DNA from: Candidatus Harrisonbacteria bacterium | GTDB lineage: Bacteria > Patescibacteriota > Minisyncoccia > UBA6257 > UBA11618 | Assembly (NCBI GenBank): GCA_023244835.1 | Contig: JAHFLN010000002.1 | Span: 1-54,748 of the forward strand | Length of the DNA stretch: 54,748 nucleotides | Reading direction: 5' to 3' | Part shown: one piece after another, positions 1 to 54,748 of the stretch | How the letters are laid out: the number at the start of each line of letters is the position of its first letter | Numbering within the stretch: the first letter of the stretch is position 1 | The notes under the pieces: model-generated | Told to the model about the DNA's origin: nothing | The model's database searches: none | Seen by the model: only the letters and a program-made list of their open reading frames with translations | Position numbers and translations under genes: made by a program

Positions 1-4
1 AAAA

Positions 5-36
5 GGCCATAGGCGATGCTCGCTCTATGGCCTTTT
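5..36 (-). terminator. Rho-independent terminator hairpin downstream of the KH-domain gene
   Basis: 8-bp stem ggccatag (5-12) / ctatggcc (25-32), flanked by aaaa (1-4) and tttt (33-36). On the minus strand the stem is followed by a T-run and begins about 17 nt after the stop at 50-52. Confidence 0.6.
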
Positions 37-49
37 AACGAGCCTTCTC

Positions 50-376
50 TTAAAAACTTTCTGCTTCGGTCTCTGTCTCGCCCCCGTGCATCGGCGCTTG
101 TTCCGGCGCGATGCCGCGGGTCGATCCTTCGGGCTCCTCGATCTTCAGGTTTACGCGGGCATTGTTCTTGATGCCCACTATCCGGAGGAGGGAGCGGATT
201 GACTTCGCGGTCGCTCCTTGGCGGCCGACGACGTGCCCCATATCCTTCTGATTAACCTTTAGCGAGAGAAGCACTCCCATCTCGTCGATCTTCCTGACTA
301 CCTGGACATCGTCCGGGTTGTCCACGATCGATTTGACGAGATATTCGAGGAATTCCTGGTCTGCGAATCGTTCCAT
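50..376 (-). CDS. KH-domain RNA-binding protein (YlqC/UPF0109-like)
   Basis: 108-aa ORF with the KH GxxG loop VGRQGATAKSIRSLL. It lies directly downstream of rpsP, a conserved neighbourhood. Confidence 0.85.
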   Translation of the reverse strand: MERFADQEFLEYLVKSIVDNPDDVQVVRKIDEMGVLLSLKVNQKDMGHVVGRQGATAKSIRSLLRIVGIKNNARVNLKIEEPEGSTRGIAPEQAPMHGGETETEAESF

Positions 377-429
377 TTCAGTGCTTATCGTATCATACGC
401 GACCTTTCCGTCCCATGGTACGGGTTTTT

Positions 430-672
430 CTATGCGGCGGTCAATACGCCCGCTTTTTTCAAGAGCACGGCGACCGTCGCGGTCGGGGCGGCTCCTACGC
501 CGATCCAGTGATTGATCCGGACCGCGTTGAACTGGGACTTCTTCGTGTGCGGATTGTACCAGCCGAGGTCTTCGAGCTGGCGGCCGTCGAGCTTTTGGCG
601 CTTTTCGCCCACGATCAGGCGGTACATCGCCTGATGCTTCTTTCCTATCCGTTGGAGCTTGATGGCTAACAT
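430..672 (-). CDS. rpsP: 30S ribosomal protein S16
   Basis: 80-aa ORF with a typical S16 N-terminus, MLAIKLQRIGKKHQAMYRLIVGEKR...GWYNP. ATG at 672-670. Confidence 0.95.
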   Translation of the reverse strand: MLAIKLQRIGKKHQAMYRLIVGEKRQKLDGRQLEDLGWYNPHTKKSQFNAVRINHWIGVGAAPTATVAVLLKKAGVLTAA

Positions 673-675
673 GTG

Positions 676-1377
676 CTATCGAGTATGCCCCATATCGCCT
701 ATTTTTTCAAGTGCTGTCTTGGCCGCTTCGGTTTCGGCTTCCTGCTTCGAGTAGCCTTCCCCTTCCGCGACGAATTCGTTGTCGAAATATACCGCTACCT
801 TGAATAGCTTCTTATGCTCGGGACCGTCTTCTTTCACGACGCGGTAGGTGGGGGTGAGCTTGCGCGTCGCCTGCGTCTTTTCCTGCAAGGCGCTCTTCGG
901 ATCGCGGTACGCGCCGCTTTTCATGATCTCGTGCAGGCCGTTCATCACGACGGCATTGATCACTCTCCGGCATTCCGCATATCCCCCATCCAGGTAGATC
1001 GCCCCGATGACAGCCTCGATCGCGTTCGCCACGATCACGTCGCGGGCGCGGCCCGTATCTTTCGCCTCGCCGCGCGAGAGGAGTACCGCGGCGCCGACGC
1101 CCGCGTCAGAGCCCGCCTTCGCCATGAATTGGTAATTCACGAGAGCCGCACGGAGCGCGGTGAGCCTTCCTTCGTCTTCATCGGGGAATCGCGCATAGAG
1201 TTCTTCGGTGACGACGAGCTCGAGCACCGCGTCACCTAGGAACTCGAGGCGTTCGTTGTGCGGGACGCCCCAGGAGGGGTTTTCATTGAGATACGAGCGG
1301 TGCGTCAAAGCCTCCTTCAAAAGAGCTTTATCCTTGAAAGAGTATCTCAGTGACGTTTCGAGCGTTGTAAGATTCAT
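676..1377 (-). CDS. rnc: Ribonuclease III
   Basis: RNase III signature ERLEFLGDAVLELVV and a C-terminal dsRBD (GPEHKKLFKVAVY...GEGYSKQEAETEAAKTAL). I prefer the start at MNLTTLE (ATG 1377-1375), which forms an ATGA overlap with the upstream mini-ORF stop. The longest ORF would start at 1401. Confidence 0.9.
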   Translation of the reverse strand: MNLTTLETSLRYSFKDKALLKEALTHRSYLNENPSWGVPHNERLEFLGDAVLELVVTEELYARFPDEDEGRLTALRAALVNYQFMAKAGSDAGVGAAVLLSRGEAKDTGRARDVIVANAIEAVIGAIYLDGGYAECRRVINAVVMNGLHEIMKSGAYRDPKSALQEKTQATRKLTPTYRVVKEDGPEHKKLFKVAVYFDNEFVAEGEGYSKQEAETEAAKTALEKIGDMGHTR

Positions 1378-1568
1378 ACAATTTTCTGTTCCGTTCCGCA
1401 CCAGGGGCAGTACCAGAGCTTTTTACGGGCCGGTGCGTCCCCTATCGTCCACCACTTCGCGCATTTCGCGCATGCGAAGTGCGCGAGCGATTCCTCGGAG
1501 CGCCTATTCGGCAGCGGCTTCTTCGACGGGTTTTTCTCCAGCCGTTTTTCCGGCATTGCTTGCCTCAA
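1374..1568 (-). CDS. Small zinc-ribbon-like protein (CxxC...CxxC), hypothetical
   Basis: 64-aa ORF with CAKC and CPWC motifs 19 residues apart and a basic N-terminus. Its stop overlaps the rnc ATG as ATGA. It overlaps the low-complexity 3' tail of nusB by 65 nt in another frame. Confidence 0.45.
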
Positions 1569-1977
1569 GTTCCTTGAAAACGGTGCCGAGTACGCCGTTG
1601 ATGAATTTCCCGGAGTTCGGGCCGCCGTAGTTTTTCACGATCTCGATCGCCTCGTTGATGGCGACTTTCGGGGGCACTTCTTCGGGGTTCGCATAGAGGA
1701 GCTCGTAGAGGCCGATACGGAGCGCGTTGCGGTCTATGATCGCGATGCGCTCCAGGGGCCATTCGGGCGCGGCTTTCACGATGATGCCGTCTATGGTTTC
1801 CAAATGCTCCTTAACGCCATCCGCGATCTTCCGTGCGAATTCCGGTTCATCGATGCCCGGACCGAACTCGGCGAGATTGCGATCGATGATCGTGTCCAAG
1901 CTTTCCTTCTTGCCGAAAAAGTCCCATTCGTAGAGGGATTGGAGGACGATGGACCGTGCAAGGTGCCGTGTTGCCAT
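1504..1977 (-). CDS. nusB: Transcription antitermination factor NusB
   Basis: 157-aa ORF with the NusB-like N-terminus [17 protein letters not shown], plus ...[17 protein letters not shown]...[17 protein letters not shown]... Confidence 0.9.
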
Positions 1978-1983
1978 GCGGTG

Positions 1984-2166
1984 CTAGGCCTTTTTAGCCG
2001 TGCGCGCTTTCTTCCTGTATGCGCCGCATTGCGCGCAGGTCTTGTGCGGCATGACGGGGCCTTTGCATTTGGGGCATGCGGCCATGTTCGTCTTTTTCAT
2101 AGCCAAGTGAGACCGCCTGCGGCCTACTTTTCCCTTGCTGTGATGCTTTACTGGTACGCCACCCAT
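1984..2166 (-). CDS. rpmF: 50S ribosomal protein L32 (C4 zinc form)
   Basis: MGGVPVKHHSKGKVGRRRSHLA... followed by CPKC...CAQCG. The start is trimmed to the ATG at 2166-2164, because the longer ORF prefix has no L32 similarity. Confidence 0.9.
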   Translation of the reverse strand: MGGVPVKHHSKGKVGRRRSHLAMKKTNMAACPKCKGPVMPHKTCAQCGAYRKKARTAKKA

Positions 2167-2171
2167 AGTCT

Positions 2172-2759
2172 TTACAGTATACGGAAGTTGCGGATGAAGG
2201 TCAATCGGTGGATATCGCACGGGCCGCATTTCTTCAATGCTTTGATATGCAGCGCGGTTCCGTATCCCTTATTTTTCTCCCATCCGTATTCCGGATAGTG
2301 TTGCGCCTGTTTCGTCATATATGCGTCCCGGGCGACTTTCGCGAGAATAGACGCCAGGGCGATCGCGGGTATCTTTTCGTCTCCTTTCACGACGTTTTTT
2401 TGAGCGATTCCTTGCGGGAGTCTGAGGCCGGCGTCGAGAAGAGTGGCTAGCGGGTAGTGTTTGGCGGACAGGGATGCAATGATTTTTCCATAGGCGCGAT
2501 TTGCGGCGCGATTTGCGGCTTGCGTTATATTTATCCTGTCTATCAGTTTCGGGCCGCATCGTGCGACGGCATATAGTATTTCCCGATTCTTCTTGATCCA
2601 TGCGCACCATGCCTTGCGCTGATGTGCCGTGAGCCGCTTCGAGTCGCGGAGCGGCAGGTCCGATTTCTTTAAATCCAGGCGGCTCGGAAGGGCGACTGCG
2701 GCGACGAATACCGGTCCTGCGAGCGGTCCACGGCCGACTTCGTCTATTCCGATCGTCAT
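2172..2759 (-). CDS. rnhB: Ribonuclease HII
   Basis: MTIGIDEVGRGPLAGPVFVAAV N-terminal motif, plus ...DSKRLT...ASILAKV.RD... The start is trimmed to the ATG at 2759-2757. The longer ORF would overlap dnaE head to head. Confidence 0.9.
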   Translation of the reverse strand: MTIGIDEVGRGPLAGPVFVAAVALPSRLDLKKSDLPLRDSKRLTAHQRKAWCAWIKKNREILYAVARCGPKLIDRINITQAANRAANRAYGKIIASLSAKHYPLATLLDAGLRLPQGIAQKNVVKGDEKIPAIALASILAKVARDAYMTKQAQHYPEYGWEKNKGYGTALHIKALKKCGPCDIHRLTFIRNFRIL

Positions 2760-2777
2760 GATAGATTGGATTGTGTC

Positions 2778-5700
2778 ATGCCCGTGAAATTTGTCCATCT
2801 CCATACGCATAGCCACTATTCCCTCTTGGACGGCCTTGCGACGCCCAAGGCGCTCGTCGCTCGCGCGAAGGAGCTCGGCATGGAAGCCTTGGCGCTTACC
2901 GACCACGGCAATCTCTATGGCGCTATCGAGTTCTACAAGGCGGCGAAGGCTGCCGGCATTAAGCCTATTTTAGGTGTCGAAGCGTATGTCGCCCAGCGTA
3001 CGCGGTTCGACAAGGCGTCCGGCGCGGACGACCGGAGCTTTCATCTTACGCTCCTTGTCGAGAATCTCACGGGCTGGAAGAATCTCATCAAGCTCATAAG
3101 CCGAGCGAACCTCGAAGGGTTTTATTATAAGCCGCGCGTGGATCACGAGCTCTTGCGCGAGTATCATGAGGGATTAATCGCGCTTTCGGGCTGTTATTCA
3201 GGCGAGCTGATTCGCACGATCTTGAGGAAGGGCATGCCGGAAGCCGAGGAGGTCATCCGTACGTATCAGGGCATTTTCGGCCCGGATAATTATTTCATAG
3301 AGGTTTCGCATCACCCGCATTTCTCGCCCAAGGACCATGCGATCGTGCGGCCCGCGCTTATGGCGCTTGCCGCGAAGTTCCAGATTCCGATGGTCGCGAC
3401 GCAGGATATCCATTATCTGAAGAAGGAAGATGCGCCGTACCACGACATCCTGCTCGCGGTCGGCACGGGCAATAAGCTTTCTGACGAGAAGCGGATGACT
3501 CTGAAGGCCGATGATTTCTCGATGCGGAGCGAGGAGGAGATGGCCGCGTCATTCCCTGACCTGCCGGAGGCGATAGAGAATGCCGCTATGGTTGCCGCCC
3601 GGTGCTCGGTTGAGCTTACGCTTGGAAAGAATATCCTTCCCGCGTTTCCTCTGCCGAATGGCGAGACAGCCAATTCGTATGTGCGCCGGCTCGTTATGGA
3701 GCGTTTCGCCGGGCGGTATCCTGACGATTCTCCCGCGGCGCATGAGCGCGTTGAATACGAGCTGTCGGTCATCGATCGGACCGGATTCGCCGGCTATTTC
3801 CTCATCGTGCAGGACTTCATCAATTGGGCGAAGGATCGCGGCATTGTCGTAGGGCCCGGCCGCGGATCGGCCGCGGGGAGCATCGTGGCTTATATCTTAG
3901 GCATCACGAATGTCGATCCGTTGCCCTTCAACCTCCTTTTTGAGCGGTTCTTGAATCCTGACCGCATACAGATGCCTGATATCGATGTCGATATCGCCGA
4001 TGCCCGCCGGAGCGAGGTCTTGGGCTATCTCAAGGAAAAATACGGCGACGATCGCGTTGCGAACATCATAACCTTCGGGACTATGGCCGCGCGCGCCGCG
4101 GTACGCGACGTGGGCCGGGCGCTCGGTGCCGATTATGCTTTATGCGACAAGCTCGCGAAGCTCATTCCTTTCAAGGTCGGGCAGGAGCTTGCGACCGCGC
4201 TTGAGACGACCGACGAGTTACGTTCGTTCATCGCATCCGATCCCATGGCGAAGAAGATCATTGACGGCGCGATGCATTTGGAGGGCGTGGCGCGTCATGC
4301 TTCGGTGCACGCGTGCGGCACCGTGATCACGCCCGGGCCGCTCATGGACTACTTGCCGCTCCAATACGCGCCGCAAGACCCGACTGCGATCGTTACGCAG
4401 TTCGAGATGCATGCTGTCGAGGACCTCGGCATTCTGAAGATGGATATCTTAGGGCTCAAAAACCTCACGATTCTCGAAGAAACGATCCGGCTTATTCGTG
4501 AGTGCGGCAAGGGGGAGGTCGACGCGAACGATCTGCCGCAGGGCGACCAAAAGACTTACGCCATGCTTCAGGAGGGAGATACGACCGGGGTTTTCCAGTT
4601 CGAATCCGCGGGCATGCGGCGGTATATGAAAATGCTGAAGCCCACTCAGCTTGAGGATCTGGTTGCGCTCGTTGCCGCTTATCGCCCCGGGCCGATGGAG
4701 CTTATTCCCTCTTTTATCGACCGCAAGCATGGCAAGGAGGTCATTACCTATCTCCATCCGAAGCTCGAGCCGATTCTCCGTCCTACGTACGGCATCGGCA
4801 TATATCAGGAGCAGATGATGCAGATCGCCCGCGATCTCGCGGGCTATACGCTTGCCGAAGCCGACACGCTCCGTAAAGCGATCGGCAAAAAAATCCAGTC
4901 GCTCTTGGACGAGCAGCGTGAGAAAATCATTTCCGGCATGAAGGCGAACGGAATATCGCCTTCGGTCGCCCAGGCGATCTGGGACCTCTTTCCTCCGTTC
5001 GCGCGTTACGGTTTTAATAAGAGCCATGCCGTGTGCTATGCCGTGATCGGGTACCAGACGGCGTATTTGAAGGCGCATTATCCCGTCGAATTCATGACCG
5101 CGCTTCTGAATGCCGATGCGGGTGATACCGAGCGTATGGCATTTCTCGTGTCCGAATGCCAAAAAATGGGTATCAAGGTCCTGCCTCCCGACATAACGAA
5201 GAGCGGTATCAATTTCATGCCGGAGGGCCAGGATATCCGCTTCGGCCTTTTAGCTATAAAGAACGTGGGAAAAAATATCGTCGAGGCGATCATTGCCGAG
5301 CGGGACCTGCACGGGCCGTTCGCCGCGCTTTCCGACCTCCTGTATCGCGTGAATCATAAGGATCTGAACAAGAAGTCCCTCGAGAGCCTCACGAAGGCGG
5401 GCGCGCTCGATTCGCTCGGATTCGACCGGTCGGCGCTTCTCGGGAATATGGATGACATATTGAAATTCAGCACGCTCGTCAAGAAATCGAAGAATGAGGC
5501 GCAAGCCGGGCTTTTCGGCGGCACGGGTATTTCGGAAACCGCCTTGAAGCTGAAGCCTATGGATCCGATCCCGCACGAGGAGCAGCTGCAATGGGAAAAG
5601 GAACTGCTCGGCTTCTACATATCCGACCATCCCCTGTCCGCATATGCGGACAAGCTCGCGGCTATCAAGGCGCGGGCGATCAAGGACGTGCTTGAGGTGA

Positions 5701-5954
5701 AGGATGAGAAGGAGGAGCTTATCGTGGGCGGGCTTGTTTCGAAGGTGCAGTCGATCATCACGAAGACCGGGAAGCCCATGGCATTCGTGACTATCGAGGA
5801 TATGACACATACGCTCGAAGTCATCGTGTTTCCCAAGACGATCGAGAAGACGGGCGAGGCGTGGCAGGTCGGGGCCGTTGTGGGCGTCTTGGGCCATATG
5901 TCGTGGCGGGATAACGATCCGCGGTTCATCTGCGATAACGCGCGGATCCTATAA
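2778..5954 (+). CDS. dnaE: DNA polymerase III alpha subunit (short form ending at the OB fold)
   Basis: PHP motif FVHLHTHSHYSLLDG, polymerase core GPGRGSAAGSIVAYILGIT and FNKSHAVCYA, then a C-terminal OB fold. I prefer the ATG at 2778. The ORF track starts at a TTG at 2766. Confidence 0.95.
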   Translation: MPVKFVHLHTHSHYSLLDGLATPKALVARAKELGMEALALTDHGNLYGAIEFYKAAKAAGIKPILGVEAYVAQRTRFDKASGADDRSFHLTLLVENLTGWKNLIKLISRANLEGFYYKPRVDHELLREYHEGLIALSGCYSGELIRTILRKGMPEAEEVIRTYQGIFGPDNYFIEVSHHPHFSPKDHAIVRPALMALAAKFQIPMVATQDIHYLKKEDAPYHDILLAVGTGNKLSDEKRMTLKADDFSMRSEEEMAASFPDLPEAIENAAMVAARCSVELTLGKNILPAFPLPNGETANSYVRRLVMERFAGRYPDDSPAAHERVEYELSVIDRTGFAGYFLIVQDFINWAKDRGIVVGPGRGSAAGSIVAYILGITNVDPLPFNLLFERFLNPDRIQMPDIDVDIADARRSEVLGYLKEKYGDDRVANIITFGTMAARAAVRDVGRALGADYALCDKLAKLIPFKVGQELATALETTDELRSFIASDPMAKKIIDGAMHLEGVARHASVHACGTVITPGPLMDYLPLQYAPQDPTAIVTQFEMHAVEDLGILKMDILGLKNLTILEETIRLIRECGKGEVDANDLPQGDQKTYAMLQEGDTTGVFQFESAGMRRYMKMLKPTQLEDLVALVAAYRPGPMELIPSFIDRKHGKEVITYLHPKLEPILRPTYGIGIYQEQMMQIARDLAGYTLAEADTLRKAIGKKIQSLLDEQREKIISGMKANGISPSVAQAIWDLFPPFARYGFNKSHAVCYAVIGYQTAYLKAHYPVEFMTALLNADAGDTERMAFLVSECQKMGIKVLPPDITKSGINFMPEGQDIRFGLLAIKNVGKNIVEAIIAERDLHGPFAALSDLLYRVNHKDLNKKSLESLTKAGALDSLGFDRSALLGNMDDILKFSTLVKKSKNEAQAGLFGGTGISETALKLKPMDPIPHEEQLQWEKELLGFYISDHPLSAYADKLAAIKARAIKDVLEVKDEKEELIVGGLVSKVQSIITKTGKPMAFVTIEDMTHTLEVIVFPKTIEKTGEAWQVGAVVGVLGHMSWRDNDPRFICDNARIL

Positions 5955-6159
5955 CGCCGATGGAAATGCCTCTGAAGACGGTTCCGACTCATGGCGCGTC
6001 CTATTTGCTCTTTGCGTAAGACGACAGAAAAAATAAAACTCAACGCCGACGGCGTTCCGGCGGATTCAGACAGTTATTTTTTCTCGTCTTATGCTTCATC
6101 GCTCGGGACGCACAGTATTCGTCTTGGCATACCGTCTCTAGAGGCATTTTCATCGGCGT
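5954..6159. mobile_element. MITE-like palindromic element (206 bp, 28-bp terminal inverted repeats, TA on both flanks)
   Basis: Left end acgccgatggaaatgcctctgaagacgg (5954-5981) matches the reverse complement of the right end ccgtctctagaggcattttcatcggcgt (6132-6159) at 25 of 28 positions. A second internal arm pair is at 6014-6036 / 6074-6094, and a central hairpin aacgcc-gac-ggcgtt is at 6042-6056. TA lies at 5952-5953 and 6160-6161. No ORF is inside. Confidence 0.45.
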
Positions 6160-6216
6160 TATCTCCTTTAAGGGGATAAGAAGGAAAGAAAAGGACGTCG
6201 TAGCGACGTTCTTATA

Positions 6217-7209
6217 TTAATTCTTTAAATTCAAGCAATATTCTTCTTTCCCCTCTTTTATTGCTTTACATGTCGCCTCATCCCTACCAGAGTATATCGA
6301 GCAATCATTCTCTTGTTGGAATTTTTTAAGCCCTTCGCGAATTCTTTCGCGGTTGGCATAAAAATAACTGTTGTCTTCTCTCGGTCCGCTATATTTAGCC
6401 GTACCATATTTCTCTTCGGATGATTTTCTTAGGCTCGTTTCCCTAAATTGATAATAACATCTACAATATTCCACTTCTGATGCTATGAGGGAGCATGCTT
6501 CGGTATTTTGATATCGAGAGGCCCAATACCTGACGCATATGTCTTTTGTTATAGAATCCTCTCGGTTGTCTTCGCGGCATATTATATCGAAGCACGATGC
6601 TTGCTCTGTTCTATCTCCAGCATCATTGCATTTCATGATCGTTATCTCCTGATCATATTTAGGCGGGAATAATATTTTTTCCAATACAGTATTTGCAATA
6701 TATGCCCCCACTACGCAGAAAATTACTAGTAAAACCCGCGTTTTCGTGATTTGTCGAATGTTTCTCCTGTATTGATCTAATGAGGCGATGATAAAAGGGA
6801 TGCATAATATGACTACGATGATGTCAATGATAAGGAAATCGGATCTCATTATTGAAGTGAGTAGTCCTTTTTTGTATAGCGAGACGATGTATAGATTGCT
6901 TACGAGGATTGAAATTACCGATAGTATGATTCCAATAGCTAGCCATGGCTTCCCCACGATTTCAGGTGTCGAACCTTCATAATCGGAATTCCTTTTGCGC
7001 GTTATGAGGTGGCCGAATATGCATCCGAGTATGAAGCATACGAAGATGAATATCGGATTTATTGTGAGCGCGAACAACCCCTCAATAAGGGGATTATCAA
7101 GAAGATTATAGTTGTTATGCTCATAGTAGAGCGAAAAACCGATTACGATACCTGCGATATCTAGTGCAATAAATAAGATTCCAAATCCGAATATCCAGAG
7201 ATATTTCAT
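6217..7209 (-). CDS. Hypothetical polytopic membrane protein with a Cys-rich C-terminal domain
   Basis: 330-aa ORF. The N-terminal two thirds are hydrophobic helices, and the C-terminal ~130 aa hold about 12 Cys in a charged context (CNDAG...CFDIICRED...CVRYW...CSLIA...YCRCYY...CSIYSGRDEATCKAIKEGKEEYC). The gene is markedly AT-rich relative to its neighbours. Confidence 0.75.
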   Translation of the reverse strand: MKYLWIFGFGILFIALDIAGIVIGFSLYYEHNNYNLLDNPLIEGLFALTINPIFIFVCFILGCIFGHLITRKRNSDYEGSTPEIVGKPWLAIGIILSVISILVSNLYIVSLYKKGLLTSIMRSDFLIIDIIVVILCIPFIIASLDQYRRNIRQITKTRVLLVIFCVVGAYIANTVLEKILFPPKYDQEITIMKCNDAGDRTEQASCFDIICREDNREDSITKDICVRYWASRYQNTEACSLIASEVEYCRCYYQFRETSLRKSSEEKYGTAKYSGPREDNSYFYANRERIREGLKKFQQENDCSIYSGRDEATCKAIKEGKEEYCLNLKN

Positions 7210-7241
7210 GAGACTATCATAATAGTAATAATAACATGATT

Positions 7242-7282
7242 AAAAAACCCCGCTCGCTCCGGCATCGTGCCGGAGGGCGGGG
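7242..7282 (-). terminator. Rho-independent terminator of the GNAT gene
   Basis: Stem ccccgc..tccggca (7248-7264) / tgccgga..gcgggg (7268-7282), with six A (7242-7247) that give a T-run on the minus strand. It lies immediately after the stop at 7283-7285. Confidence 0.7.
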
Positions 7283-8059
7283 TCAGGTTCTATTTTCCGG
7301 GTACGGCCTGTAGATCTGCCACTGTTCATTCCCGTCGATGATGTGGAGCGTACCGATCTTCCAGGCGGGAGGAGGCGGGTACATCATCATATAGACCGCG
7401 TCGTCCGATCCTTCGATCGAGTTCAGGACCATCGCGGGGCATATGAACCCCATCTTTTTGAAGAAGAGGTGGGCGGGGAGATTGTCATCGCGAATCTTTA
7501 CCCTCATATTCATGGGCGTTTCTTCGCCGAATGCCTCCACGAGGCCGTTCCACAGGGCGGTTCCCACGCCGGTATAGTGATCCTCTCGCTTGACCGCGAT
7601 ATGGATCACCATTCCCTGTGAAGCGACTATGAATCCCACAATTTTCCCTTCGCGCAGGGCGACGAGGCCCAAGAGGCCAGACCCGGTTATGTGGTCCTTC
7701 AGCATCGTCTTGTCGAATGCCATGCTCGCCTGTCCCTCGCCTTCCATCACGTCCATGAGTTCCGAGAGATCTTCCCATGTCCATATGCGGATTTCCGGAA
7801 TTGGGCGATCTTCGCCCTTTCCCCGAGGCTTTTTTGGCTGAGGTTTGCATTCTGCATCTGCTGGATTTCTTCCTATTCTCTCAATTTCCGGTTTGGGCGG
7901 CTTGTTTTCCCGTATCGGCCCATCTTCTTCTACTTGTCCTACTTGCGGTTCGGGCGCTCTCCTCGTTCGTCGGTTTTTAGCCCGCTCAGGGAGCCTTATG
8001 GTACGGAACTTTTTCTGAAGCACGTACCACGCATACATGAGCATGTCATGCAGGTTCAT
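7283..8059 (-). CDS. GNAT-family N-acetyltransferase with a basic, Pro-rich N-terminal extension
   Basis: The C-terminal ~165 aa look like a GNAT fold (LVALREGKIVGFIV...IHIAVKREDHYTGVGTALWNGLVEAF...LPAHLFFKKMGF). The start is uncertain: ATG at 8059 (MNLHDML), 8182 or 8197. Everything upstream of 8197 overlaps thrS on the opposite strand. Confidence 0.7.
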   Translation of the reverse strand: MNLHDMLMYAWYVLQKKFRTIRLPERAKNRRTRRAPEPQVGQVEEDGPIRENKPPKPEIERIGRNPADAECKPQPKKPRGKGEDRPIPEIRIWTWEDLSELMDVMEGEGQASMAFDKTMLKDHITGSGLLGLVALREGKIVGFIVASQGMVIHIAVKREDHYTGVGTALWNGLVEAFGEETPMNMRVKIRDDNLPAHLFFKKMGFICPAMVLNSIEGSDDAVYMMMYPPPPAWKIGTLHIIDGNEQWQIYRPYPENRT

Positions 8060-8200
8060 AGCACGTCCTTTCCTTATATTTTTTCGATTTCCTTCCGCTT
8101 TCGGGCGGACCGGATTGCCGGCATGATCATACTCTTTTCCGCGCGTAATTGCCACATCGCCGTCTTTTCGGTATGCTCTCATGCATACTAGATACATACT

Positions 8201-9403
8201 ATGGAATCTGAACGAAAACCGCGTGACCATCGGGAGCTCGGGCAATTGCTCGACCTTTTTTCGTTCCACGATATCGCTCCCGGGGCGCCTTTCTGGCACC
8301 CGAACGGCATGACGGTATTCCGCGCGCTCGAGGCCGCCGCGCGGCAGATGAACGATCGCGCCGGGTACAAAGAAATCTCCACGCCTATCATGGTGAAGAG
8401 CGAAGTTTTCAAGAAATCCGGCCATTGGGACCATTATCGCGACAATATGTTCCATTTCGCGAATCCGCGCGACAAGGACGAAGAGCTCGCGATAAAGCCT
8501 ATGAATTGCCCGGAGTCCACGTATGTCTTCAATGCTTCGACGCGGAGCTATCGCGACCTGCCGCTCCGTTTCGCCGAGATCGGCCGCCTCCACCGCAACG
8601 AGCTTTCGGGCACGCTTGGCGGACTGTTCCGCGTGCGGCAAATCACTATGGACGACGCGCATATCTATTGCCGGCCCGACCAGGCGGAAACCGAGATCCG
8701 GGATATCGTCACGACCATCTCGCGTTTTTACGGATCGTTCGGATTCAAGACAACGTACGTGCTCGCGTTACGGCCGGAGAAATTCCTCGGCGCTCAATCC
8801 GATTGGGATAAGGCCGAATCCGCGCTTGAATCCGCCCTGAAGGCGACCGGCGTTACCTACTCCATCGCTCCGGGCGAAGGCGCTTTTTACGGCCCGAAAA
8901 TCGAAGCCCATCTCTTGGATTCCCAGGGGCGCGACTGGCAGATGGGCACGGCCCAGCTCGATCTCGTGATGCTTCCTAAGCAGTTCGAGACGATGTATGT
9001 CGATGAGGATGGATCGAAAAAGATGCCGTGGGTCATCCATCGCGCCATATTCGGCTCCTTTGAGCGGTTCGTCGGCGTGCTTTTGGAGCATACGGACGGC
9101 ACGTTGCCCGCGTGGCTCGCGCCCGTGCAGGCCATCGTCCTTACCGTTTCCGACGGACAGGCCGCGTATGCGAAAGAGGTATATGAGGCGCTCATCGCTT
9201 CCGGCGTGCGAACGGAGCTCGATATGCAGAACGGTACGGTAGGCAAGAAGATCCGCGAGGCGGAAGTGCGGCGCATACCGTATATCATCGTCGTTGGCGA
9301 AAAGGAGGTCGCGGCGCGAACGGTCGCGATCCGCAAGGATATGAAGGGCGTGGATGATGCGGTTGCGGAGATTGCCCGAGCGGCGAAGATCCCGACGATT
9401 TAA
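8201..9403 (+). CDS. thrS: Threonyl-tRNA synthetase, catalytic core plus anticodon-binding domain only
   Basis: 400 aa starting at RDHRELGQLLDLFSF. This aligns with about residue 240 of E. coli ThrRS (RDHRKIGKQLDLY). Zinc-site motifs are retained (MNCPES, DDAHIY, VIHRAIFGSFERF). Class II motifs and the C-terminal anticodon-binding domain are present. No TGS or editing domain is encoded upstream. Confidence 0.9.
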   Translation: MESERKPRDHRELGQLLDLFSFHDIAPGAPFWHPNGMTVFRALEAAARQMNDRAGYKEISTPIMVKSEVFKKSGHWDHYRDNMFHFANPRDKDEELAIKPMNCPESTYVFNASTRSYRDLPLRFAEIGRLHRNELSGTLGGLFRVRQITMDDAHIYCRPDQAETEIRDIVTTISRFYGSFGFKTTYVLALRPEKFLGAQSDWDKAESALESALKATGVTYSIAPGEGAFYGPKIEAHLLDSQGRDWQMGTAQLDLVMLPKQFETMYVDEDGSKKMPWVIHRAIFGSFERFVGVLLEHTDGTLPAWLAPVQAIVLTVSDGQAAYAKEVYEALIASGVRTELDMQNGTVGKKIREAEVRRIPYIIVVGEKEVAARTVAIRKDMKGVDDAVAEIARAAKIPTI

Positions 9404-9429
9404 GGAGATTTCAGAGTTTTTAAAAAAAG

Positions 9430-9461
9430 CCGCCAGGAGAAGAATCTCTCTTGGCGGTTTT
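9430..9461. terminator. Bidirectional rho-independent terminator between thrS and the convergent small gene
   Basis: 11-bp stem ccgccaggaga (9430-9440) / tctcttggcgg (9447-9457), including one G-U pair. It is preceded by aaaaaaa (9422-9428) and followed by tttt (9458-9461). Confidence 0.75.
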
Positions 9462-9484
9462 CGATTGCAGGAACCGCAGTTTAT

Positions 9485-9829
9485 TCATTTGCCGATTTTA
9501 TTTTCCACGGCTATTACGGTGTGCCGCAGTTCCCCTTTTCCGTCTTTGTGTCCGATCCGGAGAATTCGGCATTCGTCGCCCGCGACGAGGATGTCGCCCG
9601 CGACTACGGTTTCCTTCCCCATAATCAAGACGCCCCCTTCCGCTTTCGCCGCATATTCGACGACGACAGCTCCGTTCTTATGTTCCGTCGCCGTCACATG
9701 GCCATGGCCGATGACTTCGAATGTCTCGATCAGGAATGAGCCGCTATTTCGATTCGGCCAATCTGCCGGCTGATCTCCTTTCAGCGTCACAGCCATTACA
9801 ATCAGCGCAAGTATCAGGATCCGTTTCAT
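9485..9829 (-). CDS. Small secreted hypothetical protein
   Basis: 114-aa ORF with a signal-peptide-like N-terminus MKRILILALIVMAVTL. I recognise no motif. Confidence 0.6.
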   Translation of the reverse strand: MKRILILALIVMAVTLKGDQPADWPNRNSGSFLIETFEVIGHGHVTATEHKNGAVVVEYAAKAEGGVLIMGKETVVAGDILVAGDECRILRIGHKDGKGELRHTVIAVENKIGK

Positions 9830-9922
9830 GATCAGCTTCCCTCGTGGTTATGGTTTTGATGAGCGCGCGAATACCCTGACTCGCGGCCAGTATGCTATGA
9901 AAATGCCGTTTTAGCAACCCTC

Positions 9923-11335
9923 CTATTTTAGGAGCTGTTCGAAAATCTCGCGAAGCATGGAAGGATTCCCCGCTCCTTTCAGCGCCCCCATGGCCTTTCC
10001 TACGAGAGCGTGGAGGGCTTCAACTTTTCCTTTTTTATAGTCTTCCACGGCCTTCTGATGTTCCATAATCATTTTTCTCGCAATTTCTTCGAGATGTCCC
10101 ATGTCGGAAATCTGCCCGAGCCCCCCGCTTTTTACTATTTCTTCCGGCATGCCTCCGGTTTCCACCATTTTCGCGAGCACGTCTTTCGCCGAACGGCTTG
10201 AGACCGTTCCCGACGCGGCCATATGGATGAGGCGCGCGAAATTTGCCGGCGTTGCTTTCAAGTCTTTGAATTCGATCGATTCTTTTTTCATAATCCCCCA
10301 GAGATCGCTCGTGAAATAATTATAAAGTAGGCCAGAGGGTGCCTGGGGCGCGATATTCCTAAGCTCGCTTGCCGCTTCTTCGAAGTATTCTGCCGCCAGG
10401 CGGTCTTCGGTCACGATATACGTCTCTTTTTCCGCGAGGCCGAATTCCTGCATAAATCGCGCCCGTTTTGCCGCGGGCAGTTCGGGAATGCTCGTCTGAA
10501 GCCCTTCGAGATTGAACGCTGTCGCGTCGATGGGCGGCAGGTCAGGTTCTGGGAAATAGCGGTAATCGTGCGCGTCTTCCTTGCTTCGCTGGCTTACCGT
10601 GGTTCCCTTTTCCGCGTTCCAGCCACGCGTTTCCTGCACGATCTTTTCTCCCGCTTCGAGCGCTTTTCCGTGGCGTGCGTATTCGTACTCAATCGCGTCG
10701 TGAAGCGCTTTGAACGAGTTGATGTTTTTCACCTCGACTTTCGTGCCCATATCGATCGAGATATTCGCCTCGAGGCGCATCAGTCCCCGTTCCATATCCG
10801 CTTCCGAGATGCCCATATACCGCACGATACGCTGCAGTTCCTCGGCGAACGCGACCGCTTGCCTGGCGCTTCTGATATCCGGCTCCGTCACGAGCTCCAT
10901 CAGTGCCGTCCCCGCGCGATTCAGGTCAACGAGCGAGGACTCAGCTCCGTGTGACAGTGTTCCCGCGTCTTCTTCGAGGTGGATACGGGTGATGCGGATG
11001 CCGCAGAGCTCGCCGCCTTCGACAAGCGGCTCATCATATTGCGATATCTGGTAGCCTTTCGGCAGGTCCGGGTAGAAATAATTCTTGCGGTCGAATTTCG
11101 ACCGTCCTTTCGGGAAGACCGTCCCTCCGAGTGCCATGCCGAGCATAAGCACGTAGCTCACCGCTTTCTTGTTGATCGTCGGGAGCGTTCCCGGATGGCC
11201 CGCGCATATCGGACATATCCGCATATTAGGCCGTTCCGCATCCGGATCATTCAGGCACGCGCAGAACATCTTCGTGCGCGTGCCGAGCCCGATATGGACT
11301 TCGAGCCCTATGGTCAGCTGACCGGGTTCTTTCAT
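9923..11335 (-). CDS. gatB: Asp/Glu-tRNA(Asn/Gln) amidotransferase subunit B
   Basis: 470 aa with IGLEVHIGLGTRTKMFC, CPICAGHPGTLP, YFYPDLPKGYQISQ and RYFPEPDLPP, plus a C-terminal GatB/YqeY domain. Confidence 0.95.
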   Translation of the reverse strand: MKEPGQLTIGLEVHIGLGTRTKMFCACLNDPDAERPNMRICPICAGHPGTLPTINKKAVSYVLMLGMALGGTVFPKGRSKFDRKNYFYPDLPKGYQISQYDEPLVEGGELCGIRITRIHLEEDAGTLSHGAESSLVDLNRAGTALMELVTEPDIRSARQAVAFAEELQRIVRYMGISEADMERGLMRLEANISIDMGTKVEVKNINSFKALHDAIEYEYARHGKALEAGEKIVQETRGWNAEKGTTVSQRSKEDAHDYRYFPEPDLPPIDATAFNLEGLQTSIPELPAAKRARFMQEFGLAEKETYIVTEDRLAAEYFEEAASELRNIAPQAPSGLLYNYFTSDLWGIMKKESIEFKDLKATPANFARLIHMAASGTVSSRSAKDVLAKMVETGGMPEEIVKSGGLGQISDMGHLEEIARKMIMEHQKAVEDYKKGKVEALHALVGKAMGALKGAGNPSMLREIFEQLLK

Positions 11336-11348
11336 GGATCAGAGTATA

Positions 11349-11405
11349 CCCTGTACTACAAACTCCTGCATAGTTCTTCGCAAAATAGGAGTTTGTGGTA
11401 CAGGG
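11349..11405. repeat. 19-bp inverted repeat (stem-loop) between the wall-binding gene stop and the gatB start
   Basis: ccctgtactacaaactcct (11349-11367) pairs with aggagtttgtggtacaggg (11387-11405), with one T/G position and a 19-nt loop. No T-run follows on either strand. Confidence 0.6.
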
Positions 11406-11423
11406 CGCGTATCTTCCTCGCTT

Positions 11424-12935
11424 TTAGGGCAACGAGCGGGTGAGATATTCTATTTCCGCCGCTTGCGTCGCTTCGCCGAACGTTCCTTTTCCGAAGTGGT
11501 ACTTGTCGAACGCCTCTATGAGCTTTCTGCCTGCGGGACCGAGGGGATTCTTCATAAGCGAATTCTGCATTTCCGCTACCGCCCGCTCCGTGGGCCATTC
11601 GTATTTTCCGGTCGCTCCGCGCCGTTTCAGTTCGCGCGCATCGGGTCCGATATTCATGGCTATCAGAAGGTTCTGGAGTATGCGTACTTCTTCGCCCGAA
11701 TCACCGCGTCCGAGCGGTGTCGGGAGACTTAAGAGGGTTTGGATCATTCCCGCTCTGTCTTCTACGACGGGCGCCGGCTGAGGCGCCGTTTTGATATTTA
11801 TAATTGGCATCGGGGCGATTGCCGTGGCCGTCGTTTCCGGACGAGAGAGTGCTTCTATGAATCTCGGGACGGGCATCGGGGCGATTGTCGGCGCCTTATC
11901 TGGCGCTGCTTTTTTTGCTATTTTTTCGTATTCGGCAATCGCAGCTTTCGTCGCCGGGCCATAGATGCCGTTCGGGCCGGCGATGGCGAGTTTTCGGGCG
12001 GCAGGCCCTTTATTCGCGCGCACCAATGCGTTTTGCATTTTCAGCACAACCGATTTTTCTTTATTTTTCTTTGCTGTCGCGATCAGGCTTTCGAGCGTCT
12101 CTTCCGGCTGGCTCATTTCTACTTGCGGCGCCTCTTCATTTTTCTTTACCGCAGAGATCAAGTCTTTTGGCGTCTCTTCCGGCTGGCTCATTTCTACTCG
12201 CGGCGCCGCGTTTCCGTTTTGGGCTGCGATGACTATGCCGAATCCGCGGGCATTCACGTCTTCAGACGTGAGAGCGAGACCCCAGAGGTCAGTTTCTCCA
12301 CCGTAGGTATCCCATGTGTCGTTTGCTGCCCATGCCGACATATCGGCATGGTTCGTGCCTTGAATCACTCCGCCTTTCACGAGTTTGACGGAATAGTCGC
12401 GAATCGCTTGCGGACCATCCGCTGATTTTTTGATTTCCGCGACAACGCCCCGGATCTTCGCATTTACGGGAATCTTCGTACCTAGATTCGTGAGGCGGAT
12501 ATAATAGCTTATCTGATTCGGGGCGATTTCCGCCGTTGCGCGTTCCCTGTCCTCCCGCATGACATTTTCGGGAACGTACCATCCGACCCATCCAACGGCG
12601 GGATCATTCGCGATTGCCGCTCCTTCATTTTTCGCGAGGTGTCTCCCTTGGGCGTCTTCGTATGCTATCGCGACACGCACGACGTCTATACGGGCTTTCG
12701 TTTTAGCGTCATATCCGCCACCGCCACCGCCGCCTCCGCCACCACCACTTCCGCTGCCATTACCGCTGTCGCCGAAGGCGATATTATAGGATAAGGGTAG
12801 AGAGGCCGAATTTATGAAAATACCGCTTGCCACGAAAACAATGAAAAACAATACACCGATCGCCGATTTGACGGTCTGTCCACCCGTTTCGCTTTTCAGC
12901 GCCTCCGCGATTTTCGCGAGCGCGTAATTTCTCAT
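11424..12935 (-). CDS. Membrane-anchored cell-wall protein with poly-Gly tract, 25-aa tandem repeat and peptidoglycan-binding (PG_binding_1-like) repeats
   Basis: 503 aa. It has an N-terminal TM helix (AIGVLFFIVFVASGIF), GNGSGSGGGGGGGGGGGY, a duplicated PxVEMSQPEET..LI...KKN.E unit, and C-terminal repeats such as GDSGEEVRILQNLLIAMNIGPDA...GKYEWPTERAVAEMQ. Confidence 0.8.
   Translation of the reverse strand: MRNYALAKIAEALKSETGGQTVKSAIGVLFFIVFVASGIFINSASLPLSYNIAFGDSGNGSGSGGGGGGGGGGGYDAKTKARIDVVRVAIAYEDAQGRHLAKNEGAAIANDPAVGWVGWYVPENVMREDRERATAEIAPNQISYYIRLTNLGTKIPVNAKIRGVVAEIKKSADGPQAIRDYSVKLVKGGVIQGTNHADMSAWAANDTWDTYGGETDLWGLALTSEDVNARGFGIVIAAQNGNAAPRVEMSQPEETPKDLISAVKKNEEAPQVEMSQPEETLESLIATAKKNKEKSVVLKMQNALVRANKGPAARKLAIAGPNGIYGPATKAAIAEYEKIAKKAAPDKAPTIAPMPVPRFIEALSRPETTATAIAPMPIINIKTAPQPAPVVEDRAGMIQTLLSLPTPLGRGDSGEEVRILQNLLIAMNIGPDARELKRRGATGKYEWPTERAVAEMQNSLMKNPLGPAGRKLIEAFDKYHFGKGTFGEATQAAEIEYLTRSLP
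12067..12206 (-). repeat. Two-copy 75-bp in-frame tandem repeat inside the wall-binding gene
   Basis: The core cgtctcttccggctggctcatttctac occurs at 12096 and again at 12171 (period 75). Flanking unit sequence also aligns (ttctttgc at 12067, ttctttac at 12142). Confidence 0.8.
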
Positions 12936-13000
12936 GCTTATACATATAAGTATGATTCCTCTTTCCTATAGGAGCAATTTTTTTGTGGACAACTTGAGAG

Positions 13001-14431
13001 TTACGGCTCGTATTTCCAGACCCGGTCGCTGATTTTCCCGTAGCGCGGGTCGCCGTGCGGCTCGAATGCCCCGCTTCTCCGGGCATTATAGATAAGCGCT
13101 TCTGTTTTTCCGGTGCGCCAGGGTTCTCTCGCAAACGACGAGGCGATTGCCGGATGCCCCCCATATCCTTCGAGGAATTGCCGATATGTCGGGCTGTTAA
13201 CGAAGATGGGCAATGCCCCATAGCGCCCGGCCAGCGCTTTTACTTCGGCGAATTCTCTTTTGTCCATAAGCGGCTCCATGCGAGCGCTTTCATAGAGCGT
13301 ATAGCCCGCAAGGGCGAGAAATAAGAGATATCCGCAAGCTTTCGATACGCGATTTCGTAGCAGTATTCCATAGAATATCTTTATCGTTTCTCCTGCGAGC
13401 ATGATTGCTGCGATGTCAAAAAGCAGTATGAACCTGTTATGGAAGATCGAATTGAGCGCAACGAGCGCGATCGTGACGAGCGCGTAGATTCCCATAAAAG
13501 AGAGCTTTTCGCTCCGGATGCCTTGCGCGAGCGCGTAAAGCGCGAATGGCAGATAAAACAGCATGAGCGCGCTGTGATAGAAGGAAAAGTTCACGAAATG
13601 TCCCGCGAGGAAGAGAGCTTTTTCCCGGCCGTATGTTCCTACCGCATATGACGCGGCGTTTTCCGCGTAGCCCGCGATAGCCGGGAATTGATAGATCAGG
13701 GTTCCGAGAAGCGATATGCCGAGAATCATCATCCCATATCGCTGTTTTTCCTTGTCGATGATCACGAGCCCTAGAAGCGTAATGGCGAGGGGCACGAATG
13801 TCACGAAATGGATGATTCCCGCCGCGGTCGCCCATAGCGCGGCATATGGAGACCTCCTTTGGTATGCCACCATAGCGCATAGCGTGAACGCCATCGCAAT
13901 TTCCATATTAAGGAAGAACGACCAGTATGTCAGAAATTGCGGAAGGGAAAGAGCGAATGCCATGAGACTCCAGAACGCCGCATTGCGGGAACTGTATTCT
14001 TTCGCTGCGACATAAAGCATCGCGGCAAGGCCTGCTTGCGCGCACAGCGCGAGGGTTATAAGCGCGGTCTCTGGTCCCATTCCGATCGCGCTCGACGGAT
14101 AGGCAAACAACGCGATGGGCGTCGCGGCACATGACGCGAACGTTTCGAGGCATCGGTTGAAATTCAGGTAATACGCGGCGCTATCGGCTCCCAGGCCCAT
14201 TATTCCTCCCCATCGCATGATCGGGAGCGCCCGCGATATAATCAGGATCGCGATGGGAATTCCAAGCATCGCATCGGGAATAACCGTTTTTTCCTCGTTT
14301 TCGCTTTTTTTGCTTGAGAGCGCCATGAATATTCCCCCGGCCAATGCCCAATATGCGAATATGGTCGTGAGCGGTGAACCGAGTGGCGTTGCCAGGAGCA
14401 CGAGCGCGAGATACGCTTGAGGCAGATTCAT
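13001..14431 (-). CDS. Polytopic membrane protein, GT-C-like (putative lipid-linked-sugar glycosyltransferase or polymerase)
   Basis: 476 aa with about 11 hydrophobic helices. An Asp-aromatic motif lies in an early loop (GLGADSAAYYLNF), and there is a C-terminal soluble tail. It is divergent from the GT2 gene with a 15-nt spacer. Confidence 0.6.
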   Translation of the reverse strand: MNLPQAYLALVLLATPLGSPLTTIFAYWALAGGIFMALSSKKSENEEKTVIPDAMLGIPIAILIISRALPIMRWGGIMGLGADSAAYYLNFNRCLETFASCAATPIALFAYPSSAIGMGPETALITLALCAQAGLAAMLYVAAKEYSSRNAAFWSLMAFALSLPQFLTYWSFFLNMEIAMAFTLCAMVAYQRRSPYAALWATAAGIIHFVTFVPLAITLLGLVIIDKEKQRYGMMILGISLLGTLIYQFPAIAGYAENAASYAVGTYGREKALFLAGHFVNFSFYHSALMLFYLPFALYALAQGIRSEKLSFMGIYALVTIALVALNSIFHNRFILLFDIAAIMLAGETIKIFYGILLRNRVSKACGYLLFLALAGYTLYESARMEPLMDKREFAEVKALAGRYGALPIFVNSPTYRQFLEGYGGHPAIASSFAREPWRTGKTEALIYNARRSGAFEPHGDPRYGKISDRVWKYEP

Positions 14432-14446
14432 GTGCCTCTATTCTAG

Positions 14447-15118
14447 ATGAACCGCATCGCCGTTGTCATTCCCGCTTATAACGAGGAGCGGAATGTCGCG
14501 CTTGTTGCGCGCGAAGCCGCACGGCATGCCGAGTGGGTCATCGTAGTGGATGACGGATCGCGCGACGGGACATGGGATGCCATACGAAGCCTTCAGCCTC
14601 CCATATTCCCGTATCGCCATATTATAAATCTTGGAAAAGGAGCGGCTTTGAAAACCGGATGCGCCGCCGCCGAGCTTTTCGGAGCTGCGGTTATCGTCAC
14701 GCTCGATGCCGACGGCCAACATCCTCCCGAATACATTCCCGGCATCGTGCGGCATATGGACGAGCACGGGCTCCAGTTCGTTTTCGGCGAACGGTCGGGC
14801 GGCGACCGGATGCCTTTCATCCGCCGCGCGGGGAATTACGCGATCAACCAGGCCGCGTACCGGCTCTTTAATCTTCGCACGCGGGACGTATGGTGCGGCT
14901 TCCGGGCATTTCGCGCGTCATGCCTGCCGCGCATTCCCTGGAAAGCCCGTGATTACTCGGGAGAAGTGCAGATGGCCCTCGCGGTCGGCAGGAGCGGCAT
15001 TCCTTACGGATCCTATTCCATACCCACCATATACGAGGAGGGTGCGGCAAAGGGCGTCCATATCCTCCATGGCCTGAAACTCCTCGGGCAGATGGCCTTA
15101 TGGCGCATGATGTCTTAA
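14447..15118 (+). CDS. GT2 polyprenyl-phosphate glycosyltransferase (DPM1/GtrB/ArnC-like)
   Basis: VVIPAYNEERNV, VVDDGSRDGT and LDADGQHPPEYIP. The last matches the DADxQH motif of polyprenyl-phosphate sugar synthases. Confidence 0.85.
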   Translation: MNRIAVVIPAYNEERNVALVAREAARHAEWVIVVDDGSRDGTWDAIRSLQPPIFPYRHIINLGKGAALKTGCAAAELFGAAVIVTLDADGQHPPEYIPGIVRHMDEHGLQFVFGERSGGDRMPFIRRAGNYAINQAAYRLFNLRTRDVWCGFRAFRASCLPRIPWKARDYSGEVQMALAVGRSGIPYGSYSIPTIYEEGAAKGVHILHGLKLLGQMALWRMMS

Positions 15119-15128
15119 GATATCCACC

Positions 15129-15461
15129 ATGGCAGGCATTCAGCTTATCGGGATTATCGTAGCGCTTTCGGCGATCCATTTAACCCATCTGTATTATAAG
15201 CGGTCTTATTTTTCGAAAAAGGAGCTGTTTTTTTGGGCGGGCTTATGGTGCGTTTTCATGGCACTAGCCCTTTTTCCCGGGAGCGTTTCCCCGCTTACCG
15301 GATATCTTGGTCTTGCGCGCCCTATGGATCTTATAATGATACTCGCGTTCATCGTTCTTTTTTCCGTCACATTTCATAATTACGTGATGGGTCGAACGCA
15401 TGATCGCGAACTTGAGCGCCTTGTCCGGACAATCGCTTTACGAGATGGCCGCCGACCCTGA
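15129..15461 (+). CDS. DUF2304-like small membrane protein (usual partner of GtrB-type GT2)
   Basis: 110 aa with 3-4 TM helices and a short charged C-terminal helix (HDRELERLVRTIALRD). It lies immediately downstream of the GT2 gene. Confidence 0.7.
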   Translation: MAGIQLIGIIVALSAIHLTHLYYKRSYFSKKELFFWAGLWCVFMALALFPGSVSPLTGYLGLARPMDLIMILAFIVLFSVTFHNYVMGRTHDRELERLVRTIALRDGRRP

Positions 15462-15466
15462 TTTCC

Positions 15467-16630
15467 ATGCGCATAGTCGTGTTCGCAGCTTTTTACTATC
15501 CTTACCGCGGAGGATACGTTGAAAGTGTGTACGAGGTTTCAAAAGGCCTTGTTGAGCGGGGTTTTGGCGTTACGGTGTTCGCGTGCGACACCCATCATGC
15601 CGCGCGGGAAGAGTTTCATGAAGGTATCTGCATAGTGAGGATTCCTTCGTGGAATTCCGCATGGCTGAATAACAGCTTTCCCCTGCCGAAGCCCTGGGCT
15701 CTCATCCCCCCCTTATTCCATTTATGGCGTGAGGATATCGACGCCATTATCACGGAGACGCGCTTTTTCCCCACGACGTTTATAGGGGCTGTCATGGGAT
15801 TCGTTCGCCGGATTCCCGTCGTGCATGTTGAGCAAGGCAGCTGTCACCCCGCAAGCCATCGCGGGGTCATACGCATTATCGGATCGATCATCGATCATAC
15901 GTTCGGATGGTTCGCGTGCCGCAGCGCTTCCGCGGTTGTCGGCGTTTCCGCTGCTGCCGCGGCATTTGCGAAGCATTTGGGAGCTCAAGATTCCCGTACG
16001 AGCGTCATACATAATCCAATCGATGTTTCATTTTGGCATCCTCTCCTCCACCCTTCTTTGCCGGACTCACGAGTCGTGATCGCGTTCGTTGGGCGTCTTA
16101 TCCATGCGAAGGGCGTGCAGGATCTCTTCCGCGCCCTCGTCCTCTTACGCGATTCCTTTTCTTTCCCTGAATTTTCTCGTATCGACGCAATCATCATCGG
16201 TGACGGTCCGTATCGAGCCGTTCTCGAACGGCTTGCGGCCGCATCCGGCCTTTCCCGCACCATCCGATTTCTCGGGGAAATGGATCGCATTCATATCCGT
16301 TCCGAGCTTCAGGCTGCGACCATTTTCGCGAATCCTTCGCATTCAGAGGGGCTGCCCGTATCAGTTCTCGAGGCCGCCGCCCTCGCTCTTCCTGTCATCG
16401 CAACAGATGTCGGTGGCACGCGGGAGGTCATTCCTTCCGAGTGCGGAATTCTCGTGCCTCCTCGCGATCCCGCCGCTTTTGCCGAGAAGCTTTTGTATGC
16501 CATCCGAAATCCCGAAGAATGCCGCATGTTCGGACGTGCCGCGCGCTCGCGCATCGAGAGCGCATTTTCAACTTCTTTCATCGTTGACGCGTATGAGCGC
16601 GTTCTCCGTTCCGTCATTTCCCATGGCTAA
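15467..16630 (+). CDS. GT4-family (GT-B) glycosyltransferase
   Basis: 387 aa with the N-terminus MRIVVFAAFYYPYRGG and the C-terminal motif NPSHSEGLPVSVLEAAALALPVIATDVGGTREVI. Confidence 0.85.
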   Translation: MRIVVFAAFYYPYRGGYVESVYEVSKGLVERGFGVTVFACDTHHAAREEFHEGICIVRIPSWNSAWLNNSFPLPKPWALIPPLFHLWREDIDAIITETRFFPTTFIGAVMGFVRRIPVVHVEQGSCHPASHRGVIRIIGSIIDHTFGWFACRSASAVVGVSAAAAAFAKHLGAQDSRTSVIHNPIDVSFWHPLLHPSLPDSRVVIAFVGRLIHAKGVQDLFRALVLLRDSFSFPEFSRIDAIIIGDGPYRAVLERLAAASGLSRTIRFLGEMDRIHIRSELQAATIFANPSHSEGLPVSVLEAAALALPVIATDVGGTREVIPSECGILVPPRDPAAFAEKLLYAIRNPEECRMFGRAARSRIESAFSTSFIVDAYERVLRSVISHG

Positions 16631-17786
16631 TATCCTCATCTTTTCCGTCGATTATTTCCCGTATGCCGGAGGCGCCGAAATCGCCGTTTCCGAGACGTGC
16701 GCCCGCATTCCAGGGCAATCGTTCGTCATGATCACATGCTGGAATGATCGTGCGCTTCCGCGCGAAGAGATGATTGGGAATATCCGCGTTTTCCGCGTCG
16801 GTATCGGCATTCGCGCCATTGACAAATACATCATGCCCGTCACCGCATTCTTCGCCGCGCGAAAACTTCATCGCGCGTCCCCCTTTTCCATAGCATGGGC
16901 GATCATGGCGAATACCGGAGCTATCGCTGCTTTCCTATTTACCCGCATCAATCGGAACGCGCGATATCTCCTGACTCTTCAGGAGGGCGACTCCGAGGCG
17001 TATTATGCTCGCCGTACGTGGTTTTGGGCTCCTTTGTATCGGGCGCTCCATGCGCGCGCCGACCATATCCATGCGATCAGCGGCTATTGCGCTTCCCGGG
17101 CACGACGATACGGATATCGCGGCGCAATTTCGATTATTCCGAACGGTATCGATTCGGTCTTATTTAACCCGTCTTCGCTTTCTTCTTCCGCCCGCGACCA
17201 CGCGCGAAGCGTCTCGCGCGCCCTTTCGGGAGAGCGTATTATTTTTACGGCATCTCGCCTCGAAGAGAAGAATGGCGTCGATATTTTGTTACGGGCGTAT
17301 GCTCTTTTTTCGGCCGGATGCGGCATTCCGTCGCGTCTCGTCATAGCCGGCACCGGCACCGAAGAGGCGTCCTTAAAGCGTCTCGCGCGCAGTCTCGGCA
17401 TTTCCGGATCCGTTTCGTTTCTCGGTTATCTTCCCCATGCGGAGATGGTTTCCGTGCTCAAGTCTGCCGATATTTTCGTTAGGCCTTCCCGTTCCGAGGG
17501 TTTAGGCAACGCCTTCCTCGAAGCTTTGGCATGCGGTATTCCGGCTATAGGAACGCCCGTTGGCGGCATTCCTGACTTCCTCGCCGATGGCATAACAGGC
17601 CTGCTTTCTCGGACGGAGGATCCGGCTTCTCTCGCTGATTGCATGAAACGCGGCCTTTTTGATTCTTCGTTGCGCGACGCGCTCATTTCCGGAGGACTTG
17701 CCGCCGTGCGGGAAAAATACGATTGGCATTACATAGCCCCGAAGATTTCAGCGATGCTTATTTCCCTATCAGCCGTTTCCGAATGA
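16623..17786 (+). CDS. GT4-family glycosyltransferase
   Basis: Starts at MANILIFSVDYFPYAGGAEI (ATG 16623, 8-nt overlap with the previous stop). Motif RPSRSEGLGNAFLEALACGIPAIGTPVGGIPDFL. Confidence 0.85.
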   Translation: MANILIFSVDYFPYAGGAEIAVSETCARIPGQSFVMITCWNDRALPREEMIGNIRVFRVGIGIRAIDKYIMPVTAFFAARKLHRASPFSIAWAIMANTGAIAAFLFTRINRNARYLLTLQEGDSEAYYARRTWFWAPLYRALHARADHIHAISGYCASRARRYGYRGAISIIPNGIDSVLFNPSSLSSSARDHARSVSRALSGERIIFTASRLEEKNGVDILLRAYALFSAGCGIPSRLVIAGTGTEEASLKRLARSLGISGSVSFLGYLPHAEMVSVLKSADIFVRPSRSEGLGNAFLEALACGIPAIGTPVGGIPDFLADGITGLLSRTEDPASLADCMKRGLFDSSLRDALISGGLAAVREKYDWHYIAPKISAMLISLSAVSE

Positions 17787-19860
17787 GATTCCGCATCCCT
17801 ATCATGGATAGGGCGATTAGTATGAGCGTAAACGGGATGAGCGGCAGGAGGTAACGGAAAAATCCGACGCTTACGATCGTAAGAACCAGGCTTTCCGCGA
17901 TTACCATTCCTCCGAGAAGGATGTAGTTTTTCCGTTTCATGCCAGGTTTTATGGTTTCCGGCCACGCCAGGAAAAAAACAGAAGCGGGAATGAACACGAC
18001 GAATGGAGCGAAGAGGGGCCAGTAGAACGGTTTTATTCCAAAGAATATACCCGCCTTCCCTACGAGAAATTCTCCATATTCCCATGGCCGTTCCCATATC
18101 CATTGGAGGTTTCGAGTCGCGCGCCCATCGACGAAGCGGTCCGCCATTTTCGCTATCTTTCGGGGCAGGGTTTTTTGCGGAACAAATCCTTCGGGAACCG
18201 GCGTTCCTATCATAAGGCTTGACGTGCCGCTTGAGCGCGATAATAATTCCATTTTTTCTCCGAATGCGTAGTTGCGGGCGAGAAACGGGGCAAGCACAAG
18301 TCCGTATCCCAGGATGAACGCGGTAAGCGGAATCGCGCTTTTCCGTCCCAGGCTCACCATGATCCATATGAGCGCGAGCGCGATGAATGCCTGCATGTTA
18401 TTCCTCATCAGGACGAGCAGTCCTCCGAGAATTCCCGCTATCGCGAAGCGGAGGGCGCCGTCTCGAGCTCCTTTTTTTTCCGCGTACAGGAGCATTATGA
18501 CCGTCCCTACGGCGAGGAGCGCTCCGATCGGATAGAGGCGCATCGCGTATTCCCGCATCATAGGATGGAGAAAAACGCCGATGCCGGCGGCATATACGAA
18601 CGCGTCGCGTTTTCCAACCATCATTTCCCCGATTTTTATCGTGAGTAGCGCGGTTGCCGTAAGCGCGATTCCTTGCAGCCATAGTATCGGGAAGATCGCT
18701 TCTCCGAAAATGAAGTGGGCGATGGCGAGGAGATAATAGTACAGTATCTGCCAATAGTACGAATGCTTTTCGTAGGCCGTCATCGCCCAGTCTCCCGTCG
18801 CGACAATATGACGCGCGAAAGTTTCATACAGGAGCGGATCGTCTCCGGCCGGAAGCAGGTTGAAATAGCGCGATCCTGCTTCCGCTATGAGCCCGTTCGC
18901 GAAAAAGGCGAATCCCGCGGCGCCGAGGGCGAGGAATACGAATCGATCCGAACGCAGCCATGCGCGCCATGATGCATATCGGCTTCGAAGCATCATGTAT
19001 CCGACGAAAAGCGCGATTGTGATCATAAGGATCCCCGTATTCGCTTTTTGCCATGCGTCGTCCTTTGCAAGCGTCTTCTCCGTTTCCGGTCTGACGCGCA
19101 TGAACTCTTCGGAAATTTTCACCGCATCTCCTCCATTCTTCCATGAGAGGGAGATATCCCTGATCGCCGCAGCGCCTGATTCATACCGTATTTCGAGAGG
19201 AGTCGTCCCTTTCTCATATGCGAGGGGAACGACGATAGGAGCCGTATTTCCGCTTATCGGAATTCCATTCAGCGACGCATATACCTTTGCATCCCCGTTT
19301 GCCGCGATGACGATGGCATCCGATCCTTTTCGAATGCGGATATTGCTTTTCCATATCGTTTCGAACGGGATGACTGTTTTGTCTATCCCGATGCTGTAGT
19401 CGCCGAACCGATCTTTGTCGTTCATGAACCATAAGGGGAACGGATGCGCGTCGAGCGGATAGCCTCCCGTCTTAAAGTCTATTTCAGGATCGACGCGCGT
19501 TTCGAGAAGGCTTATTTTCGTTCCGTTCGCGGTTGTTTCGGGGGCGTAATATGCGCCGATCGCCCCGCGTTCCGACGAATGCGATCGCGCGGCGATTTTT
19601 ATCCCCATCGCGATTATCAGTACGCACGCGATTATCGCGTACCATTTTACGTTCAGCTCGTCTTTTTCGCGTTTGTTTTCGGGCAGTGCCATGAAGCATC
19701 CGATCATGACAGTCAGGACTATGAGTTCGTGGAGCGTTCCGAGCGGGATTCCGTCGAGCCAGGGACCCAGTCCCGGAACTATGAGAAATAAAACGAACAG
19801 GCATTCACAGGAGCGTTTGAGAACGCGGATATTTTCCTTTATGATGGTGGGGAATGTCAT
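17758..19860 (-). CDS. Large GT-C-like membrane glycosyltransferase with an inserted PA14-like beta-domain
   Basis: 700 aa. It has N-terminal TM helices, then a ~190-aa soluble segment resembling PA14 (GAYYAPETT...RVDPEIDF...TIWKSNIRIRKGSDAIVIAANGDAKVYASLNG). This is followed by ~11 TM helices with the loop motif PAGDDPLLYETFARHI, typical of ArnT/PMT-like GT-C enzymes. Confidence 0.7.
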   Translation of the reverse strand: MTFPTIIKENIRVLKRSCECLFVLFLIVPGLGPWLDGIPLGTLHELIVLTVMIGCFMALPENKREKDELNVKWYAIIACVLIIAMGIKIAARSHSSERGAIGAYYAPETTANGTKISLLETRVDPEIDFKTGGYPLDAHPFPLWFMNDKDRFGDYSIGIDKTVIPFETIWKSNIRIRKGSDAIVIAANGDAKVYASLNGIPISGNTAPIVVPLAYEKGTTPLEIRYESGAAAIRDISLSWKNGGDAVKISEEFMRVRPETEKTLAKDDAWQKANTGILMITIALFVGYMMLRSRYASWRAWLRSDRFVFLALGAAGFAFFANGLIAEAGSRYFNLLPAGDDPLLYETFARHIVATGDWAMTAYEKHSYYWQILYYYLLAIAHFIFGEAIFPILWLQGIALTATALLTIKIGEMMVGKRDAFVYAAGIGVFLHPMMREYAMRLYPIGALLAVGTVIMLLYAEKKGARDGALRFAIAGILGGLLVLMRNNMQAFIALALIWIMVSLGRKSAIPLTAFILGYGLVLAPFLARNYAFGEKMELLSRSSGTSSLMIGTPVPEGFVPQKTLPRKIAKMADRFVDGRATRNLQWIWERPWEYGEFLVGKAGIFFGIKPFYWPLFAPFVVFIPASVFFLAWPETIKPGMKRKNYILLGGMVIAESLVLTIVSVGFFRYLLPLIPFTLILIALSMIGMRNLIRKRLIGK

Positions 19861-20711
19861 ATATTAGCCTTGCGCGGCCTCAGCAATGGATCAAGAATTT
19901 CCTTGTTTTCGCCCCGCTTTTTTTCGTCGGGCATGCGAGTCATCCTACCGAAATGTTCGCCGTTCTCACGACGTTCGCGATTTTTACCTGCTTTTCCGCA
20001 TGCGCCTATGTTTTGAATGATATCATCGATCGTTCTTCCGACGCATCGCATCCTACGAAACGCTTTCGCCCCATAGCTTTCGGCGCCGTATCTCCTCTTA
20101 AGGCCGGCATATTCGCGGCCGTTATTTTTCTCATTGCCGTATTAGTGATGCGCGCATTCGTTCCGGCAATTACGGGCATCATGACGGCGTATGCCGTTCT
20201 CGCGGTTTTTTACACGCTTATTTTGAAGAATATTCCGCTGGTCGATATTTTTACCGTTTCGTCCTTTTATCTCCTACGCGTCGCGGCGGGAGGAGCGGCG
20301 ATCGATATCATTCCTTCCCGATGGCTCGTCGCATGCGTCATGTTTTTCGCGCTTTTCATCGTTCTCGGGAAGCGTCGCGCCGAGTGCGTGCATTCCGAAC
20401 CGCGCGCCGTTCTCGCTCTCTATGGTCCCGATCCCGACGGCATGCGGGACATGCTTGATCGGCTGATCCTTATTGCCGCGGCAGTCTCGATCGCCTCATA
20501 CGGGGCGTACGCGATACTCGCCGTTGAGTCCGATTGGACGGTTTACTCCCTCTTTTTCGTCATGTTCGGCGTATTCCGATATATTTTTCTCATATATCAC
20601 TCGGCATTTGCCGAATCGGCCGAGGTCGCCCTTATGAAAGACATGCCGCTTTTCCTTTCGGTTTTCGCCTGGATACTCTTCATGTATGTTGCCGTATATC
20701 ATTTCGTATGA
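19854..20711 (+). CDS. UbiA-family polyprenyl-phosphate 5-phosphoribosyltransferase (Rv3806c/DPPR-synthase-like)
   Basis: RPQQWIKNFLVFAPLFF, YVLNDIIDRSSDASHPTKRFRPIAFGAVS, and FYLLRVAAGGAAIDIIPSRWL...VLGKRRAE. These parallel M. tuberculosis Rv3806c (RPRQWVKNVLV, YLVNDVRDVEADREHPTKRFRPIAAG, AYLIRAIAGGVATKIPLSKWF...VAGKRYAE). Confidence 0.85.
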   Translation: MSYISLARPQQWIKNFLVFAPLFFVGHASHPTEMFAVLTTFAIFTCFSACAYVLNDIIDRSSDASHPTKRFRPIAFGAVSPLKAGIFAAVIFLIAVLVMRAFVPAITGIMTAYAVLAVFYTLILKNIPLVDIFTVSSFYLLRVAAGGAAIDIIPSRWLVACVMFFALFIVLGKRRAECVHSEPRAVLALYGPDPDGMRDMLDRLILIAAAVSIASYGAYAILAVESDWTVYSLFFVMFGVFRYIFLIYHSAFAESAEVALMKDMPLFLSVFAWILFMYVAVYHFV

Positions 20712-21418
20712 CCCATTTCGACCGCATTGACGATTATGACGCGGAGATCCCCGCGCACGTACGGGACCATTTCATGGCACGAAAGATCGATTACCTGCTT
20801 TCGCGTTCCCGCGAGCGGTTCGGCGATCGCGCGCTTTCCTTTCTCGACGCGGGCTGCGGTACCGGATGGCATGTCCGCGCCCTCCGCGATGCCGGGCATG
20901 AGGCGACAGGTCTCGACGATTCCGAGCGGCAGATCGCGCAGGCGCGGATACACGATCCCCGATCCCGATTCGTTTGCGGCAGCATGCTGTCGCTTCCTTT
21001 TCCGGACGCCTCGTTCGACGTCTCATACGCGGTCAATTCCCTGCATCATCTTCCTTCCCGTGCCGCGCAAGAAACCGCATTCCGCGAATTGCTCCGCGTG
21101 ACGAAGCCCGGGGGTTTCGTGGCCGTCCATGAGATGAATACGAGAAATCCTTTCATCCGTTTTTATCTTTCATGGATTTTTCCCCGTCTGAAGCCGATCG
21201 ATACCGGCGCGGAGCTATGGATCCTTCCATCGCATTTACAGGGGCGATACGGAACCGCATGCGGTCCCGTATCGTATTTTACGTTCACGCCGGACTTCGC
21301 TCCGCGCGCCTTGATACCGTTTTTTTCATGGCTTGAGCGATTTCTTGAGCGGACGCCCGGGCGCATTTGGTCCGCCCATTACGCGGTTACTATCGACTCT
21401 TCCCATACATCCTTATGA
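20708..21418 (+). CDS. Class I SAM-dependent methyltransferase
   Basis: Starts at MTHFDRI (ATGA overlap with the UbiA stop). Motif I FLDAGCGTGWH, and post-I/II motifs LPFPDASFDVSYAVNSLHHL and KPGGFVAVHE. Confidence 0.85.
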   Translation: MTHFDRIDDYDAEIPAHVRDHFMARKIDYLLSRSRERFGDRALSFLDAGCGTGWHVRALRDAGHEATGLDDSERQIAQARIHDPRSRFVCGSMLSLPFPDASFDVSYAVNSLHHLPSRAAQETAFRELLRVTKPGGFVAVHEMNTRNPFIRFYLSWIFPRLKPIDTGAELWILPSHLQGRYGTACGPVSYFTFTPDFAPRALIPFFSWLERFLERTPGRIWSAHYAVTIDSSHTSL

Positions 21419-22446
21419 CCTATCTCATTACCGGGGGCTCCGGTTTTCTCGGCATCAATCTTATACGGCACCTTCTCGCCCGGGGGGCTTTCATACGTTC
21501 GTTCGATATAGCGCCTTTTTCGTATCCCGAAGCGGCCGATATAGAAGCTGTCACGGGCGATATCCGCGACTTTCCCGCTCTCCTTCGTGCCATGCGGGAC
21601 GTCGATGCCGTTGTCCATTGCGCCGCCGCGCTTCCGCTGTATTCCGAACAGGATATCGTGTCTACCGATATCTTAGGGACGCGCAATGTCCTCGAGGCCG
21701 CGCGCGTTTCCGGCATTTCCCGCGTCGTCCATATTTCTTCGACCGCCGTGTACGGCATTCTCGCCCATTGCCCCGCTTTCGAGGACGCTCCGCTTGTGGG
21801 CGTCGGCCCTTACGGCAAGGCGAAAATCGCCGCCGAATCCGCATGTCTCGATTATCGCGCGCGAGGCATGTGCGTCCCCGTGATCCGTCCCAAGTCGTTC
21901 GTCGGGCCGGAGCGTCTCGGCGTCTTCTCGCTTCTGTATGACTGGGCATCGTCGGGCAAACATTTCCCCATCATCGGCAATGGGCGCAACCGGTACCAGC
22001 TTCTCGACGTCGCCGACTTATGCTCGTTCATCTCTTTAGCCCTTTCGGCGGATTCCCGGATCGCGAATGCCACGTTCAATGTCGGCGCCCGCGAATTCTT
22101 GACCGTTCGGGAAGAATATCAGGCCGTGCTTGATCGCGCGGGATTCGGGAAGCGCGTCATAGCTTTTCCCGCGAGCCCTGCCATTTTTGCATTGCGCGCG
22201 CTCCATGCGTGCCGCTTGTCGCCGATTTACCCTTGGGTGTATGAGACCGCCGGCAAGGATTCATATGTTTCGATCGCGAAGGCCGAACGCGATCTCGGAT
22301 ACGTACCCCGTTATTCCAATGTCGACGCGCTTCTGCGGAACTATGAATGGTATCTCGCTAATCCTCCCCTGCCCCATGTCTCCGGCATATCGCATCGCGT
22401 TCCTTGGAGCGGCGGAGCATTGCGATTTCTCAAGGCGTTTTTCTGA
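21415..22446 (+). CDS. NAD-dependent epimerase/dehydratase (extended SDR)
   Basis: Starts at MTYLITGGSGFLGINLIRHLL (ATGA overlap). Rossmann motif GGSGFLG and catalytic YGKAK (YxxxK). Confidence 0.85.
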   Translation: MTYLITGGSGFLGINLIRHLLARGAFIRSFDIAPFSYPEAADIEAVTGDIRDFPALLRAMRDVDAVVHCAAALPLYSEQDIVSTDILGTRNVLEAARVSGISRVVHISSTAVYGILAHCPAFEDAPLVGVGPYGKAKIAAESACLDYRARGMCVPVIRPKSFVGPERLGVFSLLYDWASSGKHFPIIGNGRNRYQLLDVADLCSFISLALSADSRIANATFNVGAREFLTVREEYQAVLDRAGFGKRVIAFPASPAIFALRALHACRLSPIYPWVYETAGKDSYVSIAKAERDLGYVPRYSNVDALLRNYEWYLANPPLPHVSGISHRVPWSGGALRFLKAFF

Positions 22447-22895
22447 TGTGCTCATCTCTTTTTTTTGCCGACTCCCCCGTGCCGATTCCCGTTCCGGATA
22501 TCGTGATTCTCGATGTTGAAGGAACAATCGCGTTTCACGGTTCGTCGAAGGCCGAGGCGCGTGCCGCTTCCCGTGTCGCCGCTTTGCGCGGCATGACCAC
22601 GCTCTTCATATGCTCAAATGCTTCTGACTCCGCCCGTATCGCGGGCATAGTCCGCGATCTCGGTATTTCTCCCCTCGCGCTTCGGGGTCGAAAGCCGTGG
22701 GGTATTCTTCCTCCTAATTTTCCGCGAGGGAAGACTATATCCGTTTTTGGCGATAAGCTCATTACGGACGGGCTTTTCGCCTGGCGCATCGGCGCCCGTT
22801 TCGTGAAGGTGCGCCGGCTCGTTTCGGGCACCGAGTCCCTGACCGATACGATTGTCTTTATGCTCGACGATTTTCTCGCTTTATTCTTCGCATGA
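22446..22895 (+). CDS. HAD-superfamily phosphatase (YqeG/IIIA-like)
   Basis: 149 aa with motif I ILDVEGTI and a later GDKLITDG. Its ATG at 22446 shares one nt with the SDR stop (TGATG). Confidence 0.65.
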   Translation: MCSSLFFADSPVPIPVPDIVILDVEGTIAFHGSSKAEARAASRVAALRGMTTLFICSNASDSARIAGIVRDLGISPLALRGRKPWGILPPNFPRGKTISVFGDKLITDGLFAWRIGARFVKVRRLVSGTESLTDTIVFMLDDFLALFFA

Positions 22896-24004
22896 GAATC
22901 CTTCTTGCGACCGGCATTTTTCCTCCCGACGTCGGCGGGCCGGCAACATATGTTCCTTCGTTTGCCTCCGCGTGCGTTTTGCGCGGGCATACCGCAACCG
23001 TCATCGCATACGGGAATTCCCTCGGACGGGACGCATTTAGCTTTCCCGTCGTTTCCATTCCCCGATGGCCTCTTCCATTCCGTTACGCGTTATTTTTTCT
23101 CGCTTGCGTTCGTTACGGCTTTTCTACCGATATCGTTTTCGCGCAGGACGGATTTTCGTCCGGCATCCCCGCCTTTTTCGCTTCGGTTATCATCCGCAGG
23201 CGTCTTGTCGTAAAGATCGTCGGGGATGCGGCATGGGAATACGCCCGGAATGTCGGCATGACGGACGACACCATCGATCTGTTCCAGAATCGGACGTCCT
23301 ATCCCCTTATCATCAAAGCGATCCGTTTCTTCCAGCGCGCCGTTTGTCGGCATAGCTCCCAGGTCATCGTTCCGAGTGATTATTTGAAGCGTGTGGTGAT
23401 CCGGTGGGGCGTGTCTCCTGATATGATCGTCGTAATTCGCAATACCGCCCCCCGTTCCCTTCCATCAGCTTCTTTCTCCCGGGACCATACGCGTTTCTTT
23501 TCTGCCGGACGGCTTGTTCTATGGAAACATTTTGACATTCTGATCCGGGCTTTCGCGCGCGTGTCTGCCGACTATCCCCGCGCGCGGTTTTCAATTGCGG
23601 GAGATGGTCCGTGCCGAGAGATGCTTGAATCTGAGATCGCGCGTACCGGCATGGGCGAGCGCATCACGCTTCTCGGCATCTTGCCGCCTTCGGAGATGGC
23701 GGCATGGTATTCCCGCGCGGGATGCTTTCTCCTCTTTTCGGATTATGAGGGATTATCGCATGTTCTTTTAGAAGCAATCTCGTACGGCCTTCCCGTGATA
23801 GCGAGCAATGCGGGCGGGAATTCCGAGACGGTCAAGCATGGCGAGAACGGCATCCTCGTGCCCTATGGCGACGAAGCGGCTCTCGTGACGGCGATGATTT
23901 CCTTTCTACGAGATCCCGCATTGATTCCCCATCCCGGACCTTCCCGTTCCGATCCGTATTCTTTCGACGATCAGATCGCGTTTACCCTCCGCGCCCTTTC
24001 ATGA
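22892..24004 (+). CDS. GT4-family glycosyltransferase
   Basis: MRILLATGIFPPDVGGPATYV and FSDYEGLSHVLLEAISYGLPVIASNAGGNSETV. ATGA overlap with the HAD stop. Confidence 0.85.
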   Translation: MRILLATGIFPPDVGGPATYVPSFASACVLRGHTATVIAYGNSLGRDAFSFPVVSIPRWPLPFRYALFFLACVRYGFSTDIVFAQDGFSSGIPAFFASVIIRRRLVVKIVGDAAWEYARNVGMTDDTIDLFQNRTSYPLIIKAIRFFQRAVCRHSSQVIVPSDYLKRVVIRWGVSPDMIVVIRNTAPRSLPSASFSRDHTRFFSAGRLVLWKHFDILIRAFARVSADYPRARFSIAGDGPCREMLESEIARTGMGERITLLGILPPSEMAAWYSRAGCFLLFSDYEGLSHVLLEAISYGLPVIASNAGGNSETVKHGENGILVPYGDEAALVTAMISFLRDPALIPHPGPSRSDPYSFDDQIAFTLRALS

Positions 24005-25155
24005 AAATCCTCATGTTCTCATTAGACGCGAACCTTCTTGACCCCTCGTCCCGGGCATCGGAGCGTATGCGCGCGTATGCCGCAGTTCTCGACGAACTCC
24101 ATATCATCGTGCCTATGCCGTTTCCGCGCCATGACGCATTTTCTCCGCGCGACAATCTCCATATTCATGCGGCAGGGCGTTCCATCGGCTATTTCCTTAC
24201 GGCGTACCGTCTCGGTTTTGGCATAATCAAGCGATACCGGTTTTCGCCGCATGATGATTGCATTACCGCCCAAGACGCCTTTCCCACGGGCATCGTCGCA
24301 TGGCTCCTCGCGCATCGTACCAGCATGCCTCTGCAATTGCAGGCACATACTCCTTTTTTTCATGGCCGGTTCATATGGCAGTCGCCATTCCAATTCATCC
24401 AATATCGCGTTGCGCGATTCCTCTATCCCCGAGCCGATGCCGTGCGTGTGGTTTCGCGGGAAATAGCCCTGTATATGACCGATCAGCTCCTTATTCCTAA
24501 AGAAAGGATTTCCACGCTTCCCGTATTTTCCGATTTTCCGTCTGGAGGCGATGGACACGATGCCGGCCATTTTCGCGCAAAATATCCCCAGTTCTCATTT
24601 ATCGCGTGTATGCCGACCCGGTTCGTTATCGAGAAGAATATAGCGATGGCCATCCGGGCGTTCATACGGCTCTCCTCCTCGCATCCCGATATCGGGCTCA
24701 TCATCCAGGGCCGCGGGCCTTCCGAGGCGGCATTGCGCCGCCTTGCGCGCGATGCGAACGGGTCCGTCATATTCGAGCCGTGGGGCGATCCTTCACCTCT
24801 CTATCGGAGTGCGGATGCCTATCTCTGCACGTCATGGTACGAGGGATGGTGTCTCGGCATCGTCGAGGCGATGCATGCCGGCGTGCCGGTCATAACCACG
24901 CCTGTCGGTTCCGCGAACGAATTCGTGAGGGACGGGGAGAATGGATTAGTCGTTCCGTGCGATGACAGCGACGCTCTTCATAACGCTCTTCTTTCCCTTT
25001 ATCGTTTTCCCGAATTACGCCGGCGTTCTGCGGATATCGCCATGCGCGATGCTTGTCGGTTTTTTTCAGCGACTGCGAGAGAGCATGCTTTCTTAATACG
25101 AGAGGGATTTCGGAAGGCCGTAGCGAATTCCCGTATTGCTTGTCCTCTCGCATAA
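24001..25155 (+). CDS. GT4-family glycosyltransferase
   Basis: MKILMFSLD... and TSWYEGWCLGIVEAMHAGVPVITTPVGSANEFV. ATGA overlap with the upstream GT4. Confidence 0.8.
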   Translation: MKILMFSLDANLLDPSSRASERMRAYAAVLDELHIIVPMPFPRHDAFSPRDNLHIHAAGRSIGYFLTAYRLGFGIIKRYRFSPHDDCITAQDAFPTGIVAWLLAHRTSMPLQLQAHTPFFHGRFIWQSPFQFIQYRVARFLYPRADAVRVVSREIALYMTDQLLIPKERISTLPVFSDFPSGGDGHDAGHFRAKYPQFSFIACMPTRFVIEKNIAMAIRAFIRLSSSHPDIGLIIQGRGPSEAALRRLARDANGSVIFEPWGDPSPLYRSADAYLCTSWYEGWCLGIVEAMHAGVPVITTPVGSANEFVRDGENGLVVPCDDSDALHNALLSLYRFPELRRRSADIAMRDACRFFSATAREHAFLIREGFRKAVANSRIACPLA

Positions 25156-25239
25156 TGAGTTCTCAAGCCTTTTTTTAGGACGCATTTTCCGAATAACCTC
25201 TTTTATTTTATGGCGATCATGTATTAGAATCATCTCATA

Positions 25240-25875
25240 ATGAGAAATATTTTCTATATAATGCGACATGCGCAGTCCGATCACAATATCGGATCGTGGA
25301 TTTCGGGCGATGCCGCAACCGACTTGAAATCGCGCCTTACGGAAACGGGCAAGGAGCAGGCGCGACGGCTGGGCCAGGAAGCTGCCGCGCTCGGCATCAC
25401 TCGCATATACAGGTCTCCTTTCCAGCGTGTGAAGGCGACATGCGACATCGTGACCGCGCACTGTCCGGTTCCCGTTTCCGTCGACGACCGTCTCCGCCAG
25501 CTCGATTGCGGCCTTTTCAATGGCAAGACATGGACGGAACGCGAGGCATTTTTCGCCGACCATTACGAGAAACTACATCGTCCTTCCCCGGGCGGCGAGA
25601 GCCTGATGGATGTCCAGCGCCGCATGGTCGAGGCCATAGGCGATATCGACCGATGGAACGAGGGTGAGACGATACTTATCATAAGCCACGGCAATCCTTT
25701 GCGCATGCTCCAAGTCGCCGCGCTTTGTTTGCCCGCCGAAGCTGCCCTTACCGACATGCGGGCCCTGCAATGGAAGTCTGACGTTTCTCCCGATCCCTCG
25801 ATCGGCCCCCTTCTCATTCACCCCGTTTTCAATTCTGCCCGATCATATTCCGATGCCGTCAGGACGAGCTCCTGA
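25240..25875 (+). CDS. Histidine phosphatase (phosphoglycerate-mutase superfamily)
   Basis: IMRHAQSDHN (RHG-type motif), YRSPFQRVKAT, GGES and ISHGNPLR. Confidence 0.8.
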   Translation: MRNIFYIMRHAQSDHNIGSWISGDAATDLKSRLTETGKEQARRLGQEAAALGITRIYRSPFQRVKATCDIVTAHCPVPVSVDDRLRQLDCGLFNGKTWTEREAFFADHYEKLHRPSPGGESLMDVQRRMVEAIGDIDRWNEGETILIISHGNPLRMLQVAALCLPAEAALTDMRALQWKSDVSPDPSIGPLLIHPVFNSARSYSDAVRTSS

Positions 25876-26707
25876 TTTCATCGGGCTCGGCGGCGGACGT
25901 TCGGGAACGAATTGGCTCGCGGCATGTATCGACGAGCATCCGCACGCATCCGTTCCCGTCGGCGAAGTCCATTTTTTTAGTCGCGACCGCTTCGTGCGCG
26001 AGGGGTCCGGACAGTATGAGGCTATCTTCTCATCATGTCCTCATGGAGATCTCGTCGGCGAATGCTCTTCGTCGTATTGGGCGAGCGAAGAGGCTCCCGC
26101 ACGCATCGCTTCTCTCTATCCTGACGCGAAGCTTATTATATCGCTCCGCGACCCTATCGATCGGGCTTTTTCCCAGTATCGCAACGAATCTGGGTCAGGG
26201 CGCATTGCTTCCGACGCCTCATTCCTTTCCGCGTTCGCGGCCCGTCCCGAATATCGCGCCGGAAGTTCCCATGGGGTTAATCTGGAACGCTATCTCGCCT
26301 ATATTCCCGCCGATCGCATGCATATCATGATTTTCGAGGAGACGCATGCTGACCCGGAGCGCGCCTTACACGATCTTTTCCTTTTCTTAGGCCTCGATCC
26401 TGACGTTCCTATCCCTTCGGCATGCGTGCGTGTTAATGAGAGCGCTATTTCGCGATCGACGGCATTCGCGCGGGCGATCGCATGGGGGTCGGGTATATTG
26501 AAACGCCCCCGACTTATCGGCTTATGGCGATTCCTGCAGGCATCGGGGATCGCCTCATTTCTCAAGTCCCTTAATGCCTATCCCGAGGCTCCTGGATCCC
26601 GTTCGCCTTCCTCTTCCGATCGTGCCGCACTTCTGCCTATTTTTTTGTCTGATATAGGCCGCATAGAAACCTTTCTTGGTCGCTCCTTGCCTTCATGGCG
26701 CGCCTGA
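25853..26707 (+). CDS. PAPS-dependent sulfotransferase-family protein
   Basis: 5'-phosphosulfate loop GLGGGRSGTNWL and 3'-phosphate motif ISLRDPIDRAFSQYRN. Overlaps the phosphatase gene by 23 nt. Confidence 0.75.
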   Translation: MPSGRAPDFIGLGGGRSGTNWLAACIDEHPHASVPVGEVHFFSRDRFVREGSGQYEAIFSSCPHGDLVGECSSSYWASEEAPARIASLYPDAKLIISLRDPIDRAFSQYRNESGSGRIASDASFLSAFAARPEYRAGSSHGVNLERYLAYIPADRMHIMIFEETHADPERALHDLFLFLGLDPDVPIPSACVRVNESAISRSTAFARAIAWGSGILKRPRLIGLWRFLQASGIASFLKSLNAYPEAPGSRSPSSSDRAALLPIFLSDIGRIETFLGRSLPSWRA

Positions 26708-27738
26708 TCTTCATTACCCAGGCGTTCGATGAGGATGATCCTCTTTTGGCCGTCGCCGTTTCATGGGTACGCGCCCTTGCCGCGGAATCTCGCATATCGT
26801 CCGTCCATGTCGTCGCTTTGCGCGCGGGCCGATATCCCGCCATTCCCCACGTATCTGTTTCCCCTATCCGCGCGCGCACGAGGATCGGCACCATGATTCG
26901 CTTCTATCGCGACATTATTCCCCGTTTGCGAGGCACCGATGCTTTTTTTGTGCATATGGGAGGGCCGTATCCTTTATGGCTTTTGTCGTTCAAGCTCATG
27001 CTCGGCATCCCCGTCTATCAATGGAAGACCCATCGGCATGTCGGGCTTATGATGAAATTCTACGCGCGCTTCTGCGATACGAAGATCTTCACGGCAACTC
27101 CTCAGTCCTTTCCGTATCATCTTCCGAACATTCGCGTGCTCGGGCACGGCATCGATACAGGCTTTTTCACGATGGCTGACAGCGTTTCCGGACGCGGGCT
27201 TGCCATCATCGGCCGGATTTCTCCCGTCAAGCGCATCGAGATCGCGCTTGCGGCGCTTGCCGAGTGTCATAGGCGCGGGTCTACCCTCTCTCTCGACATG
27301 TACGGCCCCGTATTCGAGGGCGATCGCGGCTATCATGAAACTCTTTGCGCGGCCGTGCGACGGTTAGGTCTTTTAGACACTCTTGCCTGGCATGGGCCGG
27401 TTCCACAGCGCGATCTCCCTTCCCTTATCGGGAATCACCGGGTTGTCGTGAGCTGCAATGACGGAGGCCTCGATAAGGCCGTTCTTGAGGCATTTTCGTG
27501 CGGCGTTCCGGTTATCACTGACAATCCGTGCGTTGCCGAAATCCTCCCTCCTATTCTTCGCGCGCAGTGCATTGTTCCTCGGGGCGACGCGTCCGCATAC
27601 GCCTCCGCAATCATGGCGATCATGGCGATGGATGGCGTTGCGTACCGCGCTTTGGGGCAGGAATTGCGAGCTGTCGTTGTCGCCCGCCACTCCCTTGAAA
27701 GCCTCATGCGCGGCATGATGAAAGAAATGGCTTTATGA
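26695..27738 (+). CDS. GT-B (GT4-like) glycosyltransferase
   Basis: 347 aa with N-terminus MARLIFITQAFDEDDP and the C-terminal motif NDGGLDKAVLEAFSCGVPVITDN. Confidence 0.7.
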   Translation: MARLIFITQAFDEDDPLLAVAVSWVRALAAESRISSVHVVALRAGRYPAIPHVSVSPIRARTRIGTMIRFYRDIIPRLRGTDAFFVHMGGPYPLWLLSFKLMLGIPVYQWKTHRHVGLMMKFYARFCDTKIFTATPQSFPYHLPNIRVLGHGIDTGFFTMADSVSGRGLAIIGRISPVKRIEIALAALAECHRRGSTLSLDMYGPVFEGDRGYHETLCAAVRRLGLLDTLAWHGPVPQRDLPSLIGNHRVVVSCNDGGLDKAVLEAFSCGVPVITDNPCVAEILPPILRAQCIVPRGDASAYASAIMAIMAMDGVAYRALGQELRAVVVARHSLESLMRGMMKEMAL

Positions 27739-28460
27739 TAGGATTTTTCCCTCCCGATAAGCGGGTGATAGCCTTGCATGACATAGACAATGCCGGGCTT
27801 TTTGCCGAGAAGATGGTTTGGCTTGCGTCTCGGTACGAGATTCTGCCGCTCGACCGCCTTTTTCTCGTGCCGCAGGCGCGCCGGACGCAGGTCGCGATCA
27901 CGTTCGATGACGGTGACGCGACGCAGTACGAGCGTGCCGTTCCCATATTGCGTTCATTGCGCCTCCCTGCAACCTTTTTCCTCTGTTCGGGTTTTATCGG
28001 CCTCGTAGAAGACGAGGTTCGGGATTTTGTCTGCCGGCGGTTGCGGCGGACGCGCATACTTCGCCCTCTCACGGTTTTACAAGCTCGCGCTATGGCACAT
28101 GATCCTCTTTTTACGATTGGCAGCCATACTTCCCGCCACGCGGACCTAGGAGCTGTGCCGCCGCATGAGGCGATTGAGATTGCCATGGCAGACAAGCGTT
28201 CTTTGGAGGCCATGATCGGCACTTCCGTCCGTTGGTTCGCCTACCCTTTCGGCCGCCGTTCCAGTATTCCCAATCCGCCAATCGGTCGGGCCCTTCTTGC
28301 GGGAGGGTTTTCCGGCGCATGCACGATCATTCCCGGTCCGGCGGATGGCGACGACATGAGCGAGATACCCCGCTCATGCCTCGATATCCATTCCTCTTCC
28401 TTCAGGTGGCGCTTGTCTCTCGGCCGGACGTATGATTGGATGCGATATGTGCGGGATTAA
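27735..28460 (+). CDS. Polysaccharide deacetylase (NodB/CE4 domain)
   Basis: VAITFDDGDATQYERAVPILRSLRLPATFF and a later GSHTSRHADL. ATGA overlap with the upstream GT. Confidence 0.8.
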   Translation: MIGFFPPDKRVIALHDIDNAGLFAEKMVWLASRYEILPLDRLFLVPQARRTQVAITFDDGDATQYERAVPILRSLRLPATFFLCSGFIGLVEDEVRDFVCRRLRRTRILRPLTVLQARAMAHDPLFTIGSHTSRHADLGAVPPHEAIEIAMADKRSLEAMIGTSVRWFAYPFGRRSSIPNPPIGRALLAGGFSGACTIIPGPADGDDMSEIPRSCLDIHSSSFRWRLSLGRTYDWMRYVRD

Positions 28461-30270
28461 CGGATTCACATTCGAGGACGAGCGGCTTATCCGGGGAATG
28501 AATGCCGCAACGGCCCATCGCGGCCCCGACGGCGCTGATTTCCATGTCGGTTTGGGCATTTCGCTTGGGCAGAATCGCCTGAGTATCTCCGATACCGATT
28601 CCGCCGCCCGTCAACCGCTTTGGAGCCATGATCGCCGGCATATCATCGTCTTCAACGGGGAGATTTACAATCATATCGCATTGCGTTCCGAGCTTTCCGG
28701 ATTTCCGTTCAGGACGATGAGCGATACCGAAACGATTCTCGCGGCCTATGGACGATGGGGGGCGCGTTGCGTCGAGCGTTTCGATGGCATGTTTTCCTTC
28801 GCGATATGGACTCCCGAACGAGACGAGCTTTTTCTCGCGCGCGATCCCCAGGGAGTGAAGCCCTTATATTACCGTCATGAGAATGGCCAATTCTTTTTCT
28901 CTTCCGAGATGAAGGGGCTTTTGGCAGACGGATCGAAATACCCTCTCTCTCTTGCCGCATTCTCGCTTTATATGCGTTCAGGATACGTCCCCGGGCCGTT
29001 TACGATGTTCTCCGGCGTCTTGAAGTTCCCCCCCGGCCATCGCGGTTGTTTTTCCCAGGGCATGCTGCGTATCGAGCCATATACGCCCCTTGTCGATCAT
29101 AGCCGTTTCTCCCGCGTCCCTTATGGAAGCCGTAGCGCGGCCCGCGAAGGAATCCGGGAGGCGATTTCCGAATCCGTTACCCAACAGCTCGTCGCTCGGC
29201 GTCCATTGGGCATTTATCTTTCCGGCGGTCTCGATTCGAGCGTCATCCTCGATTGCGCTTTCCGCGCCTCTTCCTCCCCCCTTTCGACTTTTTCCGCCGG
29301 CTTCGACCTTCATGACGGCGAGGAGGGAATGAAATTCAATGCCGATTTTTTTCTTGCCCGGAGGATCGCGGCGCATTATGGCACGCGCCACCATGAATCG
29401 CTCGTGGCCGGTTTCGATATCATCCCCCTCTTAGAGCTCGCATCATTCCATCTCGATGAGCCGATCGCGAATCCTACCGCGATCGCGATGATGAAGCTGG
29501 CCCGAGATGCCTCTTCCGACATCCGCGTCATCCTTTCGGGGGATGGCGGTGATGAGCTCTTCGGCGGATACAAACGATATCGCTTGAGCCGGCGGATGGA
29601 CCTTTTACGCCTCCTTCCTCGCTTTCTTCAGCCTTCCATTATCCGCGAGACCGAGCCGTTTCTCGACCGTTTTGGCCTCTTCATGTGGGAAAAGGATGCT
29701 CGTCTTGCATCTGTCCTTACAGACGATTTTCTGACCGACGAGCACAGGCGCCTTTTCGGGGTATTATGGGAGCGCGCTCGCGGCTCCTTATTCGAATCTG
29801 CTTTCATGGATATAGATCGAGAGACTTGGCTCGTCGACGAATCCCTCCTTCGGACGGACAGAACGACGATGGCATACGGGATCGAGGCCCGCGTTCCCTT
29901 CCTTTCCGCTTCTGTCATCGCCGTTTCCCGACGAACCCCCCTTTCTTATAAGGTTGATATTTTCACAACCAAGAGCATCATGCGCGGCGCGTTTCGCGGA
30001 CGCGTGCCTGATTACGTTCTCAATCAGCCGAAGCGCGGCTGGATTTCTCCGGGGGCGAAATGGCTGCGTCGGCCGGGATTGCATGCTTATGCGAATGAGC
30101 TTTTTTCCGCGTCGTATTGTCCGGCAACGGCCCATCTCTTCAAGTGGGACGCCGTCCGAACGCTTCTCGATCGCCATGTCTCCCGCGATGAATACGCTTT
30201 GCAGATCCTCTGGAAGATACTTTCATTCCAGGCATGGGCGCACGCATTCGAAAAGAATATTTTCGTATGA
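28447..30270 (+). CDS. Asparagine synthase (glutamine-hydrolysing) family amidotransferase (AsnB/WbpS-like)
   Basis: Ntn start MCGINGF, GPDG, FNGEIYNH, and PP-loop SGGLDSS. Start trimmed to the ATG at 28447. Confidence 0.85.
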   Translation: MCGINGFTFEDERLIRGMNAATAHRGPDGADFHVGLGISLGQNRLSISDTDSAARQPLWSHDRRHIIVFNGEIYNHIALRSELSGFPFRTMSDTETILAAYGRWGARCVERFDGMFSFAIWTPERDELFLARDPQGVKPLYYRHENGQFFFSSEMKGLLADGSKYPLSLAAFSLYMRSGYVPGPFTMFSGVLKFPPGHRGCFSQGMLRIEPYTPLVDHSRFSRVPYGSRSAAREGIREAISESVTQQLVARRPLGIYLSGGLDSSVILDCAFRASSSPLSTFSAGFDLHDGEEGMKFNADFFLARRIAAHYGTRHHESLVAGFDIIPLLELASFHLDEPIANPTAIAMMKLARDASSDIRVILSGDGGDELFGGYKRYRLSRRMDLLRLLPRFLQPSIIRETEPFLDRFGLFMWEKDARLASVLTDDFLTDEHRRLFGVLWERARGSLFESAFMDIDRETWLVDESLLRTDRTTMAYGIEARVPFLSASVIAVSRRTPLSYKVDIFTTKSIMRGAFRGRVPDYVLNQPKRGWISPGAKWLRRPGLHAYANELFSASYCPATAHLFKWDAVRTLLDRHVSRDEYALQILWKILSFQAWAHAFEKNIFV

Positions 30271-31466
30271 CCAGGCGCCTTTTTTACATCGCGCCCGCGC
30301 GCATGCCTACCGACAAGGCCCACGGCTATCAGATCGCGAAGATGTGCGAGGCTTGGAGCGCGTGCGGCATCGAGGTTCATCTTGTCGTGCCGCGAAGGAA
30401 TAACCTTATAGATCGCGATCTATTCGAATACTACGGCATTCCGCGCACGTTCACTGTCCATTACGTACACGTCACCGATGCCTTCCAAAATAGCATCGTC
30501 CGTCGATTCCACCTTTCTCTTCTCGCATATGCCATTCTCATGCAAGGATTCCTTTCGGCGCTCCGAAAATTCGTCACCGTTCATATGCATGAGGGCGATA
30601 TCCTCTATACCCGCGCATGGGAAGTCGCATGGCTTTTCCGCGCCCGTCGGAATCTTATATGGGAGGTGCACGAAATTACGCGTCTCCAGCGTCTCACTCC
30701 GAGACTATACGCTCGTGTAGCCGGTATCGTTGTTCTTACGAGCTCTCTTAGGGATATCGTCCTTGCGTACGGGGTTCCTCCCGGCAGGATCCTTGTCGCT
30801 CCCGATGCTGTCGATATGCGTCTTTTTTTAGACCCCTCTTCAGTCTCTGAAGCGCGGCGGCGTTTAGGCATTTTTTCGGATCATATCGCGATCGGCTATG
30901 TCGGCCGGCTTTCTTTGCATGGAAAAAAGGAAAAGGGCGTTTCCGACCTACTCGCGGCTTTTGCTTTGCTGCGATCATGGCGACGCGACATCGTGCTTGT
31001 TATCGTGGGGGGGCCGCCTTCCGCTCTCGCGCGATATCAGGCCCTTGCTCGGGCATTAGGCGTTTTTGATTCCGTCGTATTTGCAGGGCATGTTCCTCGT
31101 GCCGATGTTCCCCTATGGATCATGGCATGCGATATTCTTGCCATTCCTTTACCAAAAACGCCCTTTTCTTCATGGTATACATCACCTCTCAAGCTTTTTG
31201 AATATATGGCATCGGGGAGACCGATCATTGCCTCCGATCTTCCTTCCTTGCGGGATATATTAGACGAGCGCACCGCTATTTTCGCGCCTGCGAGCGATCC
31301 TTCCGGACTCGCTCATGTCTCTATGCGACTTATTCTTGATCCATTGCTCCGTGAAAGGCTTGGTAGGGCAGCGCGAAATGCCGTTCTGCGTCATACGTGG
31401 GATGCCCGTGCCATAGCAATTTCTCATTTCATGGCGCGCATGATGATTCCTAATTCATCTATATGA
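30267..31466 (+). CDS. GT4-family glycosyltransferase
   Basis: Starts MTRRLFYIAPARMPTDKAHGYQI (ATGA overlap). The C-terminal half has the GT-B motif SPLKLFEYMASGRPIIASDLPSLRDIL. Confidence 0.8.
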   Translation: MTRRLFYIAPARMPTDKAHGYQIAKMCEAWSACGIEVHLVVPRRNNLIDRDLFEYYGIPRTFTVHYVHVTDAFQNSIVRRFHLSLLAYAILMQGFLSALRKFVTVHMHEGDILYTRAWEVAWLFRARRNLIWEVHEITRLQRLTPRLYARVAGIVVLTSSLRDIVLAYGVPPGRILVAPDAVDMRLFLDPSSVSEARRRLGIFSDHIAIGYVGRLSLHGKKEKGVSDLLAAFALLRSWRRDIVLVIVGGPPSALARYQALARALGVFDSVVFAGHVPRADVPLWIMACDILAIPLPKTPFSSWYTSPLKLFEYMASGRPIIASDLPSLRDILDERTAIFAPASDPSGLAHVSMRLILDPLLRERLGRAARNAVLRHTWDARAIAISHFMARMMIPNSSI

Positions 31467-32575
31467 TCGTTCTTATCAGCATTTCCGTTGATCCCGTGAA
31501 CGGTTGGGGAACGCTCACCCATAACTATGTTCGTGCCCTATGGGAACGACGCACCCCTTTCGTGCTTCTTTTGCCGAAAAGCGCCCGGATTCCCAACGTT
31601 CCTTTTATTTCGTGCATCAAGCCCGTCTTACCCGACCTTCCGCTTGCATTCGGTGGACCTGCGGCGCTTTTCGCCGCTTTGCGGTTATGGCGTCCCGCGT
31701 CATATACCCCTCCTCCCCATTCCTTGGTTCATTCGCTTGTCGATTTTCCTTATGCCGTTCTTGCCTATCGTTTCGCCCGTTCCTACGGACTGCCGTTCGT
31801 CATGAACGCGATAGGGACGTATTCCGTCGCGCCGTTCCACCGCTTTCCCGACAAGCATTTCTTCATATCTGCCTATCTCCGTGCCGATCGGATAGTGGCG
31901 ATCAGCGAATATACCAAAAGGCGCATGATGTCCGCCGCAGGATACGAACGTCCTATCGATGTCATATATCTTCCCGTTGAACGCCCCGTTCCCGAGGGTC
32001 GGGAGGACTTCTCGATTCTCGAGAAGATTCCGCGAGGCAAGCGCTATATTCTCACCGTCAGCTCTCCCCGCATCGGCGGCCGGAAGGGATTCGATGTCGT
32101 CCGCGCGGCATGCTCGGCCATCCTTCCTGACTTTCCCGATATCCATCTCATTGCCGTGGGGGGCGTTCCGGCCTCGGCTTCGGACCACACCGTCTTTTCT
32201 CGCGTATCTTCTGCGGAGCTCGGCGCTCTTTATTCGCGATGCACCGCCTTTCTCGCCGCGCCCCGATCCTTCGGGGATCATTTCGAGGGATACGGACTCG
32301 TGTATCGCGAGGCTGGGCTCTATGGCAAGCCTGTCATAGGAACCGCTTCCGGCGGCGTTCCCGAGGCGATAGACGACGGCGTTACCGGATCGCTCGTTCC
32401 CGAGAATGACGCGCCGGCCATGGCCCGCGCCTTGCGCCGTATCCTTTCCGACGCGCCGTTTGCTGCAAAGCTCGGGGATGCCGGCCGCGCGCAGGCCTCC
32501 GCATGGACGTGGGGGAACTATGCGGATCGATTACTTGTCCTTTACGAGGATCTTTCTATGAAGATTGGCTATTAG
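31463..32575 (+). CDS. GT4-family glycosyltransferase
   Basis: FEGYGLVYREAGLYGKPVIGTASGGVPEAIDDGVTG. ATGA overlap with the upstream gene. Confidence 0.8.
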   Translation: MIVLISISVDPVNGWGTLTHNYVRALWERRTPFVLLLPKSARIPNVPFISCIKPVLPDLPLAFGGPAALFAALRLWRPASYTPPPHSLVHSLVDFPYAVLAYRFARSYGLPFVMNAIGTYSVAPFHRFPDKHFFISAYLRADRIVAISEYTKRRMMSAAGYERPIDVIYLPVERPVPEGREDFSILEKIPRGKRYILTVSSPRIGGRKGFDVVRAACSAILPDFPDIHLIAVGGVPASASDHTVFSRVSSAELGALYSRCTAFLAAPRSFGDHFEGYGLVYREAGLYGKPVIGTASGGVPEAIDDGVTGSLVPENDAPAMARALRRILSDAPFAAKLGDAGRAQASAWTWGNYADRLLVLYEDLSMKIGY

Positions 32576-33228
32576 GTTTTTTGGTCCGCATGGTCCGGCT
32601 TCGTCGCCGATATCAAAAGGCTCGTGCCTAATCCCTTTCGTATGACCGAAGGAAGATAACGGGTATAAGAAGCGTCTTTTTCCGAAAGTTTTTTTATACG
32701 GAAGCCTCCTTTTTCCACCAAAGAAATGAACGAGGCCGGCGTAAAAAGGAATTGGTGCGTAGGATCCCCTAGATCTTCTTTTCTCAAAAAAAGGAATATG
32801 AAAATCTTTCTCCAATGATAGGCATTCGGCGTATCGATAATCAGGATGCCGTCCGTTTTCAATACCCTTGATATTTCCCGTAACGCATATCCCGGGTTTC
32901 TCAGATGCTCGATTACCTGTCCCATGTATACCGTATCGAAAAAACCATCATTATATGGCAGCCCATCTTCAATATTTCCTTTTTTCTGATGCGGATACAG
33001 CATCGCGCATCGTTCAGGCGGGTCATACAGGTCGAATCCATACAGGGTGCTTCCGGGATTTAGTTTTTCCGACAGGGCGAGGTAAAATGAGTTCGAAGCA
33101 CCCTCCCCTCCTATCCCTCCTATATTTCCTATATCCAGGATATTTCCCGCTTTGAATTGAGATAGGAAAAACGCCTGTCTTCCGCATACTGATCCGGAAA
33201 ACATATCATATATGCCTCGTATTCGCAT
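32572..33228 (-). CDS. Class I SAM-dependent methyltransferase
   Basis: ILDIGNIGGIGGEG, FFDTVYMGQVIEHLRNP and LKTDGILIIDTPN. It is convergent with the GT4 gene, and the stop codons overlap. Confidence 0.75.
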   Translation of the reverse strand: MRIRGIYDMFSGSVCGRQAFFLSQFKAGNILDIGNIGGIGGEGASNSFYLALSEKLNPGSTLYGFDLYDPPERCAMLYPHQKKGNIEDGLPYNDGFFDTVYMGQVIEHLRNPGYALREISRVLKTDGILIIDTPNAYHWRKIFIFLFLRKEDLGDPTHQFLFTPASFISLVEKGGFRIKKLSEKDASYTRYLPSVIRKGLGTSLLISATKPDHADQKT

Positions 33229-33244
33229 GATGGCATTCTAAGCC

Positions 33245-34609
33245 ATGGAATGTATAAAACCAATCTTAAACCGCCTCTCCGAATTACAATCGGTCAATCG
33301 TCGTATTCAGGAGGACGCCGTCTTGCGCGGTAGTTTGGAGTATCATGGCATTTCACTATGGTCTTGCGAGCAGCAGCTCTTATGGGAGCAGACGGGTCGC
33401 GCGTCGGTAAAAAAAAGAATAGGCTCGACGGCCGCTCTTTTTTGCGCGCGCTGTGTCGCATGCGTTTCTTTAACCTGGCTTATCATTCGTATGCGCGTTT
33501 CGAAATCCCGTATTTTCATATACGGAATCGATCTCGTCGATTCTCCCTATGCGGGCGATGCGCGCATCGCCCGCATCTATCGGTTCTTGCACGAACGGAA
33601 AATCGGTTATGGGGAGATATTACATACCACGTTCAGCCGTTCTTTTTTCGCCAATTTCCTGCGGCGCAGGCGGGCGGCATTTTATCTCGGCATTGCTTAT
33701 GCCAGTAGTACCGGCCGGGCGTCCCGACCGGAATTCGATCGTCTCGTTTCCGATCGCCTGAATGTCGCCGCATCCCGTCCCCGGTCGATCGCTTTCATAC
33801 GGCGCGTGCTCTGGCTTACCGGTGCGCGGACTATTTTAGCGATCGATGATACCCGTTATTATTATCCGCTCATGATCGCCGCCCGCGAATGCGGTATTCC
33901 CTTTTATGCCTTCCAGCACGGCCGCTTCAATCCTTTCATGCCCGGCTGGGCGCAGTACGGCATTGATCCCGCTGCGTGCCCATTTCCCGATGCGGTATTC
34001 GTCTGGAGCGAGTATTGGCGGTTCGCTCTCATGCGCATAAGTCCTCCTGCGGCGCTGCATGCGGACCGCATACGCATAAGCGGGAAGCCGTCCATCGGAA
34101 CGGATACGGATGCACTGCTCGCTCCTCCTATCGATGACGGCGTCATGTCTTTTCTCATTCCCCATGAAGATATCCTTCCTGAAGCAGAAATCCTCGATTT
34201 CATAGCTCGCATCCTCGCTATGCCGGATACCCGCGTCATATACAAGCTGCGGCGCGGAAGGCCCACGCCATCATTTATCCGGCATTTCAAATCCGCTTCC
34301 CGTTTCGAATGCCGTTTTGATATTTCTCCGGACGACTGGTCGCGCGTCGACGCCGTCTTAGGAGCATATTCAACCTTTTTATACGAGGCGGCTGCGTGCG
34401 GGCGGCCCGTAGGCGTCCTTGAGACAAGCGTCACGCAGGCTTCGGATCTGGTTCTCGGAGGCTTTGCGGAGGCGGTATGCCTATCTACCCTTTCCTCGGA
34501 TGCGTCCCGTGTCGCGCGGACTCCATGGGGCGTCGTGTGCGCCCGCCGGGAGGCTTTCCGATGCCAGGCATCCTTTAACGATGCCCTTTCTGCTATCATG
34601 CCTACATGA
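33245..34609 (+). CDS. Hypothetical membrane-anchored protein, possible GT-B-type glycosyltransferase
   Basis: 454 aa with one TM helix (AALFCARCVACVSLTWLII). The C-terminal two thirds have an alternating alpha/beta pattern (ILAIDDTRYYYPLMIAARECGIPFYAFQHGRF...GAYSTFLYEAAACGRPVGVL). ATGA overlap with kdsB. I recognise no family signature. Confidence 0.5.
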   Translation: MECIKPILNRLSELQSVNRRIQEDAVLRGSLEYHGISLWSCEQQLLWEQTGRASVKKRIGSTAALFCARCVACVSLTWLIIRMRVSKSRIFIYGIDLVDSPYAGDARIARIYRFLHERKIGYGEILHTTFSRSFFANFLRRRRAAFYLGIAYASSTGRASRPEFDRLVSDRLNVAASRPRSIAFIRRVLWLTGARTILAIDDTRYYYPLMIAARECGIPFYAFQHGRFNPFMPGWAQYGIDPAACPFPDAVFVWSEYWRFALMRISPPAALHADRIRISGKPSIGTDTDALLAPPIDDGVMSFLIPHEDILPEAEILDFIARILAMPDTRVIYKLRRGRPTPSFIRHFKSASRFECRFDISPDDWSRVDAVLGAYSTFLYEAAACGRPVGVLETSVTQASDLVLGGFAEAVCLSTLSSDASRVARTPWGVVCARREAFRCQASFNDALSAIMPT

Positions 34610-35346
34610 AAAAAGTCTTAGGCGTAATTCCGGCCCGGCTTCGCTCCACTCGTCTTCTTGAAAAGCTCCTCCTTCCTATCGATGGGAAACCGCTTTTGTA
34701 TTATACGTGGCGACAGGCACGGCAAGCCTCCCAATTGGATCGCATATTGATAGCCACCGATTCGAGGGAGATATACCGTGCCGTGAAGGCGTTTGGCGCG
34801 GAGCCGGTCATGACGAGTTCCGCCTGTCTGACCGGCAGCGACCGCGTTGCCGAGGCGGCGCGCGCATTCAACGGCTTCATTCCGGACATCGTCGTGAATA
34901 TCCAGGGAGATGAGCCGCTCATGCCTCCTCGGGCAATTGATGCCTGCGTCGCGTCCCTTCTGGCCAACCCCGATGTTTCCATGGCCACGGTCGCATCTCC
35001 CCTTTCTTTTGAGGAGTCACGCAAGGATTCCATCGTCAAGGTCGTGTGCGATACTCGCGGCCGCGCATTGTATTTTTCCCGCTCGCGCATTCCCCATCCT
35101 CGCGTCCCGTACAGCGCTTATCTCCGCCATATCGGCCTTTATGCATTCCGCTTGCCGTTCCTTTTCGATTATATCCGACTACCTCAGACTTCTTTGGAAA
35201 TCGCCGAGAGCCTCGAACAGTTGCGCGTTTTGGAGCATGGACATGCGATTCAAGTCGCGGCAGGAGATTTTCCGAATATCGGCGTCGATACTCTATCCGA
35301 TTTCCGCCGCGTCAAAAAGATGATTATGATTGGAAATAGGGCATGA
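34606..35346 (+). CDS. kdsB: 3-deoxy-manno-octulosonate cytidylyltransferase (CMP-Kdo synthetase)
   Basis: It matches E. coli KdsB motifs one for one: VIPARLRSTRLLEK, TGSDRVAEAA, VNIQGDEPLMPP, ALYFSRSRIP, RHIGLYAFR, LEQLRVLEHGHAIQVA, GVDTLSDFRRV. Confidence 0.9.
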   Translation: MKKVLGVIPARLRSTRLLEKLLLPIDGKPLLYYTWRQARQASQLDRILIATDSREIYRAVKAFGAEPVMTSSACLTGSDRVAEAARAFNGFIPDIVVNIQGDEPLMPPRAIDACVASLLANPDVSMATVASPLSFEESRKDSIVKVVCDTRGRALYFSRSRIPHPRVPYSAYLRHIGLYAFRLPFLFDYIRLPQTSLEIAESLEQLRVLEHGHAIQVAAGDFPNIGVDTLSDFRRVKKMIMIGNRA

Positions 35347-36776
35347 ATATCCTTGAGAAGGCCGGTCCTTCGGACATCGCTATTTATCCGTTTCCCCATC
35401 TCCGCATCGATGACGCCCTTGATGACGGCTTTTGTAGCCGCCTCATCAGCGAATTCCCCTCCTTACTCCTCTTGAGCGGAGGGACGGCATATGGCAGCAA
35501 TGAGCGGCTGAGCTACCCGGCATGGCATGCGATGCGGGATACGCGCATTAGTCCCCTCTGGCGCGATTTTATCGCCTTCCATGCCACTCAGGATTTCTTC
35601 GATCGCGTAATCCGCGTATTAGGATTGGATGAATTCCGCGGATCGCGCGTCGGCCTTCGGTACCGGGATACGTTTGATGACGCGGATGTCCTGATCGACG
35701 TTCAAATTTGCGCCAATACGCCCGTAGCGCGATCCCCTTCGTCCGTGCGATCCATCCATTTAGACAGCTCTAACAAGCTATTCGTGGGCCTGTTCTACCT
35801 TCGTCCGAAAGAGGATGATTCTTCCGGGGCCGATTTGGAGTTGTATGGGCCATCGTCCCATTCGGTTCCTGCCGCAGTCGTTCCCTATCGGAATAATACA
35901 TGCGTTTTTTTTGCGAATTCCCCTTCAGCCTTCCATGCCGTCTCCGTGCGCGGCATCACTCCGTATCCCCGTCTTTTCGTGAATATAATCGCCGAAACGA
36001 ACCGCTCTCTCTTTTCCTCGTCTTTTTGCCCTCCTGCCGCGAAAATCTCTTCGAAAGCTGCGGTTTTTCGAAATCGCATAGTGAGAGCGGGCAAGATTTT
36101 CCAGTTCTTCAGCGTTCGAATCCCCGCATTTTTCGCTGATCGTTTCGACGGCTCGCTGTATTCTTCGGATCGCATGGTTCAACGGGCCCGTGCCCATGGA
36201 ACGGTCTCAGGCCTTCCGATCCTCGCCGTCGGAGCCGGCATGAAGTCTAGCATCTCCCCACTGCTTTCCATGGACAATGCATCCGTCTGGACTCCTAGCG
36301 TACATGACGCGGGTAAAAGGAAGGCTTCGTATGGCCTTATCGTCTTTTTCGAGTCATGGGACCACGCTTTTCTCCAGGAATCTGCCGAGGCTTTTGCCGA
36401 AGCGCTCGCAATCGGCGGATCTCTCTTTCTTGTCGCGGGATCTTCAACGAATACCCTTCATGGATTACGCGCCTCGTTGGAGCGCGCAGGCTTTTCTGTC
36501 GTTTCGATTTCTCCCTGCGGGGGGGCATTCTGGCTTCTCGGAAGGCTTTTGAGGGGAATTCCCGATTATATATTTCACCAATATATTTTCACCAATCATA
36601 AGCATTCGATCCGATGGTCGGCGACAACTTTCATACTCGTACCGCTTCATGCGATATTTTCCTATGCCGTCATCCCGTTTTGCGCCCTTTGTTTTTACTT
36701 GGACCGTTTCGATCTTCGTCGCGATTTCACATTGGGCTATTCTTGCGAGGCTATCAAGATCCGTTCCGCGAGATAG
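35343..36776 (+). CDS. Fusion protein: 2OG-Fe(II) oxygenase-like N-domain, methyltransferase-like middle domain, C-terminal TM helices
   Basis: 477 aa. It has an HxD...H...R arrangement (SIHLDSS ... SPSAFHAVSVR) preceded by IYPFPHLRIDDAL. The middle region has ILAVGAGMK and GGSLFLVAG. The C-terminus is hydrophobic (FILVPLHAIFSYAVIPFCALCFYL). ATGA overlap with kdsB. Confidence 0.6.
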   Translation: MNILEKAGPSDIAIYPFPHLRIDDALDDGFCSRLISEFPSLLLLSGGTAYGSNERLSYPAWHAMRDTRISPLWRDFIAFHATQDFFDRVIRVLGLDEFRGSRVGLRYRDTFDDADVLIDVQICANTPVARSPSSVRSIHLDSSNKLFVGLFYLRPKEDDSSGADLELYGPSSHSVPAAVVPYRNNTCVFFANSPSAFHAVSVRGITPYPRLFVNIIAETNRSLFSSSFCPPAAKISSKAAVFRNRIVRAGKIFQFFSVRIPAFFADRFDGSLYSSDRMVQRARAHGTVSGLPILAVGAGMKSSISPLLSMDNASVWTPSVHDAGKRKASYGLIVFFESWDHAFLQESAEAFAEALAIGGSLFLVAGSSTNTLHGLRASLERAGFSVVSISPCGGAFWLLGRLLRGIPDYIFHQYIFTNHKHSIRWSATTFILVPLHAIFSYAVIPFCALCFYLDRFDLRRDFTLGYSCEAIKIRSAR

Positions 36777-38046
36777 GCCGTTGCCCGTTTTTTTCCGCAA
36801 AAATCGAAATGCTGTTGACGCAGAGCGTGAACGCGTACAGCACGATGCGCGAAATCACGATGCCTTCGATGCCCCAGTATGCCGCCGCTCCCATATAGCA
36901 GAGTATGCGCATCATATTCGGCAGGATGCCGTTCACATATAGCATTACCATCATCTTTTGCGAATGAAAGACATATGCGATATGCGTTATCGGAATTATG
37001 AAAATGAAGCTGATGCCGAGTAATTGGGCGTAGGCGATCGCGGGGCGGTACTCTGGAAATATCCCCTTGATCATGGGCGGGATTATTATCCAGTATGCCA
37101 CGCATACGATGATTCCGGCGCCCATTCCCCATATCACGCGTCCCATCATACCTCGCCGTATGTCCGTCATAGCAGTCATGCTCAGCTTCGGCAACGATAC
37201 GCTGATCACTGACCGTATGGCTGCCTTTCCCGCATCCATGATATGCGAGGCGATCGAATATATCGCCAACTGAACGGGGCCTAGGAAATGGAATAGTATT
37301 ATCTTGTCGGCATGCTCGGCCAGTATCGAGAATGCATTAATGATGCTTAAGTGTCCGCTGAAGCGGAAGAGGGAGCCGTCGTCCTTTTCGGGGGTGTTGA
37401 TAATTTTTCGCGCATATAGCGCGCGGGCCCGGATATAGAGATATAGGGCGCTGGATACCGAGCTGAAACCGTATGCGCACATGACGGCTATGAGACTGTC
37501 GGTGCGTGATGTCACGATCGCGAGCAGTATGAGCGTCATTCCGTTAAAGGCGATTCCGTAGAATGCGAGTCGCTTGAATTCTTTCTTGCCGAAGAGGAAT
37601 GCGCTTGCCGGACTCAAGGTCGTCGTTATGAGGAATGCTCCTCCGGCAATGACAAGGGCCCCGATAAATGATCCGTCAACGCCCGTATCGTATAGATATA
37701 GGGCGTATGCGCCGAATGGGAGGGATAATGCGGCGCACCATCGGGTCTGGATGCGAACGGCTATATCGAGCGCTTTTTCCCGCCCGCACGCGGCTGCCTG
37801 GGCAACTGCCGTATTCATGCCGCTCAATGTGCATGCGCCGCATATTCCGATGAGCGCCATGATGTATGCGTAGTTGCCATATACGGCAACTGGCAGTTTG
37901 GCGATGAGGAGGATGGATGCCGCGATGGCAAATGCAAGCGCTCCGGCGTTCTGGAGCAGCGTTGCGCTGCCATGGCGCAAAAAATATCCATAATCCACGC
38001 CCGTGGGTGCGATTATCTTATTTTTCAACCACCGCAATGGATCCAT
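36754..38046 (-). CDS. Wzx-like polysaccharide flippase (MOP superfamily)
   Basis: ~430 aa with 12-14 TM helices typical of polysaccharide biosynthesis transporters. The start is trimmed to MDPLRWL (38046). The longest ORF extends to 38169 over the upstream gene. Confidence 0.7.
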   Translation of the reverse strand: MDPLRWLKNKIIAPTGVDYGYFLRHGSATLLQNAGALAFAIAASILLIAKLPVAVYGNYAYIMALIGICGACTLSGMNTAVAQAAACGREKALDIAVRIQTRWCAALSLPFGAYALYLYDTGVDGSFIGALVIAGGAFLITTTLSPASAFLFGKKEFKRLAFYGIAFNGMTLILLAIVTSRTDSLIAVMCAYGFSSVSSALYLYIRARALYARKIINTPEKDDGSLFRFSGHLSIINAFSILAEHADKIILFHFLGPVQLAIYSIASHIMDAGKAAIRSVISVSLPKLSMTAMTDIRRGMMGRVIWGMGAGIIVCVAYWIIIPPMIKGIFPEYRPAIAYAQLLGISFIFIIPITHIAYVFHSQKMMVMLYVNGILPNMMRILCYMGAAAYWGIEGIVISRIVLYAFTLCVNSISIFAEKNGQRPISRNGS

Positions 38047-39262
38047 AGCCGAAATTTTTAATAACGGGCGATGCTTTAAACCGTTCGAGCTTTCGCATGA
38101 GCGGAATAAGCCTTTTGAAATACGGAAGGCACAGGCTTGATGCCTGGAATGAAACGATGCGGAACCCACCGTTTTTCAGCTTTCGCCGCATAACCCACGG
38201 ATACCGCCATATATGGGGAAGACGGCTGTCTCCCGAATATCCTTCGTTGACCCCTTCTCCTCCTAAGTTGAGGATTATCCGTATGCATCCCACAAACCAC
38301 GCTGTCAGGCTCCAGCGGGAAATATCCCAGAACGCATCGCCTCCAAGGACAATAGCGGCGCACGGGTTCAGGCAGGTCGGCATGGCGATGATCGCTTTTT
38401 TCGTCGTCACGCGCCTTATTTCCGCGAGGGCTTTTTCAAAATCAGGAACGTGTTCCAGGACATGCGAGCTGATCACCCAATCGAACGAATTATCTGCGAA
38501 TGGGAGCGATTCTGCGTCTGCGGTCATAAACTCCACATATGCTTCAAGTCCTTTCTTTTCAGCCTGTTTTTTTCCCGCCGCGATATTTATAGGAGATATG
38601 TCGCAGGCGGTCACTCGTGCTCCTTTTTGCGCGAGCATGATGGCTAATGTTCCATCGCCGCAGCCTGCATCCAGAACTTTTTCTCCCGCGCATATGAATT
38701 GCGCGATAGAGCGGTATTCCGTCTCATGAGCGTATTTTCGCAAGGGGAACTCCTTTGAAAGACGCACATCGTTTTGCCGTTCCGTCCTCTTCCGATATAT
38801 TTCCTTGATTTCTTCGTCGGGAACGCCCGTTTCGTTCTTGCTATCCATGCCTTGTATCACGCTCGCTATTATGAGCCAATACACTATGAAAAAGAGAGCT
38901 GCCGCGTAAGGCATCGCTACGCCACTTCCGGAGAGCGTTCTGTAGATTTCCGTATTAGCCTGATACGCGAACAATGCCCATAGGATGACGATCGATCCGG
39001 TTATCGATACCGCGCTTGGTTTCAGGCGAGCGATCGTTATCCGCATCCCTCCATCCCCCCCTTTCTTTCTGGCTACCCGCGAGCATATTTTCAATGCCGT
39101 GCTTATCCCGATAAACCAGGCGATTGTCCGCAGCTTGATTCCTGATTCACGCATGAGCGCCGGATACGCCCAATTCATGCTTCCTAGCAACGCCGCCGCC
39201 GCACTATACCATGCGAAGCTCGCGTCATTCACCTCCATAATGAAACGGAGGGCCTTTTTCAT
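38018..39262 (-). CDS. Membrane-anchored class I SAM-dependent methyltransferase
   Basis: N-terminal ~4 TM helices, then VLDAGCGDGTLAIMLAQKGARVTACD, LPFADNSFDWVISSHVLEHV. Confidence 0.8.
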   Translation of the reverse strand: MKKALRFIMEVNDASFAWYSAAAALLGSMNWAYPALMRESGIKLRTIAWFIGISTALKICSRVARKKGGDGGMRITIARLKPSAVSITGSIVILWALFAYQANTEIYRTLSGSGVAMPYAAALFFIVYWLIIASVIQGMDSKNETGVPDEEIKEIYRKRTERQNDVRLSKEFPLRKYAHETEYRSIAQFICAGEKVLDAGCGDGTLAIMLAQKGARVTACDISPINIAAGKKQAEKKGLEAYVEFMTADAESLPFADNSFDWVISSHVLEHVPDFEKALAEIRRVTTKKAIIAMPTCLNPCAAIVLGGDAFWDISRWSLTAWFVGCIRIILNLGGEGVNEGYSGDSRLPHIWRYPWVMRRKLKNGGFRIVSFQASSLCLPYFKRLIPLMRKLERFKASPVIKNFGYGSIAVVEK

Positions 39263-41115
39263 GGGTTTTTTCGCGGGAATCGGTACACGATGTACGAATC
39301 GGTTTCATTCCAGGATTTGAATATTTTTTCGAACGCATTCCGGGCAGAGAATTCTCCCGGAGTCTTTTTCGTGATGATCCCTATTCCCGGGGACGGTATG
39401 TCTTCTATGTCTTTTTGCTCGTGCGCAAACATATCGAATGTTTCGCATGTTTTCGCCGAGCATTCTCCCGTTACGGAAAACCATGGCCGCGGAGAGAATA
39501 TCCATTGGGCATATGGCACGAGAATCGGATTTCCGAAGCTTATTACCGCTCCCTCCGGGAAGGCGTCATTGACGCTTTTTATCTTTTCGATGGCTTGTTT
39601 TTGTGCTGCGGCATATACTCCTCCGTCTCGTCCGGTTATCATATCGAGAGCGACTAATTCTTGCTGCCCTTTCGCTACCTTAAGCATGATCGGAAGCATT
39701 AGCATTATGGCGAATATAGCGCTGCCTCTCGCAAGATTTTCCGCTCCGGAACGGCGTATCGCGAGGATCGCGGCCGCAATTGGCAGGAGAGCGAGCACGC
39801 TCACGCTTGGATACATAACAAGAAAATAACGGAATGACTGCCAGCTGGCATAAAACGCATGGTATGCGATGAAAGGCGTTATGAGGAACAGCCAGGGCAA
39901 CGCGAACCCGAACGCGAGAGCGAGAAGAAGACGTCTGCGTTCTTTGTCGAAGCATGCCATGAGCGGAATCAGCGCCATGCCCGCAATGGCAAGCCAGATG
40001 ATCTTTTGTTGGGGTTTGTCGATATATGGCTGATCCCATATGGTTAGATTTTTTGCGTATTCGTCGGCATAGCTGATAAGTTCCATGGGATAATAGTCAA
40101 GGACGCCTCCGGCATAGAGGCCGTATAGGACTATAACAATGCATGTCGGCAGGAAGGCTATTTTCTCGAAGATATGCCAATGCGTTTCGTACGCCTTCCC
40201 GCTTATGCGCGCGACAATCACCCGTGTTCCTTCGTATAGCACCTTCGCCGTTCCGACGCTTAAGACGAACATCGTGAATGTCGCCAGATGCGTGAAATAA
40301 AAAAGTACCATGAACGCAATTCCTCCCGCGCCGCTGATATTTCTTCCGAGGAGAATGAACCCCGCGATAAGAAGGAATATCCCTATATTTTGAGGAACGA
40401 TATCCGTCGATATCATGTAGTAATTTGACCAGTGGAGCATATAGAAGGCTATCGGGGCGAGTATCCCCAATGTGCGCACCGGCACCGCTTCATACGCGAG
40501 CCGTGCCATCGCGCATGCCGTAAGCATGTATGCGCCATATTGCCATGCGGTCATAAAGAATTGGTATGCGGCAAGGTTTTTCGGCAGGAAGGAGACGTAT
40601 GGATTTAAGATCATGAAGAAAATCGGCTGAAAAATCGGATCCCTAAAGAAAAATGAAAAGATCGCTCCGGGAGCATGCGCTGAGCGGTTTGCGTAGGCGA
40701 GCCAGTAATATTGGTCGGTTGCCGGATTGAAATACGGATTCGGGAGATCTTTCATCACGCCGTACAAGAGCAGTCCCAGGAGGCTTGTGACGATGAGCGT
40801 CATCGCGTCATAGGGCGATACGGTTATCTTTACGAGATTCTCCTTTCGTTTCACCTGTCTGTATGTCCAGGCTAATAGAGCGAGTACGGCTAGTGCCGCG
40901 ATGGTTACGCGCAGCCTCGGATCATCCGAGAGAAATAAAAAAAAATTAGCCGAAATAGCGATGAGTATCTGGCATCCGAAACCGAACAGCGCGCCATATA
41001 TGAGAAAAAGAACGAGATCAGCCGAGCGTTCACGAACGAATATCCTTGCCGCGGCGATTCCGGGCAGGAGAAACGTGATGGCGAAGGGTACTATGACGGC
41101 GACGCCGGTATTCAT
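39259..41115 (-). CDS. Polytopic membrane protein, GT-C-like
   Basis: 618 aa with more than 12 TM helices, the early loop motif NPATDQYYWLAYAN, and a C-terminal soluble domain. ATGA overlap with the downstream methyltransferase gene. Confidence 0.6.
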   Translation of the reverse strand: MNTGVAVIVPFAITFLLPGIAAARIFVRERSADLVLFLIYGALFGFGCQILIAISANFFLFLSDDPRLRVTIAALAVLALLAWTYRQVKRKENLVKITVSPYDAMTLIVTSLLGLLLYGVMKDLPNPYFNPATDQYYWLAYANRSAHAPGAIFSFFFRDPIFQPIFFMILNPYVSFLPKNLAAYQFFMTAWQYGAYMLTACAMARLAYEAVPVRTLGILAPIAFYMLHWSNYYMISTDIVPQNIGIFLLIAGFILLGRNISGAGGIAFMVLFYFTHLATFTMFVLSVGTAKVLYEGTRVIVARISGKAYETHWHIFEKIAFLPTCIVIVLYGLYAGGVLDYYPMELISYADEYAKNLTIWDQPYIDKPQQKIIWLAIAGMALIPLMACFDKERRRLLLALAFGFALPWLFLITPFIAYHAFYASWQSFRYFLVMYPSVSVLALLPIAAAILAIRRSGAENLARGSAIFAIMLMLPIMLKVAKGQQELVALDMITGRDGGVYAAAQKQAIEKIKSVNDAFPEGAVISFGNPILVPYAQWIFSPRPWFSVTGECSAKTCETFDMFAHEQKDIEDIPSPGIGIITKKTPGEFSARNAFEKIFKSWNETDSYIVYRFPRKNP

Positions 41116-41121
41116 ATCCGC

Positions 41122-41706
41122 TTATAGGGGGCGTCCTACCAATTCGAGCTCATATGCGCCAATCCAGTCTTCGGGAGATTCTGCCGTCAGGCGTACTGCC
41201 GACGCGTTGTAATTCCCTTTAACTATAGTTTCCCTGCTTTTCGGAAGATTCCCTTCTTCAATAGTCGTCCATTCATTGTCGTCTCTTTTTGCTTCGAGTT
41301 TCCAATGAGTCACGTATTTGCTTATAGTGCCGTAGTCCCCCCAGATAATGATCGTTTTGCTGATTTGGTACGGCTCGGTCAGCGTGAGTATGTAATCCAA
41401 TCGGCGATTTCCCGGAGCAGCAAGCGTCCGTTCATCCCCGTCTATGAGTTTTGCGGCATCGGTTCCCTTGTCGATGCTATATTCTTTCGATTCGTATGTC
41501 CCGCTTGTTATAAAGAGATTTTCTTTCCCCAGTCTTTTAAATCCTACCCGTTCCGCATTCAAATTATTACCACACGCGATCGAGCGGATCGATAGCGGGA
41601 AAGATATATTGCTTCCGATGCATAGGCGGACGATACCGACCGAAAGAATAACCGATATGCTTACGGCTATTCCTGCCGTTATCGCTATGCCATGCCACTT
41701 ATCCAT
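41122..41706 (-). CDS. Membrane-anchored F5/8 type C (discoidin) carbohydrate-binding domain protein
   Basis: 194 aa with an N-terminal TM helix, then AKLIDGDERTLAAPG...ISKTIIIWGDYG...YVTHWKLEAKRDDNEWTTI...ASAVRLTAESPEDWIGAYELELVG. Confidence 0.7.
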   Translation of the reverse strand: MDKWHGIAITAGIAVSISVILSVGIVRLCIGSNISFPLSIRSIACGNNLNAERVGFKRLGKENLFITSGTYESKEYSIDKGTDAAKLIDGDERTLAAPGNRRLDYILTLTEPYQISKTIIIWGDYGTISKYVTHWKLEAKRDDNEWTTIEEGNLPKSRETIVKGNYNASAVRLTAESPEDWIGAYELELVGRPL

Positions 41707-41712
41707 GTGTCA

Positions 41713-43314
41713 TTATTGTAGTCGTGCGTACTCTTTCCAGTCAATCGAAAAAATACGCGCTTTCGACTGGGAATTCGTCCCGTAATTTGAATATATCTCC
41801 TTGAGATAGGGCGGTATCCGTTCGCCGTCATAGATGCTCAGGTACTTGTTCGGCACGAACGGTATCGGGTTCTGAACGTCGTCTTCTAGGGCTATATGCG
41901 TCACTTTTCGCATTCGCATGATGGGCATCGCCTCTTCCAAGGAGTCGAATTTTCCCGGATAGGTTATGCGCAGTCGCGATTTCGGCGCGTATAGGTCGAG
42001 CATGCCGACGCCTCCGACCTCCGTGTCCGGCAGGAGCATCATTATATTCATGCCGTTTCCTATCGCGAGCACGCCCCGCACGTGGGCTGCTGCCCATCTT
42101 GCCCATACGAGGCTGTCCGCCGTTACGCGCGAGACGTCTTTCGTGAATCGTCGCGCGCTGAAGAGGAATACCGAAATCGAAACGCAGAGTATGACGGCTT
42201 GTGAGGCGGCAAAAATACTGAGAACCATCTTTTTCGATTCGGGGCGACTGGCGATCATCGCTTTCACTCCCGCCGCGCTCATGATGATGCCTAACGGGGC
42301 GATGGGGAAAAGATGCCGCGTGAGATAATAGAGATAGAAAATGGGCGTAAGGCTCGCGATCCATATGCCAATACCTGTCCATATCGGGAACCATAGCGGA
42401 TCGCGCCACGTAACGACTACTCCGTACAGGAAGAAGAAGATTCCTGGAAGGAGAACATAGGCGAAATATATGAGCGCGAGGAGTGTTCCGGCGATGAAAA
42501 ATCTATTGAATATATCTCCTGCCGTGTGCGATGCGAGATAGTTTCCGATCGAGACCGAGGGGGCGGCCCCCCATACGTCGACGTATCGTTCGACGAAATA
42601 TTTGCTATTTTCTCCGTAATCGAATGCGGAGCCGAATTGCGCGTGGCGCATGTAGAGCATGGGTCCCGAAACGGCGAAGAAAACGGCGATCATGAGAAAT
42701 GCCGTTCCGAGAGCGCGCCACCGGCCCGCTTTACACGATATGAGGAACGATACGACGAGTATAGGCAGGATCATGATGCCGTTCGGCCGCACCCAGTATC
42801 CGAGGCCCGCGACGGCGCTTGCGGAATATGCGAATGCGGCATTATCGCATCCTTTATATATAAGGCATAGGCTCGTGATGAAGATTAGGGTGAAGAGCGA
42901 TTCTGTGAATATAAATAGATTGTCGGGGATGATGATTGGAAAGGCGAATATGAACATGATAATGGCCCCGAGAGACGCCTCCTTCGACCGAGTGAGCTTA
43001 TAAGAAAGCCATGCGAGTGGAAAAACGATCGCGGCGCCCGTTACCGCGGTCACTAGTACGCCGATCAGGAAATGTTCGAATATGGATTGCCCTCCCCATA
43101 GATATAGGAACGGCGCGAGAAAGGCAGGGAGACCGATGCCGTGCGTGTGGATAGGGAGCCAATTTCCCCTCGTAATCTCAAGCGCTTTTAATACGTATAT
43201 ATACGCATCATATTTTTGGATCGGGAAGGTGGTGATATGCAGTATGGGAAAAACCACCGCGAGGCGCACCGTCGCCGCCAAAAGGAACAAATAGAAAACG
43301 TGGAGGAATCGCAT
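41713..43314 (-). CDS. GT-C glycosyltransferase (ArnT/PMT, GT39/83-like)
   Basis: 533 aa with first-loop motif QKYDAYIYVLKALEI, about 12 TM helices and a C-terminal periplasmic-type domain. Confidence 0.75.
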   Translation of the reverse strand: MRFLHVFYLFLLAATVRLAVVFPILHITTFPIQKYDAYIYVLKALEITRGNWLPIHTHGIGLPAFLAPFLYLWGGQSIFEHFLIGVLVTAVTGAAIVFPLAWLSYKLTRSKEASLGAIIMFIFAFPIIIPDNLFIFTESLFTLIFITSLCLIYKGCDNAAFAYSASAVAGLGYWVRPNGIMILPILVVSFLISCKAGRWRALGTAFLMIAVFFAVSGPMLYMRHAQFGSAFDYGENSKYFVERYVDVWGAAPSVSIGNYLASHTAGDIFNRFFIAGTLLALIYFAYVLLPGIFFFLYGVVVTWRDPLWFPIWTGIGIWIASLTPIFYLYYLTRHLFPIAPLGIIMSAAGVKAMIASRPESKKMVLSIFAASQAVILCVSISVFLFSARRFTKDVSRVTADSLVWARWAAAHVRGVLAIGNGMNIMMLLPDTEVGGVGMLDLYAPKSRLRITYPGKFDSLEEAMPIMRMRKVTHIALEDDVQNPIPFVPNKYLSIYDGERIPPYLKEIYSNYGTNSQSKARIFSIDWKEYARLQ

Positions 43315-43319
43315 GCGGA

Positions 43320-44074
43320 TCAGCCGATGAGTCGGCGCTTTATCGCGCGTCCTGCATATAGGAACAGGGCCGAAAGGCGCATGCGGCCCGCGAAAATTTC
43401 CCTGTAGGCATACCTTTTTTCGAATATCATGGATCGCATAGCTCTCTTTCCGAGCATGAGCTTATTCCTTAACCGGTTTCCTTTGCCTACATCCACCGTT
43501 TTTTCTGCAGCCGTCATGGTGTCCACGATGCGGATATTTTTGCATCGTGCCGAGCCATATATCTCTTTTTTCGCGACTGCGACGGGGCCTGGCCACGCGA
43601 GTATTTCGCGCGATGAGCATGTATCGTGAAAGATGATCGTCCCGCCGTTAATGAGGCGCGGGAACCATAAGCTGAAATCGAGCGCGACCATGTCGAGGTC
43701 GTGATTTCCGTCGATGAAGAGCAGTTCTATCGGCTCGTCGAATGTCTGTGCGGCTTTTTCCGATGTCATGACGAGCGGCCGTACGATCGAGGTTAGGCCG
43801 GCTGTCTCGATATTTCTCCGGAAGATATCGAATGTTTTCATATCATTCAGCGGGGGGATGCCGAGGTGGGGGTCGACGGCATAGACTCGTACCCCGTTTC
43901 CGGCTTGCGATCCGGCGCCGAGATATACGGTTGATTTTCCCTGCCATGATCCGATTTCGACGATAGCGCCTTTTCCTGTGCAGTTTTTCGCCAGATCATA
44001 TAAAAATACACCTTCCTTATCGGTAAGCCAGCCGTGTATATTTCCGTTATTTTTTTGGTCTCTGCGAGATCCAT
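43320..44074 (-). pseudogene. Methyltransf_24-type class I SAM methyltransferase interrupted by a 1-nt frameshift at an A7 run
   Basis: The frame of ORF 43320..43841 stays open upstream and encodes HGWLTDKEGVFLYDLAKNCTGKGAIVEIGSWQGKSTVYLGAGSQAGNGVRVYAVDPHLG, but has no ATG/GTG/TTG there. The only plausible start, MDLAETKK (ATG 44074), is in another frame. One extra A in the run at 44050-44056 (T7 on plus) joins them as MDLAETKKNNGNIHGWLTDKEG. The span is 755 nt, which is 2 mod 3. Confidence 0.65.
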
Positions 44075-44099
44075 GCTCTCATGGTCCATTCGGGATTTC

Positions 44100-45566
44100 T
44101 TACGCTTTTCCATGCGTTCCTTTCTCGAAATACTCCTCTTCTCCGCCGATGCGTTCCAGGTCATGCCGTTTTCCTTCGATCACGCTCCGCGCGGCCATGA
44201 TGCCCATTTCGAGCGAATGATCCTGGTTGTTGTAACGGAATCGTCCTGGCCGCCCTATATAATGGAGATTTTCGAACCGGTCGAGGTATTCCTTCACCGG
44301 GTCGAGGTACGAGCGGTATTCGGTGTCGTAGATCGGATAGACTTTTTTCTGTCGGATCAGATAACTTTCCCTCACTTCGTCTTGCCTGCAGAAGCCGAGG
44401 CGTTCCAGGTGCCCCATCGCGAGCCCGAGCAGGTATTCTTTCGGAGCGTTCCATATAGCGTCTCCTTCGAAGCAGAAGAATTCGATGAAGAGGGACGTCT
44501 TTCCCGGCGGGCTCATTTTCTGGCTGAAATTCTTCATTTCGCTGATCCTGCCGAAGGGGATTTGTTTTTCCGGAAAATAGATCCATTGATCGTGCGTAAC
44601 CCGTTCCTTGTCGAGGGTTATGAAGAGGTATGTCTGGTCCCGGTAGCGCATTCTTTCCGCGGCGGCCATCACAGCTTCTGGCGGTACGGGGTCTAACAGC
44701 TTCAGGAATTCCTTCGGCGGGATCGATTCGATGATTTGGTCGGGGGCCGTTTCCTCCGTCCTATCCCCTGCCTTCAGGGTTATTCCCGTGATCCGTTTCC
44801 CGTCATGCCGAATTTTTATCGGGTAGGTTCCGCATCGCACGGGATGTCCTCCGTCCGCGAGTTTTTTCGCGATCGTTTCATAGATAAGTCCCGTGCCGTA
44901 TTCGGGGTAATAGAAACTATCCACGAGCGTGCGGAGCGGAGCGGTGCGGAAGGACCCTATGGCGCCCTCCATAGCCGCTTTAATGAGAAATCCCACCGAG
45001 AGCCCCTTGATGCGCTGGGTCGCCCAATCCGAATGTATCGTCGAGGCTTTTACGCCCCAAATTTTTTCTGTGTAATTTATCATATTAAACTCGGCGAGCG
45101 TCCTGCCGAAGTGCGCCACCACATGATCCTCGAAATTTCGGATCGGCTTTTTCATGAGGCCGTAGCGTGCCTGCGCGACGCAGTAATCGGCGATCATTCG
45201 CACGGCTTTCGTGGGGCCGATATTCGCGAGCGCTTGCACGGGTTTTATGGGGTAGTCGTAGAATTTTCCGGCGATGTGCTGGCGCGTCTGTCTCTTCACT
45301 TCAATCCAGCGTTCGCCTACAAGTTCGCCTATGAATTCGTAGAGGTAGGGATTTTTCGAGAAGAACCGGTGCGGGCCGTTATCCGTGCGGAAGACGAGCC
45401 CGTCTTCGTCGAATGAGTATGTCTTCGCGAGGCCTCCCGGGATATCCGCCTTTTCCACGACCGTAAATTTCTCTCCCGCCTTCGAAAGCTCGATCGCCGA
45501 TGCGAGTCCCGCAGGCCCTGCTCCTATCACATATGTTTCCCGCATATGGGCTAAGAGTACGCTCAT
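44100..45566 (-). CDS. FAD/NAD(P)-binding oxidoreductase (amine-oxidase / UDP-galactopyranose-mutase-like superfamily)
   Basis: 488 aa with dinucleotide fold YVIGAGPAGLASAIELSKAGEKFTVVEKADIPGG, then TDNGPHRFFSKNPYLYEFI. Confidence 0.8.
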   Translation of the reverse strand: MSVLLAHMRETYVIGAGPAGLASAIELSKAGEKFTVVEKADIPGGLAKTYSFDEDGLVFRTDNGPHRFFSKNPYLYEFIGELVGERWIEVKRQTRQHIAGKFYDYPIKPVQALANIGPTKAVRMIADYCVAQARYGLMKKPIRNFEDHVVAHFGRTLAEFNMINYTEKIWGVKASTIHSDWATQRIKGLSVGFLIKAAMEGAIGSFRTAPLRTLVDSFYYPEYGTGLIYETIAKKLADGGHPVRCGTYPIKIRHDGKRITGITLKAGDRTEETAPDQIIESIPPKEFLKLLDPVPPEAVMAAAERMRYRDQTYLFITLDKERVTHDQWIYFPEKQIPFGRISEMKNFSQKMSPPGKTSLFIEFFCFEGDAIWNAPKEYLLGLAMGHLERLGFCRQDEVRESYLIRQKKVYPIYDTEYRSYLDPVKEYLDRFENLHYIGRPGRFRYNNQDHSLEMGIMAARSVIEGKRHDLERIGGEEEYFEKGTHGKA

Positions 45567-45574
45567 TCCCGTGC

Positions 45575-45603
45575 AAAAAAAAGATCCGTCGCTTGACGGA
45601 ATC
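45575..45603 (-). terminator. Rho-independent terminator after rplK
   Basis: Stem gatccgtc (45583-45590) / gacggaatc (45595-45603, one bulge). Eight A at 45575-45582 give a T8 run on the minus strand. It lies 17 nt after the rplK stop. Confidence 0.75.
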
Positions 45604-45620
45604 CTTTCTTCGAATCTTTT

Positions 45621-46046
45621 TTATTCTCCGATCACTATCCCCATATTCTTCGCGGTTCCGGCGATCATGCGTTCCGCGCCTTCCAGGTCATAGGCGTTCA
45701 GGTCAGGCATTTTGCGCTCGGCTATCGCGCGCACCTGAGCTTTCGTGACGGTTCCTACCGTCTTCTTCCCTCCTTCGGCCGACCCTTTCGCGACCCCGGC
45801 GTATTTCTTCAAGAGCGCGGCGACAGGCGGAGTCTTCAGCTTGAAGTCGAAACTGCGGTCGTCGTAGATCGTTATTTCCGCCGGGACGATGTCTCCTATC
45901 ATGTCTTTCGTCGCGTCGTTGAATTTTTTGCAGAAGTCGCCGATGTTCACGCCGTGCTGGCCGAGCGCGGGGCCGATCGGAGGGGTAGGTTTAGCCTCGC
46001 CTGCGGCGATCTGCAATTTCAGTACTGTTTTTACCGGTTTTGACAT
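45621..46046 (-). CDS. rplK: 50S ribosomal protein L11
   Basis: 141 aa with [34 protein letters not shown], a classic L11 N-domain. Confidence 0.95.
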
Positions 46047-46055
46047 ACCCTGTGT

Positions 46056-46171
46056 TACAAATTCGATTAGTTAGTGATTATTTCTTGAAATCCTAGTATA
46101 CCCCGTATCACCTTATTTTACCAGTGTCTTCGCATTCTTTCTTCCCGCCTTGCAGGATGATCGAATTTGTA
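46056..46171 (-). promoter_or_regulatory. Long-range inverted repeat in the nusG-rplK spacer (candidate structured rplK leader)
   Basis: tacaaattcgat (46056-46067) is the exact reverse complement of atcgaatttgta (46160-46171). It extends to 14 bp with one wobble and encloses about 92 nt directly upstream of the rplK start. Confidence 0.4.
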
Positions 46172-46186
46172 GCACGGGGCATATGT

Positions 46187-46750
46187 TTAGGTTTTTTGTA
46201 TCTGGAGAGAATCCAGCTCGATCATAGTATCCCTGCCGAAAATAGGCGCGAGAACCTTCACTTTTCCCTTCGCCTCGTCGACTTCCGAGACTTTCGCCTC
46301 GTAATCCTTGAACGGGCCGTCGGTTATCTTTACCATATCCCCCGGCACCACGTCTATCTTGAAATTCATTTTGCTGTCTCCCATGCGAGCCATCAGCACG
46401 TCTATCTCTTCCTTCGAGAGCGGCGTCGGCTGGGTGCTGTCGGCGCCCACGAATCCCGTCACGCGGGGCGTATTGCGCACCAAGTACCATGAGTCATCGG
46501 TCAATACCATGTCGACCAAGACGTAGCCGGGATATATCTTCTCCTCAACCTCGCGACGCTTGCCGTTCTTGATCTTAATCTTTTTCTCCTTCGGCACGAT
46601 GACTTCGAAGACTTTATCTTCCATTCCGAGCGACTCCACGCGCTGCTTTAAGTAGCGCACGACGGCGTCTTCGTATCCGGAGTAGGTGCGGATGGCGTAC
46701 CAGTGACGCCCTTCCCCTTTCTGCTTTTTTGATTGCGTGATGGGCTGCAT
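46187..46750 (-). CDS. nusG: Transcription termination/antitermination factor NusG
   Basis: 187 aa with WYAIRTYSGYEDAV (NGN domain) and a C-terminal KOW (GDMVKITDGPFKDYEAKVSEVD). Confidence 0.95.
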   Translation of the reverse strand: MQPITQSKKQKGEGRHWYAIRTYSGYEDAVVRYLKQRVESLGMEDKVFEVIVPKEKKIKIKNGKRREVEEKIYPGYVLVDMVLTDDSWYLVRNTPRVTGFVGADSTQPTPLSKEEIDVLMARMGDSKMNFKIDVVPGDMVKITDGPFKDYEAKVSEVDEAKGKVKVLAPIFGRDTMIELDSLQIQKT

Positions 46751-46754
46751 GCTA

Positions 46755-46937
46755 TTAAAGAATGTAATTATTCAGGCCGTAGAGGAGGCCGAAATCCGCG
46801 GCGCCGAGGAATGCCGCGATGCCGAGCGAGAGCGCGATCACGACGACGGTCATGCGCGCGGTTTCCGCGGCCGTCGGCCAGTTTATGCGCTGGAACTCAT
46901 GCTGGCACTCCGTTACGAATGACGATAGGCGATCCAT
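46755..46937 (-). CDS. secE: Preprotein translocase subunit SecE
   Basis: 60 aa with EFQRINWPTAAETARMTVVVIALSLGIAAFLG. It is in the canonical position upstream of nusG. Confidence 0.9.
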   Translation of the reverse strand: MDRLSSFVTECQHEFQRINWPTAAETARMTVVVIALSLGIAAFLGAADFGLLYGLNNYIL

Positions 46938-46961
46938 GGGGATATGATACCTGACTTTTCC

Positions 46962-48899
46962 TTATATGTCCAGGTTCTTCACCGAGAGCGCATGGGTCTG
47001 TATGAAGTGCTTTCGGGGTTCGACTTCCGATCCCATCAAGATATCGAACAGCTTGTCGGCTTCCTGGGCGTCCTCTATGCGGACCTGGAGGAGGATGCGG
47101 TTTTCCGGATTCATCGTCGTTTCCCAGAGTTGTTCCGGATTCATTTCCCCGAGACCTTTATAGCGCTGGACATTCCCATCCTTCAGGACGCCTAATATCC
47201 GCTCCTTCTCATTGTCGCTGTACGCGTAACGCACGTCCTTTCCCTTGTTGATCTTGTAGAGGGGCGGCTGGGCGATATAGATATATCCCCCTTCTATGAG
47301 CGGTGCGAAGTGCCGGTAGAAGAGCGTGAGGAGGAGCGTGCGGATGTGCGCGCCGTCCACGTCCGCATCCGTCATGATGATGATCTTGTGGTAGCGGAGC
47401 TTCGCGATGTCGAACGATTCGGCGATGGCGGTGCCGAGCGCTATCACGAGGAACTTAATCCCCTCGAAAAGAAGTATTTTTTCCATACGCGCCTTTTCGA
47501 CGTTCAGTATCTTTCCCTTGAGCGGCAGGATTGCCTGCGTGCGCCGGTCGCGGCCCATCTTCGCCGAACCGCCTGCCGAATCTCCCTCCACGATGAAGAG
47601 TTCCGATTCGTCGGCGCGCCGGCTCGAGCAGTCCGCGAGCTTTCCCGGAAGCGTGAGCCCCTCGAACGCGCCTTTTCTAAGGACGGTTTCCTTGGCCGCC
47701 TTCGCCGCTTTGCGCGCTTTGGCCATCAAGAGGCATTTCGTGATGATCTTCTTCGCGTCGCCGTCGTGCTGTTCCAGGAAGTCTTTCAGCGCTTCGGCGA
47801 CCACGGTCTCGACCGCGGCGCGAGCTTCGGTCGTACCGAGCTTCGCTTTGGTCTGCCCCTCGAACTGCGGTTCGGGGAGCTTCACTGAGATTATGCTTAT
47901 AAGGCCTTCGCGCACGTCGTCTCCCGTCAGGTTCTCATCGGCTGTTTTTACCACGTTCTTCGCGCGGGCGTAATCGTTGATCACGCGGGTTAGGGCCGAG
48001 CGGAAGCCGGTAACGTGCGTTCCGCCTTCCGGCGTATTGATATTGTTCGCGAAGCTCAATTCGCGCGCATCGAGCTCGTTCGCATACGCGAACGCGACCT
48101 CGACGTGTATCGGTCCCGCGTTTTTATCGACATAAAAATGCTCTTCCTGGAGCGGGTGCTCCTCGTCGCTCAGGTTACGTATGAAAGATTTCAGGCCGCC
48201 GTCGAAGTAGAAGGCGTAGCTCGATGGCGGTTCTTCCGGGTTTCGCAGGTCCGTGACCGATATGCGGATTCCTTTCGTGAGGTATGCCTGCTGGCGTAAG
48301 CGGCTTATGATGCGATGCAGGTCGTATTCGACGACGGGAAAGATAGAGGGGTCTGCCTGGAACATGACGCGAGTCCCCGTCTTTCCGAAGAACGGCTCCT
48401 TAGCGGATGACCCCACCTTTTTTATTTTTGATTGCGGCACGCCTTTCGCGAATTCCTGCGTGTAGAGGGAGCCATCGCGCGAGACATGCACGACGCATTT
48501 CGTGGAAAGCGCGTTTACTACCGAGACACCTACGCCGTGGAGGCCGCCCGACACCTTGTATGAGTCGCCGCCGAATTTTCCTCCGGCGTGGAGCTTCGTC
48601 ATGACGGTTTCGAGCGCGGAGACGCCGGTCTGCGCGTGCATTTCGACGGGAATGCCCCGCCCGTCGTCTATGACCGATACCATATTGTCCGGCAGGAGCT
48701 CGATCACGACGCTTTTCGCGTATCCGGCCATCGCCTCGTCGATCGAGTTGTTCATGACCTCCCATACGAGATGATGGAGGCCGTCGACGCCCGTCGAGCC
48801 GATGTACATGCCTGGGCGCTTGCGCACCGGGTCAAGCCCTTCGAGGACCTGGATATCTTTCGCGGTATATGACGCTTTTTTGGGCTTTTCTTCGGGCAT
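46962..48899 (-). CDS. gyrB: DNA gyrase subunit B
   Basis: 645 aa with [34 protein letters not shown], the GHKL ATPase, the Toprim motif [15 protein letters not shown], and the C-terminus [18 protein letters not shown]. Confidence 0.95.
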
Positions 48900-48927
48900 T
48901 GATTATAGGGCTATTATAGCAGAAAAA

Positions 48928-50844
48928 TCACCGTACTTCAAACGGAAAATCATTCGCAATCCTCTCGAGCATTGCCTTCATTTCCGCATCCGCTTCGGCG
49001 TCCGAAAGCGTCCGGTCGGGCGCCGCGAACGTGAGCCGGAATGTCATGCTTTTTTTCCCTTCGGGAACGCCTTTTCCTTCATAGGTCGTGAGGAATTCGG
49101 CAGTTTCGCAGCGTGCCGATCCGGCTCCTTCAATACTCTTCATAGCCTCGCCGACCCGCATCGAGCGATCGACTGAGAGCGATATATCCCGTGTTATCTT
49201 CGGGAATTTTGGCAGGGCTTCGAACTGCCTGGTCACGCTTTCCATGCGCGCCAGTTTTTCCACGTCTAATTCCGCGAATGCCCGCGGAGCCGCCCCCGTT
49301 TCATACCCGATCCATCCGAGCATTTCGCCGCCGCCATATACCTTGATTTCCGCTTTCCCCTCTTCTTTGAAGTCGGGGTTGCGAGTCCCCATCTTTTCGA
49401 GCAGTTGTTCGATCATGCCTCGCACTTTGCGGAATATCTCTTCCGCATCACCTCCTTTTTCCGCGCAGGCAATTGCTACCATCACGTTTTCTTTGGGCTC
49501 GTGAGTGGCTTTCTTGTGGAATACATGCCCTATTTCGAAGAAGCCAGCCTTTTCCGCGAAGCGCAGGTTCGCATCAAGGGCGTACTTGAGCGCGGGGATG
49601 AGCGATGCGCGGAGATACTCCCCGTTCGAGCTTAAGGGGTTTTCGAGCGCGATTTCCCCTTCGCTCGCGAACGAACGGCTCACGGCTTCCGTAAGTCCGA
49701 AGCCGACGCAGGCTGTGCGGATTATGTCCACGGAGGTTATTCCCTTATCGTTGCGTGTCGGCATAAGCGCGACGCGCGGAGCTGTCGCTTCCAAGCGATC
49801 ATATCCTATGCATCGGGCTATTTCTTCCGCGAGATCCTCGAAGAGCGCGATATCCGTCCGTTCGGGCGGAGGCGTCGCTTTTTTTCCGGATATGGAAAAT
49901 CCAAGCCCTTTCAAAATTTTCAAGCACTCGCTTTCCGCGACATCGAACCCGGTGACGGAGGCGAAACGCTTCGCGTCGAATGCTATTGCCGCGGGCTTTT
50001 CCGGTTTCGGATAGGCATCTTGTATTTTTCCTGCCGTTCCGCCGCATATCTCTTTTATGAGATCGAGCGCCCGATATAGGCCTGTTTCCGCGAGAGCGGG
50101 GGCGAGCCCGTGCGCGAATCGAACGGAGGCATCGGTCGAGATGTCGACCCGTCTCGATGCTTTATATATCATTCCGCCGTCGAAGTTTGCCGCGGTAAGG
50201 ACTATGTTTTCCGTCGTTTCGCTAATTTCCGCCCGTTTTCCCCCTTTCACGCCTGCGATGTCCAAGGCGTAGTGGGCGTCGGAAATCACGAGCGTGCTCG
50301 GCGAGAGAATCAATTTCGCTCCGTCGAGGGTTTCCAGAGCCTCTCCCTCGCGCGCTTGGCGGACCGTGAGACCGCCTTCCATAAGCTTGTCGAGGTCGAA
50401 CGCATGGAGCGGCTGGCCGGTTTCCAACGTCACGTAGTTCGTGATATCGACGACCGCGCTTATAGGGCGCATGCCGTGTGCTTTGAGAATTTCTTGCATC
50501 CATGCCGGCGAGGCTTTTTTTTCAACACTTAGTACCGGGCAGGTTATTATGCGCTTACAGAGCGCCGGCATCGCGATCGTCGCCTGTACCGCGCGTTTCG
50601 CTTCCACCTTCGGTTTTTTCAGCTTTGGCAGGGCGAGGGGCGCATCTGAGATCGCGGCAATTTCCCGCGCGAAACCGAAGTAGCATGCCGCATCGGAATG
50701 CCGGTTCGGCAGGATTTTTACGTCTATGATCCCGTTTTCCGCCGACTCGACTTCGAACAGGTGCCGGGTGACGCGTTCCGCGAGTTCCGCGATGGGCGGA
50801 AGGGACGGAACGAGCTCTTTCAGTTTCGCGTATGAGAATTTCAT
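48928..50844 (-). CDS. pheT: Phenylalanyl-tRNA synthetase beta subunit (short form)
   Basis: Starts MKFSYAKLKELVP (ATG 50844). B3/B4, B5, the catalytic-like domain and the C-terminal FDX-ACB domain are recognisable. No OB-fold tRNA-binding segment follows the first ~40 residues. Confidence 0.9.
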   Translation of the reverse strand: MKFSYAKLKELVPSLPPIAELAERVTRHLFEVESAENGIIDVKILPNRHSDAACYFGFAREIAAISDAPLALPKLKKPKVEAKRAVQATIAMPALCKRIITCPVLSVEKKASPAWMQEILKAHGMRPISAVVDITNYVTLETGQPLHAFDLDKLMEGGLTVRQAREGEALETLDGAKLILSPSTLVISDAHYALDIAGVKGGKRAEISETTENIVLTAANFDGGMIYKASRRVDISTDASVRFAHGLAPALAETGLYRALDLIKEICGGTAGKIQDAYPKPEKPAAIAFDAKRFASVTGFDVAESECLKILKGLGFSISGKKATPPPERTDIALFEDLAEEIARCIGYDRLEATAPRVALMPTRNDKGITSVDIIRTACVGFGLTEAVSRSFASEGEIALENPLSSNGEYLRASLIPALKYALDANLRFAEKAGFFEIGHVFHKKATHEPKENVMVAIACAEKGGDAEEIFRKVRGMIEQLLEKMGTRNPDFKEEGKAEIKVYGGGEMLGWIGYETGAAPRAFAELDVEKLARMESVTRQFEALPKFPKITRDISLSVDRSMRVGEAMKSIEGAGSARCETAEFLTTYEGKGVPEGKKSMTFRLTFAAPDRTLSDAEADAEMKAMLERIANDFPFEVR

Positions 50845-50963
50845 CCCGTTAGAAGCAGGTCGCGCTACGCGACCGTGAGTGCATTGCACGACTATCGATT
50901 GTCGTTTCAGATTTCTTTTTCATCAGTAGTGTCTTGTTCATTATTCGGATGTTTTTAACGGGA

Positions 50964-51938
50964 TTAGAATTGCCGGAGGAATCGGGCGTCGTTACCGTAG
51001 AACAGGCGCACGTCGGGAATGCCGTATTTCGCCATTGCCCAACGGTCGAGGCCGCCGCCGAACGCGAACCCCTGCACGCCTTTCGGGTCGTAGCCGACCG
51101 CTTCGAAGACGTTCGGATGCACCATGCCGCCGCCCATCATCTCGAGCCAGGGCCCGTTTCCGATTCGCATGTCTATTTCCACGCTCGGTTCCGTGAACGG
51201 GAAAAAGCTCGGCCTGAACCGGAGGTCGACGTCCTTTTCGAAAAATTGCCGCGAGAATTCCCCGATGATCCATTTAAAGTTTCCGAGACTCACGTCTGTG
51301 CCGACCATCAGCCCCTCGAATTGGTAGAAATTCGCCTCATGCGAGGAATCCGTCGCTTCGTTCCTGAATACTCGTCCCGGCACGATGATCTGGAAAGGCG
51401 GTAAGTTCTTTTCCATATATCGAGCTTGCACGGGCGAGGTATGCGTGCGCATCAAGAGTCCTTTCGGCGCGCTTACCCAGAGCGTGTCCTGCATGTCGCG
51501 GGCCGGATGGTTTTTCGGGAAATTGAGCTTGTCGAAATTATATGTTTCGGTTTCGAGTTCGGGCCCTTCGACTGTTGCAAATCCCATATTGCCGAATATC
51601 CGCCGTATATCGCTTATCGTCTTCATGAGCGGGTGGCAATGACCCACCTCAGGCCTCGTGCCTGGCATCGTAAGGTCGATCCGCCGATGCGCGTCGGCGG
51701 CTCCTTTCAGGTTTTTTTCTTTCCGTACATACGCGGCTTCCAGATCGCGCTTCAGGGATTGCGCTTTGGGACCGAGATCTTTCTTCTCGTTAAGGGATTT
51801 TTCCCCGAGCGAGCGGAGAATCATCGTTATCTCCCCTTTTCTTCCCAGGTATACGCCGTGCCAGGCGGCGAGAGAATCCTCCGTATCCGCCGTTTCGAGT
51901 TCCCGGAGCGCTTTTTCCCGCGTCGCGTCGATATCCAT
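50964..51938 (-). CDS. pheS: Phenylalanyl-tRNA synthetase alpha subunit
   Basis: Class II motifs are present: HPLMKTISDIRRIF, FPKNHPARDMQDT, RTHTSPVQ, PGRVFRNE and GMVHPNV...GFAFGGGLDR. Start trimmed to MDIDATREK (51938). Confidence 0.95.
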   Translation of the reverse strand: MDIDATREKALRELETADTEDSLAAWHGVYLGRKGEITMILRSLGEKSLNEKKDLGPKAQSLKRDLEAAYVRKEKNLKGAADAHRRIDLTMPGTRPEVGHCHPLMKTISDIRRIFGNMGFATVEGPELETETYNFDKLNFPKNHPARDMQDTLWVSAPKGLLMRTHTSPVQARYMEKNLPPFQIIVPGRVFRNEATDSSHEANFYQFEGLMVGTDVSLGNFKWIIGEFSRQFFEKDVDLRFRPSFFPFTEPSVEIDMRIGNGPWLEMMGGGMVHPNVFEAVGYDPKGVQGFAFGGGLDRWAMAKYGIPDVRLFYGNDARFLRQF

Positions 51939-51965
51939 AGTGATTTCAGGATATCTGATGAAGTT

Positions 51966-52005
51966 AAAAAAAAGAAGCCCTCCGAGCATGAGCTCGGACG
52001 GCTTC
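51966..52005 (-). terminator. Rho-independent terminator between the Pro-rich membrane protein gene and pheS
   Basis: Stem gaagcc-c-tccgagc (51974-51987) / gctcgga-c-ggcttc (51992-52005) with loop atga. Eight A at 51966-51973 give a T8 run on the minus strand. It ends about 27 nt before the pheS ATG. Confidence 0.75.
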
Positions 52006-52037
52006 GTCCACGCTTTTTTGTATCCCTAGTGCGCGCG

Positions 52038-53153
52038 TCACTTGGTTGCCGGCTTCCACAGCCACTTCTTACAGCGGCACAGGGTGCCATCCGGGTGGCG
52101 ATGCAGGTCTTCCCGGTACGGGAGTAAGTCTCCCGTCTGCGGATCCTGATATAGGGACTTTTTTTCGTGAATCTGTCCCATCGTGCATTCGTACCCGATT
52201 AAAGCCCGCTTTTCCGGAGATGCGTTTTGCGGCGCATCTTTTTTCGCGCTTTCCGCTATTCGCGGAATCGCGACCGGTTCTCGATTTCCCGGCGAGCCGT
52301 TTTTAGGAGCGCTTTTCGGCGCGTCCTTTTTCGGCGCGTCGGGCAGGCTCCGATCTATTTTCTGGATCGGAGGCTCTCCATCCCCTGGGAGGGGCGGGAG
52401 TCCCGGCGGATCGAAATCGAGCTTCAGCTCTCCTTCGGGCGGCGGGGGCGGAGCGAGACTCCGCTTGAAGGGCTCCTGCTTCGGGTTCGGCTTCGCGCTG
52501 TTTTTTGGCGCGGGCCGTGCCACGTTTTCCGGCTCATCGAAGTTGAAGAGCGTGTCTGGATTATCCGCATCTTTCTTCGCTTTCGCTTGCGGCTTTTCCT
52601 TCCCGCTCAGGCAATCGATTTGCCTTCCTTGCTCATCGAGGCGTTCCTCGATGCGCCCGAATTTCATTTCGAGCCATTCGGGGCTTCCTTTTTTCGGCTC
52701 CGGCTTCTTCTCCTCCTTTTTTTCCTCGGCTTTCGCCACGGACTGTTTGGAGGGATTCGTGATATTCGTCACGTCCACATAGGGCGTAAGGTCGATCACG
52801 CGGCTTGCGCCGATACCCGCGCAGATCGCGAGGGCAGCCACCACAGTCGTCGAGACCCGCATAGCCCAGGTTCGCCAGGCTTCAGATCCCCATTCGTTGA
52901 ACCAGGCGATGATGACCATTGTGATGATCAAACACCCCCAAAACATAGGCCAACTGAACTGGAGCGCATTGATGAGCAGATAGCCGAGTCCGCCCAAAAG
53001 AACGAGCGCTTCGACGATCTTCCGCCAATCGTAATCTTCGAACATGTCCGATGCGAACGCGCATCCGGCATTCCACCATCTCTCTAACGTGTCCATGAGC
53101 GTCACCATCTCCTTTTCGAGGTGTCGGAAAATAGGCATTTTCGTGCCTGTCAT
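52038..53153 (-). CDS. Hypothetical membrane protein with a Pro/Lys-rich low-complexity region and Cys/His-containing C-terminus
   Basis: 371 aa with 3 TM helices near the N-terminus. It has repeated KKDAP.. units, a PPPPPEGELKLDFDPPGLPPLPGDGEPP tract, and the C-terminus YECTMGQIHEKK...HRHPDGTLCRCKKW. The start could also be the internal MPIFRHL. Confidence 0.65.
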   Translation of the reverse strand: MTGTKMPIFRHLEKEMVTLMDTLERWWNAGCAFASDMFEDYDWRKIVEALVLLGGLGYLLINALQFSWPMFWGCLIITMVIIAWFNEWGSEAWRTWAMRVSTTVVAALAICAGIGASRVIDLTPYVDVTNITNPSKQSVAKAEEKKEEKKPEPKKGSPEWLEMKFGRIEERLDEQGRQIDCLSGKEKPQAKAKKDADNPDTLFNFDEPENVARPAPKNSAKPNPKQEPFKRSLAPPPPPEGELKLDFDPPGLPPLPGDGEPPIQKIDRSLPDAPKKDAPKSAPKNGSPGNREPVAIPRIAESAKKDAPQNASPEKRALIGYECTMGQIHEKKSLYQDPQTGDLLPYREDLHRHPDGTLCRCKKWLWKPATK

Positions 53154-53264
53154 TCATTTTTCAAGGCTTCGGGGCGTGTCCCCAGAGCTCATCGTATTAT
53201 ACTGTAAAATAATGAATATGTCAATATATCTTGTTCATATCGCGGTTTTGTGGGATACTTGCCC

Positions 53265-53336
53265 TGCGGTGTGGAGCATTGGCAGCTCGCCGGGCTCATA
53301 ATCCGGAGGTAGGAGGTTCGATTCCTTCCGCCGCAA
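53265..53336 (+). tRNA. Initiator-type tRNA-Met (anticodon CAT)
   Basis: Hand-folded cloverleaf: acceptor tgcggtg/cgccgca, D arm gagc-attggca-gctc with A11:U24, anticodon arm ccggg-ctcataa-tccgg, and T arm ggagg-ttcgatt-ccttc. It aligns closely with E. coli tRNA-fMet (GGGCUCAUAACCC there, GGGCUCAUAAUCC here). No CCA is encoded. Confidence 0.85.
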
Positions 53337-53349
53337 CAAATTCAGTACG

Positions 53350-53391
53350 AAAAACTCCGTAACCATGGTCTTGTGACGCATGGTTACGGAG
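53350..53391 (-). terminator. Strong rho-independent terminator for a minus-strand transcript, converging on the initiator tRNA
   Basis: Perfect 13-bp stem ctccgtaaccatg (53355-53367) / catggttacggag (53379-53391). Five A at 53350-53354 give a T5 run on the minus strand. Confidence 0.7.
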
Positions 53392-53872
53392 CGCATGAGA
53401 CCGTTCTCGGTCAGCGAGTTCTACCGCGAGAGTAGCGGCTTTTTGAAAGCAACTCCCCCAGGATCCGGCTTTGCCGAGCAGGGCCAACTATAGCCAGGCA
53501 AAGTCAATTCCTCCTTATGCGTGCCTGAACCGGCATTCATAAGGCCGTCCAGACGACTGGTCCGTAAGAGCTAGGCCTCGACTTGATTCCTGTTATCCGT
53601 TTTTTACAGCCGCGCATTTCGTGTTGGCAGAGAGAGGGCTCAAAACGCTTGGCCGTTCAGTCGCTCAAGGAAATATTTGCAATAGCTCTCTCGCATTGCT
53701 TTTTTCCCTTTTTCAACGGATTCGCGACTATCGCAGAATACCTTATTATACCTCTCTTGCATAATATGCAATTCAAATTATTCCCCTCACGCATTCAATA
53801 AATGCCGCCCCATGCTTTTGAAGCACCTCTTCACATATCTTGGCCATTTCGCTATGCTGATGCCATATATCC

Positions 53873-53944
53873 GCCAAGGTAGCTCAATGGCAGAGCGGTG
53901 CTTTCATAAGGCATAGGTTGTGGGTTCGATCCCCACCCTTGGCA
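53873..53944 (+). tRNA. Elongator-type tRNA with CAT anticodon (Met, or Ile2 if lysidine-modified)
   Basis: Hand-folded: acceptor gccaagg/ccttggc, D arm gctc-aatggca-gagc (C11:G24), anticodon arm gtgct-ttcataa-ggcat, and T arm gtggg-ttcgatc-cccac. No CCA is encoded. Confidence 0.85.
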
Positions 53945-53988
53945 CATATAGGAGGGGCGACCGCTTCTCCTAGCGCCATATTTCTCCC

Positions 53989-54748
53989 ATGAAAATAGCG
54001 ATTATCGGTTTCGGCGACGAAGGCAGATCCCTTTTAGCGTTTTTAAAGAAGTCTCCTTCTTATAAAAAGGCGGAGATATGGGTACTTGATCGTAACGAGT
54101 CGTTGCGAAAGGAACTTGCAATCCAGAAGCTTCCTCATGTTTTAGGCGAGGAATATCTGAAGAATCTCCGCGATTTCGATATCGTTTTCCGCTCTCCAGG
54201 CATTCCCTATCTCACTCCTGAAATTCAGAAAGCCGTGAAGGCCGGCGTTATGGTATCGAGCCAAACAAAACTCTTTTTCGAGGAGATCGAGGCGCATCGA
54301 AAGAGGGGAAAAAGTGCGAAGCCGGTCGTGATCGGCGTTACGGGCTCGAAGGGCAAGGGAACGACCTCGACGCTTATCTTCCAGATGCTCAAGAACGCCA
54401 GGTATAAAGCCGTTCTTTTAGGCAATATCGGCATGCCGATGATCGACGGCCTTGTCGCGGCGAAACGAGCCGATTATGTCGTGCTCGAGTTGTCGAGTTT
54501 CCAGCTGCAGGATATGGATATGTCCCCTGATATCGCGGTTGTTTTGGATATCTTTCCTGATCACCTTGACGCCCATAAGACTTTGAATGAGTACTATTCC
54601 GCCAAAGCCGCGATCGGTCGCTTCCAGAAAAGATCCGGCCGCATTTTCTTTTACGCGACGAATGCCTGGTCTGCCCGGATCGCCTTGAAGAGTCCGGCAA
54701 AGAAGCATGCCATTACGCCGAAGCAGGACAATCTGCGCAAGAATTTCG
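53989..54748 (+). CDS. murD: UDP-N-acetylmuramoylalanine--D-glutamate ligase, 5' part (runs off the window)
   Basis: MKIAIIGFGDEGRS Rossmann-like N-domain and Mur ligase P-loop GVTGSKGKGTTSTL, then LELSSFQL. The frame is open to the end of the window, so it is absent from the ORF track. Confidence 0.85.
   Translation, partial: MKIAIIGFGDEGRSLLAFLKKSPSYKKAEIWVLDRNESLRKELAIQKLPHVLGEEYLKNLRDFDIVFRSPGIPYLTPEIQKAVKAGVMVSSQTKLFFEEIEAHRKRGKSAKPVVIGVTGSKGKGTTSTLIFQMLKNARYKAVLLGNIGMPMIDGLVAAKRADYVVLELSSFQLQDMDMSPDIAVVLDIFPDHLDAHKTLNEYYSAKAAIGRFQKRSGRIFFYATNAWSARIALKSPAKKHAITPKQDNLRKNF

Follow-up and report, generated by a model that had tools for sequence, protein, structure and literature searches.

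Gene content and integrity of the island

The window analysed here, a stretch of 54,748 nt, contains a gene island of about 32 kb for a decorated cell-surface sugar coat in the small genome of a Patescibacteria/CPR bacterium. ORF listing and greedy gene selection placed 30 genes between positions 13001 and 45566, of which about 27 are glycan-related by family, profile or fold support, a number that bears out an earlier note on this DNA, which had called nearly all ORFs from the wall-binding protein gene to rplK glycan-related. So many neighbouring genes in glycan-related families far exceed chance. Nearly all family assignments given below pass the curated Pfam or NCBIfam cut-offs. The island is flanked on the left by a gene for a TM protein with a PG_binding_1 (peptidoglycan-binding) domain (11424-12935) and on the right by rplK (45621-46046), with a terminator-like hairpin followed by T8 (45585-45600, minus strand) in the gap after rplK as its right border. 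The chromosomal site, beside rplK-nusG-secE-gyrB-pheST, is conserved.

The locus is not chimeric, because its GC content is even (0.49-0.57 throughout), the plus-strand third-position T-excess holds with both gene orientations pooled over the window, and the gene order is identical across three independent assemblies. A 289,656-bp contig, together with contigs of two other samples, shows this order in both locus halves and at both flanks; the middle (about 24.5-32.6 kb) is spanned by no single short contig. The composition breaks that the earlier note had named as signs of a chimera were not found. The plus-strand array that it described from 19854 to 32575 indeed holds 13 genes, and the supposedly prevalent ATGA overlaps of 4 nt are possible at 7 of the 12 junctions, the remainder being four overlaps of 1-29 nt and one gap of 84 nt. 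In the minus-strand array, for which spacers of 6 nt or less had been claimed, the gene calls on sister contigs give overlaps or spacers of 5-10 nt.

Polytopic proteins and lipid-linked sugar donors

At the left end, a divergent trio resembles the GacI/GacJ/GacL-type set. It consists of a soluble GT2 of the GacI/PpgS/DPM1 type, a polyprenyl-phosphate sugar synthase (14447-15118, plus strand; PF00535, E 1.1e-24), a small three-TM DUF2304 protein similar to the GT2 activators GacJ and Rv3632 (15129-15461, plus strand; PF10066, 79.5 bits, cut-off 25.5), and a PMT_2-like polytopic GT-C glycosyltransferase (13001-14431, minus strand). The best NCBIfam matches of the GT2 (PpgS, dolichyl-P hexose transferase, AglJ and ArnC) all lie below the equivalog cut-offs, and the hydropathy count gave no TM segment. 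The proposed pairing of a GtrB/DPM1-type GT2 with a DUF2304 partner fits the biochemical precedents of PpgS/Rv3632 and GacI/GacJ (10.1101/180810). In a related locus (L015) the trio is kept at 47-61% identity, with the 13001 homologue placed divergently to the GT2 and DUF2304 genes as it is here.

Four polytopic proteins, designated by their first coordinate (13001, 17758, 39259 and 41713) and each with roughly 9-15 hydrophobic segments in a crude hydropathy count, had been described as GT-C-like. None of these ORFs gave a direct Pfam, NCBIfam or PDB-sequence match; the GT-C assignment is nevertheless supported for three of them, 39259, 13001 and 41713, whereas for 17758 it is probable. For 39259 (39259-41115, minus strand), the AF2 model (pLDDT 89.3, pTM 0.91) retrieved GT-C proteins as all ten top Foldseek matches (AftA, ALG9, DPY19, ALG12, AglB and ArnT), led by the arabinofuranosyltransferase AftA, and thereby supports a predicted GT-C fold in a family that has no Pfam or NCBIfam model; a Pfam domain was found in 0 of 25 matches (24 homologues and the window's own protein). 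The assignments of 13001 and 41713 are supported by PMT_2-positive relatives and by hhalign, which linked both 41713 (probability 96.4%) and 39259 (95.5%) to the 13001 family. The PMT_2-like 41713 (41713-43314, minus strand) has just 16 matching proteins (15 homologues and the window's own), four with PF13231 and one with PF03901 (Glyco_transf_22), and D36 and Y40 are invariant in its family. For 13001, with about nine hydrophobic segments by the same count, a representative search returned 158 relatives; PF13231 (PMT_2) occurs in 13 of the 60 that were aligned and EpsG in four, and D83 is invariant within a loop motif of consensus PLGYDTGxY. As EpsG is a family annotated as putative polymerases, these four matches mean that one of the polytopic proteins could be a polymerase. 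We regard 13001 as the enzyme that probably uses the product of the adjacent GT2 on the extracytoplasmic side, in a role like that of GacL or Rv3779.

The second module starts with 17758 (17758-19860, minus strand), which carries an N-terminal PA14-like extracytoplasmic domain in front of its probable GT-C core. Only three homologues were found in 5.8e9 proteins, and a metagenome scan added three more. The AF2 model has a low pLDDT (44.7), and the one part of it with some confidence resembles PA14 domains. This likeness, a hhalign probability of 66% with the 41713 family, a sub-threshold PMT_2 match in one homologue (L018; profile positions 5-157 of 160) and a sub-threshold PA14 match in another (L020) are weak signals that converge, and the GT-C core is graded as probable. 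An invariant motif, D341...Y345-E346, runs through the family. The gene is divergently adjacent to that of a UbiA-family protein (19854-20711, plus strand; PF01040) in all six contexts in which the upstream side is visible, and we propose 17758 as a pentofuranosyltransferase that would use the UbiA product.

The UbiA protein itself had been likened to DPPR synthase, in agreement with its three top NCBIfam matches, which are all decaprenyl-phosphate phosphoribosyltransferase models (E 6e-48; 163 bits, below the equivalog cut-off of 207). The motifs NDxxDxxxD and RxxE, described as catalytic in such phosphoribosyltransferases (PMC11127046), are intact (NDIIDRSSD at 55-63, RRAE at 174), and the protein resembles polyprenyl-phosphate 5-phosphoribosyltransferases of the PPPRS/DPPRS kind. 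It is followed by a class I SAM methyltransferase (20708-21418, plus strand; Methyltransf_11, E 3.8e-24), an order also seen in L016 and L019; in L015 and L018 a methyltransferase neighbours the 17758 homologue or is fused to it. The next gene encodes an extended SDR of the epimerase/dehydratase family (21415-22446, plus strand; PF01370, E 1.4e-37), whose TGGSGFLG and YGKAK motifs match the TGxxGxxG and YxxxK shared with the epimerase ORF13, making it a candidate lipid-linked pentofuranose epimerase; it was not found in L015 and L018 and is therefore accessory in the module. In those two loci UbiA is followed by a homologue of the small HAD-IIIA-like protein (22446-22895, plus strand), for which the HAD phosphatase proposed earlier can be retained as a tentative candidate phosphoribose 5-phosphatase (PRP), given a YqeG-family HAD-IIIA match at E 1e-9 (NCBIfam, 38 bits where the cut-off is 89), a DVEGT motif at residue 37 and no match at E 0.01 in the Pfam search. 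The UbiA/SDR/HAD/polytopic group corresponds to the pentofuranose "three-component" system of Kelly et al., 2024 (PMC11127046), a likeness that the earlier note had missed.

Cytoplasmic enzymes and the right-hand block

Seven GT4/GT-B enzymes, the number previously estimated, pass the Pfam/NCBIfam cut-offs, all on the plus strand. Two follow the first trio, at 15467-16630 (Glycos_transf_1, E 3.5e-36, and Glyco_transf_4) and at 16593-17786 (E 2e-35; 397 aa in the sister-contig call). Those at 22892-24004 and 24001-25155 (E 5e-34 and 8e-28) are both kept in L015 at 43-44% identity. The GT-B enzyme at 26695-27738, in which just the GT4-type C-terminal half was detected (Glyco_trans_1_4, E 5e-13), is kept in L015, L018 and L010, and the last two lie at 30234/30267-31466, where an ATGA-overlap start is possible at 30267, and at 31463-32575. 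Interspersed on the same strand are genes for a branch 1 histidine phosphatase (25240-25875; PF00300, His_Phos_1, E 2.1e-35) that reached no NCBIfam equivalog, a cytoplasmic sulfotransferase (25853-26707; Sulfotransfer_3, 56.9 bits against 27, and Sulfotransfer_1) with no TM segment by hydropathy count, a cytoplasmic CE4 polysaccharide deacetylase (27735-28460; PF01522, E 6.9e-19) with neither signal peptide nor TM segment, and an AsnB-type glutamine amidotransferase (28432-30270; Asn_synthase, E 6.5e-71; TIGR01536, 377 against 267). A low-GC (0.45) SAM methyltransferase gene follows on the minus strand (32572-33228; Methyltransf_23 and Methyltransf_11).

KdsB, the CMP-Kdo synthetase (34606-35346, plus strand), was confirmed at equivalog cut-offs (NF003952, 266 against 193; TIGR00466, 182.6 against 155.2), while KdsA, KdsC and KdsD were not found in the window. 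Its gene is overlapped by 4 nt by that of a 454-aa cytoplasmic protein (33245-34609, plus strand) with no Pfam, NCBIfam or PDB match. In L014, one ORF of 708 aa, beside a KpsF/GutQ isomerase gene, joins KdsB to a homologue of this protein (30% identity over 445 aa), an arrangement that points to a functional tie to CMP-Kdo and makes 33245 a candidate Kdo transferase. The adjacent protein (35343-36776, plus strand) consists of an N-terminal domain and an unassigned C-terminal domain with one TM segment. The 2OG-oxygenase assigned to it earlier is weakened to a 2OG-Fe(II)-oxygenase-like match of the N-terminal domain below the cut-off (PF13640, E 0.0016, 19.8 bits against 27), and the fifth methyltransferase-like domain placed in the same fusion found no HMM match. 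Residues 3-225 are kept in L014, and a 2OG-methyltransferase fusion is present in L007.

The right-hand block lies entirely on the minus strand and runs, from the rplK side, as UGM-like flavoprotein, methyltransferase, GT-C (41713), discoidin protein, GT-C (39259), membrane methyltransferase and Wzx-like flippase. The flavoprotein (44100-45566; NAD_binding_8, Amino_oxidase and GLF), 61-76% identical to its relatives, was rightly called Glf-like, its best PDB relatives being eukaryote-type UDP-galactopyranose mutases (4dsg, E 1.1e-27, residues 11-462). The four SAM methyltransferases counted before are all found, one of them frameshifted: the Methyltransf_24 gene (43320-44164; PF13578) is split into ORFs of 173 and 105 aa because an A-run lacks 1 nt that is present in L001 and L002, both of which have a single 256-aa gene call. 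The 105-aa ORF (43847-44164) is thus rejected as a gene of the minus-strand array. In P0004 and P0005, Methyltransf_24 is fused to the 41713 homologue. The membrane-anchored discoidin (F5/8 type C) carbohydrate-binding protein (41122-41706; PF00754, 36.4 bits against 28.2; N-terminal TM segment) is a constant partner of the 39259 family, as its gene adjoins the 39259 homologue in 9 of 9 related loci, directly upstream in eight and downstream in L011. The block ends with a membrane-anchored class I SAM methyltransferase (38018-39262; Methyltransf_11, E 3e-28; TM segments at about 84-133), present at 45-50% identity in 6 of 9 related loci, and a MOP-superfamily, Wzx-like flippase (36754-38046; Polysacc_synt_3, 35.5 against 23; Polysacc_synt, 30.2 against 28.2; 430 aa in the sister-contig call).

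Modularity and a proposed route of assembly

HMM, profile-profile, structure-prediction and synteny evidence upholds the reading that this CPR-type genome carries a surface-glycan locus here; the earlier suggestion of an important envelope structure, possibly serving host attachment, is conjectural. The relatives bear the labels of Saccharibacteria, Parcubacteria or Patescibacteria MAGs, which fits a reduced genome. The locus combines module types that are already known. Its modules stand together here. In relatives, the right-hand block is found next to rplK in the company of other genes, and L015 has the left-hand block by itself; the region is therefore an island of modules and not demonstrably one pathway or one heteropolymer. 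The island holds neither an initiating phosphoglycosyltransferase nor a ligase, and Pfam searches found no Wzy, Wzz or ABC exporter, in line with the earlier remark on these three, so that it does not make up a Wzx/Wzy or ABC pathway by itself.

We consider it rather probable that this is a composite cell-envelope glycan island working as follows, where we infer every donor, acceptor and sugar identity from families and context. At the cytoplasmic face, the seven GT4-type enzymes would build a saccharide on a lipid or lipid-linked primer, initiated by an enzyme encoded outside the island. CMP-Kdo may be supplied by KdsB together with its Kdo-linked neighbour 33245, and a furanose nucleotide sugar would probably come from the UDP-galactopyranose-mutase-like flavoprotein. 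Tailoring in the cytoplasm would involve the sulfotransferase, CE4 deacetylase, AsnB amidotransferase, SAM methyltransferases and possibly the 2OG oxygenase, families that support the suggestion of a methylated, sulfated, amidated and deacetylated glycan. Two lipid-monophosphate sugar donors would be made locally: a polyprenyl-P-hexose or -HexNAc by the soluble GT2 with the DUF2304 protein as its activator, and a polyprenyl-P-pentofuranose from PRPP by the UbiA-type phosphoribosyltransferase and the HAD-like phosphatase, with the GalE-like SDR epimerase as an optional step, following the pathway of Kelly et al., 2024. Lipid-linked material may cross the membrane by the single MOP/Wzx-like protein, perhaps with further helpers.

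Outside the membrane, the four GT-C-type transferases would attach the donor sugars to the glycan, and HMM, profile, structure-prediction and synteny evidence favours the earlier idea that lipid-linked monosaccharides are used for part of the assembly on the outer side of the membrane. The likely pairings are 13001 with the GT2 set, 17758 and its PA14-like sugar-binding domain with UbiA, 39259 with the discoidin protein, and 41713 with the methyltransferase to which it is fused in relatives. The locus holds two lipid-P-sugar synthases for four GT-C-type proteins, and these would provide donors for 13001 and 17758 rather than for 39259 and 41713. A glycan that is non-repeating or extended by GT-C enzymes is the more likely product, and could be a lipoglycan, a wall glycan, or decorations carried by a polymer or protein whose priming takes place elsewhere.

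Extent, gene content, and integrity of the locus

Thirty genes were placed between positions 13001 and 45566 of the window (54,748 bp, GC about 0.55) by ORF listing and gene selection. The left neighbour of the locus encodes a membrane-anchored protein with a PG_binding_1 domain (11424-12935), and the genes upstream of 13001 are of housekeeping type (RNase III, nusB, RNase HII, dnaE, a class II aminoacyl-tRNA synthetase, and gatB). On the right, the locus meets rplK (45621-46046), with nusG, gyrB, and pheST beyond, and a hairpin with a T8 run (45600-45585, minus strand) lies between rplK and the first locus gene; this hairpin excepted, promoter and terminator scans of the window gave no enrichment over shuffled sequences. 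The two compact gene arrays described in the earlier note were recovered, with ATGA overlaps available at seven of the 12 junctions of the 13-gene plus-strand array and with gaps of 5-10 nt or overlaps in the minus-strand array.

Nearly all family calls previously made by inspection of the sequence were upheld above curated cut-offs in Pfam and NCBIfam scans, namely GT2 (14447), DUF2304 (15129), UbiA (19854), an extended SDR (21415), seven GT4/GT-B enzymes, a histidine phosphatase, a sulfotransferase, a CE4 protein, AsnB, KdsB, a Polysacc_synt (Wzx-like) protein, an F5/8C protein, four SAM methyltransferases, and an amine-oxidase/GLF flavoprotein. The HAD and 2OG oxygenase calls correspond to weak matches only (38 bits against a cut-off of 89, and 19.8 against 27, respectively), and the additional methyltransferase-like domain suspected in 35343-36776 found no HMM support. 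An architecture of the suspected kind does occur in a 522-aa protein of a related locus (L007:13078-14643), which joins 2OG-Fe(II) oxygenase and Methyltransf_23 domains, while no HMM confirms it in 35343-36776. With these corrections, the locus is confirmed as an observation, directly so in its family and fold assignments, motifs, and conserved gene pairings, and its interpretation as a surface-glycan island is supported.

A chimeric assembly was ruled out by composition, skew, and three independent assemblies. The GC content stays within 0.49-0.57 throughout the locus, and the third codon positions, pooled over the window, display a strong plus-strand T-excess in genes of both orientations. 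The gene order of both locus halves and both flank junctions were reproduced in a 289,656-bp contig, the longest of this organism, and in shorter contigs from two further samples (comparison assemblies ENA ERZ27296333, containing the 289,656-bp contig, ENA ERZ27280176, and Logan SRR14366769); the middle of the locus, approximately 24.5-32.6 kb, is spanned by no short contig. The previous description of the genome as minimised is consistent with the origin of the loci related to 39259, which derive from MAGs labelled Candidatus Saccharibacteria, Parcubacteria group, or Patescibacteria group.

Several features of the window were recorded besides. The coding-strand AT skew at third positions is -0.40 in plus-strand genes and +0.24 in minus-strand genes, so the plus strand is T-rich whichever way the genes are oriented; the GC skew is slightly negative. 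The only composition dip of the window coincides with 6217-7209 (minus strand), which encodes a membrane protein of 330 aa that has six hydrophobic segments and matches no family; the gene looks foreign because of its low GC (0.39) and GC3 (0.41) relative to its neighbours (about 0.55 and 0.65). Two plus-strand tRNA-Met (CAT) genes (53265-53337 and 53873-53945) are located 536 nt apart just upstream of a murD-like gene, and between them and pheS sits a gene (52038-53153, minus strand) whose 371-aa product has about four hydrophobic segments and matches no family, a position that is likewise occupied by an unannotated gene in relatives.

An A-run near 44040 is one A shorter in the window than in two independent assemblies of this organism, and a gene for a 256-aa Methyltransf_24 protein (43320-44164, minus strand) is thereby broken into the ORFs 43320-43841 and 43847-44164. 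Given the 1-nt indel, the 105-aa ORF (43847-44164) is a by-product rather than a gene. The missing A may reflect a fault of assembly, strain variation, or phase variation at this site. An alternative genetic code was also considered as the cause and rejected, as TGA, TAA, and TAG all end genes here and the split stems from the 1-nt indel.

The four polytopic proteins

The polytopic proteins starting at 13001, 17758, 39259, and 41713 had all been called GT-C-like. None of them has a direct match in Pfam or NCBIfam (both scanned up to an E of 10) or among PDB sequences, an all-against-all BLASTP comparison finds no similarity among them, and phmmer and profile searches of PDB sequences with 17758, 39259, the 454-aa protein 33245, and the alignments A2-A4 returned noise only. 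For 13001, an exhaustive HMMER search yielded 158 relatives; among the 60 that were aligned, PMT_2 is matched by 13 and EpsG by four, and D83 is invariant in the family. For 41713, 16 proteins match among 5.8 billion (15 homologues and the protein of the window itself), four of these 16 listed proteins carrying PF13231 (PMT_2) and one PF03901, with D36 and Y40 invariant in the loop after the first helix. Examined for GT-C superfamily membership, both 13001 and 41713 show a PMT_2 relationship via their relatives together with a conserved acidic residue in the first extracytoplasmic loop. Local hhalign comparison furthermore connects the 13001 family with that of 39259 (95.5% probability) and with 41713 (96.4%).

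The search with 39259 returned 25 proteins, i.e., 24 homologues and the window's own, none of which carries a Pfam domain or matches NCBIfam, so that this protein does not belong to a curated GT-C sequence family. Its AlphaFold2 model, based on the homologue alignment, reached a pLDDT of 89.3 and a pTM of 0.91, and in a Foldseek search of the PDB, GT-C proteins take all of the first ten places (AftA, ALG9, DPY19, ALG12, AglB, and ArnT; probabilities 0.98-1.0). AftA, which belongs to the mycobacterial-type arabinofuranosyltransferase machinery, is the top match (E = 3.4e-4), and transporters appear only at E > 0.1. At modest TM-scores (0.31-0.43), the predicted structure points to a fold similar to that of solved GT-C enzymes.

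Only six homologues of 17758 were found, half of them in the large database and half in JGI metagenomes. An AlphaFold2 model from a four-sequence alignment was unusable as fold evidence (pLDDT 44.7); its sole semi-confident segment resembles PA14 sugar-binding domains in Foldseek, which we take as a hint only, and a sub-threshold Pfam match to PA14 occurs in the L020 homologue. With four sequences, the hhalign comparisons of this family with the other three were non-significant, and with six sequences the comparison with the 41713 family gave 66% probability (E = 5.7e-5). The L018 homologue matches PMT_2 below threshold (E = 0.0047) over profile positions 5-157 of 160, and an invariant D341...YE motif follows a TM helix in the family. 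Taken together, the PMT_2 relatives, the fold, and the hhalign results support GT-C status for 13001, 39259, and 41713, and GT-C status is probable for 17758. Two of the four polytopic families have no Pfam or NCBIfam model and are small, with known members ranging from a few to about two dozen: the 17758 family counts fewer than ten, and the GT-C family of 39259 is invisible to both libraries.

GT-C proteins of this lineage were repeatedly found fused to SAM methyltransferases, with Methyltransf_24 at the N-terminus of 41713 homologues (P0004/P0005 in the related loci L003-L006) and Methyltransf_25/11 at the C-terminus of a 17758 homologue (L018:1771-4428). Directly downstream of the most distant 17758 homologue lies a gene for a DDE transposase with DDE_Tnp_1 and DUF4372 domains (L020:2161-3357).

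The identity of these proteins bears on whether the locus directs a classical Wzx/Wzy repeat-unit polysaccharide of capsule or O-antigen type, in which the GT4 enzymes would make an Und-PP-linked repeat, the Wzx-like protein would flip it, and one polytopic protein would serve as a Wzy-type polymerase or ligase, with the initiator encoded elsewhere in the genome. Such loci likewise have dense operons that combine GT4s with sugar-modifying enzymes and a flippase of Wzx-like type; the number of GT4 enzymes here, seven, is typical of repeat-unit loci, and the Wzx-like protein passes its Pfam cut-offs. The EpsG family matched by some 13001 relatives is annotated as putative polymerases, and polymerases are notoriously hard to detect from sequence. 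However, PMT_2 outnumbers EpsG by 13 to 4 among those relatives, the structural matches of 39259 are polyprenyl-P-sugar GT-Cs and oligosaccharyltransferases and include no ligase or polymerase, and each of the polytopic genes has a partner of the kind seen in side-chain systems (a lipid-P-sugar synthase, a lectin-like domain, or a methyltransferase). Moreover, Pfam and NCBIfam scans of the entire 54.7-kb window, flanks included, detected a Wzx flippase but no initiating phosphoglycosyltransferase, Wzy (Wzy_C), Wzz, ABC transporter or other export protein, or LCP ligase. With those components missing from the window, neither a Wzx/Wzy nor an ABC pathway can be self-contained in the island, and we consider a classical repeat-unit polysaccharide unlikely.

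Putative donor modules, cytoplasmic enzymes, and the Kdo block

The first donor module (13001-15461) combines a TM-free soluble GT2 (PF00535), a three-helix DUF2304 protein (PF10066), and the divergent, PMT_2-like GT-C 13001 as their neighbour, and this trio is kept at 47-61% identity in the related locus L015. It corresponds in layout to GacI/GacJ/GacL of Streptococcus pyogenes, where, as in PpgS/Rv3632 of M. tuberculosis, the DUF2304 protein activates a polyprenyl-P-HexNAc synthase and where the GT-C moves the sugar outside the membrane (10.1101/180810). Like the Gac system with GacK, the locus also includes a Wzx-family protein, but the window GT-C is a remote PMT_2-like protein, and neither rhamnan backbone genes nor an ABC exporter are present in the window. 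PpgS is the best NCBIfam match of the GT2, though the score of 80 is far below the equivalog cut-off of 370, too low to assign the sugar.

The second module (17758-22895) is centred on UbiA (19854), whose best NCBIfam matches are three decaprenyl-phosphate phosphoribosyltransferase models (E = 6e-48, below their cut-offs), compared with an E of 1e-12 for the heme O synthase model. The protein contains NDIIDRSSD at residues 55-63 and RRAE at 174, in agreement with the NDxxDxxxD and RxxE motifs shown by mutagenesis to be important in ORF15 of Citrobacter youngae and in Rv3806c (PMC11127046). UbiA is followed by a methyltransferase, a GalE-like SDR (21415) with TGGSGFLG and YGKAK motifs, and the HAD-like protein (22446-22895), whose weak match is to HAD-IIIA and whose DVEGT motif has Glu at the second acidic position. 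Kelly et al. (2024) described just such a series (PMC11127046). There, Und-P-ribofuranose is the product of a PPPRS and a HAD phosphatase and can be converted by an SDR epimerase, which is optional and yielded Xylf in their case; the donor is exported by a MOP-family flippase, and a GT-C with a carbohydrate-binding module adds the pentofuranose to the glycan.

Conservation of the module was traced in related contigs. A 17758 homologue divergently adjoins UbiA in all six contexts with a visible upstream side (the window and L015-L019), and a HAD homologue follows UbiA in L015 and L018. As the SDR is missing from the latter two, it is regarded as accessory, which is also the situation in the Citrobacter O1/O2 pair. 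The methyltransferase recurs as well, adjoining UbiA in the window, L016, and L019, adjoining the polytopic gene in L015, and fused in L018. The one Polysacc_synt-family MOP protein of the locus is encoded 17 kb from UbiA. Taking the longest conserved N-termini gives a 7-nt overlap (19854-19860) between the 5' ends of UbiA and 17758, which are divergently oriented; gene callers sidestep this overlap by starting UbiA 33 codons later, and the homologues nonetheless align from residue 1.

Set beside the C. youngae O1/O2 system (PMC11127046), the locus has the UbiA-type phosphoribosyltransferase with both motifs (ORF15, PPPRS-PRP, in Citrobacter), a HAD-type candidate phosphatase, and the SDR with its TGxxGxxG and YxxxK motifs (ORF13). 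It also encodes a MOP-superfamily protein as a possible equivalent of the MATE flippase ORF14, and a large polytopic partner with a beta-rich sugar-binding domain as a candidate equivalent of ORF12, a GT136 GT-C with a CBM. In contrast to the Citrobacter system, the HAD protein is encoded by a separate small gene and not fused to UbiA, besides its weak score; the sugar-binding domain is N-terminal and PA14-like instead of a C-terminal CBM, on a protein of probable GT-C status; a methyltransferase belongs to the module and is fused to the polytopic protein in L018; and the host is a monoderm-type CPR bacterium, not an O-antigen-making Gram-negative.

The right-hand block (36754-45566) encodes the Wzx-like flippase (Polysacc_synt_3 35.5 against a cut-off of 23, Polysacc_synt 30.2 against 28.2), a membrane-anchored methyltransferase, the GT-C 39259, a discoidin protein, the GT-C 41713, Methyltransf_24, and the flavoprotein. 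The best PDB match of the flavoprotein is the eukaryote-type UDP-galactopyranose mutase (UGM) 4dsg (E = 1.1e-27, residues 11-462), and the next-best PDB matches are another 14 UGM sequences (E of about 1e-16 to 1e-17), so that similarity to characterised UGMs extends over almost the full length of the protein. It exceeds the GLF cut-off (29.8 against 26.3), but its substrate is uncertain given a score of only 52 against 304 for the bacterial Glf equivalog TIGR00031. The discoidin gene adjoins the 39259 homologue in all nine related loci, lying directly upstream in eight and downstream in L011, while the membrane methyltransferase and the Wzx-like gene are each found in six of the nine, a 41713 homologue in five, and the flavoprotein, 61-76% identical to its relatives, in four. 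Relatives at about 60-62% identity have Methyltransf_24 joined to the N-terminus of the GT-C, and in them the block again lies beside rplK-nusG-secE-gyrB-pheST, with other neighbouring genes, including an inserted Acyl_transf_3 gene and other GT4 and MTase genes.

Between the donor modules and in the centre of the locus (15467-17786 and 22892-32575), the seven GT4 enzymes are interspersed with the histidine phosphatase, the sulfotransferase, CE4, and AsnB (TIGR01536, 377 against 267); the lack of any TM segment or signal peptide places all of these proteins in the cytoplasm. They are followed by a block (32572-36776) comprising a methyltransferase, the protein 33245, KdsB, and the weak 2OG-oxygenase-like protein. 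KdsB scores above its equivalog cut-offs (TIGR00466, 182.6 against 155.2; NF003952, 266 against 193). A nonulosonic-acid cytidylyltransferase (PseF/NeuA) was considered for the same gene and rejected, with 36 bits for PseF against 183-266 for KdsB. No KdsA, KdsC, or KdsD gene and no PAPS synthesis gene was found in the window.

For 33245, Pfam and NCBIfam returned no match even at E up to 10. In a Saccharibacteria MAG (L014; CAYSNH010000001.1, 17722-20801), a 33245 homologue is fused to KdsB in one 708-aa ORF, which ties this protein to CMP-Kdo, and the fusion ORF adjoins a KpsF/GutQ arabinose-5-phosphate isomerase gene (264 against 203.7), AsnB, and a 2OG-like gene. The simplest guess is that 33245 may be a Kdo transferase. 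Also near the fusion is a gene for a 703-aa protein in which a Gfo/Idh/MocA-type oxidoreductase (inositol-2-dehydrogenase-like) is joined to a D-2-hydroxyacid dehydrogenase.

The size of this cytoplasmic set has to be considered for another reading, namely protein O-glycosylation, with polyprenyl-P-sugars as direct donors for the PMT_2-like GT-Cs and with secreted or surface proteins as acceptors. Type IV pilins, S-layer proteins, and the wall-binding protein encoded next to the locus would be candidate targets. Actinobacterial Pmt enzymes provide a precedent for direct protein O-glycosylation, PMT_2 itself being a protein-mannosyltransferase family matched by relatives of 13001 and 41713, and the lack of both a polymerase and a ligase would suit direct transfer to protein. 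Still, PMT_2 is a broad family that includes lipid- and glycan-directed transferases. In Pseudomonas, TfpW arabinosylates pilin, and the donor in P. aeruginosa comes from a DPPRS-type UbiA (PMC11127046), the type encoded here. Seven GT4 enzymes, Kdo activation, a sulfotransferase, CE4, and AsnB nevertheless imply a larger glycan than a single-sugar protein modification, the lectin-like PA14 and discoidin domains suggest glycan acceptors, and pilin or S-layer genes were not found in the locus. Protein O-glycosylation is, in our view, quite improbable as the function of the locus.

A proposed scheme for glycan assembly and its meaning for CPR bacteria

For the surface-glycan island, we infer the substrates, the order of the steps, and the nature of the acceptor as follows. 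The cytoplasmic GT4 enzymes would build and tailor a saccharide with Kdo and probably a furanose supplied by the UGM-like enzyme. Two lipid-monophosphate donors would be formed locally, one carrying a hexose or HexNAc via GT2 and DUF2304 and the other a pentofuranose via UbiA, HAD, and SDR, and the MOP-family protein may carry lipid-linked species across the membrane. Outside the membrane, the four GT-C-type enzymes, each with a lectin-like or methyltransferase partner, would extend or decorate the glycan.

The mycobacterial arabinogalactan/LAM machinery comprises UbiA/Rv3806c, Glf, the PimA/B GT4s, Ppm1, and the Emb/Aft/Mpt GT-Cs. The window shares with it cytoplasmic GT4s, a polyprenyl-P-hexose synthase, a DPPRS-type UbiA, a UGM-type flavoenzyme, and several extracytoplasmic GT-Cs, a toolkit that is not known to require Wzy, PGT, or ABC components. 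Unlike the mycobacterial pathway, the window has no DprE1 (FAD_binding_4) or DprE2 domains and an extended SDR (PF01370) in their place, its phosphatase is HAD-like rather than PAP2, its UGM relative is closest to eukaryote-type enzymes, its GT-Cs do not match the Emb/Aft Pfam families, and its Kdo, sulfation, and amidation genes have no counterpart there. By this comparison, the toolkit resembles LAM/arabinogalactan logic more closely than a capsule locus. One may speculate that the product made by this lineage is a furanose-rich lipoglycan or wall glycan in the style of actinobacteria, a LAM/arabinogalactan analogue that is started by GT4s on a lipid, extended and branched outside by the four divergent GT-Cs using polyprenyl-P-pentofuranose and polyprenyl-P-hexose, and decorated with Kdo, sulfate, amide, and O-methyl groups, a proposal that we regard as rather doubtful. 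If it were true, the fusions of GT-Cs with methyltransferases, together with the fixed lectin partners (discoidin and PA14), would represent new GT-C subfamilies for methylated sugars, and the variable island on the rplK side would determine the serotype or host range of these episymbionts.

Patescibacteria (CPR) live attached to host cells and have very small genomes, and to the best of our knowledge almost nothing is known about their surface chemistry, for which the locus offers a concrete and testable parts list. In the library that was searchable, our literature searches found no paper linking CPR with GT-C enzymes and nothing useful on Saccharibacteria and arabinofuranose or on the sample accessions. 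The list appears to include two complete-looking lipid-monophosphate-sugar "three-component" systems, judging by their family assignments, as well as a UGM-like enzyme, four divergent GT-C-type enzymes (17758 being a probable one), and at least one family invisible to HMM libraries. LPS synthesis would not be expected in this organism, by analogy with other CPR bacteria, and a Kdo activation step is noteworthy in such a bacterium. The locus reveals no new kind of mechanism, and every module has a characterised precedent; what is new is the unusually dense combination of modules in a CPR lineage together with the recurrent GT-C-methyltransferase fusions. If confirmed, these findings would extend the pentofuranose pathway described in 2024 and the GacIJL logic to CPR bacteria, and would reveal a hypervariable glycan island at a fixed chromosomal site that could underlie host or phage specificity.

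What the first reader, a model, noticed from the sequence alone, without database searches (positions are those of the whole stretch)
19854..22895. Non-canonical polyprenyl-phospho-pentofuranose donor module: DPPR-synthase homologue coupled to methyltransferase, SDR epimerase and HAD phosphatase
- **Seen:** the UbiA-family ORF shares its three diagnostic blocks with M. tuberculosis Rv3806c (RPxQWxKN; NDxxDxxxDxxHPTKRFRPIAxG; the AGG…GKRxAE block). It is chained by ATGA/TGATG overlaps to a SAM methyltransferase, an extended SDR (GGSGFLG, YGKAK) and a HAD phosphatase (DVEGT).
- **Established:** Rv3806c makes decaprenyl-phospho-ribose-5-phosphate. This is dephosphorylated by a PAP2 phosphatase (Rv3807c). 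It is then 2'-epimerised to decaprenyl-phospho-arabinofuranose by DprE1 (a VAO-type flavoenzyme) plus DprE2 (a short SDR). The product is used only by GT-C arabinofuranosyltransferases.
- **Inference:** neither a PAP2 phosphatase nor a VAO-type DprE1 is visible here. A HAD phosphatase and a single extended SDR occupy the equivalent operon positions, and GT-C genes flank the module. A Glf-like flavoenzyme sits at 44100-45566.
- **Model:** an analogous route with different enzymes, producing a lipid-linked ribo- or arabinofuranose (possibly methylated) in a non-actinobacterial, CPR-like organism.
Basis: partly seen in the sequence, partly recalled or inferred. Interest (0 to 1): 0.75.

Follow-up and report, generated by a model that had tools for sequence, protein, structure and literature searches.

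The report
Lipid-linked pentofuranose donor gene cassette
Four overlapping genes in a Parcubacteria-like genome most likely build a lipid-carried five-carbon sugar (ribofuranose, then probably an epimer of it) for decorating the cell surface; this kind of pathway was described in Citrobacter in 2024, and this is a variant of it.

Summary
Positions 19854-22895 hold four translationally coupled genes. They encode an Rv3806c-type phosphoribosyltransferase of the UbiA family, a class I SAM methyltransferase, an extended SDR and a small HAD phosphatase.

Kelly et al. (PNAS 2024, PMC11127046) showed in Citrobacter youngae that a HAD-fused UbiA enzyme makes undecaprenyl-P-ribofuranose from PRPP. A single SDR epimerises it to the xylofuranose donor, and a GT-C enzyme transfers the sugar.

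Comparative genomics ties three of the window's genes together:
- The HAD is homologous to the N-terminal domain of HAD::UbiA fusions in CPR (Candidate Phyla Radiation) bacteria.
- The SDR (57-62% identical) directly follows the UbiA gene in CPR loci. Relatives of it (44-51% identical) neighbour a UbiA gene on haloarchaeal and Streptomyces plasmids.
- The divergent 700-aa neighbour is a GT-C.

Differences from the prototype:
- The HAD is YqeG/PGP-type (capless), not the capped PRP type.
- A methyltransferase is inserted, in this clade only.
- No flippase gene is seen in the window.

The sugar made (Xylf, Araf or other) is unresolved, because the ORF13 sequence could not be obtained. I rate this a new variant of a known kind, of moderate interest.

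The parts
19854..20711 (+). Polyprenyl-phosphate 5-phosphoribosyltransferase (PPPRS/DPPRS type, UbiA family), 285 aa, about 7-9 TM helices
   Evidence: The only PDB hit is Rv3806c (8j8j), E 5.9e-30, full length. The best NCBIfam models are DPPRS at 163 and 157 bits, below their cutoffs of 207 and 234. 15 of 17 functional Rv3806c residues are conserved, including the 5'-phosphate binders K28, Y70 and Y157; Q135 is Ala and K208 is Gly (residues from PMC10994848). The public gene call (P0001, 252 aa) starts at M34 and cuts off the essential R8 and K14, so the ATG at 19854 is the better start.
20708..21418 (+). Class I SAM-dependent methyltransferase, 236 aa, soluble; substrate unknown
   Evidence: Pfam Methyltransf_11 at 2.5e-24. 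No NCBIfam equivalog; BioC and UbiE models score far below their cutoffs. No TM segment. Found in this position only in the window, L001 (64% identical) and L010 (64%). Absent from the more distant UbiA-SDR cassettes.
21415..22446 (+). Extended SDR (GalE/RmlB-like fold), 343 aa; candidate polyprenyl-P-ribofuranose epimerase
   Evidence: Pfam Epimerase at 1.2e-37. GGSGFLG motif and S109/T110...Y133-x3-K137 are present. 'STAV' replaces the 'TDE' of 4,6-dehydratases in the alignment to DesIV 1r66. AlphaFold2 model: pLDDT 88.2, pTM 0.89. The best folds are nucleotide-sugar epimerases and dehydratases, with TM-scores (TMq) 0.67-0.77 and 20-27% identity. It is 57-62% identical to the SDR immediately downstream of UbiA in CPR loci and 44-51% identical to SDRs next to DPPRS genes on haloarchaeal and Streptomyces plasmids. 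The signature RP[KR]xxxG[PH]xRLG, a roughly 30-aa insertion and a C-terminal 'HRVPWxxG...' tail are shared with UbiA-linked SDRs but not with other SDRs in the same loci.
22446..22895 (+). Small capless HAD-IIIA (YqeG/PGP-phosphatase-like) phosphatase, 149 aa; candidate polyprenyl-P-ribose-5-phosphate 5'-phosphatase
   Evidence: NCBIfam TIGR01668 YqeG at 7.5e-10, 38.6 bits, below the cutoff of 89.1. Motifs: I DVEGT, II CSN, III RKPW, IV GDKLITDG. It is 33-37% identical (E 1e-16 to 1e-21) to the N-terminal domain of HAD::UbiA fusion proteins in CPR bacteria. Those N-domains hit Pfam PGP_phosphatase PF09419. There is no similarity to the capped PF12710 'PRP' domain of proteobacterial fusions and no KdsC model hit.
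17758..19860 (-). Divergently transcribed GT-C glycosyltransferase candidate (up to 700 aa): N-terminal TM helices, a beta-rich ectodomain (about residues 95-255), then a roughly 10-TM core carrying 'GDDPLLYETFARHIVATGDW'
   Evidence: About 13 hydrophobic segments. No direct Pfam, NCBIfam or PDB hit. An exhaustive phmmer search with the C-terminal 436 aa gave 302 hits at E<1e-3. All 10 sampled remote hits carry Pfam PMT_2 over the aligned region. Conserved in the same divergent position in L001 (52% identical) and L010. The start codon is uncertain: the longest ORF overlaps the UbiA start by 7 nt, and the L001 homologue starts at the equivalent of residue 35.
19817..19845 (+). Sigma-70-like promoter match (TTGAGA-17-TATGAT) 9 nt upstream of the UbiA start
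   Evidence: 10 of 12 consensus positions. The number of such matches in the region is no higher than in shuffled sequence, so this is only a candidate.
22892..25155 (+). Two GT4 glycosyltransferases continuing the same overlapping operon; they probably build the acceptor glycan
   Evidence: Pfam Glycos_transf_1 at 5e-34 and 8.2e-28. ATGA overlaps. Same order in L001.

Best explanation
The cassette makes a polyprenyl-phosphate-linked pentofuranose donor for extracytoplasmic glycosylation. It works like the Citrobacter youngae O2 system of Kelly et al. 2024. Every step below is inferred; nothing was shown biochemically for these proteins.

1. The UbiA-family enzyme transfers 5-phosphoribosyl from PRPP to polyprenyl phosphate at the cytoplasmic face. 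This rests on homology and conserved catalytic residues.
2. The small HAD-IIIA phosphatase removes the 5'-phosphate to give polyprenyl-P-ribofuranose. This rests on gene fusion in relatives.
3. The extended SDR epimerises one ring carbon through a transient keto intermediate, using tightly bound NAD and with no net redox change. C3 would give xylofuranose, as the precedent ORF13 does. C2 would give arabinofuranose. This rests on gene linkage, active-site motifs and precedent.
4. The donor is flipped. Related loci carry an ArnE/F-like 4-TM protein for this, but none was found in the window.
5. The adjacent GT-C transfers the sugar to a surface glycan built by the GT4-rich operon.

The methyltransferase may methylate the sugar or the glycan; this is speculative. 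A redox-neutral SDR in place of the two-enzyme DprE1 (oxidase) / DprE2 (reductase) epimerisation would also suit a fermentative CPR cell with no respiratory chain to re-oxidise DprE1. That point is my own inference.
For: **UbiA enzyme.**
- It matches Rv3806c over its full length.
- It retains R22, K28, Y70, N73, D77, K87, R90, Y138, K143 and Y157 (roles from PMC10994848).

**Link between the HAD and UbiA genes.**
- Fusion proteins P0007, P0008, P0011, P0016 and P0113 carry an N-domain 33-37% identical to the window HAD.

**Link between the SDR and UbiA genes.**
- An SDR 57-62% identical directly follows UbiA in L002, L005, L006 and L008.
- Among the 80 best genome loci of the SDR family, 9 of 10 CPR-labelled loci have the UbiA gene beside it.
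- The same pair occurs in Haloterrigena, Natronococcus and Halostagnicola, and the Haloterrigena locus also shows a PHP phosphatase and two GT-C genes. It also occurs in Streptomyces sp. SAT1.

**SDR properties.**
- UbiA-linked SDRs share an insertion and a signature absent from the other SDRs in the same loci.
- The SDR lacks the dehydratase Asp/Glu pair.

**GT-C.** Transitive homology to PMT_2.

**Published precedent.** A PRP-HAD::PPPRS enzyme makes polyprenyl-P-Ribf in vitro, and one SDR (ORF13) switches Ribf to Xylf in vivo.
Against: - No biochemical data exist for any of these proteins.
- The SDR family is very large: at least 8000 database proteins at E<=1e-20.
- In 64 of the 80 best genome loci no UbiA gene lies within 6 kb.
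- Conversely, 0 of 80 metagenome loci of DPPRS-like genes carry this SDR.
- The closest solved structures all act on nucleotide sugars.
- HAD motif I has Glu in place of the second Asp (DVEGT).
- The UbiA protein scores below the NCBIfam equivalog cutoffs and has Ala at the ribose-O3 contact Q135.
- No flippase gene was found in the window.
- Orthology of the SDR to ORF13 could not be tested.
Confidence: 0.7

Rival explanations
1. The single SDR is a 2'-epimerase that makes polyprenyl-P-arabinofuranose, so the pathway is a DprE1/DprE2-independent route to the D-Araf donor.
For: The chemistry is as feasible at C2 as at C3. DprE1 and DprE2 are absent from the window. The window SDR is only 35% identical to the Rhizobium CCGE531 SDR of a system listed by Kelly et al. 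and 29% identical to the gut-fragment SDR. It may therefore be a separate specificity class from ORF13.
Against: In every case examined by Kelly et al., Araf glycans went with DprE1/E2 homologues and Xylf glycans with the SDR. No glycan data exist for any organism carrying this SDR family. Nothing in the sequence points to C2.
Confidence: 0.2
2. Only the UbiA enzyme (with some phosphatase) and the GT-C form the pentofuranose system, which adds ribofuranose. The SDR, the methyltransferase and perhaps the HAD serve the neighbouring GT4 genes by modifying nucleotide sugars, and merely share the operon.
For: The operon is one long chain of overlapping glycan genes, so position alone is weak evidence. 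The closest solved relatives of the SDR are UDP- and dTDP-sugar enzymes. Most family members are not near a UbiA gene. Ribf-only systems without an SDR exist, for example Rhodovulum L092 and Vibrio L179.
Against: The minimal CPR cassettes (SMR-like protein, HAD::UbiA, SDR, membrane protein) keep the SDR directly after UbiA at only 35-40% UbiA identity. The HAD is physically fused to UbiA in relatives. The pairing recurs in archaea and in Streptomyces. UbiA-linked SDRs share features that the nucleotide-sugar-like SDRs in the same loci lack.
Confidence: 0.12
3. The UbiA protein is an ordinary aromatic or lipid prenyltransferase (quinone, heme O or archaeal-lipid type), and the resemblance to Rv3806c is a family-level one.
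For: Pfam recognises only the general UbiA family. NCBIfam DPPRS scores are below the equivalog cutoffs.
Against: DPPRS models outscore heme O synthase, UbiA and DGGGP-type models by more than 100 bits. The only PDB hit is Rv3806c. The phosphoribose-specific residues K28, Y70 and Y157, which are not conserved in other UbiA enzymes, are all present.
Confidence: 0.03

Closest known systems
Citrobacter youngae O1/O2 three-component pentofuranose side-chain system (ORF15 PRP::PPPRS, ORF13 SDR epimerase, ORF14 transporter, ORF12 GT-C/GT136); Kelly et al., PNAS 2024, PMC11127046
   Same: A UbiA-type phosphoribosyltransferase uses PRPP and polyprenyl phosphate. A HAD-superfamily 5'-phosphatase replaces PAP2. 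One cytoplasmic extended SDR replaces DprE1/E2. A GT-C with an extra carbohydrate-binding-like ectodomain is encoded alongside. CPR relatives of the window also carry an ArnE/F-like small transporter 32% identical to that of a Vibrio system of the same type.
   Different: The window HAD is a separate, capless, roughly 150-aa HAD-IIIA (YqeG/PGP type, PF09419 in relatives). The prototype has a capped PF12710 'PRP' domain, and the two show no detectable similarity. The CPR HAD::UbiA fusions therefore combine UbiA with a different HAD subfamily from ORF15. A methyltransferase is inserted. No transporter gene lies in the window. The GT-C resembles PMT_2, and its relation to GT136 was not tested. 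The relation of the SDR to ORF13 is unknown. The host is a CPR bacterium, not a Gram-negative with an O antigen.
Mycobacterial decaprenyl-P-arabinofuranose pathway (Rv3806c, Rv3807c, DprE1/DprE2, Rv3789, Emb/Aft GT-C enzymes)
   Same: The first enzyme is the same (full-length alignment; 15 of 17 functional residues conserved). The logic is the same: lipid-P-ribose-5-P, then lipid-P-ribose, then an epimer, then flipping, then GT-C transfer.
   Different: The window has no PAP2 phosphatase, no VAO-type flavoenzyme and no classical short SDR. Epimerisation would be done by a single enzyme with no net redox change. The product is not known to be Araf.
Proteobacterial PRK08238-type HAD::UbiA loci with DprE1/E2-like genes (e.g. 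Cereibacter sphaeroides plasmid, L093) and rhizobial symbiosis-plasmid loci (NGR234, Rhizobium sp. CCGE531)
   Same: They show the HAD-plus-UbiA partnership, small SMR/GtrA transporters and large hypothetical membrane proteins. The rhizobial loci contain an extended SDR 35-36% identical to the window SDR, with the same insertion and C-terminal tail.
   Different: They use the capped HAD domain. They pair a FAD or GMC oxidoreductase with a second reductase. Their gene content is more elaborate.
Gtr-type and ArnT-type periplasmic glycosylation (GtrB/GtrA/Gtr*, ArnC/ArnEF/ArnT)
   Same: A lipid-phosphate sugar donor is made in the cytoplasm, flipped by a small transporter and used by a GT-C enzyme. 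The window also holds a probable second system of this type at 13001-15461.
   Different: The donor is made from PRPP by a UbiA-fold enzyme, not from a nucleotide sugar by a GT2 enzyme.

Membership tests
Rv3806c-type polyprenyl-phosphate 5-phosphoribosyltransferase (DPPRS/PPPRS) | Full-length sequence homology to Rv3806c, closer than to any other UbiA subfamily | tested here: met
   PDB phmmer gives only 8j8j/8j8k, E 5.9e-30, residues 4-281 against 18-299. NCBIfam DPPRS models score 163, 157 and 122 bits; heme O synthase scores 49 bits or less.
Rv3806c-type polyprenyl-phosphate 5-phosphoribosyltransferase (DPPRS/PPPRS) | Mg2+/pyrophosphate site: N73, D77, R22, K87, R90, Y138, K143 | tested here: met
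   All seven are identical in the window protein (roles).
Rv3806c-type polyprenyl-phosphate 5-phosphoribosyltransferase (DPPRS/PPPRS) | Phosphoribose-specific residues not shared with other UbiA enzymes: K28, Y70, Y157 (5'-phosphate) and Q135 (ribose O3) | tested here: inconclusive
   K28, Y70 and Y157 are conserved. Q135 is Ala in the window and Asn in L002.
Rv3806c-type polyprenyl-phosphate 5-phosphoribosyltransferase (DPPRS/PPPRS) | Score above the curated NCBIfam equivalog cutoff | tested here: not met
   163.4 bits against cutoff 207 (NF008978) and 157 against 234 (NF008977). The protein is a divergent member, so the name is by subfamily and not by equivalog.
Rv3806c-type polyprenyl-phosphate 5-phosphoribosyltransferase (DPPRS/PPPRS) | PRPP-dependent formation of polyprenyl-P-ribose-5-P | not testable with these tools
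   Needs an enzyme assay.
Three-component pentofuranose glycosylation system with auxiliary epimerase (Kelly et al. 2024) | A PPPRS gene together with a 5'-phosphoribose phosphatase | tested here: met
   UbiA and HAD lie in one operon. The HAD is homologous to the N-domain of HAD::UbiA fusions.
Three-component pentofuranose glycosylation system with auxiliary epimerase (Kelly et al. 2024) | The phosphatase is the capped 'PRP' HAD domain (PF12710-like) used as the bioinformatic marker | tested here: not met
   The window HAD is about 150 aa with motifs I and II only about 33 residues apart. It has no BLAST similarity to PRP domains. CPR fusion N-domains hit PF09419, while proteobacterial fusions and L096 hit PF12710.
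Three-component pentofuranose glycosylation system with auxiliary epimerase (Kelly et al. 2024) | A small MATE/SMR-type flippase gene in the locus | tested here: not met
   tblastn of the four CPR 120-aa proteins against the window gave nothing below E 0.1. The protein is present in L002, L005, L006, L008 and several genome loci.
Three-component pentofuranose glycosylation system with auxiliary epimerase (Kelly et al. 2024) | A GT-C glycosyltransferase in the locus | tested here: met
   For the 700-aa neighbour, all 10 sampled remote phmmer hits carry PMT_2. Membership of CAZy GT136 specifically was not tested.
Three-component pentofuranose glycosylation system with auxiliary epimerase (Kelly et al. 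2024) | The SDR is an ORF13 homologue (Xylf-forming 3-epimerase) | not testable with these tools
   The ORF13 sequence (locus MH325884.1) is not in any collection available here. The supplementary alignment is an image. CP099034 is absent from the collections.
Mycobacterial DPA pathway | DprE1 (VAO/FAD_binding_4 flavoenzyme), DprE2 (classical SDR) and Rv3807c (PAP2) | tested here: not met
   None was found among the window ORFs. The rest of the genome could not be searched.
HAD superfamily phosphatase, subfamily IIIA (YqeG/PGP phosphatase-like) | Motifs I DxDx[TV], II S/T, III K, IV (G)DxxxxD | tested here: inconclusive
   Motifs II-IV and the nucleophile Asp are present. The second Asp is Glu (DVEGT) in the window and in L001, while more distant homologues have DxDGT. 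NCBIfam YqeG scores 38.6 bits against a cutoff of 89.1.
Extended SDR epimerase (GalE-like) | GxxGxxG, the S/T-Y-K catalytic triad, a two-domain fold, and absence of the dehydratase Asp/Glu pair | tested here: met
   GGSGFLG; S109/T110, Y133, K137. 'STAV' aligns with 'TDE' of DesIV. The AF2 model has pLDDT 88, and Foldseek gives TM-scores (TMq) of 0.67-0.77 to GalE/RmlB-type structures.
Extended SDR epimerase (GalE-like) | A nucleotide-sugar substrate | not testable with these tools
   The 'RxxNxYGP' segment of the nucleotide-sugar-like SDRs in the same loci reads 'RPKSFVGPERLG' here. This is suggestive only.

The most novel reading that the evidence does not exclude
The very conserved SDR family (about 60% identical from CPR bacteria to Chloroflexi, and 44-51% to haloarchaea and Streptomyces) could be a self-contained, redox-neutral polyprenyl-P-ribose 2'-epimerase. 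That would be a DprE1/DprE2-independent route to the D-arabinofuranose donor, and it would be widespread in uncultivated bacteria and in archaea. In this clade the donor might additionally be methylated before transfer.
Probability: 0.2. Interest if true: 0.7.

Novelty: new variant of a known kind. Interest (0 to 1): 0.4.

Why it matters
**Reach of the pathway.** The finding extends the polyprenyl-P-pentofuranose pathway, so far known from mycobacteria, Pseudomonas pili and enterobacterial O antigens, to CPR/Patescibacteria and, through the shared SDR, to haloarchaeal plasmids.

**Repeated recruitment of the phosphatase.** The 5'-dephosphorylation step appears to be served by at least four unrelated phosphatase types:
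- PAP2;
- capped PF12710 HAD;
- capless HAD-IIIA;
- a PHP-domain protein, in the haloarchaeal loci.

**A functional lead for a large family.** At least 8000 proteins now annotated only as 'NAD-dependent epimerase/dehydratase' get a concrete, testable candidate function.

**CPR biology.** The cassette points to pentofuranose-decorated surface glycans, which may matter for attachment to host cells.

It does not reveal a new principle.

Tried and rejected
- **AlphaFold2 model of the 700-aa membrane protein.** With only four homologues the model reached pLDDT 44.7. It was unusable, so no fold search was run on it.
- **hhalign of that family.** Comparisons with a bona fide PMT_2 protein, with the window's 476-aa membrane protein and with the CPR 499-aa protein gave probabilities below 2%. 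Single-sequence profiles are too weak. The GT-C call therefore rests.
- **Attempts to obtain C. youngae ORF13.**
  - The supplementary figure is an image.
  - E. coli RHB45-C06 (CP099034) is not held.
  - A megablast of the gut fragment MT837543 against E. coli genomes found nothing.
  - Plasmid searches found Ribf-only or DprE-type proteobacterial systems, plus rhizobial SDRs of unknown relation to ORF13.
- **Search for a conserved neighbour of the SDR in non-CPR genomes.** None was found. Contexts range from ribosomal-protein genes in Ignavibacteria to varied genes in Chloroflexi. My greedy ORF picking is unreliable in high-GC loci.
- **HAD as the Kdo-8-P phosphatase KdsC.** I considered this because a KdsB gene lies at 34606-35346. 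I rejected it: no KdsC model hit and fusion to UbiA in relatives.
- **4,6-dehydratase function for the SDR.** I considered and rejected this.
- **UbiA phylogeny with an outgroup.** It was not built, because no non-DPPRS UbiA sequences were at hand.

Full report
**1. What is in the sequence.**

ORF listing and junction inspection give four plus-strand genes:
- UbiA homologue, 19854-20711 (285 aa)
- methyltransferase, 20708-21418 (236 aa)
- SDR, 21415-22446 (343 aa)
- HAD, 22446-22895 (149 aa)

They are joined by ATGA, ATGA and TGATG overlaps. The same ATGA chaining runs on into two GT4 genes. After that comes a long glycan operon: a histidine phosphatase, a sulfotransferase, further GT4 genes, a deacetylase and an AsnB-like amidotransferase. 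A 700-aa polytopic membrane protein (17758-19860) is transcribed divergently from the UbiA gene.

**2. The UbiA enzyme.**

- Pfam sees only the general UbiA family (8.2e-18).
- The three NCBIfam decaprenyl-phosphate phosphoribosyltransferase models score 163, 157 and 122 bits. Heme O synthase scores 49 bits and 4-hydroxybenzoate prenyltransferase 31 bits. The scores are below the curated equivalog cutoffs, so the protein is a divergent member.
- In the PDB the only hits are the two Rv3806c cryo-EM entries (E 5.9e-30, end to end).
- I mapped the residues that the structure paper shows to bind Mg2+, pyrophosphate, ribose and the 5'-phosphate (PMC10994848) onto that alignment. 15 of 17 are identical. 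These include K28, Y70 and Y157, which hold the 5'-phosphate and which the authors say are not conserved in other UbiA enzymes. Q135 is Ala and K208 is Gly.

This is a PRPP-type enzyme.

**3. Are the other three genes tied to it?**

A database search with the UbiA protein found a few close relatives (62-78% identical). Identity then drops to about 40%, and that group includes proteins of 424-434 aa.

*Neighbourhoods and BLAST comparisons.*
- The close relative L001 has the same order: GT-C (divergent), then UbiA-MT-SDR-HAD-GT4-GT4.
- The 424-434-aa proteins are HAD::UbiA fusions. Their N-domain is 33-37% identical to the window HAD (E 1e-16 to 1e-21). One is annotated as Candidatus Kaiserbacteria.
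- In all of these distant loci the gene immediately downstream of UbiA is an SDR 57-62% identical to the window SDR. The UbiA parts themselves are only 35-40% identical.
- These loci also carry a 120-aa, 4-TM EamA/SMR-like protein, and often a membrane protein of about 500 aa with no family assignment.
- The methyltransferase is not part of this conserved core.

The fusion links HAD to UbiA. The strict adjacency across deep divergence links SDR to UbiA.

**4. How far does the link extend?**

*Genome scan with the SDR alignment.* A scan of one genome per species found at least 410 relatives. The best 80 are all 59-77% identical and come from many phyla. The closest (77%) is titled 'Parcubacteria group bacterium' and has the window's gene order. 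tblastn on these loci found a DPPRS-like UbiA gene within 6 kb in a minority, with 64 of the 80 lacking one. That is 9 of the 10 CPR-labelled loci and about five of the 70 others. In Chloroflexi, Ignavibacteria, Kiritimatiellia and other phyla the SDR stands alone in varied contexts.

*Where the UbiA genes sit in those phyla.* DPPRS-like genes do exist there, but in other loci.

*Reverse scan.* A metagenome scan with a UbiA alignment gave 80 loci. None has this SDR. About nine have DprE1-plus-DprE2-like pairs, and several have capped HAD genes.

*Annotated plasmids.* The SDR (44-51% identical) lies next to a DPPRS gene in Natronococcus, Haloterrigena and Halostagnicola and in Streptomyces sp. 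SAT1. The annotated Haloterrigena locus also holds a PHP-domain phosphatase and two GT-C genes.

The pairing therefore recurs in several distant lineages and is far above chance, but the SDR family is broader than the module.

**5. Literature.**

Full-text search led to Kelly, Duong, Nothof, Lowary and Whitfield, PNAS 2024 (PMC11127046). In Citrobacter youngae O1/O2:
- ORF15 is an N-terminal HAD 'PRP' phosphatase fused to a UbiA-type synthase 31% identical to Rv3806c. It makes farnesyl-P-ribofuranose from PRPP in vitro.
- ORF13 is a single cytoplasmic SDR with TGxxGxxG and YxxxK motifs. Alone, it converts the Ribf side chain to Xylf, as shown by mutant and complementation NMR.
- ORF14 is a small ArnEF-like transporter.
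- ORF12 is a GT-C that founds family GT136.

The authors report that Xylf-containing glycans have ORF13 homologues and Araf-containing glycans have DprE1/E2 homologues. They list further candidate loci, including one on the Rhizobium sp. CCGE531 plasmid.

**6. How the window differs from that prototype.**

*Phosphatase.* The proteobacterial fusions (Rhodovulum, Cereibacter, Rhizobium) and a free-standing 199-aa protein in a gut-derived fragment all hit Pfam HAD PF12710. They have a cap of about 80 residues between motifs I and II. The CPR fusions hit PGP_phosphatase PF09419, and the window HAD hits only NCBIfam YqeG. Both have about 33 residues between the motifs and no BLAST similarity to the PRP domains. 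Together with PAP2 in mycobacteria and the PHP protein in haloarchaea, this step has been filled by unrelated phosphatases several times. The window clade has DVEGT where relatives have DxDGT. The nucleophile and motifs II-IV are intact.

*Methyltransferase.* A methyltransferase is inserted in this clade only.

*Transporter.* No ArnEF-like transporter is detectable in the window. The CPR 120-aa proteins are 32% identical to the transporter of a Vibrio plasmid system of the prototype kind.

**7. The SDR itself.**

- It has the Rossmann motif and the S/T-Y-K triad.
- In the profile alignment to DesIV its 'STAV' replaces the dehydratase 'TDE'. It is therefore an oxidoreductase or epimerase, not a 4,6-dehydratase.
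- The AlphaFold2 model is confident (pLDDT 88.2). Foldseek finds only generic GalE/RmlB-type neighbours, with TM-scores (TMq) of 0.67-0.77 and 20-27% identity. No member of its own family has been solved.
- An alignment of SDRs from UbiA loci covered the window, CPR, haloarchaeal, Streptomyces, rhizobial and gut-fragment proteins. They share 'RP[KR]xxxG[PH]xRLG' and an insertion of about 30 residues. All but the gut-fragment protein also share a C-terminal 'HRVPWxxG...' tail. The other SDRs encoded in the same loci have 'RxxNxYGP' and lack both features.
- UbiA-linked SDRs score 120-340 bits against each other and 40-100 bits against those outgroups.

This argues for a common lineage of lipid-linked-pentose SDRs, to which ORF13 plausibly belongs. 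I could not obtain the ORF13 sequence, so the carbon that is epimerised stays open. By precedent I put Xylf ahead of Araf.

**8. The GT-C.**

The 700-aa neighbour has no direct family hit and only three homologues in the word-indexed database. Its AF2 model failed. An exhaustive phmmer search with its C-terminal 436 residues found 302 proteins at E<1e-3. All ten remote hits that I scanned carry Pfam PMT_2 across the aligned stretch. Hydropathy shows an N-terminal TM segment or segments, a beta-rich ectodomain, and then about ten TM helices. The loop 'GDDPLLYETFARHIVATGDW' resembles the first-loop acidic motif of ArnT/PMT-type GT-C enzymes; that comparison is from my own knowledge. I accept it as a GT-C. 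Membership of GT136 was not tested.

**9. Mechanism and confidence.**

The most likely mechanism is:
1. PRPP plus polyprenyl-P gives polyprenyl-P-ribose-5-P (UbiA enzyme).
2. Dephosphorylation (HAD).
3. Redox-neutral epimerisation (SDR).
4. Flipping (gene not identified in the window).
5. Transfer by the GT-C to a glycan made by the GT4 operon.

All steps are inferred from homology, fusion, linkage and precedent. Overall confidence is about 0.7.

The rivals are:
- an Araf-forming version (0.2, overlapping with the main model);
- an SDR, methyltransferase and HAD that serve nucleotide-sugar metabolism in the same operon (0.12);
- an ordinary prenyltransferase (0.03).

**10. Verdict.**

The finding is real and sensibly interpreted, but the claimed non-canonical route was described in 2024. 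What is new here:
- the CPR host;
- a different HAD subfamily, both free-standing and fused to UbiA;
- the clade-specific methyltransferase;
- the link to a very large and highly conserved SDR family that has no assigned function.

I rate it a new variant of a known kind, with interest 0.4.

Noticed in passing
window 44100-45566 (-): A 488-aa flavoprotein. It lies above the cutoff for NCBIfam NF005548 ('PRK07208.1-4 hypothetical protein', 432 bits against 389). Its best solved relative is the eukaryote-type UDP-galactopyranose mutase of T. cruzi (4dsg, E 1.1e-27, full length). The bacterial Glf model scores only 52 bits against a cutoff of 304. It may be a pyranose/furanose mutase of an uncharacterised family, about 21 kb from the module.
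   Followed up: partly
window 34606-35346 (+), with 33245-34609 and 35343-36776: A KdsB-type CMP-Kdo synthetase, above NCBIfam cutoffs (TIGR00466 at 182.6 bits against 155.2). This is unexpected in a Parcubacteria-like genome, since CPR bacteria are not known to have an outer membrane. It is flanked by unassigned proteins of 454 aa and 477 aa, the latter with a weak 2OG-oxygenase hit.
   Followed up: partly
window 13001-15461: A probable second lipid-linked sugar system. It consists of a GT2 resembling polyprenyl-P-sugar synthases (PpgS/AglJ/ArnC models, all below cutoff), a 110-aa 3-TM DUF2304 protein, and a divergent 476-aa protein with 8 predicted TM segments and no family hit. The arrangement is conserved in L001.
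   Followed up: partly
window 19854-19860: The UbiA start (ATG 19854) and the longest ORF of the divergent GT-C (ATG 19860) overlap head to head by 7 nt. A sigma-70-like site (19817-19845) lies inside that N-terminus. The L001 homologue starts at the equivalent of residue 35, so the GT-C start is probably further in. The public gene call for UbiA (252 aa) starts at M34 and drops two essential residues.
   Followed up: partly
window 25240-26707 (+): A histidine phosphatase (His_Phos_1; alpha-ribazole-phosphatase-like, below cutoff) and a sulfotransferase lie in the same operon and are absent from the L001 relative. The phosphatase is a second, weaker candidate for removing a ribose 5'-phosphate. 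The sulfotransferase suggests a sulfated glycan.
   Followed up: no
loci L090, L091, L097, L015: Proteins with the LPG_synthase_TM domain (the MprF flippase-like domain) sit next to DPPRS-like UbiA genes or the SDR in Haloterrigena, Streptomyces sp. SAT1 and Chloroflexota. They may be an alternative flippase for the lipid-linked pentose. For L015 the assignment is only my reading of the N-terminal sequence.
   Followed up: no
locus L096 (MT837543.1, 'Bacteriophage sp.' from human faeces), 1228-5749: A complete five-gene cassette on a 6.6-kb fragment: UbiA (293 aa), a free PF12710 HAD (199 aa), an SMR-like protein (118 aa), an SDR (321 aa, 29% identical to the window's) and a DUF6044 membrane protein (565 aa). 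DUF6044 may therefore be a GT-C-like transferase family.
   Followed up: partly
window 39259-43314 (-): Two large polytopic membrane proteins (618 aa and 533 aa) with no family hit flank a secreted F5/8 type C (discoidin) domain protein. They are candidates for further GT-C enzymes or polymerases, but were not assigned.
   Followed up: no
window 53265-53337 and 53873-53945 (+): Two tRNA-Met (CAT) genes about 600 nt apart.
   Followed up: no

Follow-up and report, generated by a model that had tools for sequence, protein, structure and literature searches.

A candidate Kdo-transfer cassette of CPR bacteria, built around KdsB, an unnamed glycosyltransferase family and a 2-oxoglutarate oxygenase

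Three chained genes on a CPR contig are probably the core of a conserved cassette that places a tailored Kdo on a surface glycan flipped by a Wzx-type transporter. Kdo is an eight-carbon sugar acid that is familiar chiefly from Gram-negative cell surfaces, and the CPR bacteria (Patescibacteria) are thought to lack lipopolysaccharide (LPS). The best reading of the sequence comparisons is that the CPR cassette would comprise genes for KdsD, a glycosyltransferase (GT), KdsB, a 2-oxoglutarate (2OG) oxygenase, a methyltransferase and Wzx.

Layout of the locus

The window, by which we mean the whole stretch of DNA that was analysed, covers 54.7 kb of a 289.7-kb contig. The three genes are:

33245-34609, plus strand: ORF1, 454 aa
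34606-35346, plus strand: ORF2, 246 aa
35343-36776, plus strand: ORF3, 477 aa

An earlier interpretation of this DNA (the sequence-only reading) described a three-gene chain joined by ATGA overlaps, and both the coordinates and the 4-base ATGA overlaps at the ORF1/ORF2 and ORF2/ORF3 junctions agree with it. Four neighbours are relevant to the cassette:

28432..30270, plus strand: AsnB-like glutamine amidotransferase (TIGR01536, 377 bits, cut-off 267)
32572..33228, minus strand: class I methyltransferase, above the Methyltransf_23 and Methyltransf_11 cut-offs
36754..38046, minus strand: Wzx-type flippase (Polysacc_synt; PF13440 and PF01943 matches; gene call of 430 aa)
38018..39262, minus strand: membrane-anchored class I methyltransferase of 414 aa (Methyltransf_11, 98.7 bits; TM segments found)

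The Wzx gene is convergent with ORF3, the two 3' ends sharing 23 bases. The methyltransferase gene at 32572..33228 is divergent to ORF1, with 16 bases between them, and is kept in a related locus, L001. AsnB-like homologues are recurrent companions of the cassette, being present in 12 of 30 loci that carry ORF1 homologues, and also in locus L038. Many other genes within the window encode GT4 and GT2 enzymes.

Host and envelope context

The window derives from groundwater metagenomes. The named proteins closest to its GyrB are 64-80% identical and belong to Pacebacteria, Parcubacteria or Patescibacteria MAGs, which supports assignment of the host to a Paceibacteria-type CPR lineage and bears out the earlier suggestion of a CPR-type cell. 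One could instead see here the usual LPS-core or capsule genes of a diderm, or a Gram-negative fragment that was mis-binned or recently transferred, as Kdo is classically a Gram-negative marker and some related MAGs are labelled 'Gammaproteobacteria' or 'Bdellovibrionota'. We consider this highly improbable. Against it stand not only GyrB but also the other housekeeping genes in the window (DnaE, GatB, PheST and NusG) and the uniform GC content of the cassette. Moreover, the SecA encoded at one 'Gammaproteobacteria'-labelled locus scores higher against Bacillus subtilis SecA (824 bits) than against that of Escherichia coli (760), and none of the annotated neighbourhoods contains a member of the Pfam families for lpx, WaaA, KpsC or KpsS.

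ORF2 and the identity of the activated sugar

By family, ORF2 is KdsB, the CMP-Kdo synthetase (3-deoxy-manno-octulosonate cytidylyltransferase), and it is predicted to form CMP-Kdo. The KdsB models NF003952 (266 bits, cut-off 193) and TIGR00466 (182.6, cut-off 155.2) are both exceeded, PF02348 matches with an E-value of 3.7e-49, and the sequences of 13 solved KdsB structures match ORF2 full-length, over aa 3-240, with E-values from 3.5e-48 to 3.8e-32. The printed alignments include matches over the N-terminal IPAR...S.RL, QGDEP and LEQLR segments. The sequence-only reading of the middle gene as a CMP-Kdo synthetase is thus upheld by curated cut-offs and solved homologues.

The KdsB-like enzyme of the window lineage might nevertheless act on a 3-deoxy-2-ulosonic acid other than Kdo, for instance Kdn, an amino-Kdo or an analogue obtained by salvage. 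This would account for the absence of kdsA and kdsD from the 54.7 kb, where neither tblastn nor profile scans found them, in keeping with what had been said of the window from sequence alone. ORF2 also falls below the equivalog model NF003948 (199.7, cut-off 281) and slightly below the cut-offs of two further KdsB subfamily models. However, TIGR00466 and NF003952 are passed, scores against other cytidylyltransferase models, PseF-type ones included, are far lower, and ORF2 shares 49-53% identity with the KdsB proteins of loci L012, L033 and L038, all of which lie beside KdsD. A different ulosonic acid therefore appears distinctly unlikely to us, and we retain Kdo as the predicted substrate.

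ORF1, a glycosyltransferase of an unnamed family

Modelling confidently gives ORF1 the fold of a GT-B glycosyltransferase, with a single hydrophobic helix as anchor. In its AlphaFold model (pLDDT 86, pTM 0.85) two Rossmann domains have a strand and helix order that fits GT-B enzymes, in which a C-terminal helix crosses back. Foldseek returned 300 PDB matches at E<=1e-3 (best E 1.7e-11), the best 50 of which are GT-B glycosyltransferases (GT1 enzymes and MurG, for example) or UDP-GlcNAc 2-epimerases. The sequence itself has no match in Pfam, NCBIfam or the PDB sequence families. Its relatives, which form 331 clusters at 50% identity (E<=1e-30) and come nearly all from Patescibacteria MAGs, are a large, so far unnamed glycosyltransferase family. 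The conservation figures below are from an alignment of 82 members (A4):

33428..33493, plus strand: hydrophobic anchor helix, aa 62-83 (Kyte-Doolittle window mean 2.07; aa 62-86 helical in the model)
33914..33922, plus strand: Q224-H225-G226 signature of the N-terminal Rossmann domain, conserved at 100%, 96% and 98%
34160..34384, plus strand: C-terminal-domain signatures P306-x-E308, K334-x-R336-x-D338 and G373-x-Y-S-T-x-L-Y380, 85-100% conserved

These features confirm the single TM helix, Rossmann-like halves and QHG motif proposed earlier. By analogy with general GT-B architecture, the C-terminal signatures are likely to bind nucleotide or phosphate.

The retaining beta-Kdo transferases of the GT99 (WbbB), GT107 (KpsC/KpsS) and GT140 (KrkA) families are defined by two motifs of their C-terminal domain, QXXXD with the nucleophile and (K/R)XHP for CMP (PMC12887879). 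Sialyltransferases have the CMP-binding motif as well. Across the 82 aligned members, no Q-x3-D/E column pair reaches 30% conservation and no H-P column pair is conserved; the region corresponding to (K/R)XHP reads P306-x-E308. PF05159 (Capsule_synth) is not among the Pfam matches of the 82 members at E<=1. For GT30, neither PF04413 (Glycos_transf_N) nor the NCBIfam WaaA models match the window ORF1 or the 82 family members, and WaaA is not among the best 50 of the 300 Foldseek matches. Membership of ORF1 in a known Kdo transferase family (GT30, GT99/GT107/GT140) was consequently rejected.

Two other Pfam families occur weakly: Glyco_transf_4 in 14 of the 82 members, and Glyphos_transf (PF04464) in 4, with a best E-value of 0.0075, far under the gathering score. 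Classification of ORF1 as a TagF-like glycerophosphotransferase by PF04464 membership was also rejected, there being no significant match among the 82.

Kdo genes in the neighbourhood of the ORF1 family

What connects ORF1 to Kdo is its genomic company, from which, together with a natural GT::KdsB fusion, we infer CMP-Kdo as its donor. In 20 of the 30 loci kdsD, kdsB or kdsA lies less than 10 kb from the ORF1-family gene, the remaining 10 having no Kdo gene within 10 kb, and the gene directly upstream is usually kdsD. Full KdsB-phosphatase-KdsD-KdsA-GT operons are found in L002, L004 and L011; L016 has the same genes within ~8 kb in a different order. The enzymes at these loci pass equivalog or subfamily cut-offs, with KdsA at 356 against 314 (TIGR01362) and KdsD at 279 and 274 against 203.7 (TIGR00393). 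The fusion, P0288, is a single protein of 700 aa in which an ORF1-type GT (aa 1-464) precedes KdsB (aa 467-695). Two independent assemblies contain it, with the gene order KdsD-[GT::KdsB]-2OG-MT-AsnB-Wzx, and the order KdsD-GT-KdsB-2OG-MT-Wzx is repeated in L023, L030 and L038. More widely, 26/30 loci encode a Wzx homologue no more than a few kb from the ORF1 homologue, and 13/30 have a nearby 2OG oxygenase of either of two types, which are remotely homologous (hhalign probability 91%).

ORF1 could alternatively be a GT-B enzyme for another donor (a TagF-like CDP-alditol phosphotransferase or polymerase, a UDP-sugar transferase, or an epimerase-like protein). Kdo would then be transferred by a different GT encoded in the cluster, and ORF1 and KdsB would be linked simply as members of one glycan operon. 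Its best structural matches, UDP-GlcNAc 2-epimerases and UDP/TDP-sugar GT1 enzymes, would fit such a role, as would the weak Glyco_transf_4 and Glyphos_transf matches, the lack of known Kdo-transferase motifs and the many GT4 and GT2 genes in the window. On the other hand, a translational fusion of this GT with KdsB exists, and in minimal operons such as KdsB-phosphatase-KdsD-KdsA-GT the ORF1-type protein is the sole transferase adjoining the Kdo genes. The family also has unusually many invariant Arg and Lys residues, which we interpret as compatible with an anionic CMP-ulosonate donor. We judge another donor to be unlikely, though deserving of some weight, and favour ORF1 as the candidate Kdo transferase.

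The oxygenase domain of ORF3

The N-terminal domain of ORF3 is assigned, from its modelled fold and intact motif, to the Fe(II)/2-oxoglutarate oxygenase superfamily. Its features are:

35343..36020, plus strand: Fe(II)/2-oxoglutarate oxygenase domain, aa 1-226, a PHD/P4H-like double-stranded beta-helix (model pLDDT >90)
35757..35765, plus strand: H139-L-D141 metal-binding motif, both residues nearly invariant in the family alignment (A2)
35934..35972, plus strand: distal H198, R203 and R210, all invariant in A2

Conservation of H139, D141, H198, R203 and R210 confirms the HxD…H…R motif read from the sequence, including the metal-binding triad, and in hhalign the second 2OG type has its HxD opposite H139 and D141. 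PF13640 matches the window ORF3 at 19.8, under the gathering score of 27, and matches weakly in 13 of 14 family members. The closest solved folds are PolD (9blq; E 7.4e-9, TMt 0.73) and PasI (9ei6/9ei7), followed by PHD2.

The sequence-only reading had also drawn an analogy with KdoO, which fails as a statement of family membership: none of the 14 family members matches PF11004, the KdoO family, at E<=10, and KdoO is not among the best 50 Foldseek matches. The candidate was accordingly dropped in favour of the PolD/PasI and prolyl hydroxylase folds. A separate question is whether the oxygenase nevertheless acts as KdoO does, converting transferred Kdo to Ko (3-hydroxy-Kdo). Its HxD...H...R motif is intact, it is kept beside the GT and KdsB, and the PDB titles of its nearest solved folds, PolD and PasI, give eight-carbon sugar acids as their substrates. 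Prolyl hydroxylases are almost as close in fold, however, and the regiochemistry is not predictable from these data; together with the distance from KdoO in sequence and structure, this makes formation of Ko in particular rather unlikely. A broader assignment, to oxidation of Kdo or of a neighbouring residue, is the one we prefer.

A degenerate methyltransferase and its fusion to the oxygenase

The remainder of ORF3 comprises two further features:

36120..36617, plus strand: degenerate fold of the class I SAM-methyltransferase type; identity to standalone proteins encoded at L023, L030 and L038 is 32-35%
36618..36701, plus strand: C-terminal hydrophobic segment, aa 426-453 (hydropathy 2.02), kept in the standalone MT-TM homologues

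The two halves of ORF3 are separate adjoining genes in these three loci. By homology, then, ORF3 is a fusion of two elsewhere-separate neighbours, a 2OG oxygenase and a membrane-anchored class I methyltransferase. The standalone homologues pass the Pfam Methyltransf_11/23 cut-offs; the C-terminal domain of the window ORF3 itself has no Pfam match and would keep the methyltransferase fold by homology. Class I enzymes have D/E-x-G-x-G-x-G as motif I and an acidic residue after beta-2. The standalone LDAGAG has become LAVGAG in the window ORF3 (LA[VL]GAG when the L001 version is included). Both versions lack the YESTDFxD segment, and EHV is changed to DHA in the window. Binding of SAM by this domain is doubtful, as is methylation by ORF3, because motif residues have been lost in the window lineage. 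The earlier description of an oxygenase, a degenerate methyltransferase and a TM C-terminus holds as a reading of the domains; of the proposal that the trio oxidises or methylates a sugar, oxidation is consistent with the intact triad and methylation is doubtful.

Proposed pathway

In this scenario, ORF2 would convert Kdo into cytoplasmic CMP-Kdo. The Kdo would have to be supplied by salvage or by genes located beyond the window, namely kdsD, kdsA and one for a phosphatase. ORF1, held at the membrane by its helix, may then move Kdo from CMP-Kdo to a lipid-linked oligosaccharide, presumably built by the neighbouring GT4 enzymes. For the ORF3 oxygenase, the most probable role is oxidation at the membrane, by hydroxylation or another reaction, of the Kdo or of a residue next to it. 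We suspect that the C-terminal half of ORF3, whose counterparts in other lineages are TM-anchored methyltransferases, serves here mainly as a membrane tether or scaffold. The convergent Wzx flippase would export the finished unit for extracytoplasmic assembly. The original proposal, Kdo transfer and tailoring on a non-LPS glycan in a CPR cell, is thus partly supported: the synteny, the P0288 fusion and the recurring cassette strengthen it, KdoO membership falls away, and the methylation step is in doubt.

Comparison with known systems

ORF2 resembles KdsB/KpsU (TIGR00466, PF02348) along its full length, with scores over curated cut-offs. It differs in its setting, a CPR host with no LPS genes detected in the neighbourhood, where its gene, instead of lying in a kds, waa or kps operon, shows translational coupling to that of a novel GT.

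ORF1 presumably shares with the GT99, GT107 and GT140 enzymes the donor CMP-Kdo, a GT-B-derived fold and the addition of Kdo to a glycan other than lipid A. Unlike them, its family has neither the QXXXD and (K/R)XHP motifs nor PF05159, and ORF1 is a regular two-Rossmann GT-B protein with a membrane helix. With WaaA/KdtA (GT30) it would share the GT-B fold, the CMP-Kdo donor and membrane association, whereas it lacks a PF04413 or NCBIfam WaaA match and no lipid A pathway is in sight.

The oxygenase domain of ORF3 has the cofactor chemistry and HxD...H motif of KdoO, the Fe(II)/2OG Kdo 3-hydroxylase, and plausibly an analogous role downstream of Kdo transfer, but it is fused to a methyltransferase-like TM domain and is closest in fold to PolD, PasI and PHD2. 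The octosyl-acid oxygenases PolD and PasI are its best structural matches (TMt 0.69-0.73), with eight-carbon sugar acids as substrates per the PDB entry titles. Identity to them is just 14-18%, and theirs are peptidyl-nucleoside antibiotic pathways, whereas the ORF3 domain belongs to a surface glycan cassette.

The nearest precedent for Kdo pathway genes in a host without an outer membrane is the monoderm Bacillus coahuilensis m2-6, which has a horizontally acquired Kdo biosynthesis island (PMC4744853). For Kdo genes in a probable monoderm, as read from sequence alone, it is a precedent at the level of genes. The Bacillus island is strain-specific and uses KpsC (PMC4744853), whereas the CPR cassette is spread across a phylum-level radiation and uses another GT family, as yet unnamed.

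Organization of the trio and the surrounding glycan cluster

The three genes considered here (the trio) have exactly the coordinates given in the sequence-only reading, and both junctions are ATGA start/stop overlaps, as described there. The trio and its immediate neighbours are as follows:

32572-33228, minus strand: class I methyltransferase, divergent, 16 bases upstream of ORF1
33245-34609, plus strand: ORF1, glycosyltransferase (GT) of an unnamed family, 454 aa
34606-35346, plus strand: ORF2, predicted KdsB (CMP-Kdo synthetase), 246 aa
35343-36776, plus strand: ORF3, fusion of a 2OG oxygenase with a methyltransferase-like region and TM segments, 477 aa
36754-38046, minus strand: Wzx-type flippase, downstream and convergent, overlapping the end of ORF3

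GC content is uniform over the trio region in the window profile. The enclosing glycan cluster spans roughly 30 kb (about 14.4-45.6 kb of the window) and includes many GT4 glycosyltransferases, one GT2, an AsnB-like amidotransferase, a PgaB-like deacetylase, a sulfotransferase, a His_Phos_1 phosphatase, a UbiA/DPPR-synthase-like prenyltransferase, an SDR, a GLF-like flavoenzyme and several methyltransferases. Two intact methyltransferases lie on both sides of the trio.

Four large polytopic membrane proteins (13001-14431, 17758-19860, 39259-41115 and 41713-43314; 476-700 aa, roughly 7-12 predicted TM helices) have no match in Pfam or NCBIfam, and could act in the cluster as polymerases, ligases or GT-C-like transferases. 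Located among these membrane proteins, the product of 41122-41706 is small and has a carbohydrate-binding domain of the F5/8 type C (discoidin) class. The AsnB-like glutamine amidotransferase (28432-30270) has a counterpart at a related locus (L038:5228-7075), stands beside the conserved cassette (KdsD, GT, KdsB, 2OG oxygenase, methyltransferase and Wzx) in 12 of 30 related loci, and could amidate the carboxylate of a sugar acid, possibly that of Kdo. The sulfotransferase (25853-26707; PF13469/PF00685), which is kept in the related locus L001, suggests a sulfated glycan. The region 19854-22446 combines a methyltransferase and an SDR with a gene resembling UbiA-family decaprenyl-phosphate phosphoribosyltransferases; together with the GLF/amine-oxidase-like flavoenzyme (44100-45566), this group is reminiscent of the pathways that provide polyprenyl-phospho-pentose or furanose donors for the cell walls of actinobacteria. 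Two GT4 ORFs (15467-16630 and 16089-17786) share about 540 bases, each read in its own frame; the TTG start of the second is probably over-extended, given that its GT4 domains start only at about residue 194.

ORF2 and the supply of Kdo

By family, ORF2 is a predicted KdsB. It scores 266 bits against NF003952 (cut-off 193) and 182.6 against TIGR00466 (cut-off 155.2), matches PF02348 with an E-value of 3.7e-49, and aligns over its full length with 13 solved KdsB/KpsU proteins. The PseF, IspD and MobA cytidylyltransferase models give far lower scores. The CMP-Kdo synthetase call of the sequence-only reading is thus borne out by curated cut-offs and solved structures. As that reading also stated, kdsA and kdsD are absent from the window, in that tblastn found neither in its 54,748 nt. 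An ORF considered as KdsC (22404-22895, 163 aa) was rejected, because its HAD-like matches are faint (E about 0.08-0.1) and it matches neither a solved KdsC nor any phosphatase.

A His_Phos_1 gene adjoins KdsB at several related loci (L002:5516-6145, L004:5512-6141, L011:5649-6275, L016:12140-12736 and L027:3890-4396). It occupies the place expected of a HAD-type KdsC, between KdsB and KdsD/KdsA in L002, L004 and L011, and from its family and position it is a candidate for a non-orthologous Kdo-8-phosphate phosphatase of the Patescibacteria radiation (CPR). The window has a His_Phos_1 gene of its own (25261-25875), 8 kb upstream of ORF1. This one resembles the PhoE type in a PDB search and gave no reciprocal tblastn match with the Kdo-operon phosphatase of L002 and L004, which places it in a subfamily other than the L002 type. 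Just upstream of the Kdo operon in L002 (2895-3812, minus strand) and L011 (3032-3946), we also observed a second, divergent KdsA-like DAHP_synth_1 paralogue that falls just below the NF003543 cut-off (234.5 vs 242).

Fold and family of ORF1

ORF1 matched no family in Pfam or NCBIfam. An AlphaFold2 model built on a 17-sequence alignment (pLDDT 86, pTM 0.85) begins with a helical region at the N-terminus, continues with a long helix that covers the sole hydrophobic segment (aa 62-83), and then shows two Rossmann domains and C-terminal helices. The best 50 Foldseek matches of this model in the PDB are all GT-B proteins, including UDP-GlcNAc 2-epimerases, the GT1 enzymes CalG4 and OleD, GlgM and MurG, with E-values down to 1.7e-11 and TM-scores of 0.4-0.6; known Kdo transferases are not among these 50. 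The modeled structure thus shows a GT-B fold. At the sequence level, a 17-member ORF1 profile had no match among PDB sequences, and the best match of an 82-member profile, a GT28 enzyme at E=0.11, was not accepted as a family link.

The family is large. A profile search against 1.84 billion representatives recovered 331 clusters (50% identity) at E<=1e-30 and 665 at E<=1e-10, and nearly all of the best 150 clusters are full-length, at about 480-500 aa. Residues conserved in 85-100% of 82 members form a signature: D96, D105-x-R107, E124, H127, R141-x-R143, D201-D-x-R204, Q224-H-G226, P306-x-E308, K334-x-R336-x-D338, Q344 and G373-x-Y-S-T-x-L-Y380. The QHG motif noted in the sequence-only reading belongs to this signature. 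Pfam scans of the individual members gave weak matches to Glyco_transf_4 in 14 of the 82, covering the GT4 N-domain, and to Glyphos_transf in four. The retaining Kdo transferases of GT99, GT107 and GT140 are defined by QXXXD and (K/R)XHP motifs in the C-terminal domain (PMC12887879). Both motifs are missing from the 82-member alignment, and in this respect the ORF1 family is unlike those three.

Linkage of ORF1 to Kdo

Homologues of ORF1 with 10-kb flanks were taken from 27 species-representative genomes, almost all of them Patescibacteria, and from metagenome contigs, and 30 distinct loci were surveyed by tblastn. Kdo-pathway genes occur within 10 kb of the ORF1 homologue at 20 of the 30 loci (kdsD at 16, kdsB at nine and kdsA at five), with kdsD typically being the immediate upstream gene on the same strand; a Wzx flippase is nearby at 26. 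Compact operons in the order KdsB, His_Phos_1 phosphatase, KdsD, KdsA and GT are found at L002, L004 and L011, and L016 has the same five genes in about 8 kb, reordered and spread over the two strands. These neighbours are genuine Kdo genes, given that KdsA scores 356 against TIGR01362 (cut-off 314) and KdsD scores 279 and 274 against TIGR00393 (cut-off 203.7).

The strongest single item tying ORF1 to Kdo is a natural "Rosetta-stone" fusion, the 700-aa protein P0288, in which an ORF1-type GT (aa 1-464) is followed by a predicted KdsB (aa 467-695; NF003952 258 vs 193). Two independent assemblies, one from ENA and one from JGI, contain it. The genes around and including it are, in order, KdsD, the GT::KdsB fusion, 2OG oxygenase, methyltransferase, AsnB and, on the opposite strand, Wzx. 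The parts of this locus are homologous one by one to ORF1, ORF2, the two halves of ORF3, AsnB and Wzx in the window, so that the window has the same cassette but with other parts of it fused. From this genomic context, we consider the assignment of Kdo as the probable donor sugar of ORF1 to be well supported.

The ORF3 fusion

The only full-length homologue of ORF3 is P0020 (64% identity); the others are standalone proteins of 275-318 aa that span its N-terminal 47%. This half is modeled as a double-stranded beta-helix (pLDDT >90), and its closest folds in the PDB are PolD (9blq, E 7.4e-9, TMt 0.73) and PasI (9ei6/9ei7), followed by prolyl hydroxylases of the HIF and collagen types. The PDB titles of PolD and PasI describe them as Fe/2OG enzymes binding octosyl-acid derivatives; a literature search on the two returned no relevant paper. 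In the family alignment H198, R203 and R210 do not vary at all and H139 and D141 hardly do, so the metal- and 2OG-binding triad is intact, in agreement with the HxD...H...R motif noted in the sequence-only reading.

That reading also drew a parallel with the Kdo hydroxylase KdoO, which holds at most in part. Membership of the KdoO family was rejected: weak PF13640 matches occur in 13 of 14 family members, none of the 14 matches the KdoO family in Pfam, and KdoO is not among the best 50 fold matches. Given the intact triad, the oxygenase half may still work like KdoO, by analogy. At other loci its place is taken by another 2OG type, a remote homologue (hhalign probability 91%), and an oxygenase of either type is near the GT at 13 of 30 loci.

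The C-terminal half is 32-35% identical to standalone proteins encoded after the oxygenase gene in L023, L030 and L038, which pass the Methyltransf_11/23 cut-offs and share its terminal hydrophobic segment and YLD...LGY tail. By homology, ORF3 is thus a fusion of two halves in origin. The description of this half as a degenerate methyltransferase proved apt: in the window and L001, motif I is LA(V/L)GAG in place of LDAGAG, the YESTDFxD segment, with the acidic residue that normally binds ribose, has been lost, and EHV is replaced by DHA or DRA. With these motif changes, catalytic methylation by ORF3 appears doubtful.

Host and habitat

The window carries housekeeping genes for RNase III, NusB, RNase HII, DnaE, a class II aminoacyl-tRNA synthetase, GatB, NusG, GyrB and PheS/PheT. 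It also has two tRNA-Met (CAT) genes about 600 bases apart (53265-53337 and 53873-53945). The nearest named relatives of its GyrB, at no more than 80% identity, are from Candidatus Pacebacteria, Parcubacteria and Patescibacteria MAGs, and the sequence is present in groundwater metagenomes. Both observations support the CPR-type cell supposed by the sequence-only reading. Sequencing runs were searched for RNA evidence, and the sequence was found in groundwater-metagenome DNA runs only.

Several closely related CPR GyrB proteins (P0049, P0051, P0052 and others) are about 1,080 aa long and contain an intein (PF14890); the window GyrB (46962-48899) has none. Local GC dips to 0.456 at 6001-8000, compared with about 0.55 elsewhere; this stretch takes in a membrane-like ORF without annotation (6217-7209) and the gene of a protein of 459 aa that contains a RimI-like acetyltransferase domain.

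Five related MAGs (L011, L013, L016, L027 and L034) are labelled uncultured Gammaproteobacteria. We considered these labels as evidence of a diderm origin and rejected them. SecA on the L004/L013 contig, a locus with that label, is closer to Bacillus subtilis SecA (824 bits) than to that of Escherichia coli (760), and NCBI labels a protein from the same GT subclade as Patescibacteria, so the labels look unreliable.

Discussion

CPR bacteria are not known to have an outer membrane or LPS. In a Parcubacteria genome paper, the lack of LPS was inferred from missing lpxC and kdsA, and the CPR envelope was called unclear (PMC5220378).

We propose that ORF2 supplies CMP-Kdo, with which ORF1, at the cytoplasmic face of the membrane, glycosylates a lipid-linked oligosaccharide. 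Anchored through the methyltransferase-like TM half, the oxygenase would oxidise the Kdo or an adjacent residue. Further decoration could come from the neighbouring methyltransferases, the AsnB-like amidotransferase and the sulfotransferase, and Wzx would flip the finished unit outward. Our overall reading, to which we give an even chance of being right, is that Kdo, probably further oxidised, methylated and/or amidated, is widespread in surface glycans of Parcubacteria/Paceibacteria-type CPR bacteria, and is installed by a new GT family of at least 331 clusters (50% identity) with no sequence link to GT30, GT99, GT107 or GT140.

If that is true, a monoderm radiation without LPS would for the first time be shown to have a Kdo glycoconjugate system, and CAZy would gain a new family of transferases that depend on CMP-Kdo. 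Kdo, kdsA and kdsB are routine genomic markers for LPS and the outer membrane; given a conserved Kdo cassette in CPR bacteria, kds genes alone would be no diderm marker. The CPR cell surface mediates episymbiotic attachment, and the cassette offers a concrete, testable handle on its enigmatic chemistry. The natural GT::KdsB and 2OG::methyltransferase fusions are ready constructs for biochemistry, and click labelling with Kdo-azide might come to serve for staining these uncultured cells selectively.

The claim that Kdo use outside diderms is undescribed needs qualification. Full-text literature searches found no description of a Kdo, kdsA or kdsB system, or of Kdo genes or Kdo glycans, in CPR bacteria. 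However, one strain of Bacillus coahuilensis, a monoderm, carries Kdo genes on an island that was acquired by horizontal transfer and uses KpsC (PMC4744853). This is a gene-level precedent. The ORF1 family would be a fifth solution for Kdo transfer, ordinary in structure and novel in sequence. The combination of nucleotide-sugar synthetase, transferase, tailoring enzymes and Wzx is familiar in kind; the transferase family, the 2OG::methyltransferase-TM fusion and the cassette as a whole, and the setting in LPS-free ultra-small bacteria, are new.
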